NCBI GenBank assembly: GCA_977017645.1
Contig: OZ360242.1
Span: forward strand, 37,882,001 to 37,946,000
DNA length: 64,000 bases
Source: Torpedo marmorata
Taxonomy: Eukaryota
Direction of reading: 5' to 3'
In this document: piece after piece, positions 1 through 64,000 of the stretch
Numbering within the stretch: the stretch's first letter is position 1
How the letters are laid out: each line of letters begins with the position of its first letter
Notes under the pieces: model-generated
Told to the model about the DNA's origin: nothing
Database searches by the model: none
The model's input: the letters and a program-made list of their open reading frames with translations, nothing else
Position numbers and translations under genes: made by a program

Positions 1-328
1 CCAGCTGTCAAGTGCTTCTGAATTTTTCATGTTCAGAAATATCCACAAAATACATTTTTTTTAAAAGCCAATAAATTTATTGAATTCTTCAAACCATTGT
101 TTAAAAAATAATCAAAAGAAATACTTAACCACAGTTAGTTGAAGCAGTATACATCAACGAAAACTTTCCATTTGGCATTTCTCTCTATTGACGTCGAAGT
201 GTTTCCTATTCCTCCAGCTGCAACTCAAAGTTGGTGCTGGTACAACGAGCAAATTCCCCAGAGTAACTGTGGGGCATTGAAAGAGGATGCTGGTCTACTA
301 CATGTGTCCAAGGTCAGAATGTGCGGGA

Positions 329-1044
329 GTAAAATAGGAAAGACTGCAGACACTGTGGTTGAAGTAAAAACACAATGCTGGAGAAGCTCAACAGGTCAAA
401 CAGTGTTCTTTGTATAGCAAAGATAAAGATACAAAGCCAATATTTCAGGCTTGAGCCCTTCATCAAGGTATGTGCAAAATAGGCAGGCGTCCAAACAAAA
501 TGGTGGGGGGCAGGGGGAGGAGCGCAGTCCCACAGGCAGGAGGTAATAGGTGGATAAGGGAGGGAGGGCACAACAGCAAATGAGGGGAGGGGGGTTGGCT
601 CTGTGAATGGAGAGGGAAGGGGGTGAAGAGCTGGAGGAAATGATAGGGAGAGAGGGAGAACGGGGAGTGGGCTAGCAGAAACCGGAGAAGTTGATGTTAA
701 TGCCATCCGGTTGGAGTGTGCCCAGACAGAATATTAGGTGTTGCTCCTCCAATTTATGGGTGGCCTTGGTTTGACAGTACATGAGCCCATGAACAGACAT
801 GTCAGCGGGGTGCAGAATTGAAATGGTTGGGTACTGGGAGATCCCTGTCATTGATGCGGACAGAGCGAAGGTGCTCCGCGAAGTGATCTCCCAGTCTGCA
901 TCCAGTCTCTCTGATGTAGAGAAGGCCACAACAGGAGCACCGCATGCAGAAGCGGACTCCCACAGATTCACAAGTGAACCGTTGCTTCACTTGGAAGGAC
1001 CATTTGGGGCTCTGAATAGTGGCGAGGGAGGAGGTGTGGCCGCA
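329..1044 (-). mobile_element. 5'-truncated Penelope-like retroelement (GIY-YIG endonuclease remnant, pyrimidine-rich 3' region, terminal repeat)
   Basis: Minus-strand translation FQVKQRFTCES...RCSCCGLLYIRETGCRLGDHFAEH and SVHGLMYCQTKATHKLEEQHLIFCLGTLQPDGINI match the PLE GIY-YIG domain. Terminal ~150 bp matches the repeat at 8625-8822. Confidence 0.9.
434..473 (-). ncRNA. Decayed hammerhead ribozyme motif in PLE terminal repeat
   Basis: Minus strand ACC-TTGATGA-A-GGGC-TCAA-GCCT-GAAA-TATT-GGC; consensus GAAACGTC has become GAAATATT. Confidence 0.6.
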
Positions 1045-3189
1045 AGTGTGGGAATGGTCAAATCCGCAGCTTAGTGTGACGGGAGAGTCTGGGACTTCTG
1101 CTTTTGTGCAGGAGCCCTGAACTTCCTGACACATACAAAAGGTAAATACCGGCAGGCAGGAGAAATGTGGTCAACATTTCCCAGAAAGTATCAGTCCATT
1201 GTAATTACACGCAGGAATAATTAACATACAATATCTGCTCACACATGAGTAGAATCGAAGACCTTTCATTTATTTGGAGAGCATGTAAAGCACTTGTGCC
1301 AGGTATTATTGATTTTTTTTCACATCAATGAGCCTTACAATATAGATTCAAGCTCAAGACATTTACTTACCTTGTTGTGGACTACTTTTGAAATAGAGTT
1401 CTACATTTTGTTTCGACCATAAAGAAATTAATCTCATGTCACTGGTGTTTGATATTCCATTGCTGCTCGTTATCTCTTTCATTTAAATTATTACTTGACG
1501 TAAGACGATATAAAGAAAGGAAATGTATCAATGGAAGGATATTATTTGTAATGAGAGCAAGGTATATATCCAGGCATTTGCAAGTAAAAGCTGCTTTAGG
1601 TGCAAAATGAAACATTAACAAAGTTCAATGTGTTCCAGCGCTTTTACTATCCATTCCAACTTTTGGTGAAGGTCATGTGCTTGGGCCCAACCAGTCCAGC
1701 ACCACTATAACCTGGAAAAGGGTGCACCATACTGCAACTTCTGAGCTGCGCTGATTGAAACTGAAATTGCTTTTGAAACTTCTCATAAGTTCCTTTTATA
1801 GATTAAGTGCTGGGATACAAAAAAATAACTGTGCACAGCTGAATCTGGTGAATGTAATCAGGTTTAATGGACTTGGGAGCTTGTTGGGAATTAAATAACT
1901 ATTGATTTGTTGGAATGTTACTGTCATTACTAAATGCCAGTATGCGGACACGATCCAACAGAGTGAATTGATGGAGCGGCTTTTAAATTTCAGGAGCCTT
2001 GGCTTAATCCGACGGCAATTCTATTTTGCCTGGCTACAATGAATTTGAATATATTTTTGGATAAGCTGATAAAAATAACTAGAAAATGCATCCCACATGG
2101 AAAACAGCATCAGATATAAGCTGATTGATAAATATTTATATCTCAAATTATAAGCATAAGAGTTTAGGTTTTCAAAATTAGAGATGCATGGTAAAAATCA
2201 GTAAGGAGATGTCAAAATGTCTGTAGGTCTTAATTTATCATAAATACATTATTCCATTTATCTGTTCATAGTGTACCTGTAATTTAAACTGCAAAATATA
2301 ACTGGCATATTCTTCTTAACATTCCAATCTTTTTCTAATTAGTCTGCAGTGTAGATTTGAAGCTTGAATTCAGACACAAGCTAATTCTTTGTGCTGTTTT
2401 TTCAAGCGCAAAGCTTGATTTAGAGGATCCTTCAATGGTCAGTACCTGAGCTCTGCTGAGTAATAGATGGAGTCTTACTTCATTGCTAACCCTCCAATTG
2501 GAACCTACAGCTGAGAACTCAACATTGCAAATGTAGATTTGAGGCTAGAAGTTCATTCCTGGGTATTGGTGCTGTGCTACATTGTTCTCTCCCTCCAGAA
2601 TTCATTTTAGTAGATTTATTGAAGTACATTTTTGATTTACTGATGTTTTGAAGCACTGATGGCCTGTGTAAATTGTCATCTGGGGATGAATTCCTCAGCG
2701 TTAATGTTTTAAATTATAACATATTAATATCTCAGAGTGTTCTTCAAGCTCCTATTTTCTATAGTTTAAACATTTATCTATCACAGACAGAAATTATTTT
2801 TATTATTAAAATTAGAGGTTTGTGGTTTATCTTCCTCTTTTACAGTGAAATATAGATCCCATCGTAAAAAATAAGTCTTAAATTGACACCAGCCCAAGTA
2901 TGTTGCAAAACAAGCAGCTTATTGGTGCACAAGAAAAACAAGGGCAATATGTACATATAAGTATCAATTCATCATCATAGCTTTGTATTATTCCAGTATT
3001 GTCAGTTACAAGTTAGTAATTGTGGTATTGATGAGAATGCATAGGAGTGAGTTGTGATAACTTAATATAATTTAACTAACATAGCATCAATCAACCTTGC
3101 CAGTGACCAGAATTATTATTGAATATTGTTCTCACAATACCCCATGGCTATCCTGGGGGGGGTGGGGTGGGGGGGTTTAAAAGACCACA

Positions 3190-3460
3190 AGAATGTGGTT
3201 ACAGTGGTATAGTGGTTATGTCGCTGTACTTGTATCCAAAAAACAACAGATACCTGAACTCAACACTTTTTTATGGATGCTAAGAAATTAACTGCATCTA
3301 AGCAGGAAAAGTAAGTTTGCATGTGCCATGGTGACTATGAGACTCCACAAATCTCATAAAATCTCCCTGGTCCAAAGTCTCTGTTAGAGACTCTTTGCCT
3401 AACAATGGAATTGAATCTTAGCTGCCACCCTGAAGTGTCTAGTCAGTCAATCTGTTCAGA
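3190..3460 (+). mobile_element. Old tRNA-derived SINE remnant
   Basis: A-box-like GTGGTATAGTGG head; body (ATGGTGACTATGAGA...CTGGT...) resembles the copy at 61060-61280. Confidence 0.4.
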
Positions 3461-3480
3461 GGACAATGTTAAATAATCAA

Positions 3481-3645
3481 AAACACAATAAATCTGGATG
3501 GTGGAAATCAGAAGTCAAAACAGAACATGCTGGAAATATTTGGTATGTCATATTGCTCAGTGAGCTAAAAAAAAAAGGTATTTTTTTCTGTCTCCTCAGA
3601 TGCTGTCTGACCTGTTGAATAATTCTAGCACTTTGATTTTTATTT
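3481..3645. mobile_element. Degraded inverted pair of PLE-type terminal repeat remnants
   Basis: AAAACAGAACATGCTGGAAATATT on the left is roughly complementary to GATGCTGTCTGACCTGTTGAATAATTCTAGCACTTTGATTTT, which resembles the PLE repeat 3' end GACCTGCTGAGTTCTCCAGCATTT. Confidence 0.45.
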
Positions 3646-3702
3646 GTTAAGTAAGCTGGTCATTTTCTGGATATTCTCCACTAACTTGCTGGTTTCTCCT
3701 CT

Positions 3703-4125
3703 TTTTTTACAAAATTTTATTTAAACACAACAAAACTACATGAGAAGCGATAAATCAATACCACCCCTTTGTTGCAAGTTGGTGCACAGATGCAATAAAC
3801 TGCACACTATTTACATTTTCAAATTAAAATCCTGTTGTTACTATTTACCACGCACTCGATCCACTGTTCCCAGAACTCGGCCACCGTCCCCTTGGATACT
3901 GCGTGCTCCCATTCTAATGACACACGGGCCCAGACATATCCCCAAGAGAAGGGCAGGCAGTCGGCTCATCCAGAACCCTCGACTGCCCGCCGCCTCGACC
4001 GTGAATGGCCAGCTTGGCCTGCTTTCCCCTCTTGCATCTGCCCTCTTCACCCACCCTGCCACAACACTAAACAATTGTCCTTCATTCATCAAAGAACTTA
4101 CAAATCTCTCAAAAACACATTAATT
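3703..4125 (-). mobile_element. Tx1/L1-clade LINE 3' end fragment
   Basis: Poly-A with AATAAA on the minus strand at ~3703-3722. Frameshifted minus translation AKLAIH.SRRRAVEG...DCLPF.WGYVWARVSLEWEHAVSKGTVAEFWEQW resembles Tx1 ORF2 C-termini. Confidence 0.7.
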
Positions 4126-4210
4126 GGGAATGAGTTATTTGGAAATGAATGAAAGGAATTTGACATGCAGCAACAGGAAAGATAGATCGATTTGTCGGAT
4201 TTGGTGCTGC

Positions 4211-4490
4211 CATGGTAAATTTTGAATAAGTAAACAGGAGATCTTCATTGACTGGTTGATGAGCCCATCAATAACTTCAAAAGACTAGAAGTTGTATTTG
4301 AACTGAAAGGCTTTTATTAGTAAAAGAATGGAGTTACATCCATGCTGGTAATCTGTCCCGGACTAGGGGAGGAGTGGTGGCACAATTGCCTTTATTCAGG
4401 GGGTCTGTGGGTGGAGCTACCGGGACAGTCAGCAGAGGGTATGTCCAGACATATCACCCAGCCACAACCTATACATAGTGGTTTACCACA
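4211..4490 (-). mobile_element. Probable solo LTR (Gypsy-type)
   Basis: Ends (CA)TGGTAAAT...TTTACCACA form a short inverted terminus; near-identical 4-bp flanks CTGC/CTGG; AATAAA on the minus strand. Confidence 0.5.
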
Positions 4491-4803
4491 CTGGTGTTTC
4501 AAGATATTAGTGTCATAGAGTTGTACAGCACAGAAACACGTCCTTTGGCCCAACATGTCCATACTGACTATCATACTTACCATACATGTCGGCGTATAAG
4601 GCGACTAGTTGTATAGGACGACCCCCAGAATTTCCACTTAATATGTAGGTTTTGAGCTATACTCGCTGTATATGACAACCCCAAGTTTTTGCGCCCTTTG
4701 TATCTACAGTTTGATTACCAACCATGTCAAAGTTCATAGGTGTTTCATCCATGTTTCTGATGTTGCTTGATAGATAATCGTGTTTCTTATGTTGTTGTAT
4801 TAC

Positions 4804-5085
4804 CTAGCGATGGAAATTAGTCATTTTAACTTCAAGATCTGCTGGTAATTTCTGCACTATTTTAGTTTTCTGCCTCAGTACTAGATCATTTCTTTTCATA
4901 AAATGACTACACCACGAAGCAGTGGCTTTGAAGTCTTTGCTGTGCTCTTGGTTGTCTTTAGCCCACAAGTGCAAAAATGCGAATTTTATTTCTTGATACA
5001 ACGTATCCATTTTGACGATGCTCATGGACCATTTTGATGCTTCTCTAGAATCGGCTAGTGTGCAGTGCCTTCTCTCATTGCACAT
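4804..5085 (-). pseudogene. pogo transposase CENP-B-type HTH fragment
   Basis: FKATASWCSHFMKRNDLVLRQKTKIVQKLPADLE fits the pogo/CENP-B HTH pattern FKAS.GW..RF..R..L.LR..T...QKLP. Confidence 0.8.
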
Positions 5086-5403
5086 TTATTCCTGGGTATA
5101 TTCCTGAATAAGTCTTTTATTATTTATTTCAGATTTATTGCCAGAGTACATACATGACAGCTCATACAACCCTGAGATTCTTTTTCCTGTGGGCAAGGCA
5201 GAATTGCCACTTATTGGTAGTGAAAAAAAACTGTGCACAACGTACACATGTAAATATTTAAAGAACTGTAAACAGAAAAAGAATGTAAACAAACTGACTG
5301 TGCAATACAGAGAGAATTTAAAAAATCAATAAAGTGCACAAGTAAGAGTCTTTAAATTAATCCCACATTGAGTGTTGTTACAAACTAACAAACCTTGTTG
5401 GTA

Positions 5404-6062
5404 CAGGTGCCTAACCTTTTATCCGGAATTCCGAAAACCGGAAACCTCCGATAACCAAACTTTTTTTCATGGATGTCATGTGCTCACCAAACATGACCCG
5501 ACACAACGTACACTTAACTCACGCTTGAAAATCTCGTGTCGGTCCGCGTCGGTAGTTAGTAGAACGTCGGGGACGTGAGACGTCGTACAGGTACGGACGC
5601 CGCTGAAACTCCCCCTTTCCAACGCCTCCGTTTTGGAACGCATGCGCAGATTGCCGTCACTGGGGAGGGAGAGAGATTGAAGAGGGAGAGAGAGCGATGG
5701 AAATCTGCGCATGCCTTCCAAATCACAAGGCAGGAGCAGTGCCAGTGTCGGCCTCCCGGCAGGTCAAGATCATTGCCGGCGTCGGCCTCCCGGCAGGTCA
5801 GGGCATGTTCCGGCATCGGCCTCCCAGCGGGTCAGGGGCTATACCGGCGTCGGCCTCCTGGCAGGTCAGTAATAAGGCCATTGTCGGCCTCCCGGCAGGT
5901 CAAAATCAGGGTAGGCATTACAAATCACAACGGGGCCAGTGACGTCGGCCTCTGGGGCCGGCAGCAGCGGAAACGTCGGCCTCTATAATTGTATAATCTG
6001 AAAAAATCCGAATTCCGAAAAGTGTCCGGTCCCAAGGTTTTCGGATAAAAGGTTAGGCACTG
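5404..6062. mobile_element. Tigger-type MITE (Tigger4/Zombi-like termini)
   Basis: TA|CAGGTGCCTAACCTTTTATCCG...CGGATAAAAGGTTAGGCACTG|TA terminal inverted repeats with TA duplication. Confidence 0.9.
5745..5985. repeat. GC-rich ~30-bp minisatellite inside MITE
   Basis: Repeated core GTCGGCCTCCCGGCAGGTCA, about 5 full and 2 partial units. Confidence 0.85.
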
Positions 6063-7970
6063 TACTAACAAAGGAACAGCAATGGAGAATTCACCAGACA
6101 CTGGTAAATTAAAAATAATAGTTTTCATTAAACTATTAATAACGTAACATTTCTTACTTATCTCTAAACTTAACTCTAACTTAAACCCCACTATGCGCAA
6201 ATGTAAATGTGTGTGTGTTAAAGTCCAAACTATTTCAGTTTAAACTTGAGTCTGAAAAGTCCATTTTAAACTCCAGTTTCCAACTTCTTGTTGAACTTCA
6301 GAATCTTTTTAAATTGTGGTTCAGAAGTAATTATAAAGCAAGAGTGAAGCACCCGATTTCTTTCAAACTCACACATCTTTTGATGAGTTGTCTTTCAGAG
6401 GGATATTCTTCTTCATGCGAGTGATTTCACAAACTCCCTCTTATCTTGCCTAAGAATTCCGGAGTCTGTTTTCCACGATGATTTATTTCTTAATCGAAAG
6501 TAATACACGAGGCTGCCCTCTTTTCTTAGAGGCAGTCGGAAGTGGCCTTACTTATTTAAATGCCACTTATGTTATGTATCTCCTATGATAAGGATGATAC
6601 CAGACAGAACAGCATCTCCCTCTCTTTCCAGAGATTACTGCTCCAATCCTGTCTTTCCAGGGTGTCAAATTTTCTTAAACTGACTCCTTTGTCTCTAAGT
6701 TCGATAATATATTTCTTGCATATCTCTTATGTCACATGTTATGTGACATCATTTCTGTCTTTGAAGTTCATAATGTCTTCTTCACATTTATGTGCTAAAA
6801 GTGTCTCAGTCCACTTAGACTCCGTGATGTCTATCCACATGGACACAGAATGGATCTACGTTTACACAGGTGCTTCTGAGCCAACACCTATTGTTTTCAG
6901 TATCTCAAGAAGCATCATAAAGCCTTTCATCTCTTGGCTTCAACTGCAATCAGCAGACATTCTGTCTCTGAAAATGGCCACTTGCCATCTCAAAGAACCA
7001 CGTGTGTTTAAAATGCAAGTGTGTTGTCTTTGTGCCCCTGAAACCACCCAAAACTAACTTACTAAGCCATCTCTTGATGAAATATAGTTTTAACATTAAA
7101 CTAAAGATTAATCATAGCACATTCGTCACAGTTTGTTGTTGAGGTGTCTGATGGTGGAGGGGTAGCAGCTGTTCCTGAACCTGGTGGTGCAAGTCTTGTG
7201 GCACCTATACCTCATTTCTGATGGTACCAGCAAGAACAGAGCGTGTGCTGGGTGCTCTCCGACAGCAGCGTTCCCTGTAGATGTTCTCAATGGTGAGGAG
7301 GCTTTTGCCTGTGATGTCCTGATCTGTGTCCACTACCTTTGGAGGGATTTACACTCAGGGGTATTGGTATCCCCATACCAGACCATGATGCAGCTGGTCA
7401 GCACACTTTCCACCACACATCGGTAGAAATTTGCCAGGGTTTCTGGTGTCATACCAAATCTCTGCAAACTCCTGAGGAAGTACAGGCACTGACGTGCTTT
7501 CTTCATGATCGCATTAGTGTGTTGGGTCCAGGAAAGATCCTCTGAGATAGTGACTCCCTGCCAACTTCTGATCCCCCAATGATCACTGGATCATATACCT
7601 CTGGCTTTCCCTTCCTGGAGTCAACAATCAGTTCCTTCTATCTCCAAGAAACCCTGTCTTTAAAAGTCTAAAAGTATCGGTAACTGGTCAGTGGGATATT
7701 TATTGCGATGGGCCTGACGAGGCAGTGTAAACAGAATGCACCCTGGGACCCTGGCTGCTTGTTTACTATTCATCAGCTGTTGTAAATGGCAACTGTTAGC
7801 TTCATTTGCTGTGCTGTTACTTTAAGGTATGTTAGACAGGTTTATAATACATTATTATTGTTTTAATATAACATTACTATTAACCCAGCTTCCAAAACTT
7901 AAGTAAAAACACAAATGCTGGAGAACTCAGCAGGTCAAACAGCGTCTTTTATGTAGCAAAGGTAGAAATA

Positions 7971-8011
7971 CATAACCGACGTTTCGGGCTTGAGCCCTTC
8001 ATCAAAGTATG
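7971..8011 (-). ncRNA. Minimal type-I hammerhead ribozyme motif (U3 variant)
   Basis: Minus strand CATACT-TTGATGA-A-GGGC-TCAA-GCCC-GAAA-CG-TC-GGTTATG: core boxes, 4-bp stem II, GUC cleavage triplet, stem I CATACT/GGT(T)ATG. Confidence 0.8.
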
Positions 8012-8196
8012 AGAAAATGCCAGCAGGCATCCGAACAAAGGAGTGAGGGGGGAAGGGGGGTGGGAAAGGCAGGAGATAATAGGTGGAGAAAGGAGGGAGG
8101 GGACAGCAGCAAAGAGGGGGAGGAGGGATGGCTGGGTGGGTGGAAAAAAACAGGAAGGACAGGTGAGGGGGGAGGGGAAGGGAACAACAAGCAGGT

Positions 8197-8615
8197 TTAG
8201 TGGAAAGCAGAAAAGTCAATGTTAATGCAATCTGGCTGGAGAGTGCCGAGACGGAATATGAGATGTTGTTCCTCCAATTTGCGAGTAGTCTGGGTGGGAT
8301 AGTACATGAGGCCATGGACAGACATGTGAGTGTGGGAGTGTGACCCAGAATTGAAATGGTTGGCTACTGGGAGGTCGCTGTTGTTGCGGACGGAGAGGAG
8401 GTGCTCAGCAAAGCGGTCTCCCAATCTACGACCGGTCTCTCCAATGTATAGAAAGCCACAAAGGGAGCACCGGATGCAGTAAATAAGTCCTCTGGATGTA
8501 CAAGTGAAGTGTAGTTTCACTTGGAAGGCCTGTTTGGGGCCCTGGACCGTGGTGAGGGGGGAGGTGTGGGTGCAGGTGTTGCACCTCCTGCGGGCACAGG
8601 GGAAGGTTCCGGGGG
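8197..8615 (-). pseudogene. PLE Cys-rich linker plus GIY-YIG endonuclease (open frame, lacks RT and start)
   Basis: PGTFPCARRRCNTC...FQVKLHFTCTSRGLIYCIRCSLCGFLYIGETGRRLGDRFAEH...KLEEQHLIFRLGTLQPDCIN. The Cys linker suggests the Neptune group. Confidence 0.88.
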
Positions 8616-8678
8616 TGTGATGGGTCCCACCCCCCTTCCCCCCTCACTCCTTTGTTCGGACGCCTGCCGGCATTTTCT

Positions 8679-8719
8679 CATACTTTGATGAAGGGCTCAA
8701 GCCCGAAACGTCGGTTATG
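8679..8719 (+). ncRNA. Minimal type-I hammerhead ribozyme motif (U3 variant)
   Basis: Identical 41-mer on the plus strand; predicted cleavage after GUC at 8710-8712. Confidence 0.8.
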
Positions 8720-9959
8720 TATTTCTACTTTTGCTACATAAAATACACTGTTTGACCTGCTGAGTTCTCCAGCATTTGTGTTTTTTACTTCATCCACGGT
8801 GTCTACAGATTTTCGTGTTTTACTTCCAAAACTTAAGTTTCAGTTGAAAAATATTTAGTGCTAGGGCCATAGGATTTTATGCAAGTGTTTAATGCTGTTC
8901 TCTATCACCATGGGGGACACTCTAAACCACAGGATATTAAGGTTCAGATTTTATACTTGGCATATAAGACGACCCTGGTTATGGGGTGACATTTTTAGGG
9001 TTCAAATTCTGTCTTATACGCTGACATATACGGTATCTATATTAGTCTCTATGGTCCATGGTTCATATGCCTTGACAATAAAATGCCTGTCAAAATGCTT
9101 CTTAAACATACAGTATTATCAGCAATTGTGTGTACAGAGCCATAATATTTCAGTTTTTTAATTATGGCCATATTCCTTTTTTTAAACTGATGTGTTAATT
9201 GATGATGATGAATGTTCACCTAATTTGTAGTATTAAACAAAAAAATAATTTGGATCAAGAATCTGAATGTCTCTGCGTAGGTTTCCCTTCTATACCCCTC
9301 ATAATTTTCTATACCTCTATCAATTTTCCCCTCATTCTCTGAAGCTCCAGCAAATAAAGTACTAACCTATTCAACTTTTCCCTATAACTCAGTTCCTTGA
9401 GTCCTGGCAACATTCTTATAAATTTTCTCTGCACTCTTTCAAACTTATTGAGATATTTCCTGTAGGTATGTGACCAAAACGGCACACAATACCCCAAATT
9501 TGGCCTCAGCATAACATCCCAACTCCTGTACTCAGTACTTTGATTCACAAAGGCCAACGTGCCAAAAGCTCTCTTTTACGACCCTATCTACCTGTGACAC
9601 CACTTTCAAGGAATTGTGCATCCCATATCCCTTTGTTTGATCGCTCCTTACAGTGCCCCATTGTTTACAGTGTATGTCTTACCCTGTTTTGCCCTCCCAA
9701 AGTACAACACATCACGCTTGTTTGCATTAAATGCCATTGGCATTTTGCCAGCTGATTCTGATACCACTGAAAGCCTTCCTCGCTGTCCACTACATCCCTT
9801 ATCTTCATGTCATTAAAGGTTGGTTAACATAATTGAGATTTGTAGATTAAGAATATCAGTGCAAACTTGGATTAGAAAAAAATATGTTAAGCGCGTCATG
9901 GTAGACACTAGGCTTTCTGACTGGAGTACAAGAGTCAATGGCATTCCTCAGTGTTAAGA

Positions 9960-10205
9960 CCACTGCTTGTTTTTTTTATATATCTCAGTAACCAGATTCA
10001 TGGATACCTTCTTTCCTGTCATTATCAGCCTCCTCAATAAACCTCGTGCTCGTAAAATTATGTTGCCTTTACTCTGTACCAACTGACCTCTCTCTGCATC
10101 TCTGCGCTCTGTGCAGTGTTTTATTTGGTGTACCATGTATGGGTTGACTAGCTGGATTGCTTGCAAAACCAACTTTCTGACTGCTCCTCAGTACATGTGG
10201 CAATA
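9960..10205 (+). mobile_element. Rex1-type LINE 3' UTR remnant
   Basis: ACCAGATTCATGGATACCTTCTTTCCTGTCATTATCAG (RFxxSFFP-like) followed by UTR ending CAATAAA. Confidence 0.55.
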
Positions 10206-10214
10206 AACTGGAAC

Positions 10215-10960
10215 GAGAAACCTGGATATTGGAATACAGAGTAAAATTCCAAAATTTTCCAATGATGCCAAAATTAGCAGGTGCTTTAAACAATGAGAAC
10301 TGCAGCAGGATGTAGCTGGTCTCACAAAATGAGCAGACAAGTGGTGGTTGGAATTTTACAAATGGGAATGTAGAAATGCAATATAGAGTTAATACCACAG
10401 TTCTAAAGAGTATGCAGAAGCAGAGATCTGAAGGTTCATGTTCATCTTTGAAAATGGCAGAATACATTAAAAGACAAGATGGCTTCATGAATGGAAATGC
10501 TGACTACAAAAGCAACATAGCTTTGCTAAATCCTTGAGCTATCCTTTGGCCATTGTTTGTGTTGGATCCACTTACAGAGATGAATGATTTTAGCTACAAG
10601 TTTAATTTGGTAAAGCTGAGGATGGTTCTGAGGAGGTTGTGCAGAAGTTTAATGTTCAAACTTATGCCAGGTTTGGATAAGATAGAAAAGGAAAGATTCT
10701 GGTGGGCTGAAATTTAATATTTGAGTGGAGATACTGGGAAATCCACGGAAGAAAGATTCTACACAGTGAGTTGTAATGACGTGGAACTGATGAGGGTGGT
10801 GGAGTGGATAGTGATTTCAAAAGGAAATAAAACAGGCAGTTGTGTGAACTGTGCTTGCAGTATCAGAGGGATAAAACAGAAATGGTTCTGATGTGGTTGT
10901 TCTGCAGGGAGCAACCATTAATTTGATGGGCTGAACGGACTCCTTTAGTGCCATTATGAC
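10215..10960 (+). mobile_element. Old CR1 LINE fragment
   Basis: Degenerate SKFADDTK and WQMEFN-like coding remnants; ends GATGGGCTGAACGGACTCCTT, the CR1 3' motif. Confidence 0.65.
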
Positions 10961-12689
10961 TCAAACTGTCAGAGTAAATGCTCCATTTCCCTTCTTCCTG
11001 GATTTGTAGCCATTTTGGATAAGATATAAATTACGACTGACCTCTAAATTTGTTTCCATTGATCTCTGGGTGTCCAATAAGTTCTTGCAAAAATCCGGTA
11101 AATGGTGTTATCTTTCCTGCATGTACTGGGAGTTGCTCCATTGGAATTTGCATGGCAGCTGGGTGGGGGGTGATGAGAGGACACCATCCAATCCCAGTGG
11201 CTACTGTGGCTGCTCATTGCTGCTAAAAATGCCCTCCAGATAAAATTGGAATTTTTTAAAGATGTCTGTGTCACAAACATGCCTGTGTAAATCCTGGAAA
11301 TCTACCACTTCTCTCCACATCCCCACCCCTGAGCTTCTCATAAGTGATTTAAAGTTCATTGCTGCAATAATAGTGTTTAAACATATAATTTAGAAATCTG
11401 GCTGTTTCCTTGCCTCATGTAAGCTTCTGCTCATGTTCCAAGGAATGAACACTATTTGTAACTGAACAATAGTGCAACACCAATAACAATAACAAATTGC
11501 AGATGACATGTCAAATATGGCTTGCTTTTACTGGCACATCTCTTCCCAATCCCGATACATGATGTTCTTTGTCCAATGAAATTGTCTGAAAATACCATTA
11601 TTATAATATGATACGCTTGTATTGATATATTCTTCTCAAGGTTAAAATGTCATACAAATCTTCATTATCACAGTTAGACATGAGGGAAGCTTATGTTACA
11701 GGCTGTTGCAGTTATTCGTGTGTGTGTGTGTGTGTGACCATGTACGTATCTTTTTCTGTGCATGTGTGTCCATGTATATATGAGCGTGCTTTTTTTTTGG
11801 AATATTTTATATAATTTTTTTAATAATACAAGTTTACCCCATCTCTTCTCCCCCTCCCCCCCAACCCCCACCCCCCCCCCACACACAATATATGCATTTA
11901 TATCACAAATATCTATAACTATATATTTTTTTTTAAAAGAAAATTGAAAGAAAAGAGAAAAAAGAAATTTCTGGATTGCATAGAGGGGCACCACTCGTGA
12001 CACATCTCAACATATCATATAAATATATTTAGAGGATGATCTCGCAGTTCTGGAGGTGTTTAGAACCTCTTTACAAATTTAATCTCATTATTTGGGTATA
12101 CGGGCGCCATATATGAGCATGCTTGATTTTGAAAGTTTATTTTTGACTTGCTCTTTAAAATTGTCAAAGCACATGAAAAGGTGAAACAGTTAATATCATT
12201 TGGTGCCCAATTGCATTCTATACATTCTGTTGACAAACCCAGTTGCAATACCTCTTTTTAAATACCCCTTTAATAATTCACTGACAGAAGACTTGCAGCA
12301 AAGAAATTAAAATCGATGTATTTGAGGAAATTAGTGAGTGCAGAATTTGTCTACTTTTACATCCACTATGTTTCTCCACATTTGCAGCTGGAATTGTTTT
12401 GCAGACATAAAATTTACTTGACAATGTTTTAAGTTCAGGCAATTCTAAACAGGAAAATGGGGCAGTGGGGCCTTGCTAACAATGAATAGTAAAAATGGAT
12501 CAGTAGACAGAAAACAAACATTAGATCAAACATTTTCAAAATTATTCACATTTAAAACTAGTGGGCATTGAATTCAGAATTAATTCTTTGTCCGATTTTT
12601 CCCTTGGTTGTTTCCATTTACATATTAAAGAAGTAAAATAATTATTAAGTTTAGATGATAGTAAAATATAAATTAAAGTAACACTGCAG

Positions 12690-12990
12690 AAAATGTAGTG
12701 CTCTTACAGCTGCAATGATACGGTTCTGAGCTTTCTGCTGGTGTTTGCACATTTTCCTTGTAACTGTAGGTTTTCCTGGAGTGCTCTTTTTTTCTTTCTG
12801 CATACCAAAGTCATGCTGGCTATTAGGTGAACTGACCACTCTAAATTGCCCCGGTTGTAGGTGGGAAGTAACAGAATGAAGGTGATATTAATACATGTGT
12901 GAGAGCATTGATGATAGTAAAAATAAATGGGGGATGGGATTGGTTTAAGAACCAACGTAGACTCGATGGGCTGAATGACCACCTGTCCTC
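12690..12990 (-). mobile_element. V-SINE/HE1-like SINE, degraded
   Basis: Degraded V-domain (GGTTTTCCTGGAGTGCTC) and CR1-type tail GACTCGATGGGCTGAATGACC are read on the plus strand, so the strand call is uncertain; overall similarity to 56040-56284. Confidence 0.5.
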
Positions 12991-13099
12991 CTAATGAAAG
13001 ACAGTAAATGCATTCAAAAACAGTGGGAACTCAGAGAGCAATGGGGATGAAAGAACTTAAAGCAATCAATGCAGCTAAATCAAAGGTTATGGATACACT

Positions 13100-14170
13100 A
13101 ATGGCTCTCATTGTATCCTCATGACTTAGAAGTGGCTGGAGAGATAGTAAATGCATATTTGTGATCCTTCAACATTGCATGCATTAAAAAGTACCTGGTG
13201 GACTGAAAATTCACCATAAGTTTCCTATTTAAGAAGGAGCAAGAGAGAAAGCAGAAAACTATTTGCCTCTCATTTGCCATCAGGAAAATGCTGGAATTCA
13301 TTATTAAGGAACTAGTAACAAAACTCTTCAAAATCATAATATGGTTAGGCAAAGTAAGCAAGCTGTCATGAAATAGAATTTGAGTTTAACAGACTTGTAA
13401 TAGTTATTTGAGGATGAAATAAGCAGGAGAAAAGGGAAAACAGTGGATGAGGTGGACTTCCTGAAAGCATACAATGACGTACCACGTAACAGATCACTTC
13501 TGACGTAAGGGCTCACGGTATTGAGAATAATGTGCTAACATGGTTTGAGAATTGGTGAAAATTTAGCAGTGGGGCCTTGGTAACAATGAATAGTAAAAAT
13601 TGATCAGTAAACATCAAAAAGAGAAAGGAGGAATAAATAAGTCCTTTGCAGTTTGGAAGTTGTAACTAATGAGTTGCCACAGGGATCAGTGCTGGGGTCT
13701 CGGCTATTCATAATTAATATTGATGGCTCAGGTGAAAGGACTGATTGTATGATATCTGAATGCCGATGTCCCAAAAACGGTATCTAATAAGTTATGAAGA
13801 AGACTCAAAATGTCTGCAAAAGGATAGAAACAGATTTGGAGAATGGTCAAAAGGATGGCAAATGGAATATAATGTGGGGCAATATGAGGTTATTAATTTT
13901 GGTCGGAAGGATGGATGAGCAAAATATGATGTCAACAATGTTAAATCAATAAATTCAGAGACATCTGAGTGTCCTGGTAAATGAAATGCATGAAATTAGC
14001 ACACAGGTACAGGAGGTAATCAGGAAAGCAAGTGAAACGTTGGCCTTTATGGTGATGTGATGAAAGTCCACTAGATTGATTCCTGGAATGAGAAGGTTTT
14101 CGAATTGGACCTGCACTTTCTAGCATTTAGAAGAATGAGAAGTGGTCTACTCCTGCCCCTGTTCTTATGT
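13100..14170 (+). mobile_element. Old CR1 LINE RT fragment
   Basis: Degenerate CR1 motifs: DF.KA...VP, PQGSVLG (CCACAGGGATCAGTGCTGGGG), WQMEYN. Confidence 0.75.
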
Positions 14171-17134
14171 GTTCTATTCAGAATTTTTTTTTCCCCTTGG
14201 GAAATGTTTTGGTGAAGAGTTCAATGAGGTTACAAATGGAACCTTGTGTTGTGAAAACTAGTCTGACATCATTCAAATTAATAGTTTTGAAAGACAAACT
14301 GTGTTAGCCACAGATAAGTTTGATTATCTTTTTTGGGGCAGACATCCCGTTACAGTTAAGGGCTAGGACGGATACAAAAGAAGACAGATGGTTTTCCACA
14401 AAATCACCCTGCAGCTCTTTCATCTCTCATCTTACTATTAATTCATCTGTTCAGATGGATACATTTGTGCATGTAACCAAGATGAATATTAATGAGATTT
14501 TTAATAACCCTGTACATTTGCATTCTTAGTAATTCTTACATGGTTCTAGCTGATTAAAATGAATAATTTACATAATTAACATATGGTTATTCTGTTGCCT
14601 TTAATATGCTGATTATCTCAACACTTTGGTCTAAAGTCAATTGGATTCAGAAAACTTATTGATTGTTTGAATTTAGAATGGTTTATTCCAATGAGGTTGG
14701 CAAATATTTGCTGTTGTGTTTTATAAGAGAAATAGCCAGTTAAAACTTTTTTGCAAAATACGACTTCATTTATTCCCATCAATGGAATGATCCATGTCAC
14801 AGTGGTCATACATGACAGAAGAGCCCTAATGTTTAACTGATGTTTGATATTTAGACATTGTTACTGGTAATCAATCTGTTTTAGACTCAATTACTGAGGG
14901 AAAATGGTTTTCTTTTTGCCCAAATAGCTTGAGGTCAACCAGAAAAGGAGGTAAATGGTTGCCATTGGTTTCTTGCATTGAAATCAATGAATTTCAATCT
15001 CTAATGATTATGCTAGTATTTTTGAATCACCAGCATTGAGGAATTAGCACAACATTGTGTGTACCAGATTGTGAAAATTATGACACATTTCGCCTTTTGT
15101 TGTTATGATACCACTGACATTTGGAAGCTTTGTATAGTCTGGCAGTAAGTGGAATATACGGGAAACAAATTGCATGTTTATATGCTTCCTCTTTATTTAC
15201 GGGAGAACTCTGACAACTTGCTCCCTCAGGGGTCAGTTGAGGAAAAGAAACCCATTGACTAGAGTAATTTTATAGTATTAATCCTTTATTCTTACCTTTT
15301 AATGAATGCTGGATCTTGGACAGGATATGGCTCCAAACATAACACTTGAGCAAACCTTAATCTTTAATAAGCTGCGGTGCAAGTCTATAACTGTCAGAGG
15401 ATGACGGAAGAGTGGTGCGTTCTGCCTGCCTGATCGGAATATGAAAACACAGTTCTTTAGATGAGAAGAAATGTCACTTTCCCTTGCTACTTGCTGTGCT
15501 TATGATTTATAAAAGCAAACTCTATTCGGGACCACTTGAAATTTGAAACTAGAAAGGCTTTGCTTTGGAGGTTGAATTAACAGATCATAAAGTATCTGTT
15601 TGCTTTTCTATCTTTAATCTCAATGTATATATTTTCCTGGTTATGGAGTAGTTTACTACATCAGGAAAAAAGCGCACAAATGTTTGAAAGAAAGAAACAA
15701 TTCAATGCAATTGGTTCCAAGAAAAAATAATGATATTAAAGTTATCCTGAAGAAAATGGACAAAGCTTTCTGTACTTTGAATTATTTATTTCAAGTGGAA
15801 TAATATTCATTTACAATATAAATTCAGTCTCGTACAGTATTAAAATAAATGAGACACTTTCAAGAATACCTGTGAATGAGTCATTGTTTTGTAAGCGAAG
15901 GTCTTGCATTTTGCTTCTCCTACACACAATAACGAGGACATGTTCTTTAAGCTATGCTATAACAGTTGATGGAAGAAGAGGAGAAGAAACAAGGCAGACA
16001 GCAACAGACAGAAGCCCTTTCTGCATCTGCTGCTGAAATTCTTATAGATACTAAGTTTTATGGGAGAACTCCAATGTATTGATTCAGGACTCCATTAAAC
16101 AGATAATGTGTCCTGGATGGTCATTCAATGATATATTGCCTTTCCGTGAGGTGGTTGAGTCACAATTGTAAATCTGCTTTACACATGGCATTGTGGAAGT
16201 TCCTTCCTCACAAGTACAAAGGTAGGTCAGAAAGGTTTCGACTCGCCATGCTCATTGCCAATTATATTCTGATATTTCATTGATGCCCACATCAATTGCA
16301 TCCCTCAGTATTGGCATGAAGTTGGGCATCATTTCCATTCTCAACAGGATGAACTCCAGGTTCTGCACAACCCTGTGTACAAGGTTAGGCATCATCATGG
16401 TCAAAGACATTTCATGTGAGCTTCAAGAAAACCAAATAATACATAGGTAACTTGGTGTACATAGTCATCCATCATCGTCTATGGATTGCCCCATCGTAAT
16501 ACTCACCAGAGCAGAAATAATTTATGATCTTGGCATCTGGGAGCCTGTGCTCCCTTTTCCACTTGGCCTGGCCACAGAGTCAACAAATGCAATTCCCTGT
16601 TCTCAGCAACTCTTGTGAAACCCTCTGTAGTCCACTGAATGCCAGTATCTTACTTTTACACAATACCATTATCTTCTCTGCCTTGCGGTCCCTCAGCTTT
16701 GCTTCGTGGCATGGGATTCTAAAAGGAGAACGGCACAAGGATATAGTCAAATGAAGGTCAGGGCAAGTAAAATAATCATTCTTATGTTAGATAAGTCAGT
16801 CTTATGATAGATTTTGTATTCAAGGAGAAATTGAGGGACACCGAGGGGATTGGGATGTGAGAAGGATGATTAGACATAATCATACAACTATCTTCTACGA
16901 CCTCCATTTCAACTCGTCTTTCCCAGACTCTTGGGCAGCAGAGAATCAAAGAAAGTTACAGAGTAGAAGGAGACCATTCAGCCCAAAAATGGACTTTAGA
17001 TTGATTCCACTTTCAAGACCACCATCATCATCACCGTTGTTGATGTTTGTTGTCCAGCATTTTCCCACATAAAAGATGGACAGGCAGAGTGTCACTGAGT
17101 GTATGGCATTGTGTCTTTGTATTGTGGTGAACAC

Positions 17135-17962
17135 ATAGAAGACTGCAGGTGCTGTGATTGTAGTAAAAACACAGAGTAAATGCTGGGGGACTCAGACGGT
17201 CTCGCATCCATAGGAGGTAAAACCCTAAGCCTTTCTTCAAGGTATAAGAAAAATAACCAAAATACCTAGGCTAGCATCTCAATAAAGGCTGAGAGAAAAA
17301 GGTAGAAGAATGAGAGGGGGAGGAGTCCAGACCAACAAACAAAAGGTGTTAATTGGATATGATAAGAGGAAAGGTGAGAATTGATTTTGGCTCTGTGAAA
17401 GGAGACAGAGAGAAAATGGAAGAGCGATAGAGAGTGAGAGAGGGAGGGAGAGAAAGAGAGAGAGAAAACTATGGGAAAGGAGACAGGGGGATGAAAATGG
17501 GGGGGGGGCATTTTAATTGACTCAAATTCTTCAGTGCGAACACAAAATTATTCAACAATGATTTCATCTTTATGAATTTAATGGAAACCAGAGAAGTCGA
17601 TGTTAAAGCCATCCGGTTGGAGGGTGCCCAGATGGAAGATAAGGTATTGTTCCTGAAATTTGCAGGTGATCTTAGTCTGGCAGTGCATGAGACCATGGAC
17701 AGACATGTCAGCAAGGGAATGGGACAGGGAATTGAAATGGGTGGCCATTGGGAGATCCACGTTATTGCAGCAGACAGAGCCAAGGTGCTCAATAAAGTGA
17801 TCTCCCAGTCTGCGCCCAGTCTCTCCGATATAGAGGAGACCACAACAGGACCACCGGATGGAGTAGATGACCCCTTCAGATTCACAAGTGAAGTGTTGTT
17901 TCACTTGGAAGGACTCTTTGGGGCCCTGAAAAGTGGTGAGGGAGGAGGTATGGGCGCAGGTG
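17135..17962 (-). mobile_element. 5'-truncated Penelope-like element
   Basis: ORF 17578-17904 GVIYSIRWSCCGLLYIGETGRRLGDHFIEH...FHLGTLQPDGFNI (GIY-YIG); terminal repeat with a partly deleted hammerhead at ~17220-17246. Confidence 0.9.
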
Positions 17963-19413
17963 TGTATTGTGCCCGCCTTACTTACCAGCTACTGTATAAT
18001 CTGAAGAATGTGGGTATAAGTGGAGAAGTTGATTGATGGTCTGTTATTAGGTGATTAATGTAGCATTGTTTAATGTTGGTGGCACCATTGTTGGTGGGTT
18101 GGACTTGTGGATGTTTTCACCAGTCTAAACTACATGTGAAGTCATCCAGCCTTTTCCAGCCAAACATTTAAGTCTATGTGAGAAAGGCAACTGGTGTTTA
18201 TCTCTTCGGAAACCTAACCCTACTGCTAGTTTATTTCCAGGCTAAAGGTGTTTTTGTCCTCTTGCCCGACCAGCCCCTTGATTTTCAACTGTGACAAATA
18301 TTTACACAGTTGTGTAGTAGTATTAGGGACCTGCCCCGTTCTTGGCTGTCCATGACTGCTCCAGAGACTCACAGACCTTTGGAATGGCTTCTGGCTGCAA
18401 TGATAGAATTGAGCACTTTCCCTTTAAGAAGTGCAGGTGTGACTTCAATCAGCCTCAGTTAGATCTAACTCGTGCTGAAGCTTCCTGAAATCACTTTGCA
18501 CTAATATACAGTATGTTAATACACAAGAGCTCAATTGATGCTGATTAAACACAAAAGTTATTTCAGGCGGCATACGCACAAATTTCAGGTGGAAGCAGCA
18601 ATGGCAGGAATCCCTTGCCTCATTACTAATGTAATGCTCATTTTTCCAGTGAAATCAAATGTATGTATTTTTCTGATATTGAAACAAAGGAAACATATAG
18701 TGAGCATATTCGATTTGATATGATGCTAAGTTTTTGGAAAAGGAAAGATATTCCATACAAGCTGTTTATCTTGTATTTCTTTGTATATTTGGAGATTGGT
18801 GTTTCAGGGGTCAGAATTTTGACTTGGTGTTGTCCAGGTGAAGATTCATGAGAGAAAATATTATCACCATAAGTAATGTTGTGGTATCTGAAAATCAGTA
18901 CTGTGGTCATCAGGATACATTCATTATTAGTAAACTATATTTGCTTAAATGAAAGTTGTTTAATGCTGAATAATGGCAATTCGATAGTAAGGCAAAGTTG
19001 TGTTTGTTGATTGAAATAATTATCCAGCGAATTTTGCAGGTGTGCTCTGCAATCTTGATGAGTTGTTATTGGTCACACAATGTATGATTTCTGCTACAGT
19101 TCTATGTTATTTCTCTCTTTTATAATTAAATTTAAATGGCTTTAGCTTTATTTGTTAATTGACTCAAATTCTTCAGTGCGAACACAAAATTATTCAACAA
19201 TGATTTCATCTTTATGAATTTAATGGAAACATTCTGGATCCGAAGACCATGACAGTAACTGCAAAAATAAATTCTGTTAATTTGAAGTTTTTGTGCTCTA
19301 TTTGAGAATATATCTCCAACTTGACTCCTGATATGTGGCAAAATGAAAATGTTTTCATAAATTCACACTGCAAGATAGTGGTTGTAGCATATATAGGCGA
19401 TAAATCAAATGAA

Positions 19414-20620
19414 TATCTTGAAGAAGGGCTCAGGCCCGAATCGTCAGTTATATGTTCGAATGCTGTTTTTTGACTTCAGCTCGGCATTCAACACGATCAT
19501 ACCTCAGTACCTGATAGGGAAGTTGAGGGGGCTGGGCCTAAACTACACCCTCTGTAATTGGATCCTAGACTTCCTGACGGGAAGACCTCAGGCAGTCTGG
19601 ATTGGAAACAGCACTTCTAAGGTCATTACATTGAGCACGGGGGCTCCCCAGGGCTGTGTGCTTAGTCCATTGCTGTTCACCCTGCTGACTCATGACTGCA
19701 GCAAAACACAGCTCGAATCACATCATAAAGTTCGCCGATGATACAACCGTGGTGGGCCTTATCAGTAAGAATGATGAGTCAGCATACAGAGATGAGGTGC
19801 AGTCGCTAATGGAATGGTGCGGAAACAACAACCTGCAACTGAACGTAAACAAAACAAAAGAGTTGGTTGTCGACTTCAGAAGGGCCCGGGGGGATCATTC
19901 TCCATTGACCATGGACGGCTCTACCGTTGAGGTCGTAAAGAGTACCAAGTTTCTTGGAGTGCACTTGGCGGAGAGTCTCAGCTGGTCCCTAAACACCAGT
20001 TCCATAGTCAAGAAAGCCCAGCAGCGTCTTTACTTCCTGCGAAGACTGAGGAAAGTTCATTTCCCACCCCCTATCCTTACTACATTCTACAGGGGATGTA
20101 TTGAGAGTATTCTGAGCAATTGCATCAACGCTTGGTTTGGTAACTGTACCACCTCGGACCGAAAGACACTGCAGAGGATAGTGAGGGCAGCGGAGAAAAT
20201 TATTGGAGTCTCTCTCCCCACCATGACAGACATCTACAACACACGATGCATGAGGAAGGCTAAAAACATTGTGAAGGACTTCTCACACCCCTTTGGTAAA
20301 CTGTTTTCCCCTTTGCCATCTGGAAGGAGGTACCGAAGCACTCGGGCTCGTACGTCCAGACTATGCAACAGTTTTTTTCCCCCAAGCCATCAGGCTCCTC
20401 AATTCCTAGATATATATGTGTACTAGCATGCTATAGTTTTTTCTATTGTATTATGATATTTATGTACATCTGCCCATGGTCCTGGAGAAACGCTATCTCG
20501 TCTTACTGTGTATATGGTAATGAACGACAAATAAAGGTGACTTGACTTGATATACCTTTACCTCCTATGGATGCTGCGAGACGTGCTGAGTTCCTCCAGT
20601 ATATCTATGTTTTCACTCAA
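19414..20620 (+). mobile_element. Solo PLE terminal repeat (mutated hammerhead) split by a Rex1 insertion
   Basis: TTGAAGA-A-GGGC-TCAG-GCCC-GAAT-CGTC at 19418-19445. The repeat resumes at 20551 (TATACCTTTACCTCCTATGGATGC...GCTGAGTTCCTCCAG), matching the repeat at 17160-17220. Confidence 0.8.
19451..20550 (+). mobile_element. 5'-truncated Rex1/Babar LINE, RT domain with one frameshift
   Basis: [52 protein letters not shown]; AATAAA and (GACTT)n tail. Confidence 0.92.
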
Positions 20621-23600
20621 ACCAAATGGAATAACAATTTGACGCTTGTCGTCTTGTCCAACCCATGGAAGTTAATGGTATTCACTTTTGCATCTCTGAA
20701 GTTAAATGAATATTCCAAAAAAAATTGTTCTTTATTGGCATTTCATAAAGCAGTTCTGGCCTTTGTGCATTTGATGGTGGTTCTTCTCAGCTTTGGGATT
20801 ACAAAGTCTAATTATATATGCTGGCAGTCTTCAAAGATGTTCTTGGTTAAGTCAGTTTTCCTCACTAAATTTCAAAGGATCTGAATCAGTTGGCTTGTCT
20901 GCAGAATTTCACATAGATGTGATCATTTTTCCAATGTATTCCACATGTGCGAGCACTCATGTGAGCTTGTTGGTATGTATTATTTAAATACATTTGTCAA
21001 TGGTCATGCTGATCTCAACTCCTTGAGAATCATCTAGTGATGCTCCAAGGAGTGTCACCAACAGTGCTTTATGATTCATAAAGTTACACTTCTTATTCAT
21101 TCGTTTTGATTAGAAATGTTTCACTTTTATACCCTGTTACTGATTCCAATATTTTGCAAAGGAGCACTGTAGAATATACATATTTCATTCTTTAATGTTA
21201 TAACAATAGGTAAGTTACATTTTTTTAAATTCTTGAGTTCCAAGTCAGATGAATAAAATCTGGTTGTACAATTGTTCAGTTTGATTATAGTGATATGAAA
21301 CTGTAAAAATCTGAAAGATACAGTGAGATCACTACCTATGAAATTGATTTATTATCTATAGACTATCCCAAAGTCTATGTTTGGAATATATATTGCAATG
21401 CAATTTCATGTAACGAAATTACTATATCAGATCTTCATTATACCACCAAAATGATTCTCAGAAAATTATTAACAATGACACAAACTCTAATCATAGGTGT
21501 TGTCCTCAGTTTCTGGTGTGGGCATTATATTTGTCTATATCTGTGTATTATTGTTGAGAGATCTTTGCAGCTGCCAGCACTGGAATATTACACTTTTATG
21601 AGCATTTGGTTAGTTTATTCTTCAGTTACAGAATCTTGTACATGTTTATACTTCAGCCATTGACAGGCTGTCTCAACATAACTGGATTACCTTACATTGG
21701 TGAGGTGCTTGATTGGGTAAGTGCCAGGCTTAAATGAATTATAAGCCTCTGAAGTCTTAACTGATGCCTGTATCTTGCACTGACTGGAACCAATGTTGTT
21801 TCAACTTTTGACCAGTATAATTCAGAGTTATTACTTAAAAATGGTTAATTGTTTCTTTTATATTTTCGTGGGATATTATCCCAATCATAAACAGGAACAT
21901 GAAAATTATTTCCTCTAATATTGCATCACCCATTCATTCTACTCTTTGTGATATTACTGCCATTAATCTTCATTATGCCCCACCTTTTTAGTTGCACAGT
22001 CATTTCACATAGAAACAATTCTGATTCTTTTGAATGCAAAATTGTCCTGTTTGTTGTAATTATCGAAAAAAATATATATTATACATGTATAGGTACTTTT
22101 AATGGTTTTGGATTTGTTTGTGTGAAGGTCTGAAAACCAATTTGAGACTGCCCATACTTCAAAGTCACTCCTAATGTTATGTCCTATTGACATCATACAG
22201 TTCCTATAAACTGTGTCTAACCTTCTGAATTTATAGTGTTCCATAAATATCTGAGTAAGAAGTGTTCTAATTTTTTTATGTCACAAAGATCTTCTCGCTG
22301 GATTGGGTGTAGTACAGTGACTAAACTTCTTCCACGCCACAATACTGTGAATGCAAAATGATGACAAAAATAACACCAGCAAAAGAAAGTTTAGATTGTT
22401 ACACAGTTGCTTGGTACTATTTGTTATCCAAGTGATAAAACTGCAAGTCACTAAAAATAAAACACATTTGAACTTGCCATCTGTCAGTCAAATAATAATG
22501 GCATATACACAGTTCTAATAACTCAATCTCTGACAACCTAAGTAGATTTTGGTTCTGTTATAGGTATGTTAATGGAATTTTTTCTCAATATATAATGTTC
22601 AAGAACAGTTGATTCATCAATATAATTTATAAATATTCTTCTTAAATTATAACTTCTCTTCTATCAAGCTGTCTGAAATGCTACCAGCAGGATTCTTTGT
22701 GGCTGTCTTTGAAATATTTAATTTATTCCACATTTTAACATTTGTGTTTCTTCTTATGTTTCCTAAGCAGCAATTAATTATTTATCAGCTAATAGATTTA
22801 GCATGCTTGCTGGCCTAGCCTTTTTGCTATTAATGCTCCAGGGATTAAATGGGTTGAAGTACAGTAGTTTGCATTGCTTGAAAATATTTTCCCCAAGCAT
22901 GTTTTCCTGGATTCTCATTCTCTGGCTCATACTCCAGAGGAGAGACTGCCTACCAACAGATGCAGAAACGCAAATGTGTCCTCATCTCACTATTCATTAG
23001 ATTCTTCTCTTCAATTTATAGTTTAAAAACCACCAAAGGTTTCACTCTCTAAAATAAGTATCATTCATTTCCAAAAATGATCATTCAACAGCTTCTCCTG
23101 CTCTGTTCTTGCATTAATATGTCTATGGGAGATCAGTCGGTGAAAGTCTCAAGGGTTAGAAAGATGGGTCTTCTTTCATCTCTTCTCACATTGCTTCCAA
23201 CATTTTATGTAAATTACTTCCCAAAATTGCTCTTCCTCTTTCACTGAAATTCAGCCCATGGGGCCTCCAGTCTATTCTCCATTCTTCTTAGTCATCCTAC
23301 AATCCTTCTTTGGATTATCTGATGACAGGATTCATAAATCTTGTCACCACTGATCAAATCCTACTCCCTTTGCAACTCAGAGTGATGTTTGACAGATTTT
23401 CAGCGTTCCAGAAAATCTTGGACCTCTACCAATCCACCTGTTATTTCTGCCAGTGCTACACTGTTAATCTCATTTATCAGATTTATAGCTACCGGTAGTC
23501 TTGAATTATCTTGCTGGATGGGAAGCTGTTAATATACTGTAATATATTGTTTGTTATAAAGGATCTCTGAATAGGAACACCAGGATTTCTGAAGACAATA

Positions 23601-23911
23601 TTCAAAGATGTTTAGAAATGATCAGAAAATATTTGGATCACACTTTATATCTGCCACTTCATCATCTTCGCAAAGTCCTCTGATGTCTTCAATGAGAAAT
23701 ATCTAAATTTCAGTAAACCACTCACCTTTCACCTATCAAGGTATAAAAATAGCAATTGGTGTATTTTTTCAAAGTTGCTGTGACTTCCAATGTATTGTTA
23801 AGTTTTAGAACTTAAAGATCCATTCACAAATACAGTCATTTGATAAAGGTTGTCATCACACTCAAGAATTTGGATGATTATTTCAGTTGTATCAATAGTG
23901 AAAAGAAGTTA

Positions 23912-24540
23912 TTCAGATTTCAGATTCAGATTTAGATTTCAGATTTATTGTCAGAGTACATATATGACATCACATACAACCCTGAGATTCTTTTTCCTGC
24001 GGGCAAGGCAGAATTACCACTAATTGGTAGTGCAAAAAAAAAACTGCACACAACGTACACATGTAAACAAATAAAGAAATGTAAACAAACTGTGCAATAC
24101 AGAGAGGAAAAACAATCAATAGAGTGCAAAAGTAAGAGTCCTTAAATGAGTCCCTGATTGAGTTTGCTGTTGAGGAGTCTGATGGTGGAGGGGTAGCAGC
24201 TGTTCCTGAACCCGGTGATGCGAGTCTTGTGGCACCTATACCTCTTTCCTGATGGTAGCAGCAAGAACAGAGCATGTGCTGGGTGGTGTGGATCCTTGAT
24301 GATTGCTGCAGCTCTCCAACGTCAGCGTTCCCTGTGGATGTTCTCAATGGTGGGGAGGGTCTTGCCTGTGATGTCCTGGGCTGTGTCCACTACCTTTTGC
24401 AGGGCTTTATGATCAGGGGTATTGGTGTCTCCATACCACACCATGATGCAGCCGATCAGCACACTTTCCATCACACATCTATAGAAATTTGCCAGGGTTT
24501 CCGATATCATACCAAATCTCCGCAAACTCCTGATGAAGTA
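23912..24540 (-). mobile_element. Rex1-type LINE 3' fragment
   Basis: LANFYRCVMESVLIGCIMVWYG; tandem (CTGAAAT)-like tail; same family as 41681-42558. Confidence 0.88.
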
Positions 24541-26140
24541 TTATGAAATTCGTACTATCTTTAATGTAGAAAAATGCCCCCAAATTACTTCAGAAAAGAA
24601 TATCAAATGTGAACAGGTGGAAAACTTCCTGGAAATTCTATATAGCAACTTACAAGTATTTGTCTTTAAAGTGTCAACAAGTTGGGGTCAGGGATAACTC
24701 TGACTAGTATATAATGTTCTGAGGGAGAACAACCAGAGGCCGTAGAGCACATAAGCACTAATGGCCTGGGTAGAAAGAGGTGGGAGGCCCTGCAAATAAG
24801 TTTGGGGACTTAAGAAAAAGTTTAAAAAGCAGGACGTCTAGAGTTGTAATCTCAGGTTCATCCATGTGTCATTGTTAGTGAGAGTAGAATAAGGAGAATA
24901 GGACAGCTGAGAGCTTGGCTATGGAGCCGGTGCAGGAGGAACGTTTGGGTATTTTGATCATTGGTATCGCTTCTGGGGATCATCAGTGTCACTACCTGCA
25001 TCTGAGATGAAAGGTTTGCTCAATGGACCAAAAGGGTGATATGGTATATGTTGTGGAAAGTTGCAAAATTATATGAAAAGATTGAAATAAATGGTCAAAA
25101 TCTGGTGATGGGATTTCAGTGTGGAGAGTGAAATGTTGTTCATTTACACCAAAAGAAAATAGACCAGGGCATTTTCTAAATGATATGGAAATGTGATGCA
25201 GCAGATAGATTTAGGAGTCCGCATACAAAAATCATTAAAAATTAGTGAGCAATTACAAAAACGAGTTAAACATTTGAACAGTATGTTATTGCTTATCCTC
25301 TGGCATTTGGGATGTAAAGGAGTGTGAGATAGACCAGAGCTGTACAAAGATCTGGCTGGATGACGTGCAGAGCATGTGTTTGGCTCTAGGCACTGTGCCT
25401 CAGGAAGAACATATCGGTCTCAGAGTGGGAGCAACAAAAGTAACACAGAATGATACAAGGCTAAAATATGGGGAAGATGGCACAGATAAAGCTCAATTAT
25501 GGAAAACAAGTGGTTGATTTATAAGATCCTTCAGATAATTAAAGGCTTTAATTGGATCGATAAAGCAGGATGAAAATTCATCTTTGATCTACTGCATGAA
25601 ATGAGACCAAATTTTAGTAGCAGGCTCTAATGTCCACTTGATGCTCCATTGTGTGTTACTACCAAGGTGTGATTTATCATTGCCTGCTTCTCTGCTCTCC
25701 AGCTGCATTGTTCCTTGTGAGCCACAAAGTGAACATCCTCTCTGGTAGTTTTAAATTTTATCCCTCCATCTATCATCCCCCTCTTCCACCCCCCCATCCC
25801 AACACCCCACCCCCACCCCCTCCCCCCCCACCCCACAGCTCCATACCCTTGGAAATGATGGCGTGTTAGCTAATTTTGTCAAAAGTCCTGATGGAGCATT
25901 AAATTACAAATTGTTACCAATAGATTAATGGGCAAAACTATGTCAAGTGGTTTTCAGCGAGGGCACTTGTGAGGCCAAGCAATATGGAGCTAAAATTGAC
26001 AAAACAAAATGCTTTCTATATGATGGAATCCTGAAACAGTGTAGATTCAAAGAGGTAGAGTGCATTGATCATTAAAATATCGTAGGTAAGCCCAGAAAGT
26101 AATCAACACAGCAAACAGAATGCTATCTTTGTATCTAAAG

Positions 26141-26344
26141 CAACCTTTCTCAACAGGGGGTCATAAGGCTCCCCTGGGGGCCACAGCAAATTTAAGGGTG
26201 CCACGGACTGAAATCATAATATATTTTTTATATTGTTTATGTAGTCGTAGGGGAGAAGTATTGAAGAAACCCTATAAACTTGACTGCTTCAGAGGGAGCA
26301 GAATCCTAAGGGGGCCAGAGCCAAAAAAATGTTGAGAATGGCTG
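26141..26344. mobile_element. hAT (Charlie-like) MITE
   Basis: Termini CAACCTTTCTCAAC / GTTGAGAATGGCTG; similar 8-bp flanks ATCTAAAG / ATCTGAAA. Confidence 0.7.
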
Positions 26345-26679
26345 ATCTGAAAGTCTAAATGTACAGTGTAAAATGGTGCCGTTGTGTAAAAACTTGGATG
26401 AACTATGATTGGAATACAATGAGGAGTTTTGGTAATGCACCAAAGAAAGCATTTATCGGCCTTTACATTTACCACAATAATAGCTGGACACATTGGGTTA
26501 AATAAAAAAAGATTAATTGCACCGACTTGGGTGGTATTCCATCATGAAGCTACTTGAGTGAAGTTTTCAAAATATAAAGGGAATTGATAAAAATAAACTA
26601 ATTCTGCTTGTTAGAATGTGAGATCAAAAGAGGCATGATGTAAAATTTAGAATTGGCTCTTTAGGAAATGAATTGAGGA

Positions 26680-27050
26680 GTTGTTAACTCAGCCTGCGAC
26701 ATCACGGGCACCAGTCTTCACGCCATCAAGGAAATCTACAAGAGGCGGTGTCTTAAGAAAGCAGCTTTCATCCTCAAGGACCCCCACCACCCAGGTAATG
26801 CCCTCTTCACTCTGCTACCATCAGGAAAAAGGTAGAGGAGCCTGAAGACGAACACCCAGAACAGCTTCTTCCCCTCTGTCATCAGATTTCTGAATGAACA
26901 ATGAACCACAGACACTACCTCATGTTCATCCTATTTTCTTGCACTATTTATTTATTTTTTAAATGTGATTTTTAGCAATATTTGCACTGTAATGCTGCCA
27001 CAAAACAACAAATTTCGTGACATGTTCATGGCAATAAATTCTGATTCTGA
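26680..27050 (+). mobile_element. Rex1-type LINE 3' end (second subfamily)
   Basis: IYKRRCLKKAAFILKDPHHPG.ALFTLLPSG; tail AATAAATTCTGATTCTGA; matches 48020-48352. Confidence 0.85.
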
Positions 27051-27384
27051 AGTACTTCTCCCCACAGAAATGCTTCTCCACAAATGGTAATTGATGCCAG
27101 ATCAAATTTGAGTTTCTTTTTGCTGACCAAAGGTATTAAAGGACGTGGAACAAAGACAGGAAAATGGAAACGGCTACAAATCAATCATGATGTTATTTAT
27201 TAGCAAAACTGGACTGGAGGGTGCACATGGATAAAATTGGATATAATATCGTGAAATATATAACTTTTTGATATATATTTGTTGATGCAAGTGTTCATTA
27301 CTGAGGGGGAAAAAGGTACATGACATGTTTTCAAACATTATTTTGTGTAGAGTCATCAAGTTATACAACATGGAAACAGGCCCT

Positions 27385-28010
27385 AACAATGCAGGAACTT
27401 GTCAAAGGCCTTGTTAAAGCCCATGTAAACAATGTCCATTGTCCTCCCTCATCTATTGTCTTTGACATTTCTTCAAAAACCTCAAATCATATTCGTAAGA
27501 CATGATTTCCCATGCACAAAGCCATGCTGGTTCTTCGTGACCAGTCCTTGTCTTTCCAAATGCTGGTAGGTTCTGTCCCTTAAGATCCCCTTCAATAACT
27601 TCTCCACCACTAATGTTAGACCCACTGGCCTGTTGTTCCTTGGCTTATCCTTGCAGTGCTTCTTAAATAAAGGTGCAAAATTAGCCACCCTCCAGTCTTC
27701 CACTATCTCATCCATGGTTAGAGATGATACAAATATCTATGCCAAGCCTTCCACAATGTCCAAGGAGACACCTGGTCAGGTGCATTGTATTTATCTACCT
27801 TTGCGCTTTCGGAGGGCCAGTTCCTCGTCTTTGGTAAGATGGATACATTTCAAAGCTTTGATATTATTTTGACCTCCATGGTAAACACAGATGAGAAATA
27901 TCCATTTATTACCTGCCCCATCTCCTGTGATTCCACACATAGGTGACCATGTTGATCCTTAAAGTGGCCTATTCTCTCCTCAGTTATGCTTTTGCTCTTA
28001 ATATGACTTG
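27385..28010 (-). mobile_element. CR1 LINE internal fragment
   Basis: EDWRVANFAPLFKK..KDKPRNNRPVGLT...NQHGFVHGKSCLTN. Confidence 0.85.
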
Positions 28011-29717
28011 AATTGAATAGGTCATGTGTACCAAGATGGAGTAGAAAGTTTTGTTTTGCATCTTATCCAGGCAAATCAAATATACTTGTCAAATGTACTT
28101 GTTTTGTATAATCCAAGTGGCAAATTGTGACAGATAGTTTGTGCTTCAGAATCAGACATAACGTGGCAACTTAACACTTTAATTACAGTAATTAATTAAT
28201 TGTCTTTAGTATTGCACTTAGGGACATGAGTATCCAGGTGGTGGTGTTGGGGGAAGAAAGTGATGGAACAAGGCTGATTCAACATGGTGCAAATTCATTT
28301 AAACTATATCTTTTCACATTTCGCTTGTGAGTCCTTTTATCTACATTTATAATACAAACTACATCTGTAAACTTGCCACACTGTAATTAAACCCACCTTC
28401 CACTTTGGGATGACAGTATTGCAGGTTGTAGGGTATAATTACAGTATGGCAGGTATTTGTTTGCATCTAAAATGAAACATTGCAGTAATTTAAATTTCTT
28501 CATTGTGCAGACACCTCCCACCACAGCCTCCACCCCCACCATCACCAACAGAAGCTCTTGGAATGCCTGGACTACAAGTGATGTGCATTTCCGTCATGTA
28601 AATGAGAGGAAATACATCAGACGATCTATCTCCCATGGTTATCTTATGAACCTCCAACCATTGCTTATGTCTGAAGGAAATGACTAGACCTTGTCATTGG
28701 GGGAGCACAGTAGTTGAGAGCATAGCTCCAATGGAGGTGCAGTAGAAAGTCTGTTTTTGTTTGATTACTCAACATAAAAGTTAAGGCACGGTTGGCGTCC
28801 TCCAATGTGTGTATTCCATATTGTTAACAAATGCATCCAGAGATACATTATCCCGTTTTCCACTTTCTGTGTTCTGTCTCTTATTTGCCATTAGTCAGTA
28901 CTGAAAGTTTAATGGCTGGAGCACACTAGATCCATGAAATGGATCCCTATTGTAAAAACCCGATTGTCTTCACTGGGGAAAAATATTTTAACTGGCTCAC
29001 TTACATCCTCGCCTAAACTCGAGGAAAATATAATTTTGCAAAGAGTTTGATACTTTTTGGCTTTAAGACTATTAGGCACTGTTTTGAATTTCTGTCAAAC
29101 AAAACATATAAGGATTGGAACATCAAGATGGTGGGTGTTTACCAGGAAGTGTTGTTCCGAGGCTTCATTTAATAACCATCGCATCTTATTAGTGAATAAA
29201 AATGTTCTCTGAAATTGATAAAGTACATCATAGAATTATTCTGTTGGCATAAAATAACTGCTAAATAAGCTTTCCATTTTTGGGATGTGAATAATTTCAC
29301 TTTGGTTATTTTTGTCTTTCCCATCGCTGGCTTGTTCTCATAATTGTAATGGAAGCTTCGAACTTCAAAAGTGAAATGGTTCACTAGTGAAAGAGTCGCA
29401 AATTAAATAACCTCACTGAGCATCCATTCTGATTTCTGTTGATTATACCTACCGTTGCACAATATGCCAGTGATGGAGAACTGAGTCTATGGAGTTCAAT
29501 AGTGGGAACAAAAACCAAGTGAGAATAGTGTGGCCTCCTCTACATCGGTGAGACCAAAAGCAAATTGGGTGACCGCTTCATTGAGCATTTAATATCTGTG
29601 GGTCCAAACTTGAGATTCCTGGTGCCAGCCTTTTTAACTCCTCTAACCATTCCCACATTGACATGTCTGACTTTGTCAGTGTGAGGCAAATGTAAACTTC
29701 AAGAATTACACATCATT

Positions 29718-32700
29718 ATTTTTATTATCTTCACAGGTTCAAGATAGAATAACGCAAGCATCTTATAAAGCGAGAATAATTTCTGATCATTCACCTTTAT
29801 TAATATCTTGTATAATTCCGGAAAAAGAAAAAACTGTATATAGTTGGAGATGTAATTCTTCTTTATTAAAAAGAAAAGATTTCTGTGATTATATGAGAAG
29901 GGAAATTCAGGAATTTTTACAAATAAATTCTAATTCTACTAATAATAAATTTATTATATGGGAAGCTTTAAAAGCTTATTTAAGAGGTCAAATAATAATT
30001 TATTCAGCAAAAATTAAGAAGGATTATCTTAGGGAGGTAAACAACTAAGAGAAGGAAATTGAGTGTTTGGAAAAGGTTTACAAAAATAGATCAATTCAAA
30101 AAAGGAATAATCTAGTTGGGAAAAAATTACATTATAATTTATTACAAACATACAAAATGGAAAAATTAATTGAAAGAACTAAACAAAGATATTATGAGTT
30201 AGGGGAAAGAGCACATAAAGTTTTGGCATGGCAATTAATAAAAGATCAAGCTTCTAGAACTATAAATGCTATTAGGAAAAAGAATTCTAGGGAAATAACT
30301 TATAAACCTCGAGAAATAAATGATTCTTTTAAGGATTATTATTTAAATTTATATAAATCTCAGATTGATCAAGATAACTCTAAAATTAATAGATTTTTAT
30401 CTAAAATTACATTACCTAAACTAAATATTCAAAGTAGAGAAGCTTTAGATTTACCTTTCTCAATGAGGGAAGTTAATGAAGTTCTTACTTCCTTAACGAG
30501 TGGTAAATCTCCAGGTGATGATGGATTTCCAGCAGAATTTTATAAAGAGTTTAAAGATTTATTGATACCTCCATATATGGATGTATTAAATCAAATTACG
30601 GAAACCCATTCATTACCAGACACATTTTTAAATACAATAATTACAGTTATACCTAAAAAAGATAGAGATGTATTGAAAACTGAATCATATAGACCTATTT
30701 CATTGTTAAATGTAGATTATAAGATAATGGCAAAAATTTTAGCAAATAGAATTGCTAATTATTTACCAGATTTAATTCATGTAGATCAAACTGGTTTTAT
30801 TAAGAATAGATATTCAAAAGATAATATAGCTAGATTAATTAGTTTAATTAATTTTCAAAAAAAGAAGGAAGATTTACCATTAGTATTAACGCTAGACGCC
30901 GAAAAGGCTTTTGATAGATTAGAGTGGAATTTTTTATTTAAGGTATTGGAGAAATTTGGTTTTGGAATTACATTTATTAATTGGATTAAAACTATATATA
31001 AAGAACCATATGCTAAAGTAGTTACAAATGGACAAATTTCTTCAAGATTTCCTTTGACTCGATCTACTAGTCAAGGATGTCCTTTGTCACCAGCGTTATT
31101 TATTTTGGCGATAGAACCTTTGGCAGAATTAGTTAGAAAAGATCCTAAAATAGTTGGTATTAAAGTTGGAATGGAAGAACATAAAATTAGTTTATTTGCA
31201 GATGATGTATTGATATATATGATAAAATCTACTACATCTTTAGTACAATTGTCTGCGTTATTGAGAGAATATGGGGAAATATCTGGATATAAAATTAATT
31301 CTGATAAAAGTGAAATTATGGCATTATCACAAGGGGATTATAGTAAATGTAAAGAAATTATACAATTTAAATGGGCAAAGGAAGGAATTAAATATTTGGG
31401 AATAAGGATTGACACAAAATTGGCTAATTTATATAAAATTAAATTATTTACCATTATTTGTGAAAATAAAAAAGGATTTAGAAAATTGGAAAGATTTACC
31501 TATAACTTTAATGGGAAGAGTAAATTGTATTAAAATGAATGTTTTTCCAAGAATTCAATATCTTTTTCAATCAATTCCTTATGAAATTCCTCAAAAATCT
31601 TTCAAAGATTTAAATTCAATTATTAGAAAATTTTTATGGAAAGGAAAGTTAGCAAGAGTAGGTATGGAAAAATTAACTTGGAATTATGAAATGGGTGGTT
31701 TACAACTTCATAATTTCCAAAATTATTATAAAGCAGCTCAATTAAAATTTGTTAATGAATTTTTTGATTCAACTAAATCTTCTGCTTGGATTAAAATAGA
31801 ATTAAATAATATAGGAGAAGATTCCAAAGAAGAAGTTATTTATAAATGGGATTCTAAATTAATATCAACAAGAAAGAAAAATTCTCCTATTCTTTAACAT
31901 TTGTTAGAAATATGGAATAAGACGGATAAGGAAATAGGAGGAAAAGGATTGATTTCTTCAAGGATGCCTTTATATCAAAATTGACTTATTCCATTTACTA
32001 TTAATAATCAATTATTTAAAATTTGGTTTCAAAAAGGAATTAAGAAAATAAATGATTGTTTTGAAGCTGGGAAATTTATTACTTTTCAAAGAATGAAAGA
32101 TACATTTAATATATTAGATAATACACTTTTTGCTTATTATCAAATTAGAGCTTTTCTGATTGAGAAATTAGGTTATGCTTTGATTTTACCAAGACAGAAT
32201 GAATTAGAATTATTAGTTACTAAAGGAGATGTCAATAAATTTATTTCTCAAATGTATAAATTGTTTCAGAGGAAAATTCCTAAAGTAGGAATTCATAAAT
32301 CAAGATTAAAATGGGAATTAGATTTGAATGTAACAATAGATGAAAATCATTGGAAAGAATTATGTAAATTAAGTATGACGAAGATTATTAATGTTGGATA
32401 TAGATTAGTACAATACAATTTTTTTCATCAATTATATTTAACACCTAAAAAACTAAAGAAATTTAATCCGACATTATCAGGTTTATGTTTTAGATGTAAT
32501 AAAGAGGAAGGTTCTTTTGTACATTCTACATGGTTTTGTCCAAAAGTTTATGATTTCTGGTTGAAAGTTAAAAAAATTTTAGATAAAGTATTTAAGATTA
32601 CATTTCCAATGGATCCTATGATATTTTTGTTTGGAGATATTAGAAAATTTAGTATTAAGATGAAATTAAATATGTATCAAATAGATTTTCTGCAAATTGC

Positions 32701-33152
32701 TTTAGCTGTTTCAAAGAAATGTATTGCTATTACTTGGAAATCTGATCTCGATTTAGGGTTAGAAAGATGGCATGCAGAACTTCATTCATGTATACCACTT
32801 GAAAAAATTACTTATAACTTACGGAATAAATATCATTTATATTTAAAAATATGGAGCCCATATATGAAAGTTGTTGGCTTAAGGATTTGAAGATCTCTGG
32901 ACATTGGATCTACTGGCTACCTGACCTCCATAATAGAATTAGTTTATAGATGTATTTATTAGATTGACATTCTCCTTACCTTATCCTTTTCTCTTTCTTC
33001 TCTTTTTTTTAATTATTTTATTAGATTAGTGGGGAGGGGATGGAGGGAGGGGGAGGGAGGGGGGGTGAAAATGTATCACAAGTATTTGATAATTTCATAT
33101 TTTATTTTATGTATTTTGTGATTTAAAATTTTTAAATAAAATAATTAAAAAA
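29718..33152 (+). mobile_element. 5'-truncated L1 LINE: ORF2 (end of APE, RT, Cys domain), 3' UTR, poly-A, 17-bp TSD
   Basis: SDHSPL, KSPGDDGF, YRPISLLN, LDAEKAFD, QGCPLSP, LFADD, CFRC..H..WFC; a few stops and frameshifts; TSD AAGAATTACACATCATT at 29701-29717 and 33153-33169. Confidence 0.95.
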
Positions 33153-33248
33153 AAGAATTACACATCATTTTCCTTCAATCTAATGGCATGAACATTGATT
33201 TTTTTCTCATTTTAGATAGCCCCTTTACCCATCTGATTCCACTGTTCC

Positions 33249-33879
33249 ACAAGATCACAAGATCACAAGATCACAATTGCAGAATTAGGCCCATTGGCCC
33301 ATCGAGTCTGCTCTGCCATTTTAATCATTAACTGATCCATCCTCCCACTCAGCCCCACTCCCCGGCTTTCTTCCCATAACCCCTGATGCCCTGATGAATC
33401 AAATACCTGTTAATCTCTGCCTTAAATACACCCATTGACCTTGCTTCCACAGCAGGTTCCACAGACTCTCGACTATCTGACTAAAGAATCTTTTCCGCGT
33501 CTCTTTTTTAAATTGGTGCCCTTTTATCCTGAAGTTATGCCCTCTTGTCCTAAAATCATGGGAAACATTCTTGACATATCTACTCTGTCCAGGCCTTTCA
33601 GCATTCAAAATGCCTCTATGAGGTCCCCCCTCATCCTTCTTTACTCCAACGAGTACAGTCCAAGAGCCGACAATCGTTCCTCATATGCCAACCCTTTCAT
33701 TCCTGGTATCATTCCAGTAAATCTTCTCTGAACCCTCTCCAATGCCAGCATGTTTTCTCAAATACGGTGCCAAAAACTGTACACAATACCGCAAGTGAGG
33801 TCTCACCAGTGCTTTATAGAGTCTCAACATTACATCCCTGCTCTTATATGCTATTCCTCTAAAAAATGAATGCCAACAT
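33249..33879 (-). mobile_element. CR1 LINE 3' fragment with TSD
   Basis: (CACAAGAT)n tail, CR1 3' UTR and RT C-terminus; TGTTCC at 33243-33248 and 33880-33885. Confidence 0.88.
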
Positions 33880-34063
33880 TGTTCCGTCCCTTATTTACCT
33901 ACTGTTGTATTTACTTTTTTTCTCTCTCTCAAACGTTTCTTTCCAACACTCTTCCTAATGGTTTCTCCCTCTACTTGTCTCTCCACCTCCTACACCATCT
34001 GTCCTATACTCTATCACCTCTGGGCCCCTCCTGCTTTATGTGTAATTTTATCTATTCTATCTT

Positions 34064-34099
34064 AGTCTTGATAAAGGGGCCAGACCTGAAACATTGACT
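34064..34099 (+). ncRNA. Decayed hammerhead motif of an older PLE subfamily
   Basis: AGTC-TTGATAA-A-GGG-GCCAGA-CCT-GAAA-CATT-GACT; stem I AGTC/GACT. Confidence 0.5.
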
Positions 34100-34540
34100 G
34101 TATGCTGTCCAACCTGCTTAGTACCTCCCGTAAATCTTTGTCCACTCAATAATACTGTTTCCTCCATAATATCGCTCTTCTCGCATGTTATTGTAGTTGT
34201 ATGGATTTTAAATTAGTGGAGAATATTCCAGTGTACCCTTGACTTGGGCTTTATACATAATGAAGAGGATTTGAATTGAGGTCAGAGGTTAAATACTTGA
34301 AACAGAACGTGCAGTCCTCTCCTTGCAACCATGAGCTGATATAGAATCAGAATTTATTGTCATGAACAAGTCACAAAATTTGTTGTAAAAATAGTGCACA
34401 AAAAGTCAAAGTAAGGCAGTGTCTTTGGTCATAGTATTGTTTTGTCCTGATCAAAGGCCCTTTAAATGTTTGGATGAGTAAAACAGTGATGTTGGTGATG
34501 CTGAAAGTCGAGGACAAATGAATGGAATTCCAGCTAATTT

Positions 34541-36253
34541 TTTTTATTTAAATTTTTTTTGAATATTTTATTTGTATTTTTTTTAAGCCAAACATATTAT
34601 CAATAACAAAAATAATACATCATCGAATATAATATTCGTATGCTGACTATTATACTAAAAAACAACAAGAGTACAAACAAAGAAAACCCACCCACCCAGT
34701 TCCCCCTAAAAGAAAGAAAGGAGAAGAATGGAATTAGAAAAGGTTGAAGCAGAAAAGGAAAGAAGACGTTGGAGGTTCGTCGTCCACCCCGCAGGCTTAA
34801 ATTACTTGGCTTACTCAGATTTTTAAAGAGGAAACGGACATAGGTCCTGAAGGCGAGGGGGGTCCTAGCTATAGATTTACAAGTTGAGATCTTATTTAAG
34901 GGATAAATTGGGCCCATTAATGACCTTACCGAAATGCAGTGATGTAAACCATATAACAATTACAGCACGGAAACAGGCCATTAGGCCCTTCCAGTCCGCA
35001 CCGAACCAAAACATTCCTATCTAGTCCCACCTACCTGCACCCTGCCCATAACCCTCCACTTCCCTCTCATCCATATACTTGTCCAACTTTTTCTTAAATA
35101 CTAAAATTGACTCTGCCGCCACTACTTCTCCCGGAAGCTCATTCCACACCGCTACCACTCTCTGAGTAAAGAAGTTCCCCCTCATGTTACCTCTAAACCT
35201 CTGCCCCTTAACTCTTAGCTCATGTCCTCTTGTTTCAATCTCTCCTATTCTTAATGGAAATAGTCTATCCACATCCACTCTGTCTATCCCTTTCATAATT
35301 TTAAATACCTCTATCAAATCCCCTCTCAACCTTCTACGCTCCAAAGAATAAAGACCTAATCTGCTCAATCTCTCCTTGTACTCTAAATTCTTAAACCCAG
35401 GTAACATTCTGGTAAACCTTCTCTGCACTCTCTCCACTTTGTTGATATCCTTCCTATAATTTGGCGACCAGAACTGCACACAGAACTCTAAATTAGGCCG
35501 CACCAAAGCCTTATATAATCTCAACATCACTTCCCAACTCCTATATTCTATGCATTGATTGATGAAGGCCAGCATACTAAAAGCCTTCTTCACCACCGTA
35601 TTCACATGAGTGGAAACTTTGATCCGAAAGGGGATCACAAAGAAGTTTATTTCAGCAGCCTATCTTTTACTACATAAACGAACAGCTAAACAGGGGCTAC
35701 ATAGATCTAGACAGAGATGGGAATCAGACTTGTATATAATAATTGATGAACAAAACTGGTCCGACTTATGTCGGGACAGTATGAAAAATACAATAAATGT
35801 GAGATACAGACTGGTGCAATATAATTTTTTGCACCAGTTATATCTCATGCCGCAAAAATTGAATAAATTTAAATCAGAAATATCAGATAAATGTTTTAGA
35901 TGCAGCAAAGAAATAGGAACGTTTTTACATTTAATCTGGTCATGCCCCAAGGTAAAACCTTTCTGGACGGACTTAGGGAAATTTTTAGAACAAATTACAG
36001 AAATTCTGTTCCCACAATGCCCAGAATTATTTCTATTGGGCAATATCTCCGGCGTAAGACCTAAGATGTGGCTGTCAAAATTTCAAATAAAATTTGTAGA
36101 GATCGCATTGGCGGTGGCCAGGAAATATATAGCGGTCACATGGAAGTCTGATTCCCATCTAGGTATGACAAGATGGAATGAGGAAATGTACAGCTGTGTT
36201 CCCCTTGAGAAGATTACCTACAATCTTAGAAATAGATATGATATATTTTTAAA
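34541..36253 (-). mobile_element. L1 insertion with 5' inversion (twin-priming structure)
   Basis: TSD GAATTCCAGCTAATTT at 34525-34540 and 36254-36269; minus-strand A-rich tail and 3' UTR at 34541-~34877; plus-strand ORF2 C-terminus at ~34878-36253, homologous to 32140-32860. Confidence 0.85.
34947..35620 (-). mobile_element. Young CR1 LINE 3' fragment inserted in the inverted L1
   Basis: Uninterrupted ORF VKKAFSMLAFI...LYKALVRPNLEFCVQFWSP...ERRRLRGDLIEVFKIM; CR1 3' UTR GGCCTGTTTCCGTGCTGTA. Confidence 0.93.
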
Positions 36254-37111
36254 GAATTCCAGCTAATTTGAAATAGTCACTCACTGAAAATTACATAGCC
36301 TATTTGTTACTTGCTGCTTGCTGGCCTGCATGTAGATATAATCCATGTTCATCTGCAGTTTGATATTGTGAATGGAGTTGAATACCTTAAGAAAGAACAA
36401 AATTCTCCAATATATCTGTAGAGAATAGTTGAGCCAAGAAAATTTCCCTGAAGAATTTCGCGGTCACGTTGAAAGCTACGATCAATGGGCATGACCAAGG
36501 CATTTTTCTTTGCAGGATTTGTTATAAGCTCATAGCTTGTAGTTGTAGAATAGCTTGAGTTGGGAGCTGCAGAATCTGGTGCAACAGTGGGATTTTTCTC
36601 ATGGCCTACAGCCCATGTTGTGTCCAGGTAACACTCCATTCATTAAAATTTAAAATTTCCGTTGATCTGTATGAAATCACGGAGAGCCTCTGCTGAACAA
36701 AGCTTTCAAGATCCACTCAGGTTCATATTTGATATCCAAGTATATTGCTTTTTGGATATGTTCCTGGAGGTCAGGTTACTAACAACTATTCTTTGAAGTA
36801 AAAGTTTATATTTCTGGCACTCAGCTATAGGGAACACTTTATGCAAGTACTAATCCTATCTCTCAGTATCCCAAGCTCTTCCACTGACCTTCTGTAACCT
36901 AACAAAGGTATGAACCTTAACACAAGGAGTTGTGAAAACAAGTAAAATGCCCTTTTTTGTCCTGTTACTTCTCTGTGCAGTGTTCAATTAATAATGGAAG
37001 TGCTAAAAAATATTTAAACAAAAGTAAAATATATATATATTTTTTTTCCAAACACAAGATTTGAATTAATATTATCTTTGCATTTGTCACATTCTCTATT
37101 TTGTACTACTG

Positions 37112-37964
37112 TGCCAAAATGGCGGCACTGCCAGAGCCTACAGCTGGTGCGTACCCGCGGGGAGCGGAGGTGCAGCGCTCCCGCGGGATCCAGTCGCCCA
37201 GTCGACTGCCGTCGGCTCCGCAAGGACTTTGAACGGCCCATTGAGGGAGCCGACAGTGGTTTTTATTTGAGATCCCGCGACCCCGGGGTCTGCGCCCAAG
37301 ATGGTGGCGCCTATTAATCAGTAGCAGCCATGAGGGGCTGCAGACTCTGGGGAAGCGGAGGACTGGAGCAGGGCACCACAGGACGGGAAGATCACTCCCC
37401 GTCTGAGAAGGAAAAGCGGAGGAGACGACCCACGGGACGGTGACCACGGCGGCGGACCAGTGAGAGGCTCTGACGCTGAAGGACCAGTGCATGCGGCGGG
37501 CTGCTGGCGACTCGAGGAGAGGAACCAGCGGAGGCTGTGGGCTGCTGGATACTGCTGTCGGGAGACTCGCATCGGGCTATGGACTGCTGGAGACTGGCTC
37601 AAACTGGCTGGAGGGGTACCAGGTATCAGAACCGGGATGCGATGGGGTGCTGAAGGCGCCGAATGGTTCCTGACCATGTCGGTGGTTCGGATCTGGAGCT
37701 CGTGTTGCCAATGGTTTGGACTGGTCTCTGTGTGGCTGCGGAGGCTGCAGAAGCGCTGGAGGCGAATCTACGGACACTCGGTGACTCTGGGGGGACTCTC
37801 TTTTGCTTCTCTTTCTCTGACTGTAAGTCTGACTGTAAGAAATGTAAGAGGCGCTTAGGCAATTTCTGCTGGTGGCGAATCTGTCTGCCTTGCAGCAGGC
37901 AAAAAGAAATTTCATGTAATATGACACTGTCTTATTACTGTGATAATAAATTGAATCTTGAATC
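37112..37964 (+). mobile_element. GC-rich non-coding element with Rex1-like 3' end (putative non-autonomous retroelement)
   Basis: CpG-rich body with AAAATGGCGG and AAGATGGTGGCG motifs. 3' end GCAGGCAAAAAGAAATTTCATGT...AATAAATTGAATCTTGAATC resembles Rex1 3' ends in this window. Confidence 0.65.
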
Positions 37965-40759
37965 AAAGCAAGTTTTTTTTTTTCAAGAGTCAGATCTCTT
38001 GAGCCATGAAGATGCTAAGAAACACTGATGCTGATGTTTATCCAGAAACAAAGCGATAACTGATTTGCTAGAATGTTTCCATAGCCAAGTAAGACCTGAC
38101 ACCTGATTTCGTAGGAAAGTTTTTGGTTCTTTTTTGGCATTGCACAATGTGAAAACAAATGGGATAGGTGGTTTTGGGGGAAAAAAACATGCTGCACAGT
38201 CAGCCAGGTTAATAAATGAAGAATGATTAGACCTTCTGCTGAGACGTTTGATATCACTAATGCTGGAAGAGCAGTTCAAAGATATCTCGTGCAATTTGTT
38301 TGACCCACTGAGGTGAGGAAATGAGCAATTTCATTATTTTATATTATTTAGGGATTGTTTGAATTAAGTAACCATGATCTTGGGTTTATTTGTGTGAAAT
38401 AAAGCAGCATATTGATTAGTATCAGGCCTCGTGTGTTTCTTCAACTCGTCTTCAGTTATGGTGAAGAAATAGTTGTGCAGGAGAAAAGTACATCCCAGTG
38501 CATGTTGAAGGAAGGTGAGATTATCATTCATACACACATTGTAGTGCGAGTTAGCTTCTATTCACAGGCAATGGTGACACAAATTGTGTTGAGTCCAGAT
38601 GTCACAGAATCTAAATATCTATGGCAGAAGTAAACTTAAAACAGTAGCTCTTTATTTTGTTGAAAAAGCTTTACTTCTTTCTTGGTTCCCATAATCAATG
38701 TAAATCTATAAAATTACAATCCAAAATTGAAATAAAGGAAAATAAGATAATTGCTTAGAAATTCAATAGTGGAATACTTTTTTTGTGAGTAAAGTGCATT
38801 TAAAAATAACTTTATATTTAATGAAGTGCAACACATGACTTACAACTTCTGGTGCTGAACATAAACTGTTGGAGAAACATAGCAAGTCAGTCATTTTATT
38901 GCATCTCCACAATCATTTCCAGGTTGCTTCATGTGGCTCCAGAAATCCAGCAGGGCACTTCCAGGTACGAGACAACCATAAAGCCCTGAAGGGATCAGCA
39001 CAATAACATCACTCCCTGTTCCTGGACCAAATTGTCTAAGTTCAAGTTTAAGTTCACTATTACTTGAGGAATGCCTATGCACAAGGATCGACAACACTTT
39101 GTGTGATTGCATACGTTTATGTCACTTATGGTCCATAGTTGTAAATGTAAATAAATGCTGTTTTAGTCATTCATCGGGCAAATTGTGCAGCCATTGGTGT
39201 TTCTGAAGGAGACAGCCAGAATTCAATCATTCATACTGAAGTTTGTCCCAGATTTACACCAATTTGGTCCAAGAATTATTGAAGGACAAATGCTGCCGTG
39301 TCCGCCACCAGGTTTGAATCCCAGTGAATCTAGCTGTGAAGCTTGGATTGGCTTACCTTGGGATTCCCCTCTTAAGCAGACACCACATTCTTTGCAATCA
39401 AAAATCTTGGCCTTTGGAATGAGGAAAGTAAATTATTTTCTTCAATGATTTTCTTAAAAATTATATTATCTTATGTTTTAATGTATTTTAAATAAAATAG
39501 TTTTCATGTATTCATCAATTATACAATTTTAATTATGTTAAATGTCTTTGAATGTCAGAGACAATTAAACCAATAAAAGCTTTAGCAGCAGACAAAGCCC
39601 TGGCCTCTGTTTTCCTCCCCATCAAAGCCTGTTCTAGGGGTCAGACTTCAGCACGATACTGCAGGTGGTCTTGTATTTCTTGACACCTCATCGTGCCTCA
39701 GAAGATCAAAAGTGAATAAATAGCCCTGAATCTGTGGTCGGCAGTGAAGCCACAGCATAAGATGCTGACCCTGAAGACAGTTCCCAACACAATCTGCTGA
39801 GCTCTGCAGAGACGATCCTCCCATTTATTTGATGCCGAGGCATTCCTGGCACTCAGCATCTTTGATGTCATTAAGCTGGCTAAGCAGCTAATTACATTAT
39901 TTTCCCATATAGTATACACAGAAACAAATGGGCAGTTTTTAATTAACTTTTTAAGCATTCTAGAGATTGCCTCGCAATGTCTGGAACATAAACGATAGAA
40001 AGATTCTGCAAAAAGAAATATATTATACATATATCTATTTTACTGTATCTTGAAAACATTGTTTTGAAATATAAATGTGGTAACTAATGACACGTAAAAT
40101 TCATTTATTTAGATCAGAGTTTGCCAAGTATGAAATATTGCTTCATCAACGCACTTAAACTTGACAGAAGTACAAGATTTACAGGGAAATTTAAAGTGAG
40201 CTCATTGATAAGTAGCTTGCAACAGCATCAGTTCAACTGATTTCCCTTGATTGCGATGAGGAAGGTTACCAGCAACTCAATGATGCTTTCAATTACAGCC
40301 CACAACTTTCTTGCTAATCCATGCTTGCAGAGATATCCAATCCGTAGCAGTGGCTTTGCTATTATAAAAACTACATTGTTTTTTAAGCTTCATGAAGACT
40401 ATAAAAAAATTACCTTACAGAAGTATACATTTTTTTTATTTTACTTGTAAAGTATAGGAACGCTATGTTGAAAATTAGCTAGGACCAGTTTTCTAGCCTC
40501 AATTTTGGCAGATCTCAGAAGCGAGAGGACCAGTGGTTGATAGGAATTGATCATCACATCTCACCTGAACAACCACTGTGATGCCATTATTTGTCCTTCC
40601 AGTTTGTTCAGGGGTTGATGGCAATTTTGAGTCACTTGAGGTTCCCATCTCTGAGGGATGCTTCAGATAGGGGATGTGGGGAAATAGTGACTGCTACATG
40701 AAAAGGGAGGTGAGCAGTTGGGGATAAGGATTAGGTCAGGGTAATGTGCCAACTGAGAA

Positions 40760-41078
40760 CGGCATGATGGCGCAGTAGTGGCACACATCTGCCTCACATC
40801 TCCAGTGATTCAGGTTCGATTCTGACTTCTGATGCTTTTTCTGTGGAGTTGGCACGTTCTCTCTGTGACAGTTAGTTTTTCTCTGGGTTCTCTTCCCACA
40901 TCCCAAAGACATGCTGGTTAGTAGGTTAATTGGTCACTAACTTACTCCTCGTATAGTGAGTGGTGGGAGAATCGGGGAAGTTGATGGGCATGTGAGAGAA
41001 TAGATTACAGGGAATTAAGATTGGTGGGATTGTTCTGAGAGCTGCCATGCACTCGATGGACTGAATGGCCTCCTTCTA
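40760..41078 (+). mobile_element. V-SINE/HE1-like tRNA-derived SINE
   Basis: A-box TGGCGCAGTAGTGG, B-box GGTTCGATTC, CTTCCCACATCCCAAAGAC, CR1-type tail GATGGACTGAATGGCCTCCTT. Confidence 0.8.
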
Positions 41079-41083
41079 GAAAA

Positions 41084-41670
41084 TGGGCAGCTCAGTGGCT
41101 CGCAATGAAAGAGTATGCACACAGACATCAGCAGTGATCCAGGTTCAATCCTGATGTCTGGTGCCATCTGTGTGGTGTTCCCACATTCTCATTAACTTTA
41201 TGGATTCCTAAATTGGATAGGTGAATCAAGACAAGACAAAGTCATTTCCCCTTGATAATGGGGCATCAGTCACCTCCTTTATGGAGCCATAAAAAGAAAG
41301 CTGTGAGATGTGGTGGATGCCACTGGAAGTATCCTGAAGTTTGAAGCTGAGAATGATCGTCGCTTTCATGAGCAAAGCAGACTTTGGACATGTGTGAGCA
41401 CATAGGTCAGAGGAAGTCACAGATTTCATTGTCTTGCTGAAACATAACCCAAGTAGGAAAGTCTATTTATGAGCATGGGTCCCTGTGAACTCCATGACCA
41501 TTAGATATTTAGTGATGAGTTCTTATCCCAATGGCTGCCCATGCTATCTCTGATGCCTGTAATCCATTTTCATGCCATATAGCAAGAGAAGTCTACAGTG
41601 TCCGGCACAGGCATCATGGACTGAAGGGCCTGTTCCTGTGTTGTTAATGTTCCATGATCTTCTGTGTTCT
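41084..41670 (+). mobile_element. Second V-SINE-like head (41084-41220) and CR1-type tail (41605-41670) with unrelated sequence between
   Basis: GGGCAGCTCAGTGGC...CAGGTTCAATCCTG head; GGACTGAAGGGCCTGTTCCTGTG tail. Confidence 0.55.
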
Positions 41671-41680
41671 AATTCCCCAT

Positions 41681-42558
41681 AGATTTCAGATTTCAGATTT
41701 ATTGTCAGAGTACATACATGATATCACATACAACCCTGAGATTCTTTTTCCTGCAGGCGAAATAGAATTACCACTTATTGGTAGTGCAAAAAGACTGTAC
41801 ACAACTATACATGTAAACAAATAAAGAACTGTAAACAGATAACGAATGTAAACAAACTGACTGCAATACAGAGAGAATTTAAAAAATCAATAAAGTGCAC
41901 AAGTAAGAGTCCTTAAATGAGTCCCTGATTGAGTTTGTTGTTGAGGAGTCTGATGGTGGAGGGGTAACAGCTGTTCCTGAACCTGGTGGTGCGAGTCTTG
42001 TAGTACCTATACCTCTTTCCTCATGGCAGTAGCGAGAACAGAGCGTGTGCTGGGTGGTGAGGGTTTTTGATAATTGCTGTTGCTCTCCAACGGCAGCGTT
42101 CCTTGTAAATCTTCTCGATAGTGGGGAGGGTTTTGCTTGTGATGACCTGGTCTTTGTCCACTACCTTTTGGAGGGCTTTACGCTCAGATGGATTGGTGTC
42201 CCCATACCAGACCGTGATGCAGCCGGTCAGCACACTTTCCACTACACATCTGTAGAAATTTGCCAGGATTTCTGGTGACATACCAAACCTCCGCAACCTC
42301 ATGAGGAAGTGGAGGCGCTGACGTGCTTTCTTCACGATGCCATTAGTGTGTTGGTTCCAGGTAAGATTCCCTGAAATAGTGACTCCCAAGAACTTAAATT
42401 TGCTCACCCTCTCCACTTCTGATCCCCCAATGATCACTGGATTGTATACCTCTGGCTTTTCCTTCCTGAAGTCAACAATCAGCTCCTTAGTTTTGGTGAC
42501 ATTGAGTGCAAGGTTGTTGTTGGTGCACCATTCAGCCAAGTTTTCAATCTCCCTCCTG
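41681..42558 (-). mobile_element. Rex1-type LINE 3' fragment
   Basis: EWCTNNNLALNVTKTKELIVDFRK...FKFLGV...KARQRLHFL; (CTGAAAT)n tail. Confidence 0.92.
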
Positions 42559-45018
42559 TATTGTAGTATTGTAGTCAGTATTGTAGTCTGTTTTTAGGAT
42601 CAATGAATTGTTTGAGGTGAAAGGTGAACAGTAATGCTCCTGAGTCCTCTGGAGGAGCACGCAAAAGCACTTTGAATGTTGGCACTTCAAATAACTCCAT
42701 TTCAGGGAAACAGTTTTAGTGAAAGACATTTGTACTGTGAGCAAATAACTGAGGTTCGTGAGGTTGAGTCATACAAGAGATGAATATTGAGCATTGGCTT
42801 ATTGTTGATAGTATTTGTGGAGTCATTGTTTCTTCTGCTTACAAAAATCTTGCTGATGAGACAGCTGATGAACTTCCTGCCAGCAATTATAGGCAAGAAA
42901 AGACATAATATTGTCCTATGCTGGGTTAAGACCATTTTCAATCATGTAGCGCGTTCTTTTCCAGTGATGTGAGAAGAAATCTCCAGGCAATGAAAATGTA
43001 GCCAATTTTTTTACAAACTCAAAAAGAGTGATCGAGAGAATTAATGTAAAAATGGACCCAGTGATGCTATAAAACAGATGCATGTCCTCCAGATTAACCC
43101 ATAATGCAATAAAGTCGGCTGGAAAAGCTGTCTAATTCAGTTTAATGTGGTTACAAAAAACTGTTAACAGAGTTTGTGTTAATGGATTTTGGAAAAAAAA
43201 AGTGACCATTTGGTGCACTTAGATATGAAATACAATGCTGATGGCTCTTCTTGTAAAATTGTCCAGCTATGTATTTGAATCACACATTTGTCATTAACAT
43301 CATGTCACGGTGCACGCATGCTCATTCATACGTAAAGCACTCAACCAACCAACTCATCCATGCAATAAATGAATAAATAACACAATACCACTCACTTTGT
43401 GTATTATGACACAAAGGAACATAATTGCAAATGCATTTTAACGTAGTATCTGCTGGTGTACTTGATCTTTCCCTTTTCAAGATTATGAATGACTGTAGCA
43501 CCAACCAATTGGAGCTAATTTGACTTATTGGGGATAATTTGGATTTTGATTTGTGGTCTAAAATGGGTGTAATTGATTCTGCCAGTCAATAAAAATGAAA
43601 AGCAAGAGAGAGGTATTGCACTTTTGAGTACAATATGTCATTCTGGTTAAACTGTCCTCAATTATACCAGCCAGGCCCTTTTCATTTTTGTGATGGGTTG
43701 CTTTTTGGATACTTCAGCCAGAAAGAGTTTAAATTCCTTTCATTGCAATCTTTGTTGCTACGGCAGTGTGTGTTTGTTGAAATCTACCGCAAAAGTTCAA
43801 GTCAATGGAGCCATATTTTTGAAGTGAACTGCAATTGAGACGTACTGCCCCATGTGTTCAATGCATGCAACCAAGGAATCATTTCAGCCCCCATCCTACG
43901 AAGTTCGAATGCAGCAAAGAAAGAGGCCAAAAGCTGAAGCTGACGCCACCCTGAGCTTTTAAGGGTCATTTGAAACTTCAGGTCAAAGAGAATTGAATAT
44001 TTCAATCATTATATAATACAGATTCTTTGGCATAGATGAATTGTTTAAAAAAAAAAGCAATGTCACCCAGCTTGTACCATCAAAATAGAGCACTAAACAT
44101 ACCTCTTTGATGTAAACTTAATTATTTTCAATTGATTTGATGTGTAAATGGCCAGCAATTGCTTTGAATTGCACACTACATTACCTTCCTCTTCTGATCC
44201 TGGTCAAAATGTTAAAACTGTTTGCATAGGGAGTTCCCCTGCCACAATGCGGACTTTGACCACCATGAATATTGCTTGCACCAACCTCACTTGGGAAAAA
44301 TTGGACCCAGCATCGTCAATATGCCACACTGAGAGAATGGAGCTTCAATTCATCCTCTAAGTACCATCCATACATCAGTAAATACATCCCACTGACATTT
44401 TCTCTTGATTTGTAGGGCAGTAACTTCTTATATTTGTACAAGAGGGAATCTGTTAACACCAGTACTGTCATTACAAACTTGACACCTTCCCCCTCAAGAT
44501 GTAATATCATCACTTCTCCTCCTATCTTTTTTTCTCTATCTGGCCCACTGCTTCAATCACTGTCATTATCACAGGGAAGCATTCCCCAAAGCAAATCCTT
44601 TCATAATCATAAATAGATAACAAAACAGAATAGCAAAAATCCTTTAGCATATTGTCATATGTGTTGTTTCACAAATGTAACTTGTCCATTACTATTTGAC
44701 TGTCATGCTTAAAAAGAAAGAAAAAAAAATGAGGCAACATTGTCTTTGTTTCATTGAATATCACAGGCGAGGTTGCATATATTTCAAAGAGAAATTGAAA
44801 TCTAATTTTTGGTTTGAGTAGAAGCATTGGAAGAACAGCAAGTGATAAATTGCAGAATTTTAAAAAACACCATCTCTTCATCAGAGTTGATGAAGGACCA
44901 CTAAAAGTTCATTTTTAATTGTCTCCATTTTTTTTTGTTTACTTGTTTTAACAATACTTTTTTCACTTTTGTGTTAAGTTACAGATTCAGTCAAACATTG
45001 AAGCATCATTGTAAGAGG

Positions 45019-45134
45019 CATTTTCTCATACTTTGAAGAAGGGCTCAAGCCTGAAACGTCGGTTATGTATTTCTACCTTTGCTACATAAAAGACACTGTT
45101 TGACCTGCTGAGTTCTCCAGCTTTTGTGTTTTTT
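45019..45134 (+). mobile_element. 116-bp solo PLE terminal repeat with 11-bp TSD
   Basis: Near-identical to 8671-8787; ATTGTAAGAGG at 45008-45018 and 45135-45145. Confidence 0.92.
45027..45067 (+). ncRNA. Minimal hammerhead ribozyme motif (U3 variant)
   Basis: CATACT-TTGAAGA-A-GGGC-TCAA-GCCT-GAAA-CG-TC-GGTTATG; differs from the 8679 copy only at variable N7 and a G-C to G-U pair. Confidence 0.78.
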
Positions 45135-46879
45135 ATTGTAAGAGGTCTGTTGGGCAGTAATAGAACATATGCCTGATTCAGCTTGAGCTGCCCAGAGGAA
45201 AGTCTGGCTTAAAATGGTGGCAAAGAGGGAATGAAGTGTTCAGTCAACCATATTGTTCCTAACACCACCACCACCATCCCATTTCTGGCAGATAAAATAG
45301 CCTCCAATGTTTTGGAGCAGCAAAGGTGCTTACAAGGTACATCATCTTCAGTGTAAATAAACTGCCCCATGACTCTGGCTAAAGTAACCAATCTATCTTT
45401 TTGACATGAAGCCAATTTCACAATGCCTTAAATTAAAAACTGTCTCATTGTACTTCAATGACTCTCATTCATAAAAAGAAAAGAAAATACTGCTGGACTC
45501 AACTTATTTTTAGTGAACATGTTCGATTTTGGAAACTGCACCAAATAGTCACTTGAAGATAGAATACAACATGGAAATTTACTAAGACCATTCATTTGTA
45601 TCCTGGAACCATCTCTGAGTAACAAAAAGTATGAAATACTCCTTTGAATTTTTTTAATATTTAAGGGGACATCTGTTGGCATCTGGGGACTTGACAAAAA
45701 ATGCTGCAGACTGCTCTGATCATATCGAAAGTCCACAAAGTGCGCTGCAATAAACTGTGCCTGCTTTCCCTGACGTCTGGCTGCTGATTCAATGGGTTCC
45801 TCACTAGCAATCTTTAGCAGCCTGTCCAAATGAGAAGCGGCAGCATCAACAGCAATGTCAACCCGTGGGTCAATAGTGTCACTAGTCTCTGCACAACGAA
45901 AGATGTTATTGCCCAGAATGAGGCAATATCTCAACAATGCAAATGTGCCCAGAATTGATTACAGCTATAAGAAGTAATCAAATATTTTTAAAAATCCAAA
46001 CTCACAATATTTGTGTCTAAAATTTAACACTTTCCTGCTGGGTTAAGATGTGTGAGTAGCATGGCTAAGTGTCTCCTAAGGGGCTGCAGACTAGGTGCTG
46101 AAAGGCTGCGCCATTCCCAAGTTTGCACAGATGTCCCTGATGAATCAGGAGAAGTTCTTATCCTGAATGATCATAAACAGCAGTCCAGGGCCAACTGAAG
46201 GAGGAACCTGGGATGGCTGTCTGTGGGGCACGAATGAGTGTGTTGTCCAAGAGGTTGCAACGAGAGGTGAGTTGGTGCCCACATGAAGAGGTAGCAGTGT
46301 CTTAAACCCATAGACCACACAATCTGACAGAGGACTGCATGGGCAATGGTGTGAAGATCTGCTGGCATTTAAACTGCTACACCAATGTTTCAATCTTCAA
46401 ACCTAGGGCTGAGCTCACTGACCTACCCAAAATCTCGTGGACCTGGCCTTCATTTTTCTCCTCAGAGTTGGTTTTTCTGCAAAATTGGAACAGGAGGTTG
46501 GGGGTCCCAACAAAACACTCACCATCTCAGATGTGATCCTCATGAACTTTAGAGGCAGCACAGGTATACGGACAGCCCTCACTTCCATGAGAATCTCTGT
46601 GCTGTCTGTTGGGACTTAATCCATTAACCTAATCTGCTCTTGCTTTATGAGGTGGTGCAATAATATCAACAAACAGTGGTCTTTATCATCATTCTCCTCC
46701 TCCTCTCCCTCTCTTTCCACATTGTGTTCTGCACTTCCTCTAATTCTGCCCTTCCTCATGGCCTAACATCATAGCCCATTAAGACAAACAGCAGATCGTT
46801 GTACTTGTACGCCTGGCCAAATTGTCTTAATGTTCATGCAACAGCAAAGCTAGCACTGAGGGTTTACTGTTGATTGTTG

Positions 46880-48500
46880 CAAAGAGATCATACCAAAGTG
46901 ATCTCTGGGGGATCAGAGGTGGAGAGGGTGAGCAAATTTAAATTCTTTGGAGTCACTATCTTGGAGGACTTTTCCTGGATCCAACACACTAATGTCATCG
47001 TGAGGAACGCACATTAGCACCTCTGCTTCCTTAGGAGTTTGTGGAGTTTCTGTATGATATCGGATACCCTGGCAAACGTCTACAGATGTGCAGTGGAAAG
47101 TGTGCTGACTGGCTGCATCAGTGCACCAAGACCACTGAGTGGAAAGCCCTGCAAAAGGTAATGGACATAGCCCAGGACATCACAGGTAAAACGCTGCCCA
47201 CCATCAAGAAAATCGACATGGAATGCTGACGTCGGAGAGCAGCAGCAATCATCAACAATCCACACCATCCAGCACATGCTCTGTTCTCACTACTGCCATC
47301 AGGAAAGAGATCTAGGTGCCACAAGACTCATTCTACCAAGTTCAGGAACTGCTGCTACCCCTCCACCATCAGATTCCTAAGGAATAAACTCAATCAGAGA
47401 CTTATTTAAGGACTCTTACTTTGCACATTATTTATTACTGAATATTTTGTATTACACAGTCAGTTTGTTTACATTTCTTTCTTTGTTTACATTTCTCTCT
47501 GCTCTACTCCCTCTACACCCATGACTGTGTGGCCAGGCATAATTCAAATGTCATCTACAAATTTGCCGATGACACCATGGTCATCGGCAGAATCACAGAT
47601 GGCAATGAGGAAGCGTACAGGAGTGAGATAGATCAGCTGGTTGAGTGGTGTCACAGTGATCACCTTGCACTCAACGTTATCAAAATTAAGGAACTGATTG
47701 TGGACTTCAGGAGGGGGAGATCAGGAGAACACAAACCAGTCCTCATCAAGAGGTCAGCAGTGGAAAGGGTTAAGAACTTAAATTTCCTGGGTGTCAATAT
47801 CTCTAAAGAAATATCCTGGGTTTCCATCTCCATGCAATCACAAAGAAAGCTTGTCAGTGGCTATACTTCGTGAGGAGTTTGATGAGATTTGGTACAGTAT
47901 GTCACCAAAGACTCTTGCAAATTTCTACAGGTGTACTGTGGAGAGCATTCTGACTTGTTGCATTGCTGTCTAGTATGGAGGTGCAAATGCACAAGACAGG
48001 AAAAGACTACAAAGTGTTGTGAACTGGGCATCAGTCTTCACTCCATTGAGGAAATCTACAAGAGGCAGAGTCTCAAGAAAGCAGCCTCTATCTTCATGGA
48101 CCCTCTTCACACTGCTACCATCAGGAACGAGGCACAGGAGCCTGAAGACGAACACCCAATGGTATAAAAACAGTTTCTTCCCCGCTGACATCAGCTATCT
48201 GAATGGACAATGAACCACAGACACTACCTCACTTTCTCTTCTTTTTGCACTAATTTTTGTTTTTAAATGCAATTTACACCTATATTTGCACCTGCAATGC
48301 TGCCACAAAACAACAAATTTTGTGACATATTCATGACAATAAATTCTGATTCTGTTTTCGTATACGTATCTTTTCTTGTGCACAGTTTTTTGCACTACTG
48401 ATAAGCAGAAATTCTGCCTGATTTGCAGGAAAAAGAATCTCAGGGTTGTATGTGATGTCATGTATGAACTCTGACAATAAATCTGAACTTTGAACTTTGA
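46880..48500 (+). mobile_element. Rex1 fragment (46880-47500, 48353-48500) interrupted by a second Rex1-subfamily fragment (47500-48352)
   Basis: YKFADDTMVIG, KELIVDFRR, LANFYRCTVESIL; two distinct 3' UTRs and tails. Confidence 0.8.
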
Positions 48501-48619
48501 GATGCAGTGATTGAATTCAAACATTATACAAGTGGCTTCTTTCTATTCTTTGCTGTGATGAAATGGATGTGATGAAAGATATTCAGTGATTTTTTTTTCA
48601 CTTTTGTTGTCATTGAGGG

Positions 48620-49270
48620 TAAGGCAGATTGAATATAAAGTGTAAAAAATGTGAGGCCATCTACGTTGGAAGAAAAAAATTGGGAAAATCTATGATATTT
48701 TTAAATGGTGCAAGTTTGGCCAGTGTTCAAAGTGACCTGGACATTCTTGTACATGTACCAGTGGAAGGAAAAGTCTAGTACAGGAAGGGATTAGGAAGGT
48801 AAATAGTATGTTGAATTACATAGTGAGATTTGAGTACAAGGGTAAAGACATTTAACTGCAATTACATGGGGCCAGTCGAGGGAATGCAGCAAAGCTTCAC
48901 CAGTTTGATTCTCTGGGATCAGGATTTGTTTTCATGGAAAGATTAAGAAAATTGGGCATATACTCTCTTGAATTTAGAAGAATGATATGTCATCTCGAAG
49001 AAAGAAAGAAAATTCTTTAAATGAGTATATGTGATGCTGATACTTCACCAAAGTCACGTGTCAAGAACAAGGGCTCATCGTCCCAATCTAGAGGTCAGCC
49101 ATTCAAGAAAAATAGAATGATGGAATGAATATTCAGGGTCAAGAGATATGGAGTTAGGAAAGAAATGCTGAAGTAAAAGATCAACCAAGATATTACTGAA
49201 TGGCAAAGCAGGCACAAGGCTGACTTGCTCCTGGCTTCTGTTTCTAATATTCTTTGTTCTGATGTCCCTA
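48620..49270 (+). mobile_element. Old CR1 3' fragment
   Basis: Degenerate LGLYSLEFRRMR-like sequence and CR1 3' UTR. Confidence 0.6.
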
Positions 49271-50780
49271 TGATGGTTGATCTCCTTTGAGGGTGGTGAG
49301 TGCAGCACTGAAATGGCAAATGTGCACGTGTATATGATTGCCGACATCAAAGATTAGTAGTTCTGTGATGACCACTCACTGTGACCAATCTCATCAGGTC
49401 ATGAAGTTTCTTCTGCCAATGCTCAGGGATCCTCAGTTCTGACTGACATAAATACTGCCATTTGCTGCTGGGGTCTTCTGAAGGAAGCCCTGCCAGATCC
49501 ATTGTTTTACCCCTTAATGTACAGAATACTCCTCTTGGCCTCAATCTCATATAGTGGGACTTTAATGTCCCTTGTACATATTTTGAAACTTTCTCCTCCT
49601 CTTTACAGCCTCTTAAGCTCCCTCGCAGCCATGTTGTGTGTCCTGTTGTTTTGCCTGTTGGAGAGAATCTCCTAGGACTGATGCTTCTTTGTCTTGAAGC
49701 TGGTGTTGACATGTTGCAGAGATAAATAGTATGGTCCCATCAGGATTGGTTTTGTCTCATATTTCTAGATTTAAACCATCTTCATGTTATTTCTAATATA
49801 TTTTGGCCAAATTTTCTAATGATTTTCAGGGGACTAAAATTGGTGTTTGTATTATTTGCTGCATGTGCTTTGCTTGCCAGGAGAGGGTGAATTCCAGTTT
49901 TTGAGTACCAGGAGATTTGTCAGTTACAGAGAGTTAAGAGGCCTATTTCAGTAACCATATGCTGGGTACTTGGTTCTGGACAATTAGAATCATTGAGTCA
50001 TAAAGTCATATAGCATGGAAGTCGTCTTTTGGCCCAACACATCCACACCAACGAGTAGATGCCCATCTGTATTAACCACTTTGCCAAGATAGGTTTAAGC
50101 AGAAAGAAAATGACTTAACTCCACATAAACCTCTCTCATTGCCTTAATTTGTTTCAAGTAAGCTTTCCAGTGAATGGAACCATTCTGAATTTAACCATTC
50201 TTTTCAGGTTGGAAATATAATACAACAAACTTCCGTCAGCAGGTACTCTGATAAATCCTGACACATAAATATTGGGAAGAAATTAGAAATATGTCTCCTG
50301 TGGGGTACTTCACCTCAAGTTGAGAGGGCAGAAAGGGGCCAAGTTTAATATCCATCCAAAGACCACCACAGCACCAATGTATTAGCCAGAATTTTTGTGC
50401 TCTTGTAATTGGAGTCAAAGGGAGGAAAACTACCAACGTGAATATCAATGCACACTCTGCAATTTTTTCCACACTAAGTAATTCCTTTTGCAAATTTTCT
50501 ACTTCAAACCTTGATCCATACATTCGAGGGATACTCAGTCATTTGTTACATTCGTGTTCTTGCCACAGGATCACTTCCTATTGTTATTTTCTGAGGTTTC
50601 CATTAAGTTGACGGTCAAGAGGGTGAACTCCACAGAATATGAGAGAGGCTCCACAGGGGCTCCACAGGTATGGATCATGCAAAATTAACGGATGTAGCAG
50701 TTTAATAATATTCCTGACACTTGAATACCAAGAAGTTAGTGACACAGAGGTTTTTCCTTTTCCACATATTGTCTCAGAAG

Positions 50781-51104
50781 AAGTATGTTTCCGATTATCT
50801 AAAAACCACTTAACTGAAATTTTCAGTTATCCGAAATTTTGAAAGTTGAAAAAAAATGATATATTTTTTAATTTATGCATTTATCTTATTTTGTAAGCAG
50901 AGATCACGTTGTTTTTTGGTAAGAATTAAACATTATTTCATGCTTGAAAAACCTTCCGTTGTTTTTTCTTGATGTTTAACCGCTGATACAAGTATTCTGC
51001 TGATGCTATTGGGCTGCTTAAAGCAATTTCTCAGTTATCCGAAAAATCCGGTTAACCGGAAAAACGTCTGGTCCCAAGCATTTCGGATAATCGGAAATGT
51101 ACTG
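50781..51104. mobile_element. Tigger4/Zombi-like MITE
   Basis: AGTATGTTTCCGATTATCTAAA ... TTCGGATAATCGGAAATGTACTG|TA; shares GGTCCCAAG...TTCGGATAA with 5404-6062. Confidence 0.75.
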
Positions 51105-53277
51105 TACAAGTAAATTCTTTATTCAGTTTACGTGTGACTACATCTCGTGTAAATCTGCCTGGCATTCATTTGATAATTACATTATGAAAATTAAACTTAT
51201 CATTGTAAAAACTATTGCTGAACGTTTGTCTATCATTCCTGACGGCAATCTCAAGGATTAGGCTCTCTGGTTTACTGTTTTAATTTCAACAGGAATATGA
51301 TCACACAAAAAATGGTGGTGCTGTGATACTGCTGATTTCAGAAGAAAATTCAGTCATTGATGATGAACGTTAAAGACATCCTGCAACGACCGCAGTGTCT
51401 CCCAGGGTTATGTGCGATATAATTGTACAAGGCTGAAGATTTAATTATTTCAGACTTCCTTCAATTTACATTGTATATCATTCATTCCAAAATGTTTCGA
51501 AGACTTTGTCAGGGAAATTTGCTTCATCCATCATTTTAAAGACAGTTAAATTACTCTGACTTCTTTATCTCTTAATAACCCTTCAGCTTTGAGTCCTATA
51601 AATTAATTGGGGCAAAGTAACCACTCCCCAAATCTTAAGATTATGGGTATTGGTATTGGGTGGAATTTACTAATGCAGATAGACCTCAAAAATTAAATTC
51701 TATTTTTATCTATCCAAGAAAAGCTGCGACATTTAGAATTACAGAATTTATTTAGAAAATGTCGTCAAGGAGATGAGCAGAATTGGCTTTTTTATATTGT
51801 CAAAGCAATATCCCCCATTACTTCAATGTATTGTAGTCTATTGAATATAGATTGTGTGGGTCGTATTATTGCAAGGAAAAAAATGGTTAAACTGCTGTCC
51901 TTATTTGTTTACTTTTGGTATGTCACAGGAAATGATGCATTTGGTATCGAAATGCAATTATGTTTTAGGGTCATGAAAGACAGGAGAGTTTCAGTACATT
52001 ATTTTTATTTTGAAGCAATTTACAGTCTTGTTTCTTCAAAGAAAAGCCCCATTAATGGCATCAGGAAAACTATTTACTTCCTTGTTGAAATGATTTATCT
52101 CCCTACAATGCTTTTTGTAACTGCAGCATAGTGGTACATTATAATGCTTTTCTTTTCCAATTTTCTGCAGATGGAATTTTCAATACAAACTCATAATTTT
52201 TCAGGAATTTAAAATTACGCTGACAGCACCCAACCTTAACATTTTGGGAATTAAAACTGAGAAAAGGGATGAAATTGTTAGGTTTGAGTTGATCACGTTT
52301 AGGTTGAATACCGTCAATGTGAACAAATTGTTTTTTTAATGAAATTAAGTAGTATCTGATCATTTCAGCATAAACATGCAACCCATTCAAATGAAGGCTC
52401 TTTCTGTTAATTATGTTGCTGATGAATATATGAAATTTTCTCCATAAACAGAGGTTGCAATTAATTGTAAATAAGCAATGTGACAGCATGAATTGTGTCA
52501 AAACAAAGCAGCTTGTGTAATCATTCTCATAAAATGGTTCTTTTATTCTTATTCTAAACCAAAATAAGTCAAAATTGTTAAATATGTACTGTATGAATAG
52601 CAGCACTTTCTGAACATTGAACTAAAATTACCATTTATGTTTTTCTATTTTTTGGGTCAAGCAGTGAGTTAATGTAATTTTTTGTAACTTAAATATTCCT
52701 TAGATGATTTGTTCTCTTTGGCCAACTGTCATGTCTGTCGGCCTCATATATTGATATGGAGAAGGTTCTGAGTGAGAGTGGAGAAGGTTCTGAGTGACAG
52801 TGATCAACCTGAAATGTTCTCTTTGTTTCTCATTCCAGCAGTTTTGTTTTTATTTCAGATGTTAATCATTTGAAATTTTTTGCTTTTCTAAAATAATGAT
52901 AGCCTGATCACCAGGTTGGAGGGGACATCACTAGCAGAAGGCTTTTATCCAGGGCCACCACCAACACTAAATTAACAGACTCAGGGCAGCAGTACAATCT
53001 GGGGGAACGGGAAGATCAGTGGAAACGGGAAGATCAGTGGAAGAGTTTGATGAGCAGGTTGCTGGCAGTGGGGGATGGGGGGGGTAGGGGGGAGTCAGAT
53101 GGAAGGGAGATTGGTAATGGGAGAGATGAGGAATGTTGATGGTATGGAATGGGATATGAGGTTGTCCCTCAGCAGAACCAGAAGGAAGCTTCCTGGGAGA
53201 GGATTCCGAAACGCAAAAGAAATGTTTATTGTTTTGTATTACAAAAAAAATACTGTCATTTTATATATATTAAATAT

Positions 53278-53523
53278 NNNNNNNNNNNNNNNNNNNNNNN
53301 NNNNNNNNNNNNNNNNNNNNNNNNNNNNNNNNNNNNNNNNNNNNNNNNNNNNNNNNNNNNNNNNNNNNNNNNNNNNNNNNNNNNNNNNNNNNNNNNNNNN
53401 NNNNNNNNNNNNNNNNNNNNNNNNNNNNNNNNNNNNNNNNNNNNNNNNNNNNNNNNNNNNNNNNNNNNNNNNNNNNNNNNNNNNNNNNNNNNNNNNNNNN
53501 NNNNNNNNNNNNNNNNNNNNNNN
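53278..53523. other. Assembly gap (N run)
   Basis: Run of N characters. Confidence 1.
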
Positions 53524-53880
53524 CATTGTATCATAAATTCAATACATTATCTTATAATCCATCAACACCTCTGATGTTATCCCCTTAAACACTATCTCCA
53601 GTGTCATAAGTGTCCAGTGCCAACAGAACCTTGGGCTGCAGCCCTTCCCCACAGAGCTTTTACAATGGCTGCACCAAGCTTCAGTGCATCCCTCAGCAAT
53701 ACTCCTGCGCCTTGTGACTCTGGAAGACCAATAAGTTTTGGGTAGTCCAAAGTTGGTCTGTCACTGAATTGATGGTCTTCCAGCGGCGAATGACGTGCAT
53801 CTCAATATGTATTCAGTTATTCCAGGGCAAATATACTCTGAAAGTCAATCTGTTCAAGACAGCCCCAGTGCCGATCATTG
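53524..53880 (-). mobile_element. Tx1/L1-clade LINE C-terminal remnant
   Basis: Minus translation WKTINSVTDQLWTTQNLLVFQ...LRDALKLGAAIVKALWGR. Confidence 0.65.
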
Positions 53881-54019
53881 TAAATCAGATCCCAGGAAAA
53901 TGGAACAGAAGACAATATGATTCTTTATATCTTTCGGACTGACAATTTACTGTTGAAAATATGACTCCCATTCAACATGGGATTGTTGGCAACCTTCCTC
54001 TTCTTGCACCGCTTGTACT

Positions 54020-54440
54020 TTCACCCTTCCATTTTCTGCTTCCTTCCTCCTTTACGTGCCCCTGCCCCCACCAATCAGTCCATCTGTCTCTTTCTCTTTA
54101 TCTCTTCCATTCTCGCACATTTCTCCTCCATTCCCTCCTTTGTCCTTTCTTTCTCCTCATCCTTGTAACCCTCCTCCCACTCACCTTCTCTCCCTTCTTC
54201 TCCTTCCTCCCTTCCTCTCCTCTTCTACCTCACTTCCTCCCCCTCCCTTACATCTCCCCCTCCCTTACTCTTCCCCTCCCTCGCATCTCCCTTCCCATTC
54301 ATCACACCTCCTGATTCACTTTCCTGTTGCCCTTTCTTTTCCTCCCGTCCCCTCTCTCGTTTCTTCCTCCTCCAATCTTTTCCCCTCGCACTTTGTCCTT
54401 TCTCTACTTTACTTCTTTCTAGCCCCCTCCCCCACCCCAA
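54020..54440. repeat. Polypyrimidine low-complexity tract
   Basis: About 400 bp of mostly C/T. Confidence 0.9.
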
Positions 54441-56039
54441 CTCACTATCCACTGAACTGGTGATTTGATCTTTATAGGTTAGTTTCCCGGAAAATATATA
54501 ACTTGTGCCAATCATATCTGGGTCAGCCAATTTCCCATTGAAATAAGAGAAATCCTGTTAGTGTGGGATTCTGCTGACCATATGTGAGGTGTTATTGGCT
54601 TCCACTCAATCGTTCCTCAGAGGCTGTACCCAGACTGTGATGTACTGGAGAACAATGAATGGGTGAGGACTAATCTGCAGTTCTTTAGAGCACAGAACAT
54701 GATGTAATTGAAGGACAAGTTCAACACTTTGAGATTCCATTATCGACAAAGTAGAGCTGTTACAAAAAAAAAATCCAGATATTAGTGTTCTGCACAGAAA
54801 TGCTGCGTTGTTGAAGTTTACAGCTCTATTTTGGCAGCTGTTTACCAGAAGCTCACAATGAAATCAGTCCCTGGTTTCTGCCCCACACAGCACAGAAGCT
54901 TTTTGATGGCTTGGCCAAAACATTAAGGGATTGGGACCCGCTTGCTGGTGGGAAACTAAAACAAGAAGTACTCCAGTCAGCAGTTCCTCAAAGAGCCAAT
55001 GACAGCTCAATGAAATCAGTGATTCTCTCATTAACTCCGATGAGCCTTTTTGTTTAGCTGTTAGGAAGGAAAGGGTATTATCTGTTAAGCCAGAGGTACT
55101 GGGAGCTCCTGGTGATTACAGTTTGGGCATGATTCGTCTTCCTGGGCAGAATACAAATCTTTGAGTTTGAGGGTAGCAATAATCATTAAGGCGAACATTT
55201 CAAGCTGACAAAAGCTCACCATGCTCATTATCCTATTAGCTCCATTTTGTCCTGTGGTGCACTTAATGCTACTTTCCCTCAGTTTACCTTGTCGGATGAT
55301 TGTATGTCTGACTTTTCGGCGGAGGTGATTGAGAGGGGAGAAAAGTTTTACATGCCTTAATGATGGGAAGCTGGGGAAATCTATTATCATTGCACGAGTC
55401 TGAATGCTGGAGAGGTTTTGAAAGACTGAGCAAAAACAAATGTAATTCATATTCTCAAGCAGAGCAACAGTGCCAGAGTTGGCAACTACACACACATTAG
55501 CCTGACCTCAATAATTGGAAAACTAATGGAATGAGGAATCATTCTGTAGGAGCAGCTGGATGAAAATAACTTAATAAATAATAGCTTGTGCATCGAGAGG
55601 AAGGAGAGATCCAGCCCGACTGTTTTTCACAAGGTGAAATTCTAAATTGGTGGTGAAAAGCTACAAGTTATGGACCTTAAATTCTCAAATAGCTTCAACA
55701 AAAGGAAAATCATATGAAAGACTCCTTTGTAAATGAAAGGCAGTGGGTGTTATTAATAACAACAGTTATACAATTCGAGCTGACAAAACAGACCAGTGCA
55801 CTTTAGAGAGACACAACTGGACACTGAGCAGTGCTAAGGGAAGAATTGGGAGAGATGACCAAAAGCATGGTTGGATTTTGCCATCGTAATGATTGCATTC
55901 ATTACACTGTGAAAATTTGGGGCAAGGACATGCACAGTTTGGCATATAAATTCCGAAGCTCTCTTGGTGCTTCGCTACAGATTCTTCCACAGCCACCCTC
56001 AACATTATCGAGACATCAATGAACTGATGAGGTCCCATG

Positions 56040-56284
56040 GATTTTCTTTTGGACATAGAGCACAGTAATAGGCTCTTCCGGCCCACGAGCCCTTGCCGCC
56101 CAATTACACCCAATTGACGTACAACCCCTGTACATTTTGAAGGGTGGGAGGCAACCGGAGCACCCGGAGGAAACCCACGCAGGCACGGGGAGAACGTAAA
56201 ACTCCGTACAGACAGCGCCAGATTCGAACCTCAGTTGCTGGCGCTGTAACAGCGTCACACTAACTGCTACACTAACCGTGCCAC
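56040..56284 (-). mobile_element. Young V-SINE/HE1-like SINE
   Basis: Minus strand: tRNA-like head with GGTTCGAATC B-box, V-domain CTGCGTGGGTTTCCTCCGGGTGCTCCGGTT, CR1-type tail. Confidence 0.9.
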
Positions 56285-56671
56285 CTTTTATTAACTACTC
56301 CTGCTGTACAATACCCTAAAAAATGTCACATTCTGTTGCTTGAAGTATAAGTCTGTTTTTAGAAAGGTTATAATTATTGATTAGCAAACTCTGTCCAGAA
56401 TAAAACTAATTTTGGGCATGACAACTTAAATCCCTTAAATAAGTATTTTCTTTAAAATTAAAATATCTTTGTTTTTTTTCAAAAATTTATGATATTTTAC
56501 TTTCTATTTTAATTTTCTATATGTTCCAATCTTTATCCATCAGTGTTAACATTTTCAAAATTCTGTTTATAAATGTAGGTTTGTACTTTTTACTTTGTTG
56601 CCTTTTGAGATTTTGTCTAGTTGTTTTGTTACATTAGCAAATGAGATAACCAATTGTAGCAAAATGTGATA

Positions 56672-57413
56672 CAGGTAGTCCTCATCTTACGACCTACGTG
56701 AGTTACGTCCACCCGCACATACGACCGAATTTTTTTTTGTATTAAAAGTATTGTATATATGTTGAGATTCTTTATTACAGTATTTACTTGAAGTTCATAA
56801 AAATCGCATCGCGAAAAAAGTGGGGTCGCACTAAATCGGGGTTTCAATAAAGCATTATAACAGTTGAAATTAAAACACAGATCAATGGCCGTCTTCGTTA
56901 CCCATAATCCCCCACGCAGCTGGAACTGCTCTGCGTTTCCATGGCGCTGGTACTGGCAGAGCGGTTCCAGCTGCGAGGGGGATTATGGTAATGAAGACGG
57001 CCATTGATCTGTGTTTTAATTTCGAAGACATGTTCAGGGCGTCGGGAGCTCCGGTGGGTGGTTGGCCGAGGCATCGGGAGCTCGCATGGGTGGGCGGTCG
57101 GGGCGTTTGGAGCTCCGTTGAGCGGGTGGCTTGTGCGTCGGGAGCTCGGATGGGCAGGCGGTCGGGGCGTCGGGAGCTCGAATGGGTGAGCTGATCCATA
57201 AGGATAGGTTTCCCTTGAATTAGCTAGGACCAGAATCCAAGTAAATACACCAACTAGAGCTGGAAACAAGGTTTTAAACTGAAAATAATGTTGATGGTGG
57301 TGGTAGTGGGGGAGGTAGCAGATATGCGCGGCAGGATGAATCTGACTTACGACCAATCTGAGTTACGACCACTCCTTCGGTCCCAATTACGGTCGTAAGT
57401 CGAGGACTACCTG
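56672..57413. mobile_element. Tigger-type MITE with internal hairpin and GC-rich repeats
   Basis: TA|CAGGTAGTCCTCATCTTACGACC...GGTCGTAAGTCGAGGACTACCTG|TA. Confidence 0.92.
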
Positions 57414-59980
57414 TAAAAGGTACACAATCAAGCAAACTATTTCAGAAGGATTGATGAGGGATTAGTTGTTGTTTGACTCTTAAGAAAAGCTCTTTTCTTT
57501 TTATCATTTACTTTATGCACTGATGAGCTGGAATAACTAATTTACTTTGTCAATTGAAATCCAGCACTTCAGTATGGCAGTCTGATCTGGAACTTGAGCC
57601 CACAATCTTCAACGATGTGAATGATAACACTGCAACAAGAGGCACAATATTATGGGATGGGGATAAATAAATACCAGTAACTAATGAAGTTAAAGATGTG
57701 GTGGATTAGTAAATGGAAAAGTGGGTACTTAGAAATGGATTCCTTGATTGGGGTAAATGCTATGAGCACTAACACTTGGCTGGAAAGCTCGCATACACTT
57801 GGCTTCCTGATTTAACCTTGGTCAGCTGAATTTACTCAGCATCAGAAAACCTTGATCAGCTTCAGAATAAAGGAAATGCCAATATAGGTTTCTGAGCCAA
57901 AGGGAGTCACGGTAGCCATACCCCTATTCCTAAACCTCATTATTGGCATGACTGCTTATTTTCTGCTCCACCAGAAGATGCCTTTAAATTCCAGAGCATA
58001 CATGGAAACCCGGAGTTTTACAAATAGCATAGAGTTTAAACAAATAGGATAATCGAGAGCCTCAGATAGGTTATTGGAAGGGAATTGCAGAGGTCTAAGC
58101 CCACTATTATGGAGGTGAGGGGGTGGAGTAAGGGGGTAAGTGGTTCCACAGACGTTTCACAGCTCCAGTGATCTTAATCCTGTTCTGACCTTCCGGTTTC
58201 CCCAGTTGCTCCCATTTCCGCTCTTCTCCCAAAGGCACACTGTTGGGAGGTTAATTGTTTCCTAGTTGGGGAAGGTGGCAGAAAAATTCAGATGTTCATT
58301 GATAAGTGTGAGGGAATATGTTAGAGGGTAATTAGTATTGAGGGGAGCAAGATTGATGGGGTTTCTGAGTTTTTCCATACACCCAATAGGCTGAATCTCC
58401 CACAAATAAATTTCTGACTTTACTCCCTGCTGCAGGCCTTCTTTAAATGTGACCCTTGCCCCATGACCCACCACCTGTGATCCACTCTACTTAATTTCAC
58501 TGCTCACTCTGTCATGACAAAATGAGTGAAGCAAAGGTCTTTCTGCACACAAAGGCATGAAAGACCTGTTTTGGTCCAGCTAAACCTGTGCTTGGTGGAA
58601 TATTGCTGTGGAAGGTGCTGTGAAGAAAAATTGAGTAGATCCTGTCGGCTCTTTCACCTGCTCCACAATTCCTGGTGGGCATGACTGATCTTTCAACTAA
58701 TTTCGCTTGCCTGCCATTGCTTTCTGGTTAATGAAAATCTACCAATCCCAAATGCTATTCTAGCAATTGACCCATTGTTAGAGAGGGAAATCCATATGAG
58801 AATTTATTTCTTAATTTCACTTCGGAAATCCTGAGGTCTAATTTTGTGGACCGTTCTGTTCTGACATTAGATCCCCATGCTCCACTATGGAGGATCACTA
58901 TCCAAAATGGAAATAAGTTAGGTTGGAGATTTGTCATGATGTCGATTCTGAGTTGATCCCTGACATCCATGAGAAACTACTCACAGATTTGGTGAATAAA
59001 TGGTGGGGAAGCCAGGAATCAATGTCAAATTGTTTTCTTTCAATCCTATCAGGATCGCGTGACACCCTTCCCACATTCCTCAAACAATTCACCCAATTGA
59101 AAGGTTTTGCGGGGAGGCTTAGCTCTATAGTATTGTGTGAAGCCAGTGTAACTGAGCTTTGTACAATTAAATAGTAAGGTGATCTTCTTTCATCTGTGCA
59201 AGAAAAGCACTGGAGTTCCTGATCTTGGCCACTGAAGTAATTAAACTAGAGTGTCAGGCACCAGAATTGCATTTTATTTCTAATATGCTGTCCTGCCAGC
59301 CTGGGATATACTAGGCTAAATCCAGAGATGTAAAGGACACTGAAGCAGTCTGGAAAAAGATTAAACGTTTTTAAAGCATTTTTTTTTAACCCACACATAG
59401 TTTTTGCTTTTTTCAAAGATAAATCTGCATTTAGTTTGCAGAGCTTGAAAAAAAAGCATCTTCTTTGTAGGTTTGAGTGCTTTGGGAGTATATAGATTTC
59501 ACTGCTTCAAAAACTTCAGCATGATTTGAATACAAGTGACTTACAGTGATAAGTACATTAGCTCCTCTGTTAATTACTGTATTTCATATGTAACTAATTT
59601 GACAGCCAGGGGCAACACAATATGCTAACTACTTCATATACTCTAACTATAGAGAACTTGGTCTTTTTGCACATGACAGTGTTGAAACAGGACATTGGAA
59701 TTTTAATGGTTATCCATGAATCTTATTTAGATTTACTTTCTGATCACGGGCAATTAGCGACAGAAAGTGTTTTTTTTTATCAAATTAGAAGTACATCAAA
59801 TATATCTCCGTTGTTGATATAATTGTATGCTAAATTTTGGTTCAGTTTGTTCAGGTTTCTTATTCAGAAGGTTTGGGGTTAAATTCCTGGAGTCTTGGGC
59901 CAAAAACTGGTGCAGTGCTGAGGGAGTTCTGCAATGTTGAAAGTACAGTCTTTCAGAGGAGCCATTAAACAATTGCTCTG

Positions 59981-59984
<4 letters not shown>

Positions 59985-60055
<71 letters not shown>
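59985..60055. repeat. (CT)n(GA)n palindromic microsatellite
   Basis: CT run abuts a GA run at CTC|GAG (60023/60024). Confidence 0.95.
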
Positions 60056-60058
<3 letters not shown>

Positions 60059-60557
60059 GAAAAATCCCATTGCATTATTTTGAAAAGAGAGCCCATGGGT
60101 TATCCTCAGTCGTCAACATTCCTGGCCAACAGTTACCCTATAATCTATATTTCTTTTATACAGATTATATTATTATTATCATATTACTCTGTTAGCATTT
60201 GTATGTAAATTGGCTGCTGTATTTCTTGCATTTCAACAGTAACTACATTTTATATCAGATGAGATAAGGACATTTAATATATTCCTGCTTTGCTTTATCT
60301 AACCAGGTGCAGTTAGTAATTGGGATAGATGTACAACTTCCTGAGGAAGGAGCTTGCTGAATAAATGTTCTCCTAAAGTGTCCACTGATACCACCCAAAA
60401 TCTTGGATCAGACACTAAAATATTTTGAGCAGTTTGCACACTATTTGGAAACTTGTCTTTGCAAAAGGAATGGAAGTTTGGATTGCCATTGCGGTGACTT
60501 GCTCAGGTGCCAATTAAGTTGTGATATCAACAGGGTGGGTCCCATGCTTTTTAAATA

Positions 60558-60878
60558 CAGGTAGTCCTCAACTTACGACCATGTTCCGTTCTGACCGACT
60601 GGTCGTATCTCAAAATGGACATAAGTCGGAAATTCACTGTATCCGTTTTATCGTTCATCAAATACAACATGGCGGCCACCAAGGCCAGCTCTCCCGAGAG
60701 GTTGGCCACCCCTGCCATAGGCACTATTTTCCATAGATAGGCCCCTACTTTCACCCCAAAAGCGTAATTTTTATATTTACATATATTTTTTCTTTATTTT
60801 TTTAATTTATACGGAATTCTTTTGGTCGTATGTACGGATGGTTGTAAGTCGCATAGGTCATAAGTCAGGGACTACCTG
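60558..60878. mobile_element. Tigger-type MITE, same TIR family as 56672-57413
   Basis: TA|CAGGTAGTCCTCAACTTACGACC...GGTCATAAGTCAGGGACTACCTG|TA. Confidence 0.92.
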
Positions 60879-61059
60879 TAGTCAGCTAGATGCTGCTTTC
60901 AGTCATGACAATTACATTCATAAAGAATTTCTTAGAAGGGAAATTGAAGCCATAATGGCAGGAACATATCATGATAAACAGTCATAGTTGCAAAAAATAG
61001 AGGCTGTGATAATTCTCAGATAGATGATTTCATCTCCCTCGGCTCATTGTTAAGGGATA

Positions 61060-61280
61060 TCTAGATGCCTGGACTAATGGTCTGTAAACCTGAGTTCCTA
61101 CCCCACTGTGACAGCAACAGAGAAATATACATCCAATTAATTAAATAAATCTACCATCAATAATGGTGACCACGATTTTTCTGGATTGTCAACAAGAACC
61201 ATCTGGTTTGATAATGTCATTTAGGGAAATAAATCTTCCATCTTTATCCAGCCTAATCTATGTCTATGAGTCCCTGTTCC
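61060..61280 (+). mobile_element. Old SINE remnant
   Basis: ATGGTGACCACGA...GGATTGTC...CCATCTGGTTT...TTTAGGGAA; resembles 3190-3460. Confidence 0.45.
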
Positions 61281-64000
61281 TTGCAGTTTACAAGAGTGAG
61301 GGTTGAGCTTGTTCAAACGTATAAGATCTTAAGGAACTTGATTAGGTAGAGGTTTGAGATTTTTTTTGCAAATGGAGAGTCATGAACATGGGGGCAGTTA
61401 TTTAAAACTGAGGTTGTCTATTTTAAATATTGTCCATTTCTCCCAGTCTAAAGCTGTGAGCTCACAGAATTTGATTTGTGACCTTAACAAAATAGAAGCT
61501 AACTTATATTAATTGATTATGGGCAGGATCTGAATTTTAATTTCACAATGCAAAAGACATGAAGGAAAAGTGTCCATTAACAACAGTGAGGATATAGCGT
61601 GTATATAAATTGCACTTCCTCTACAAATTGTCGAATCTCACTGCTGATAATAAGGGTTACGTTTGTGTTTTCAGCTCTTCCGACAGCAACTGAAATCATG
61701 ATTGATTGAATGAATGATTGAAATAGATCACTCCATAAGCAATTAAGGCACATTTTCACCAAGGCATAGAGTTATATGTAGCTAGCAGTAATTTGCCTTG
61801 CAGTTGCTTTCAGGACTCTTACATTTCCTTTTTGACCATGTGTTGCTGTAAAATGAAAAGATTTAAGAAGCTTTGTTTGCTCTTTTAACTGCTTGCATTA
61901 ATGTAGTTTTATTCAAATACCACCAGGTGCTGCCAAAGTCTACGAGAGCTCATGCAATATTTTGAAGAAGAGTGAAGTGCAAATATACAATAAAAAGAGT
62001 AATATGGAATTTAGTTAATAGATAAAGTCAAGAAAGAAAACTCCTGGCAAGGGTTGGTGTAACATTCAACATCAAATAGGTTAGGACAAAGTAATTATTT
62101 TCTCTAATTATTTTATGTGGTAAAACTGTGACATGAACTGTAAAACATTTAATGTGTCTAAACATAAGCCCCTGCTGGGCATCAGTGAAAGAGATTGAGT
62201 TGTTTAATTGCATCTATTTAAGGTGAGCCCTCACATTCAGATTTAATTTATTATAATTATTTATTTCATGAAGCAAGCATGAGTCAAGTAATTAAATTAG
62301 AGCTTTGCCTAGAGGTTATCTTGAGAGTTTCTGAGTACTTTTGATCCTTTCCATAGAGAAGGGATGACAGAAACAATTTCACTGCAGGAATCTCATAAAT
62401 GTGCGAGGTTAACATCTCATCTTCAGTTATTAAGGTTTTAACAAGCAGAACGGAAGCAGTGTACATTTATCTCAAGACAAGGGAACGCTATATAATGTGG
62501 CCGCTTATTTTAAAAACCTCAGGTGATGCCACATTCAACAATGTGAATTTATTCACTGAAATGAAGGAAATTAAATATTAATTTTGCCAAATTTTACAAG
62601 GTCTGCTTCAAAGTTGGCTATTTATTTGGAGCATCATTTTTGGCTCGGACTTCTTGAGGTTGAAGTTAATTGGGTGAAAGTCACTGCAGGATTTGAGCAC
62701 AATACTGTGTGGGCGAGGCTAGAATTTCTCTTGTGTCCCACAAAGCAGTTGTGTGTTTAGCAAATGGATTATGTCAAAATCCACCCACTGTGTATGCAGT
62801 GCACCTGCGAGTATTTAATTTGGGTCCTTTTGTGGACATGACAGGCATATGCCTGGAGGCCATTGGGCTTGCTCAATGGTGTCAATCAACATGTGCTGAT
62901 CAGTTGTGTGAAGTTCTATCCTGCATCTGAGACTTGTAAGAATCACAGGCTTTAAACAATGATGCAGGTCTTAACTCTTTCCTCCACATTATGCACCAAC
63001 CCATAATTTCTTCAGCAGTTTTTCCTCCATGGTTATCGCCACAACCTCCTCTCCCAATCTGTCCAAAGATTATTTGATTCTCTTGTGTCAACAAATATGA
63101 TGTGTGGGACACTTATGTGTGTGTAAAAAAAAATGTTTCCCTCCATTGCATCTCAGAACTTCTTTTGCTATGAAGTGCTTGTGATAAAATGGGGTTACAG
63201 AGGGCTACATGTAAATGCAATCTTTTTTTCCATTTCTGCTCAAGAAAAGTTACTACATTATTGTTATTATATGAAAAGTCATGGTCTGTGAGCTTTAATA
63301 ATAAGTACAACCACAAACCAAAATCAACATATTTCAGCATAAAATAGGCTCTAGGCTTGCACAGTGTGATACTGCAAAAGACTAATAAAAGGAAAAACTT
63401 GTTCAATTGACTTTATGGACCATTCTGCCACAGTTGATAAAAATTTCCAATTGTTTTTTTTTGTCACGTTTCCCTGTTTGAAAATTAATTTATATCTTCA
63501 ATTCCTAAAATGTTCTTTTTGACATCCATATGCAGTTGATGTTTAGAACCATTTGTTGCCAAGGTTACAAAATATTTTTTGCACTCTTCTTGGGATGTGT
63601 TACATATCGATTGTTTCTAAATGACATTATCCATAGTTGTCATTTTTAGGATTATTAGGTAAAAAAATCTCATTGTTCCTTGCTGTAATTATTAGCTATT
63701 TCTTTGATGGAACTTTATGGGAGTAATTATATGTCCACAATGTGCCAAAAATGAATTTTCCAAGTATTGTAAGATTTGAGGGCAGATGAGAGAGGCAGAA
63801 CTTGACTAGTGTATTCAGGCATGGTGAGCAGAATGGGCACAGAGTCATCAAGTTAATCTAATCAATGGTGGATTGAGTGATGCTGTGATGTGATTTTTAT
63901 CAGTCTGAATTTAATGTAAATCCTGTTGCAGCAGCACTGCTTGATATGCCCGCAGCTTTGTACTGATCAGTGGAAAAACCCTTCAGTAACAGTTCAGTGA

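What the first reader, a model, noticed from the sequence alone, without database searches (positions are those of the whole stretch)
7971..45067. Dispersed family of minimal hammerhead ribozymes with a fixed U3 core variant in Penelope terminal repeats
Seen: seven copies of one motif (434-473 -, 7971-8011 -, 8679-8719 +, ~17220-17246 -, 19414-19450 +, 34064-34099 +, 45027-45067 +) with consensus stemI-UUGANGA-A-GGGC-loop-GCCY-GAAA-CG-UC-stemI'. The intact copies vary only at N7 and at a G-C/G-U stem II pair. The older copy has a different but still complementary stem I (AGUC/GACU). Every copy has U at core position 3 instead of C, so this is the family state and not decay. Established: PLE pseudo-LTRs carry minimal type-I hammerheads whose loopless palindromic helix III (AACGUC here) is thought to form as a dimer, and C3 normally pairs with G8. 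Inference: this lineage uses an attenuated U3.G8 ribozyme to cut out its retrotransposition template. The general PLE-hammerhead link is known; whether this family is described cannot be told from the sequence.
Basis: partly seen in the sequence, partly recalled or inferred. Interest (0 to 1): 0.8.

Follow-up and report, generated by a model that had tools for sequence, protein, structure and literature searches.

The report
Variant hammerhead motif in Penelope retrotransposons
A very abundant jumping gene carries a small self-cutting-RNA motif of a known kind with one core base changed; the change is the norm in this genome, but it has appeared in print before, and nothing in the DNA shows that the motif cuts out the element's RNA template.

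Summary
The motif is real. It is the minimal type-I hammerhead in the terminal repeat of a Neptune-type Penelope-like element (a 738-aa RT + GIY-YIG frame lies in locus L201). U3 is the inherited state: the young motif has 71,610 copies with U3 and 320 with C3; a generic pattern gives 124,806 versus 3,909.

The window holds fewer independent intact copies than reported. 7971 and 8679 are two arms of one insertion, 17220 is half a motif, and 34064 is U3-A8, not U3·G8. Older subfamilies carry C3-G8, U3·G8 or U3-A8, the C3/A8 mismatch is rare (41 of 1,237), and stems I and II covary, so the fold is conserved between subfamilies.

The template-excision reading gets no support. Copies do not begin preferentially at the cleavage site (814 versus 870 in a control window), and a published Penelope-like element inserts in vitro without hammerhead cleavage. 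A U3·G8 hammerhead from a Penelope-like element is already printed in the 2014 supplement of Cervera and De la Peña. Catalytic activity is untested. Verdict: new member of a known kind, with a useful natural series of core pairs.

The parts
8679..8719 (+). Intact minimal hammerhead, young subfamily. Stem I 8679-8684 with 8713-8719 (closing U.G, one bulged U); U3 8685; G8 8690; extra A 8692; stem II 8693-8696 with 8701-8704; GAAA 8705-8708; loopless palindrome ACGU 8708-8711; C17 8712; predicted cut 8712/8713
7971..8011 (-). Identical intact hammerhead in the 3' pseudo-LTR, about 190 nt after the endonuclease stop, same strand as the ORF
8197..8643 (-). 3' end of the element's ORF: CX4CxxC linker and GIY-YIG endonuclease (Pfam E=4.6e-4, below the curated cutoff)
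7904..8823 (.). One insertion: a 5'-truncated element (-) joined to an inverted pseudo-LTR (+) that carries the optional ~35-nt tail
7890..7903 (+). Left target-site duplication (right copy 8824-8837)
45019..45134 (+). Solo pseudo-LTR stub with an intact U3.G8 hammerhead (45027-45067; N7=A, G.U at 10.1-11.1); 11-bp target duplication 45008-45018 / 45135-45145
434..473 (-). Older-subfamily hammerhead, U3.G8, stem I closed by C-G, CpG-type changes in helix III; endonuclease remnant beside it at about 678-1050
17220..17246 (-). Half motif: 5' core strand only, internal deletion removes GAAA and the cleavage site; endonuclease remnant at 17578-17988
19414..19450 (+). Short stub of another U3.G8 subfamily, damaged at A15.1
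34064..34099 (+). Old-subfamily hammerhead with a compensated U3-A8 core and stem I AGUC/GACU

Best explanation
The copies are dead 3' ends of a Neptune-type Penelope-like retrotransposon. Its pseudo-LTR holds the known minimal type-I hammerhead. In a head-to-tail unit the motif stands shortly before the ORF start and again after the ORF end, about 3.7 kb apart, so one transcript can hold two copies that pair through ACGU (layout shown, pairing inferred). Position 3-8 has been held as C-G, U.G or U-A in different subfamilies, and the most abundant young ones carry the U.G wobble (shown). The motif most likely remains a slow cutter that needs a partner copy or the element's protein (inferred). 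Its cut does not set the ends of the RNA that gets inserted: copies end at two tail sites on the 3' side, and their 5' ends do not pile up at the cleavage site (shown for DNA copies only).
For: Open 738-aa frame with DKG, RT and GIY-YIG motifs. Tail-to-5'UTR-to-ORF junction in L023/L024, which are one locus. U3 versus C3 counts. Of 69 copies found by downstream sequence alone, 48 had a readable core: 39 U3.G8, 4 U3-A8, 2 C3-G8, 3 damaged. Old stem-I group: 226 C-G, 526 U.G (by subtraction), 444 U-A, 41 C/A against about 105 expected if independent. Two-sided changes in 3 of 8 pairs, 96.5% of cells paired versus 25-50% when slid. No excess of copies starting at the cut. Low in vitro activity of minimal hammerheads even as dimers (PMC4209133); protein-assisted and dispensable cleavage in the anole element (PMC11167929).
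Against: No cleavage was measured and no RNA ends could be seen (contigs only). The 32 rows were hand-picked from pattern-selected copies, so the 100% pairing at 3-8 is by choice and the rows are related. The 2x2 counts are copies of a few families, not independent events; the 41 C/A copies fit simple decay. The monomer's best fold pairs the core strand with the cleavage site instead. From memory, C3U alone strongly lowers cleavage in other hammerheads; the papers on this were not held. Young copies show no extra conservation in the core (3.0-3.8% versus 4.0-5.6% in flanks), as expected for dead copies.
Confidence: 0.5

Rival explanations
1. In the U3.G8 subfamilies catalysis is lost. The hammerhead-shaped sequence persists as a structural, protein-binding or promoter element of the pseudo-LTR.
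For: The wobble has persisted through several successive subfamilies without compensation, and the youngest also weakened the stem I closing pair to U.G. The monomer folds off-pathway. 7 of 38 young copies have their 5' end 2-12 nt upstream of U3 versus 2 in the next 85 nt, which suggests a boundary role. Naiad elements thrive without canonical hammerheads (PMC8557442 passages).
Against: The catalytic positions U4, G5, A6, A9, G12-A15.1 and U16.1 are invariant across the subfamilies aligned while N7, loop 2 and the stems change (partly by pattern selection). A U3-A8 subfamily restores a Watson-Crick pair that matters only in the folded active site.
Confidence: 0.3
2. One reading: an attenuated U3.G8 ribozyme cuts the unit-length retrotransposition template out of a longer transcript.
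For: The role proposed for these motifs by Cervera and De la Peña. The tandem layout puts two motifs in one transcript. The fold is conserved between subfamilies.
Against: 814 copies break in the 7-nt window over the cut versus 870 in a control window 8 nt downstream; about 17 of the first 100 listed break at the cut itself (my count). In the anole element, unprocessed RNA was the main substrate and no RNA-seq reads ended at the cut. The test has one control window and is dominated by truncated copies, so rare full-length events could be missed.
Confidence: 0.15
3. U3 is a neutral founder change in a motif no longer under selection, carried along by successful master elements.
For: No extra conservation among young copies. 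A few masters can set the genome-wide majority.
Against: Compensatory changes in stems I and II and a U3-A8 subfamily. U3 rows are rejected as one clade (AU p=0.0145).
Confidence: 0.05

Closest known systems
Minimal hammerheads (min-HHR) of metazoan Penelope-like elements (Cervera and De la Peña 2014, PMC4209133)
   Same: Type-I topology, no loop 3, palindromic 15.2-16.2 (CG), an extra base between 9 and 10.1, G10.1-C11.1, placed in pseudo-LTRs, mostly solo truncated copies. Fig. S3 lists a U3.G8 representative (Saccoglossus kowalevskii 1, PLE-associated) and U3-A8 ones (Schistosoma mansoni 3, 4).
   Different: U3.G8 is the majority state here (at least 124,806 copies, against 4,000-9,000 min-HHRs in coelacanth and Xenopus), and C-G, U.G and U-A subfamilies coexist. 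The main-text parts I read (1-2 of 4) discuss U3-A8 only.
Neptune clade of endonuclease-bearing Penelope-like elements (as described in PMC8557442)
   Same: One ORF with RT then GIY-YIG, CX2-5CxxC linker, CCHH-type residues, DKG motif, pseudo-LTR, inverted truncated arm, optional 30-40 bp tail.
   Different: No RT tree was built; Nematis shares the linker. This ORF has a long proline-rich repetitive N-terminal part.
PAc (Poseidon) element of the green anole (PMC11167929)
   Same: Two reverse-transcription start sites that define a tail; hammerhead near the pLTR-ORF junction; no sign of ends at the cleavage site.
   Different: PAc has C3-G8 and its ORF starts inside the hammerhead; here the ORF starts downstream of the tail.
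Non-LTR retrozymes with canonical type-I hammerheads (PMC7229834; bioRxiv 10.64898/2026.07.22.740005)
   Same: Type-I hammerhead in an animal repeat of Penelope origin.
   Different: Here the motif is minimal, dispersed and attached to an RT-EN element, not in short head-to-tail arrays.

Membership tests
PLE minimal hammerhead | Core CUGANGA ... GAAA ... UH | tested here: not met
   Position 3 is U; all other core positions fit. The defining paper's own Fig. S3 includes such a U3.G8 member, so this does not exclude it from the family as published.
PLE minimal hammerhead | Extra nucleotide between 9 and 10.1; G10.1-C11.1 pair | tested here: met
   A at 8692; G-C, or G.U in part of the copies
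PLE minimal hammerhead | Loopless helix III with palindromic 15.2-16.2 | tested here: met
   ACGU at 8708-8711
PLE minimal hammerhead | Helices I and II supported by compensatory change between families | tested here: met
   3 of 8 pairs with two-sided change (U-A/C-G, G-C/A-U, C-G/U-A) on 32 hand-picked copies
PLE minimal hammerhead | Located in the pseudo-LTR of a Penelope-like element | tested here: met
PLE minimal hammerhead | Self-cleavage as a dimer or with protein help | not testable with these tools
   Only assembled contigs were available
Neptune Penelope-like element | Single ORF, RT followed by GIY-YIG endonuclease | tested here: met
   L201:4593-6806, RVT_1 E=1.7e-6 and GIY-YIG E=5e-4, both just under the Pfam cutoffs
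Neptune Penelope-like element | CX2-5CxxC linker before the endonuclease | tested here: met
   C-x4-C-x2-C in the frames; definition
Neptune Penelope-like element | Pseudo-LTR, inverted 5'-truncated arm, optional tail | tested here: met
   Window 7904-8823; L201, L203; tail scored in 19 of 38 young copies
Neptune Penelope-like element | Placement in the Neptune clade by RT phylogeny | not tested
   No reference RTs were fetched
Non-LTR retrozyme / canonical type-I hammerhead | Short tandem units with a canonical hammerhead | tested here: not met
   Copies are dispersed or inverted arms of PLE insertions; no Rfam hammerhead match

The most novel reading that the evidence does not exclude
This genome records a ribozyme active-site pair being turned down more than once: C3-G8 went to U3.G8 in at least two lineages, one of which went on to U3-A8, while the other kept the wobble and became by far the most abundant. 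Weakened self-cleavage would then be selected because it spares the full-length template, and the subfamilies would form a natural series for testing what the hammerhead does for Penelope-like elements.
Probability: 0.12. Interest if true: 0.65.

Novelty: new member of a known kind. Interest (0 to 1): 0.33.

Why it matters
What the hammerhead does for Penelope-like elements is still open (passages of PMC8557442 and PMC11167929). Here related subfamilies differ at one active-site pair (C-G, U.G, U-A) and have very different copy numbers, which gives ready-made natural constructs for a cleavage assay. There is also a practical point: a search that demands CUGANGA would miss about 97% of such motifs in this genome (3,909 of 128,715 for the generic pattern). 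The link itself and the variant core are not new.

Tried and rejected
Rfam scan of the window to E=5: no hammerhead family, only microsatellite look-alikes. Folding z-scores of single copies were not significant (-1.5 to +0.6), so they give no support either way.

Four were laid. They hold related repeats, with common changes at 8684 (T>C) and 8712 (C>T). Position 8685 was not among the 40 rows shown, but 96 rows were hidden, so I draw no firm conclusion on U3 in other species. No RNA ends could be read.

I considered reading the U3 form as C3 plus an inserted U. I rejected it for the old subfamilies (stem I AGUC/GACU fixes the register) and for the youngest one (no C available). One intermediate subfamily does occur in both a short C3 form and a one-base-longer U3 form, so an insertion may be how U3 arose in the young lineage.

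A young U3-C4 'family' (L186-L199) proved to be one dead copy carried inside a larger duplicated block. Scripts had pattern and slicing errors and are replaced.

Lünse 2017 and Przybilski 2007 are not held; either may already treat U3.G8. bioRxiv supplements are closed and may list chondrichthyan families. Literature searches for C3U, U3-G8 or cartilaginous-fish cases found no paper on this family in the held library, which lacks most subscription papers. No protein homologue search or RT tree was run.
Full report
Observation. The seven places contain the stated letters and all have U at core position 3. Three are intact U3.G8 motifs (7971, 8679, 45027). The first two are arms of a single inverted insertion, 7904-8823, with a 14-16 bp target duplication; the third is a 116-bp stub with an 11-bp duplication. 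The copy at 17220 has lost GAAA and the cleavage site, 19414 has A15.1>U, 434 has two CpG-type changes, and 34064 has A8 and is therefore a U3-A8 form. Rfam finds no hammerhead. The genome is 6.22 Gb. I recall similar repeats from cartilaginous fishes, but that is memory and was not tested.

The element. The minus-strand motif at 7971 lies about 190 nt after a frame with a CX4CxxC linker and a GIY-YIG domain. Seven of 36 distinct young copies extended to or near the 1.5-kb edge of their loci. L201 holds an open 738-aa frame with DKG, RT and endonuclease motifs (both Pfam hits just under cutoff). L202 holds a near-complete 3.66-kb unit. L023 and L024, one locus, show the pseudo-LTR running through the tail into the 5' UTR and ORF start, so a head-to-tail transcript would carry the motif at both ends. 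The linker fits Neptune or Nematis as defined in PMC8557442 (passages read); no RT tree was made.

U3 is inherited. The exact young motif occurs 71,610 times with U3 and 320 times with C3; several of the ten C3 loci viewed are junctions or single mutants. A generic pattern gives 124,806 U3 against 3,909 C3. Searching 898 kb (random stretches, the window and locus flanks) with a downstream-only profile gave 69 copies, 48 with a readable core: 39 U3.G8, 4 U3-A8, 2 C3-G8 and 3 damaged.

Subfamilies differ at the 3-8 pair. In the old group with stem I arm AGUC, 1,237 copies split into 226 C-G, 444 U-A, 41 C/A and, by subtraction, 526 U.G; about 105 C/A would be expected if the positions were independent. 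These are copies of a few families, so the p-value there is not an evolutionary test. U3-A8 copies share their own downstream sequence. On 32 hand-picked copies (one of 33 candidates dropped for a deletion), 96.5% of cells pair and 3 of 8 pairs change on both sides; slid controls pair 25-50%. A tree of 62 flank sequences over 102 columns places C3 rows at the base of a starred 48-row clade that contains the young U3 subfamilies, apart from the old U3 ones. With 47 rows kept (unassigned rows, U4C rows, rare C3 copies of U3 subfamilies and one long branch dropped), one clade of the 30 U3 rows is rejected at AU p=0.0145. The alignment is short, the tree is unrooted and the group was tested after I saw the first tree, so two origins are likely but not shown. 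Within 31 young copies the core diverges as much as the flanks, as expected for dead copies.

Does it cut the template? If inserted cDNA came from RNA cut after C17, copies should begin at 8713. Copies broken within the 7 nt over the cut number 814, against 870 for a window 8 nt downstream; about 17 of the first 100 break at the cut itself by my count. Instead 7 of 38 young copies (two of them arms of one locus) begin 2-12 nt upstream of U3, against 2 in the next 85 nt. The monomer's best fold pairs the core strand with the cleavage site (-11.8 versus -7.7 kcal/mol for the hammerhead-like fold). No RNA ends could be examined.

Comparison with print. PMC4209133 (main text parts 1-2 of 4, supplement parts 1-2 of 3) defines the minimal PLE hammerhead, reports low activity even as dimers, and describes U3-A8 in Schistosoma. 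Its Fig. S3 also lists a PLE-associated Saccoglossus motif with U3 and G8. I saw no cartilaginous fish among those rows. PMC11167929 (parts 1-2 of 4) found the anole hammerhead protein-assisted, killed by C3G or G8C, and dispensable for insertion in vitro. PMC3088659 (passages) reports natural U3-A8 covariation. The 2026 retrozyme preprint (parts 1-2 of 5 and passages) samples one chondrichthyan. PMC6765202, PMC7151607 and PMC7229834 were seen as passages. Lünse 2017 and Przybilski 2007 were not available. Earlier notes of this scan concern U3-A8 cases in other genomes and were not checked.

Verdict. A known kind of motif in a known kind of element. What is added is the scale, the dominance of the wobble form, and coexisting C-G, U.G and U-A subfamilies. 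The most likely working is a slow, partner- or protein-dependent cutter that does not define the inserted template (0.5); a non-catalytic remnant is next (0.3); template excision is less likely (0.15). Interest 0.33.

Noticed in passing
window 8680-8684 and equivalent places in L010/L011, L020, L021, L025, L028, L095: 5' ends of young copies cluster in the 5' arm of stem I (7 of 38 within 2-12 nt of U3), often as inversion junctions. Possible causes: transcription start, reverse-transcriptase stall, or microhomology with the element's TACT terminus. Unexplained.
   Followed up: partly
L186-L199: Near-identical copies with a U3-C4 core, mostly towards contig ends; more than 2.3 kb of shared flank shows one dead copy inside a duplicated block.
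   Followed up: yes
L172, L174-L185: One subfamily occurs in a short C3 form with a poor stem I and a one-base-longer U3 form with a good stem I; U3 may have arisen here by insertion and register shift.
   Followed up: partly
L039 versus window 8679-8719: With C3 the off-pathway monomer fold is predicted at -14.9 kcal/mol, with U3 at about -11.8 (windows differ by 2 nt), so U3 may weaken misfolding in the young subfamilies. Speculative.
   Followed up: no
L023/L024: An internally deleted derivative joining the first ~108 nt of the ORF region to the endonuclease end.
   Followed up: no
L202:3447-4700: The element's N-terminal region is long, with 57-bp repeats and a proline-rich tract.
   Followed up: no
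window 3588-3638, 20555-20623, 38848-38893: Further pseudo-LTR remnants lacking the hammerhead, weak scores.
   Followed up: no
window 29671-32890, 35610-36266; 19689-20426, 42021-42593, 47442-47873; 35021-35659: LINE-type remnants: an L1-like element with a 494-aa RT frame (Pfam E=1e-41) and fragments of other non-LTR families (family labels from memory).
   Followed up: no
window 59981-60060: (CT)n directly followed by (GA)n, a perfect hairpin-forming microsatellite that draws false microRNA hits in Rfam.
   Followed up: no
L206:1-4785: Tandem array of about 60-bp units next to a Penelope insertion.
   Followed up: no

Follow-up and report, generated by a model that had tools for sequence, protein, structure and literature searches.

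A solo repeat of a young Neptune-type Penelope-like element in Torpedo marmorata and the probable setting of its length by an RNA 5′ end

EN+ Penelope-like elements (PLEs) of the Neptune and Nematis groups have a single ORF for a reverse transcriptase (RT) with a C-terminal GIY-YIG domain, a CX4CxxC linker and a CCHH motif (accessible text of PMC8557442 and PMC3846280). They also form partial tandems, carry an inverted 5′ arm and a tail of 30–40 bp at one end, have target-site duplications (TSDs) of approximately 8–17 bp, and occur as solo pLTRs. The family analyzed here has all of these traits. Truncation is described as variable in the same parts of these papers, whereas in our family the 5′ ends have a mode just ahead of a hammerhead motif. 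Solo pLTRs, tails, inverted arms, pLTR promoters and a PLE origin of retrozymes are already in print (sources including the accessible parts of PMC6765202, PMC7229834 and PMC2377424).

Three further systems are close. With the minimal hammerheads of PMC4209133, as far as its accessible text describes them, our motif shares the extra base between positions 9 and 10.1, the G10.1 pair, the lack of loop 3 and the palindromic 15.2–16.2 suited to dimers; those motifs are also, as here, mostly single and in truncated copies. The core differs, being U3.G8 here (U3 in 126 of 127 sampled copies) and C3-G8 or U3-A8 in that text. PAc, a Poseidon element of Anolis (Frangieh et al. 2024, PMC11167929, accessible parts), has two internal starts that define the tail and an ATT-rich target, both in common with our family. 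Its two strands are both extended and its hammerhead is dispensable for insertion, and we liken it to the present family in these respects. PAc belongs to another clade, and its ORF starts at stem II, whereas ours starts approximately 80 nt past the repeat. Neither solo repeats nor genomic run-off products are dealt with in the accessible parts of that paper. Metazoan non-LTR retrozymes (accessible text of PMC7229834 and bioRxiv 10.64898/2026.07.22.740005) are likewise noncoding, PLE-related and flanked by long TSDs, with a type I hammerhead. Their layout is matched by a 363-bp array found elsewhere in this genome, but not by the insert described below, which is one unit with one hammerhead and forms no separate lineage. 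In the portion available, the preprint suggests that tandem units amplified locally, whereas our array looks like a single insertion.

In its accessible text, PMC2377424 finds no obvious mechanism for the formation of pseudo-LTRs and tandems, and the corresponding part of PMC11167929 leaves the later insertion steps unvalidated. A run-off origin of solo repeats, a 5′-end mode ahead of the hammerhead, its attribution to an RNA end, and one-step arrays were not found in the literature searched, most subscription journals (including older Penelope papers) lying outside that search.

The window, which is the whole stretch of 64,000 nt that was analyzed (T. marmorata contig OZ360242.1), contains an insert of 116 bp at 45019..45134 (+ strand). 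The preliminary description had reported a perfect 11-bp TSD around it, and this holds exactly: ATTGTAAGAGG is present at 45008..45018 and at 45135..45145 (both + strand). The chance of an exact 11-mer at both ends is approximately 4^-11 per position pair, and TSDs of 8–17 bp are usual in this PLE family. We number the repeat from 0 at window position 45135, the first base past the final T run; the insert then covers -116 to -1, the hammerhead -108 to -68, and the predicted cut falls between -75 and -74 (45060 and 45061 in the window). Because the final TSD bases, GG, also match the element, the 5′ junction is ambiguous and lies at -116 or -118. The insert begins 8 nt before stem I (45027) and continues for 67 nt after it, close to the 8 and 65 nt first proposed. 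It contains no part of the PLE ORF, again as proposed; in full-length copies this ORF stops approximately 300 nt upstream of the insert-equivalent stretch and starts approximately 80 nt downstream of it. The 3′ end is the first of the two 3′ ends found in the family, and there is no tail. The 3′ TSD copy starts with ATT, the motif most frequently cut in vitro by the Anolis PLE protein (PMC11167929, accessible text). The assembly has no empty allele of the insertion site, and the right flank is single-copy there.

The hammerhead motif (45027..45067, + strand) is of the minimal type I by listing of its pairs, and its cleavage activity is a prediction. It consists of stem I (CAUACU/GGU(U)AUG), the core UUGAAGA, a 4-bp stem II, GAAA and the palindromic ACGU. 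All 10 named pairs are Watson-Crick or G.U (the 10.1–11.1 pair is G.U in the insert copy), and the NUH triplet and a palindromic stem III stub are present. The core departs from CUGANGA, and positions 3 and 8 do not form a Watson-Crick pair. At the Rfam gathering score no match was found in the window, and a strict CUGANGA core pattern gave 12 matches (7.65 expected), none of them at the insert. The free fold did not exceed shuffled sequences in stability (z = -0.2 and 0.33). No publication on the activity of U3.G8 hammerheads was found in the literature search. An earlier suggestion that such units scatter self-cleavage sites through host introns found no support: the motif is of the dimer type with a U3.G8 core, and a Pfam scan of 82 of the 293 nonrepeat window ORFs for host exons was unconvincing, with just two weak matches below the cut-off.

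Genome copies were located by exact motif patterns. Two short repeat motifs had 31,407 and 21,971 exact matches in the 6.2-Gb assembly, and their reversed controls had none. Full-length copies have a unit of 3,852 bp with an intact ORF of 1,159 aa, and the units of partial tandems are 99.9–100% identical and carry the same intact ORF. In Pfam, both domains of the protein were just under the cut-off (RVT_1, E = 1.8e-6; GIY-YIG, E = 5.5e-4). The motifs DKG, YIDD and LIYCI..YIGET are present, as are a linker zinc finger, CX4CxxC (CARRRCNTC, aa 1027), and a CCHH-type motif. According to the accessible text of PMC8557442, a CX2-5CxxC finger between RT and EN together with CCHH marks Neptune and Nematis, the finger being absent in Penelope and Poseidon. 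By motif, the family is a Neptune-type PLE; the label Poseidon was considered and rejected, as the CX4CxxC linker fits Neptune/Nematis. Partial tandems, inverted arms, an optional tail of 30–40 bp and TSDs, the hallmarks of EN+ PLEs, are all found in it. Because the ORF begins approximately 80 nt past the repeat, the repeat in tandem copies also serves as the front of the transcript. One locus (L068) at first taken for a single full-length element proved to be two separate truncated copies.

Two other insertions of PLEs lie in the window. The first is a pair of arms enclosed by a 16-bp TSD (7889–7904 and 8823–8838). One arm is a 5′-truncated copy of the same family with the GIY-YIG end of the ORF (7905..8630, - strand, 726 nt; GIY-YIG E = 4.6e-4, below the Pfam cut-off, and 94% identity to the full-length protein), and the other is an inverted second arm with a tail of approximately 40 nt (8628..8826, + strand). 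The identity of the insert to these arms is 96.6% and 95.8%, respectively. The second insertion is a solo repeat near 19414, which does begin at the hammerhead, as had been noted, but belongs to an older subfamily with an additional core change (GAAT for GAAA) and is split by a LINE. Its 5′ half is at 19413..19453 and its 3′ half at 20550..20617 (both + strand), with a LINE fragment of approximately 1.1 kb between them (approximately 19454–20549; RVT_1 match). A decayed TSD was recognized by eye at approximately 19402–19415 and 20619–20633.

The preliminary description left a choice between an extreme truncation of a PLE and an independent unit, for which it expected a sharp length mode and a separate subfamily. 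The sample comprised the first 100 listed places per motif at the start of one contig (C1, first 22 Mb), a nonrandom choice, plus incidental partners, and contained 148 distinct copies (66 simple, 58 inverted-twin arms and 24 complex). Over -116 to -1, the insert showed no mismatch to 14 copies, 13 of which were 403–3,236 nt long; having no mutations relative to long relatives, it has probably had little time since insertion. Copies did not cluster by length (40 short vs. 77 long, with 20 copies of intermediate length and 14 copies <92 nt left out; between-minus-within distance 0.002, permutation P = 0.35), and 39 of the 40 short copies had a long copy among their nearest neighbors. A separate subfamily was therefore not found, as short and long copies have haplotypes in common. 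A young autonomous PLE is the source of the insert, which is a solo pLTR, a known kind of insertion, and not a retrozyme. Truncation was thus the better of the two choices, with the insert derived from the RNA of the autonomous element by its RT and endonuclease, although the length is not random.

The lengths of simple copies are continuous, from 33 to 3,236 nt (the first motif is blind to copies <67 nt), and the expected mode is present all the same. The 5′ ends of 17 of the 66 simple copies fall at -92 to -123, an interval of 32 nt, whereas the adjoining 477 nt hold 16 (P = 1.6e-12). Only one simple copy ends at -68 to -91.

An independent unit of approximately 116 bp, similar to a retrozyme or a SINE, transcribed from solo repeats and recopied by the PLE enzyme, would account for such a mode and for the TSDs of at least 8 bp on 9 of 17 short solo repeats (median 12 bp), and non-LTR retrozymes related to PLE pLTRs have been reported (bioRxiv 10.64898/2026.07.22.740005, accessible portion). 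We consider it very improbable. Long simple copies have the same TSDs (at least 8 bp in 19 of 44, median 13 bp), and short copies neither cluster nor share private variants, while their 5′ ends spread across 32 nt and are not fixed. At least two tandem units define an active retrozyme, whereas the insert has a single unit and a single hammerhead. It is also without the sequence of the ORF start, which the Anolis protein requires on its RNA (PMC11167929, accessible text). Were the two pLTRs of a full-length copy to recombine, in the manner of solo LTRs, one repeat would be left within an intact TSD, and recombination or deletion has been proposed for rotifer solo pLTRs (PMC3846280, in the part available). 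For the insert this route would require full-length copies that start at -92 to -123, and 0 of 29 do; the lack of mutations relative to long relatives leaves little time for recombination, and the re-primed pieces described below would go unexplained. This origin likewise has very little probability. Reverse transcription of a product of hammerhead self-cleavage is less probable still, and we give it next to no weight. Pieces that end exactly at the predicted cut (-75) were found in nine events (among 28 matches), and one full-length copy (L312) begins at -75 to -72. The insert, on the other hand, holds the whole hammerhead and reaches 42 nt past the cut. Since the mode is situated upstream of the predicted cut, the short copies are not cleavage products, and a start at -74 is absent from all 66 simple copies (the closest is at -71). 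The breaks at -75 were rejected as proof of self-cleavage because true breaks occur as well at -72, a control position (62 matches; of 30 fetched, 3 clear and 4 ambiguous true breaks, the rest being small indels) and because the unbiased profile is spread: restart points range from -53 to -78, with -75/-74 used in just 2 of 23 events. By eye, among 100 re-priming matches listed, approximately seven events were at or compatible with -75 and approximately 14 at -72/-71; an enrichment of breaks at -75 is not clear from the genomic copies. The core is, in addition, U3.G8. In the Anolis system, catalytic mutants of the hammerhead insert normally (PMC11167929, accessible text). Self-cleavage is unnecessary to account for the insert.

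Insertions in which a further piece restarts inside the repeat also bear on the mode. A pattern for such pieces, which would have detected read-through, had 136 matches genome-wide; 30 loci were fetched and represented 23 events, 22 parsed by script and one (L297) read directly. In all 23, no later piece extended >3 nt past the 5′ end of the first piece (-108 to -126). Pieces of single insertions had a common 5′ base and different 3′ ends (L238/239, L194 and L242), and the stop position was constant within an event and varied between events. Most simple copies cross the zone on the first pass (46 of the 66 reach past -123), which implies that a mere pause would in many cases be crossed. Near-full-length copies never stopped at -92 to -123 on their second pass of the repeat (0 of 29, Fisher P = 0.0012), with the reservation that they are mostly from the youngest lineage, in which the sample holds one short and six long copies and the mode may be weaker, and that two of them (L092 and L094) are possibly one locus assembled twice. 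The fixed stops and the absence of second-pass stops together indicate that the zone is likely a physical 5′ end of the RNA. No consistent extra G, which would mark a cap, was seen at the junctions by eye.

The same zone could arise by structure-induced truncation, in which the RT, on a long template, would tend to stop once past the stem II hairpin or on meeting a hammerhead with bound protein, before the cDNA is joined to the target. The mode starts directly where the 5′ arm of stem II lies (-92 to -94), and 20 of the 58 inverted-twin arms end at -92 to -123, many of them joined via the stem II palindrome. In two insertions the second pass halted at -98 (L193) and -85 (L249) on templates that continued, the first pass having reached -175 and -185, and a third (L286) consists of two pieces that start at -235 and -115. 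These three loci imply that stopping close to the hammerhead does not in every case depend on the RNA end. As the cause of the mode, we nevertheless regard structure-induced truncation as unlikely, although it is the strongest competitor and deserves some weight: the second pass is free of stops in the zone, a 363-bp array contains 11 hammerhead copies traversed without a stop there, and each of the 23 re-primed events has one fixed stop, which is not the same from event to event. An RNA end has its own cost. Only one full-length copy begins in the zone (L309, -120, from another search; none of the 29 does), and from this near-absence it follows that a second template, longer or circular, must be assumed. 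A circular template has been proposed for PLEs (PMC4209133, accessible text).

Other products point to priming on the front repeat. In 6 of 29 events (41 pattern matches), short products run from the repeat 5′ end into the ORF-start sequence, to between +180 and +219, with junctions at -175/+181 (L193), -110/+182 (L194), -205/+219 (L207), -184/+180 (L213), -210/+219 (L316) and -176/+188 (L325). Only the pLTR–ORF junction can be their source, and the in vitro work on the Anolis element took this junction as its template (PMC11167929, accessible text).

The last of these loci, L325, contains a 3.9-kb head-to-head pair of 363-bp arrays with 4.1 and 6.6 copies that are 100% identical (copy number per assembly). 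The arrays sit inside a 14-bp TSD, the arms start at +39 and +2, and the array junction, present 11 times across both arms, is otherwise absent from the genome. The retrozyme-like array was likely made in a single insertion, and a circular or precisely end-joined RNA copied once would be its simplest cause.

Our preferred reading is that the 5′ end of the element's RNA determined the length of the insert: the RT would have primed in the front repeat and run off after approximately 116 bases. We assign this reading a probability of approximately two in three (0.68), judging from sequence. The GIY-YIG endonuclease would cut the target with an 11-nt stagger, as the TSD suggests, and the RT would start internally, priming at the first of two fixed sites. 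Two 3′ ends are present in genomic copies, and two internal sites are used as RT starts by the Anolis element in vitro (PMC11167929, accessible text). The cDNA would end at the template 5′ end, 92–126 nt upstream, where the re-primed copies place it, and would join the other target end via the 2-nt GG microhomology, a sequence that is observed and whose place in the order of steps is presumed. The RNA end may be either a transcription start or a trimmed end guarded by the hammerhead or a bound protein. The sequence TCATACT, which we take to be initiator-like, coincides with the first base of stem I at -109 to -107. Transcription begins in the pLTR in the PLE of D. virilis (PMC2377424, accessible text). 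A block that stays in place on each individual RNA molecule would mimic an RNA end, which is here deduced from DNA.

More tentatively, and at somewhat less than even odds, the products of the family may be ordered by template. A strong-stop-like cDNA from the front repeat would give a solo repeat, stutters or, round a short end-joined RNA, a one-insertion retrozyme-like array; long copies and partial tandems would derive from an endless template (circular or multi-unit).

The insert is one among thousands of ordinary Penelope end-pieces, and it is the family that is useful for mechanism. Its copies are very young and retain intermediates that can be read, namely a predicted 5′ end of the RNA (-92 to -126), a recurring 3′ end of the RNA (+180 to +219) and a one-step array. 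The mechanism bears on the formation of pLTRs and tandems and on the route from PLEs to non-LTR retrozymes. If the more tentative ordering by template is right, retrozymes would arise time and again, each in a single step, as side products of Penelope transposition.

Among the 29 near-full-length copies of the Penelope-like element (PLE) that were compared, a single one (L312:4115-8084; L numbers denote loci of the same assembly) had a 5′ junction whose location, -75..-72, is consistent with the predicted hammerhead cut (positions are relative to window 45135, with negative values lying upstream within the terminal repeat, or pLTR, and positive values toward the ORF). The tiny insertion at L231-L233 (contig G000:C25, 63.341 Mb) consisted of three 25-nt pieces (-99..-75) and one shorter stub, every piece stopping at the predicted cut and being followed by a short A-rich run. 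A deletion of ~13 nt immediately 3′ of the predicted cut was recurrent (L222/L223, L234/L235, L241, and L245-L247); the 3′ strand of stem I was thereby lost in several insertions, short and long alike.

In the window, U3 cores were also present in minus-strand copies of an older PLE subfamily (362-1049 and about 17140-17988). The 76-bp segment at 17513-17588 recurred as an exact inverted copy at 19155-19230. Apparent fragments of several LINE-type elements lie at 29671-32890 (plus strand, with a long RT-like ORF at 30049-31533), 35021-36266, 41681-42593, and 46897-48494. A 158-bp imperfect palindrome (56866-57023; 87.5% self-complementary) was followed by short tandem repeats. The weak minus-strand Pfam match to PA28_N at 60302-60502 (E = 0.002, below the cut-off; 23 residues) could be the remnant of a decayed exon or have arisen by chance.

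At L325:1299-5207 (contig G000:C5, about 20.311-20.315 Mb), two arrays stood head to head, each built from a 363-bp unit (-176..+188) that contains one hammerhead. The units were 100% identical, the array carried a 14-bp TSD, and the unit junction was common to both arms and absent from all other loci in the genome. This structure is a retrozyme-like multimer, apparently produced by a single insertion.

Inverted twin insertions, including that at window 7905-8826, carried the ~40-nt 3′ tail on exactly one arm in all pairs with both arms sampled (26/26), as if each cut DNA strand had a separate RT start site. Additional short end-to-end products were observed at L193, L194, L207, L213/L214, L316, L238/L239, L249, and L286, and the grouping of their far ends at +180..+230 of the pLTR-ORF junction suggests a recurring 3′ end, belonging either to a short RNA or to a fragment protected by protein.
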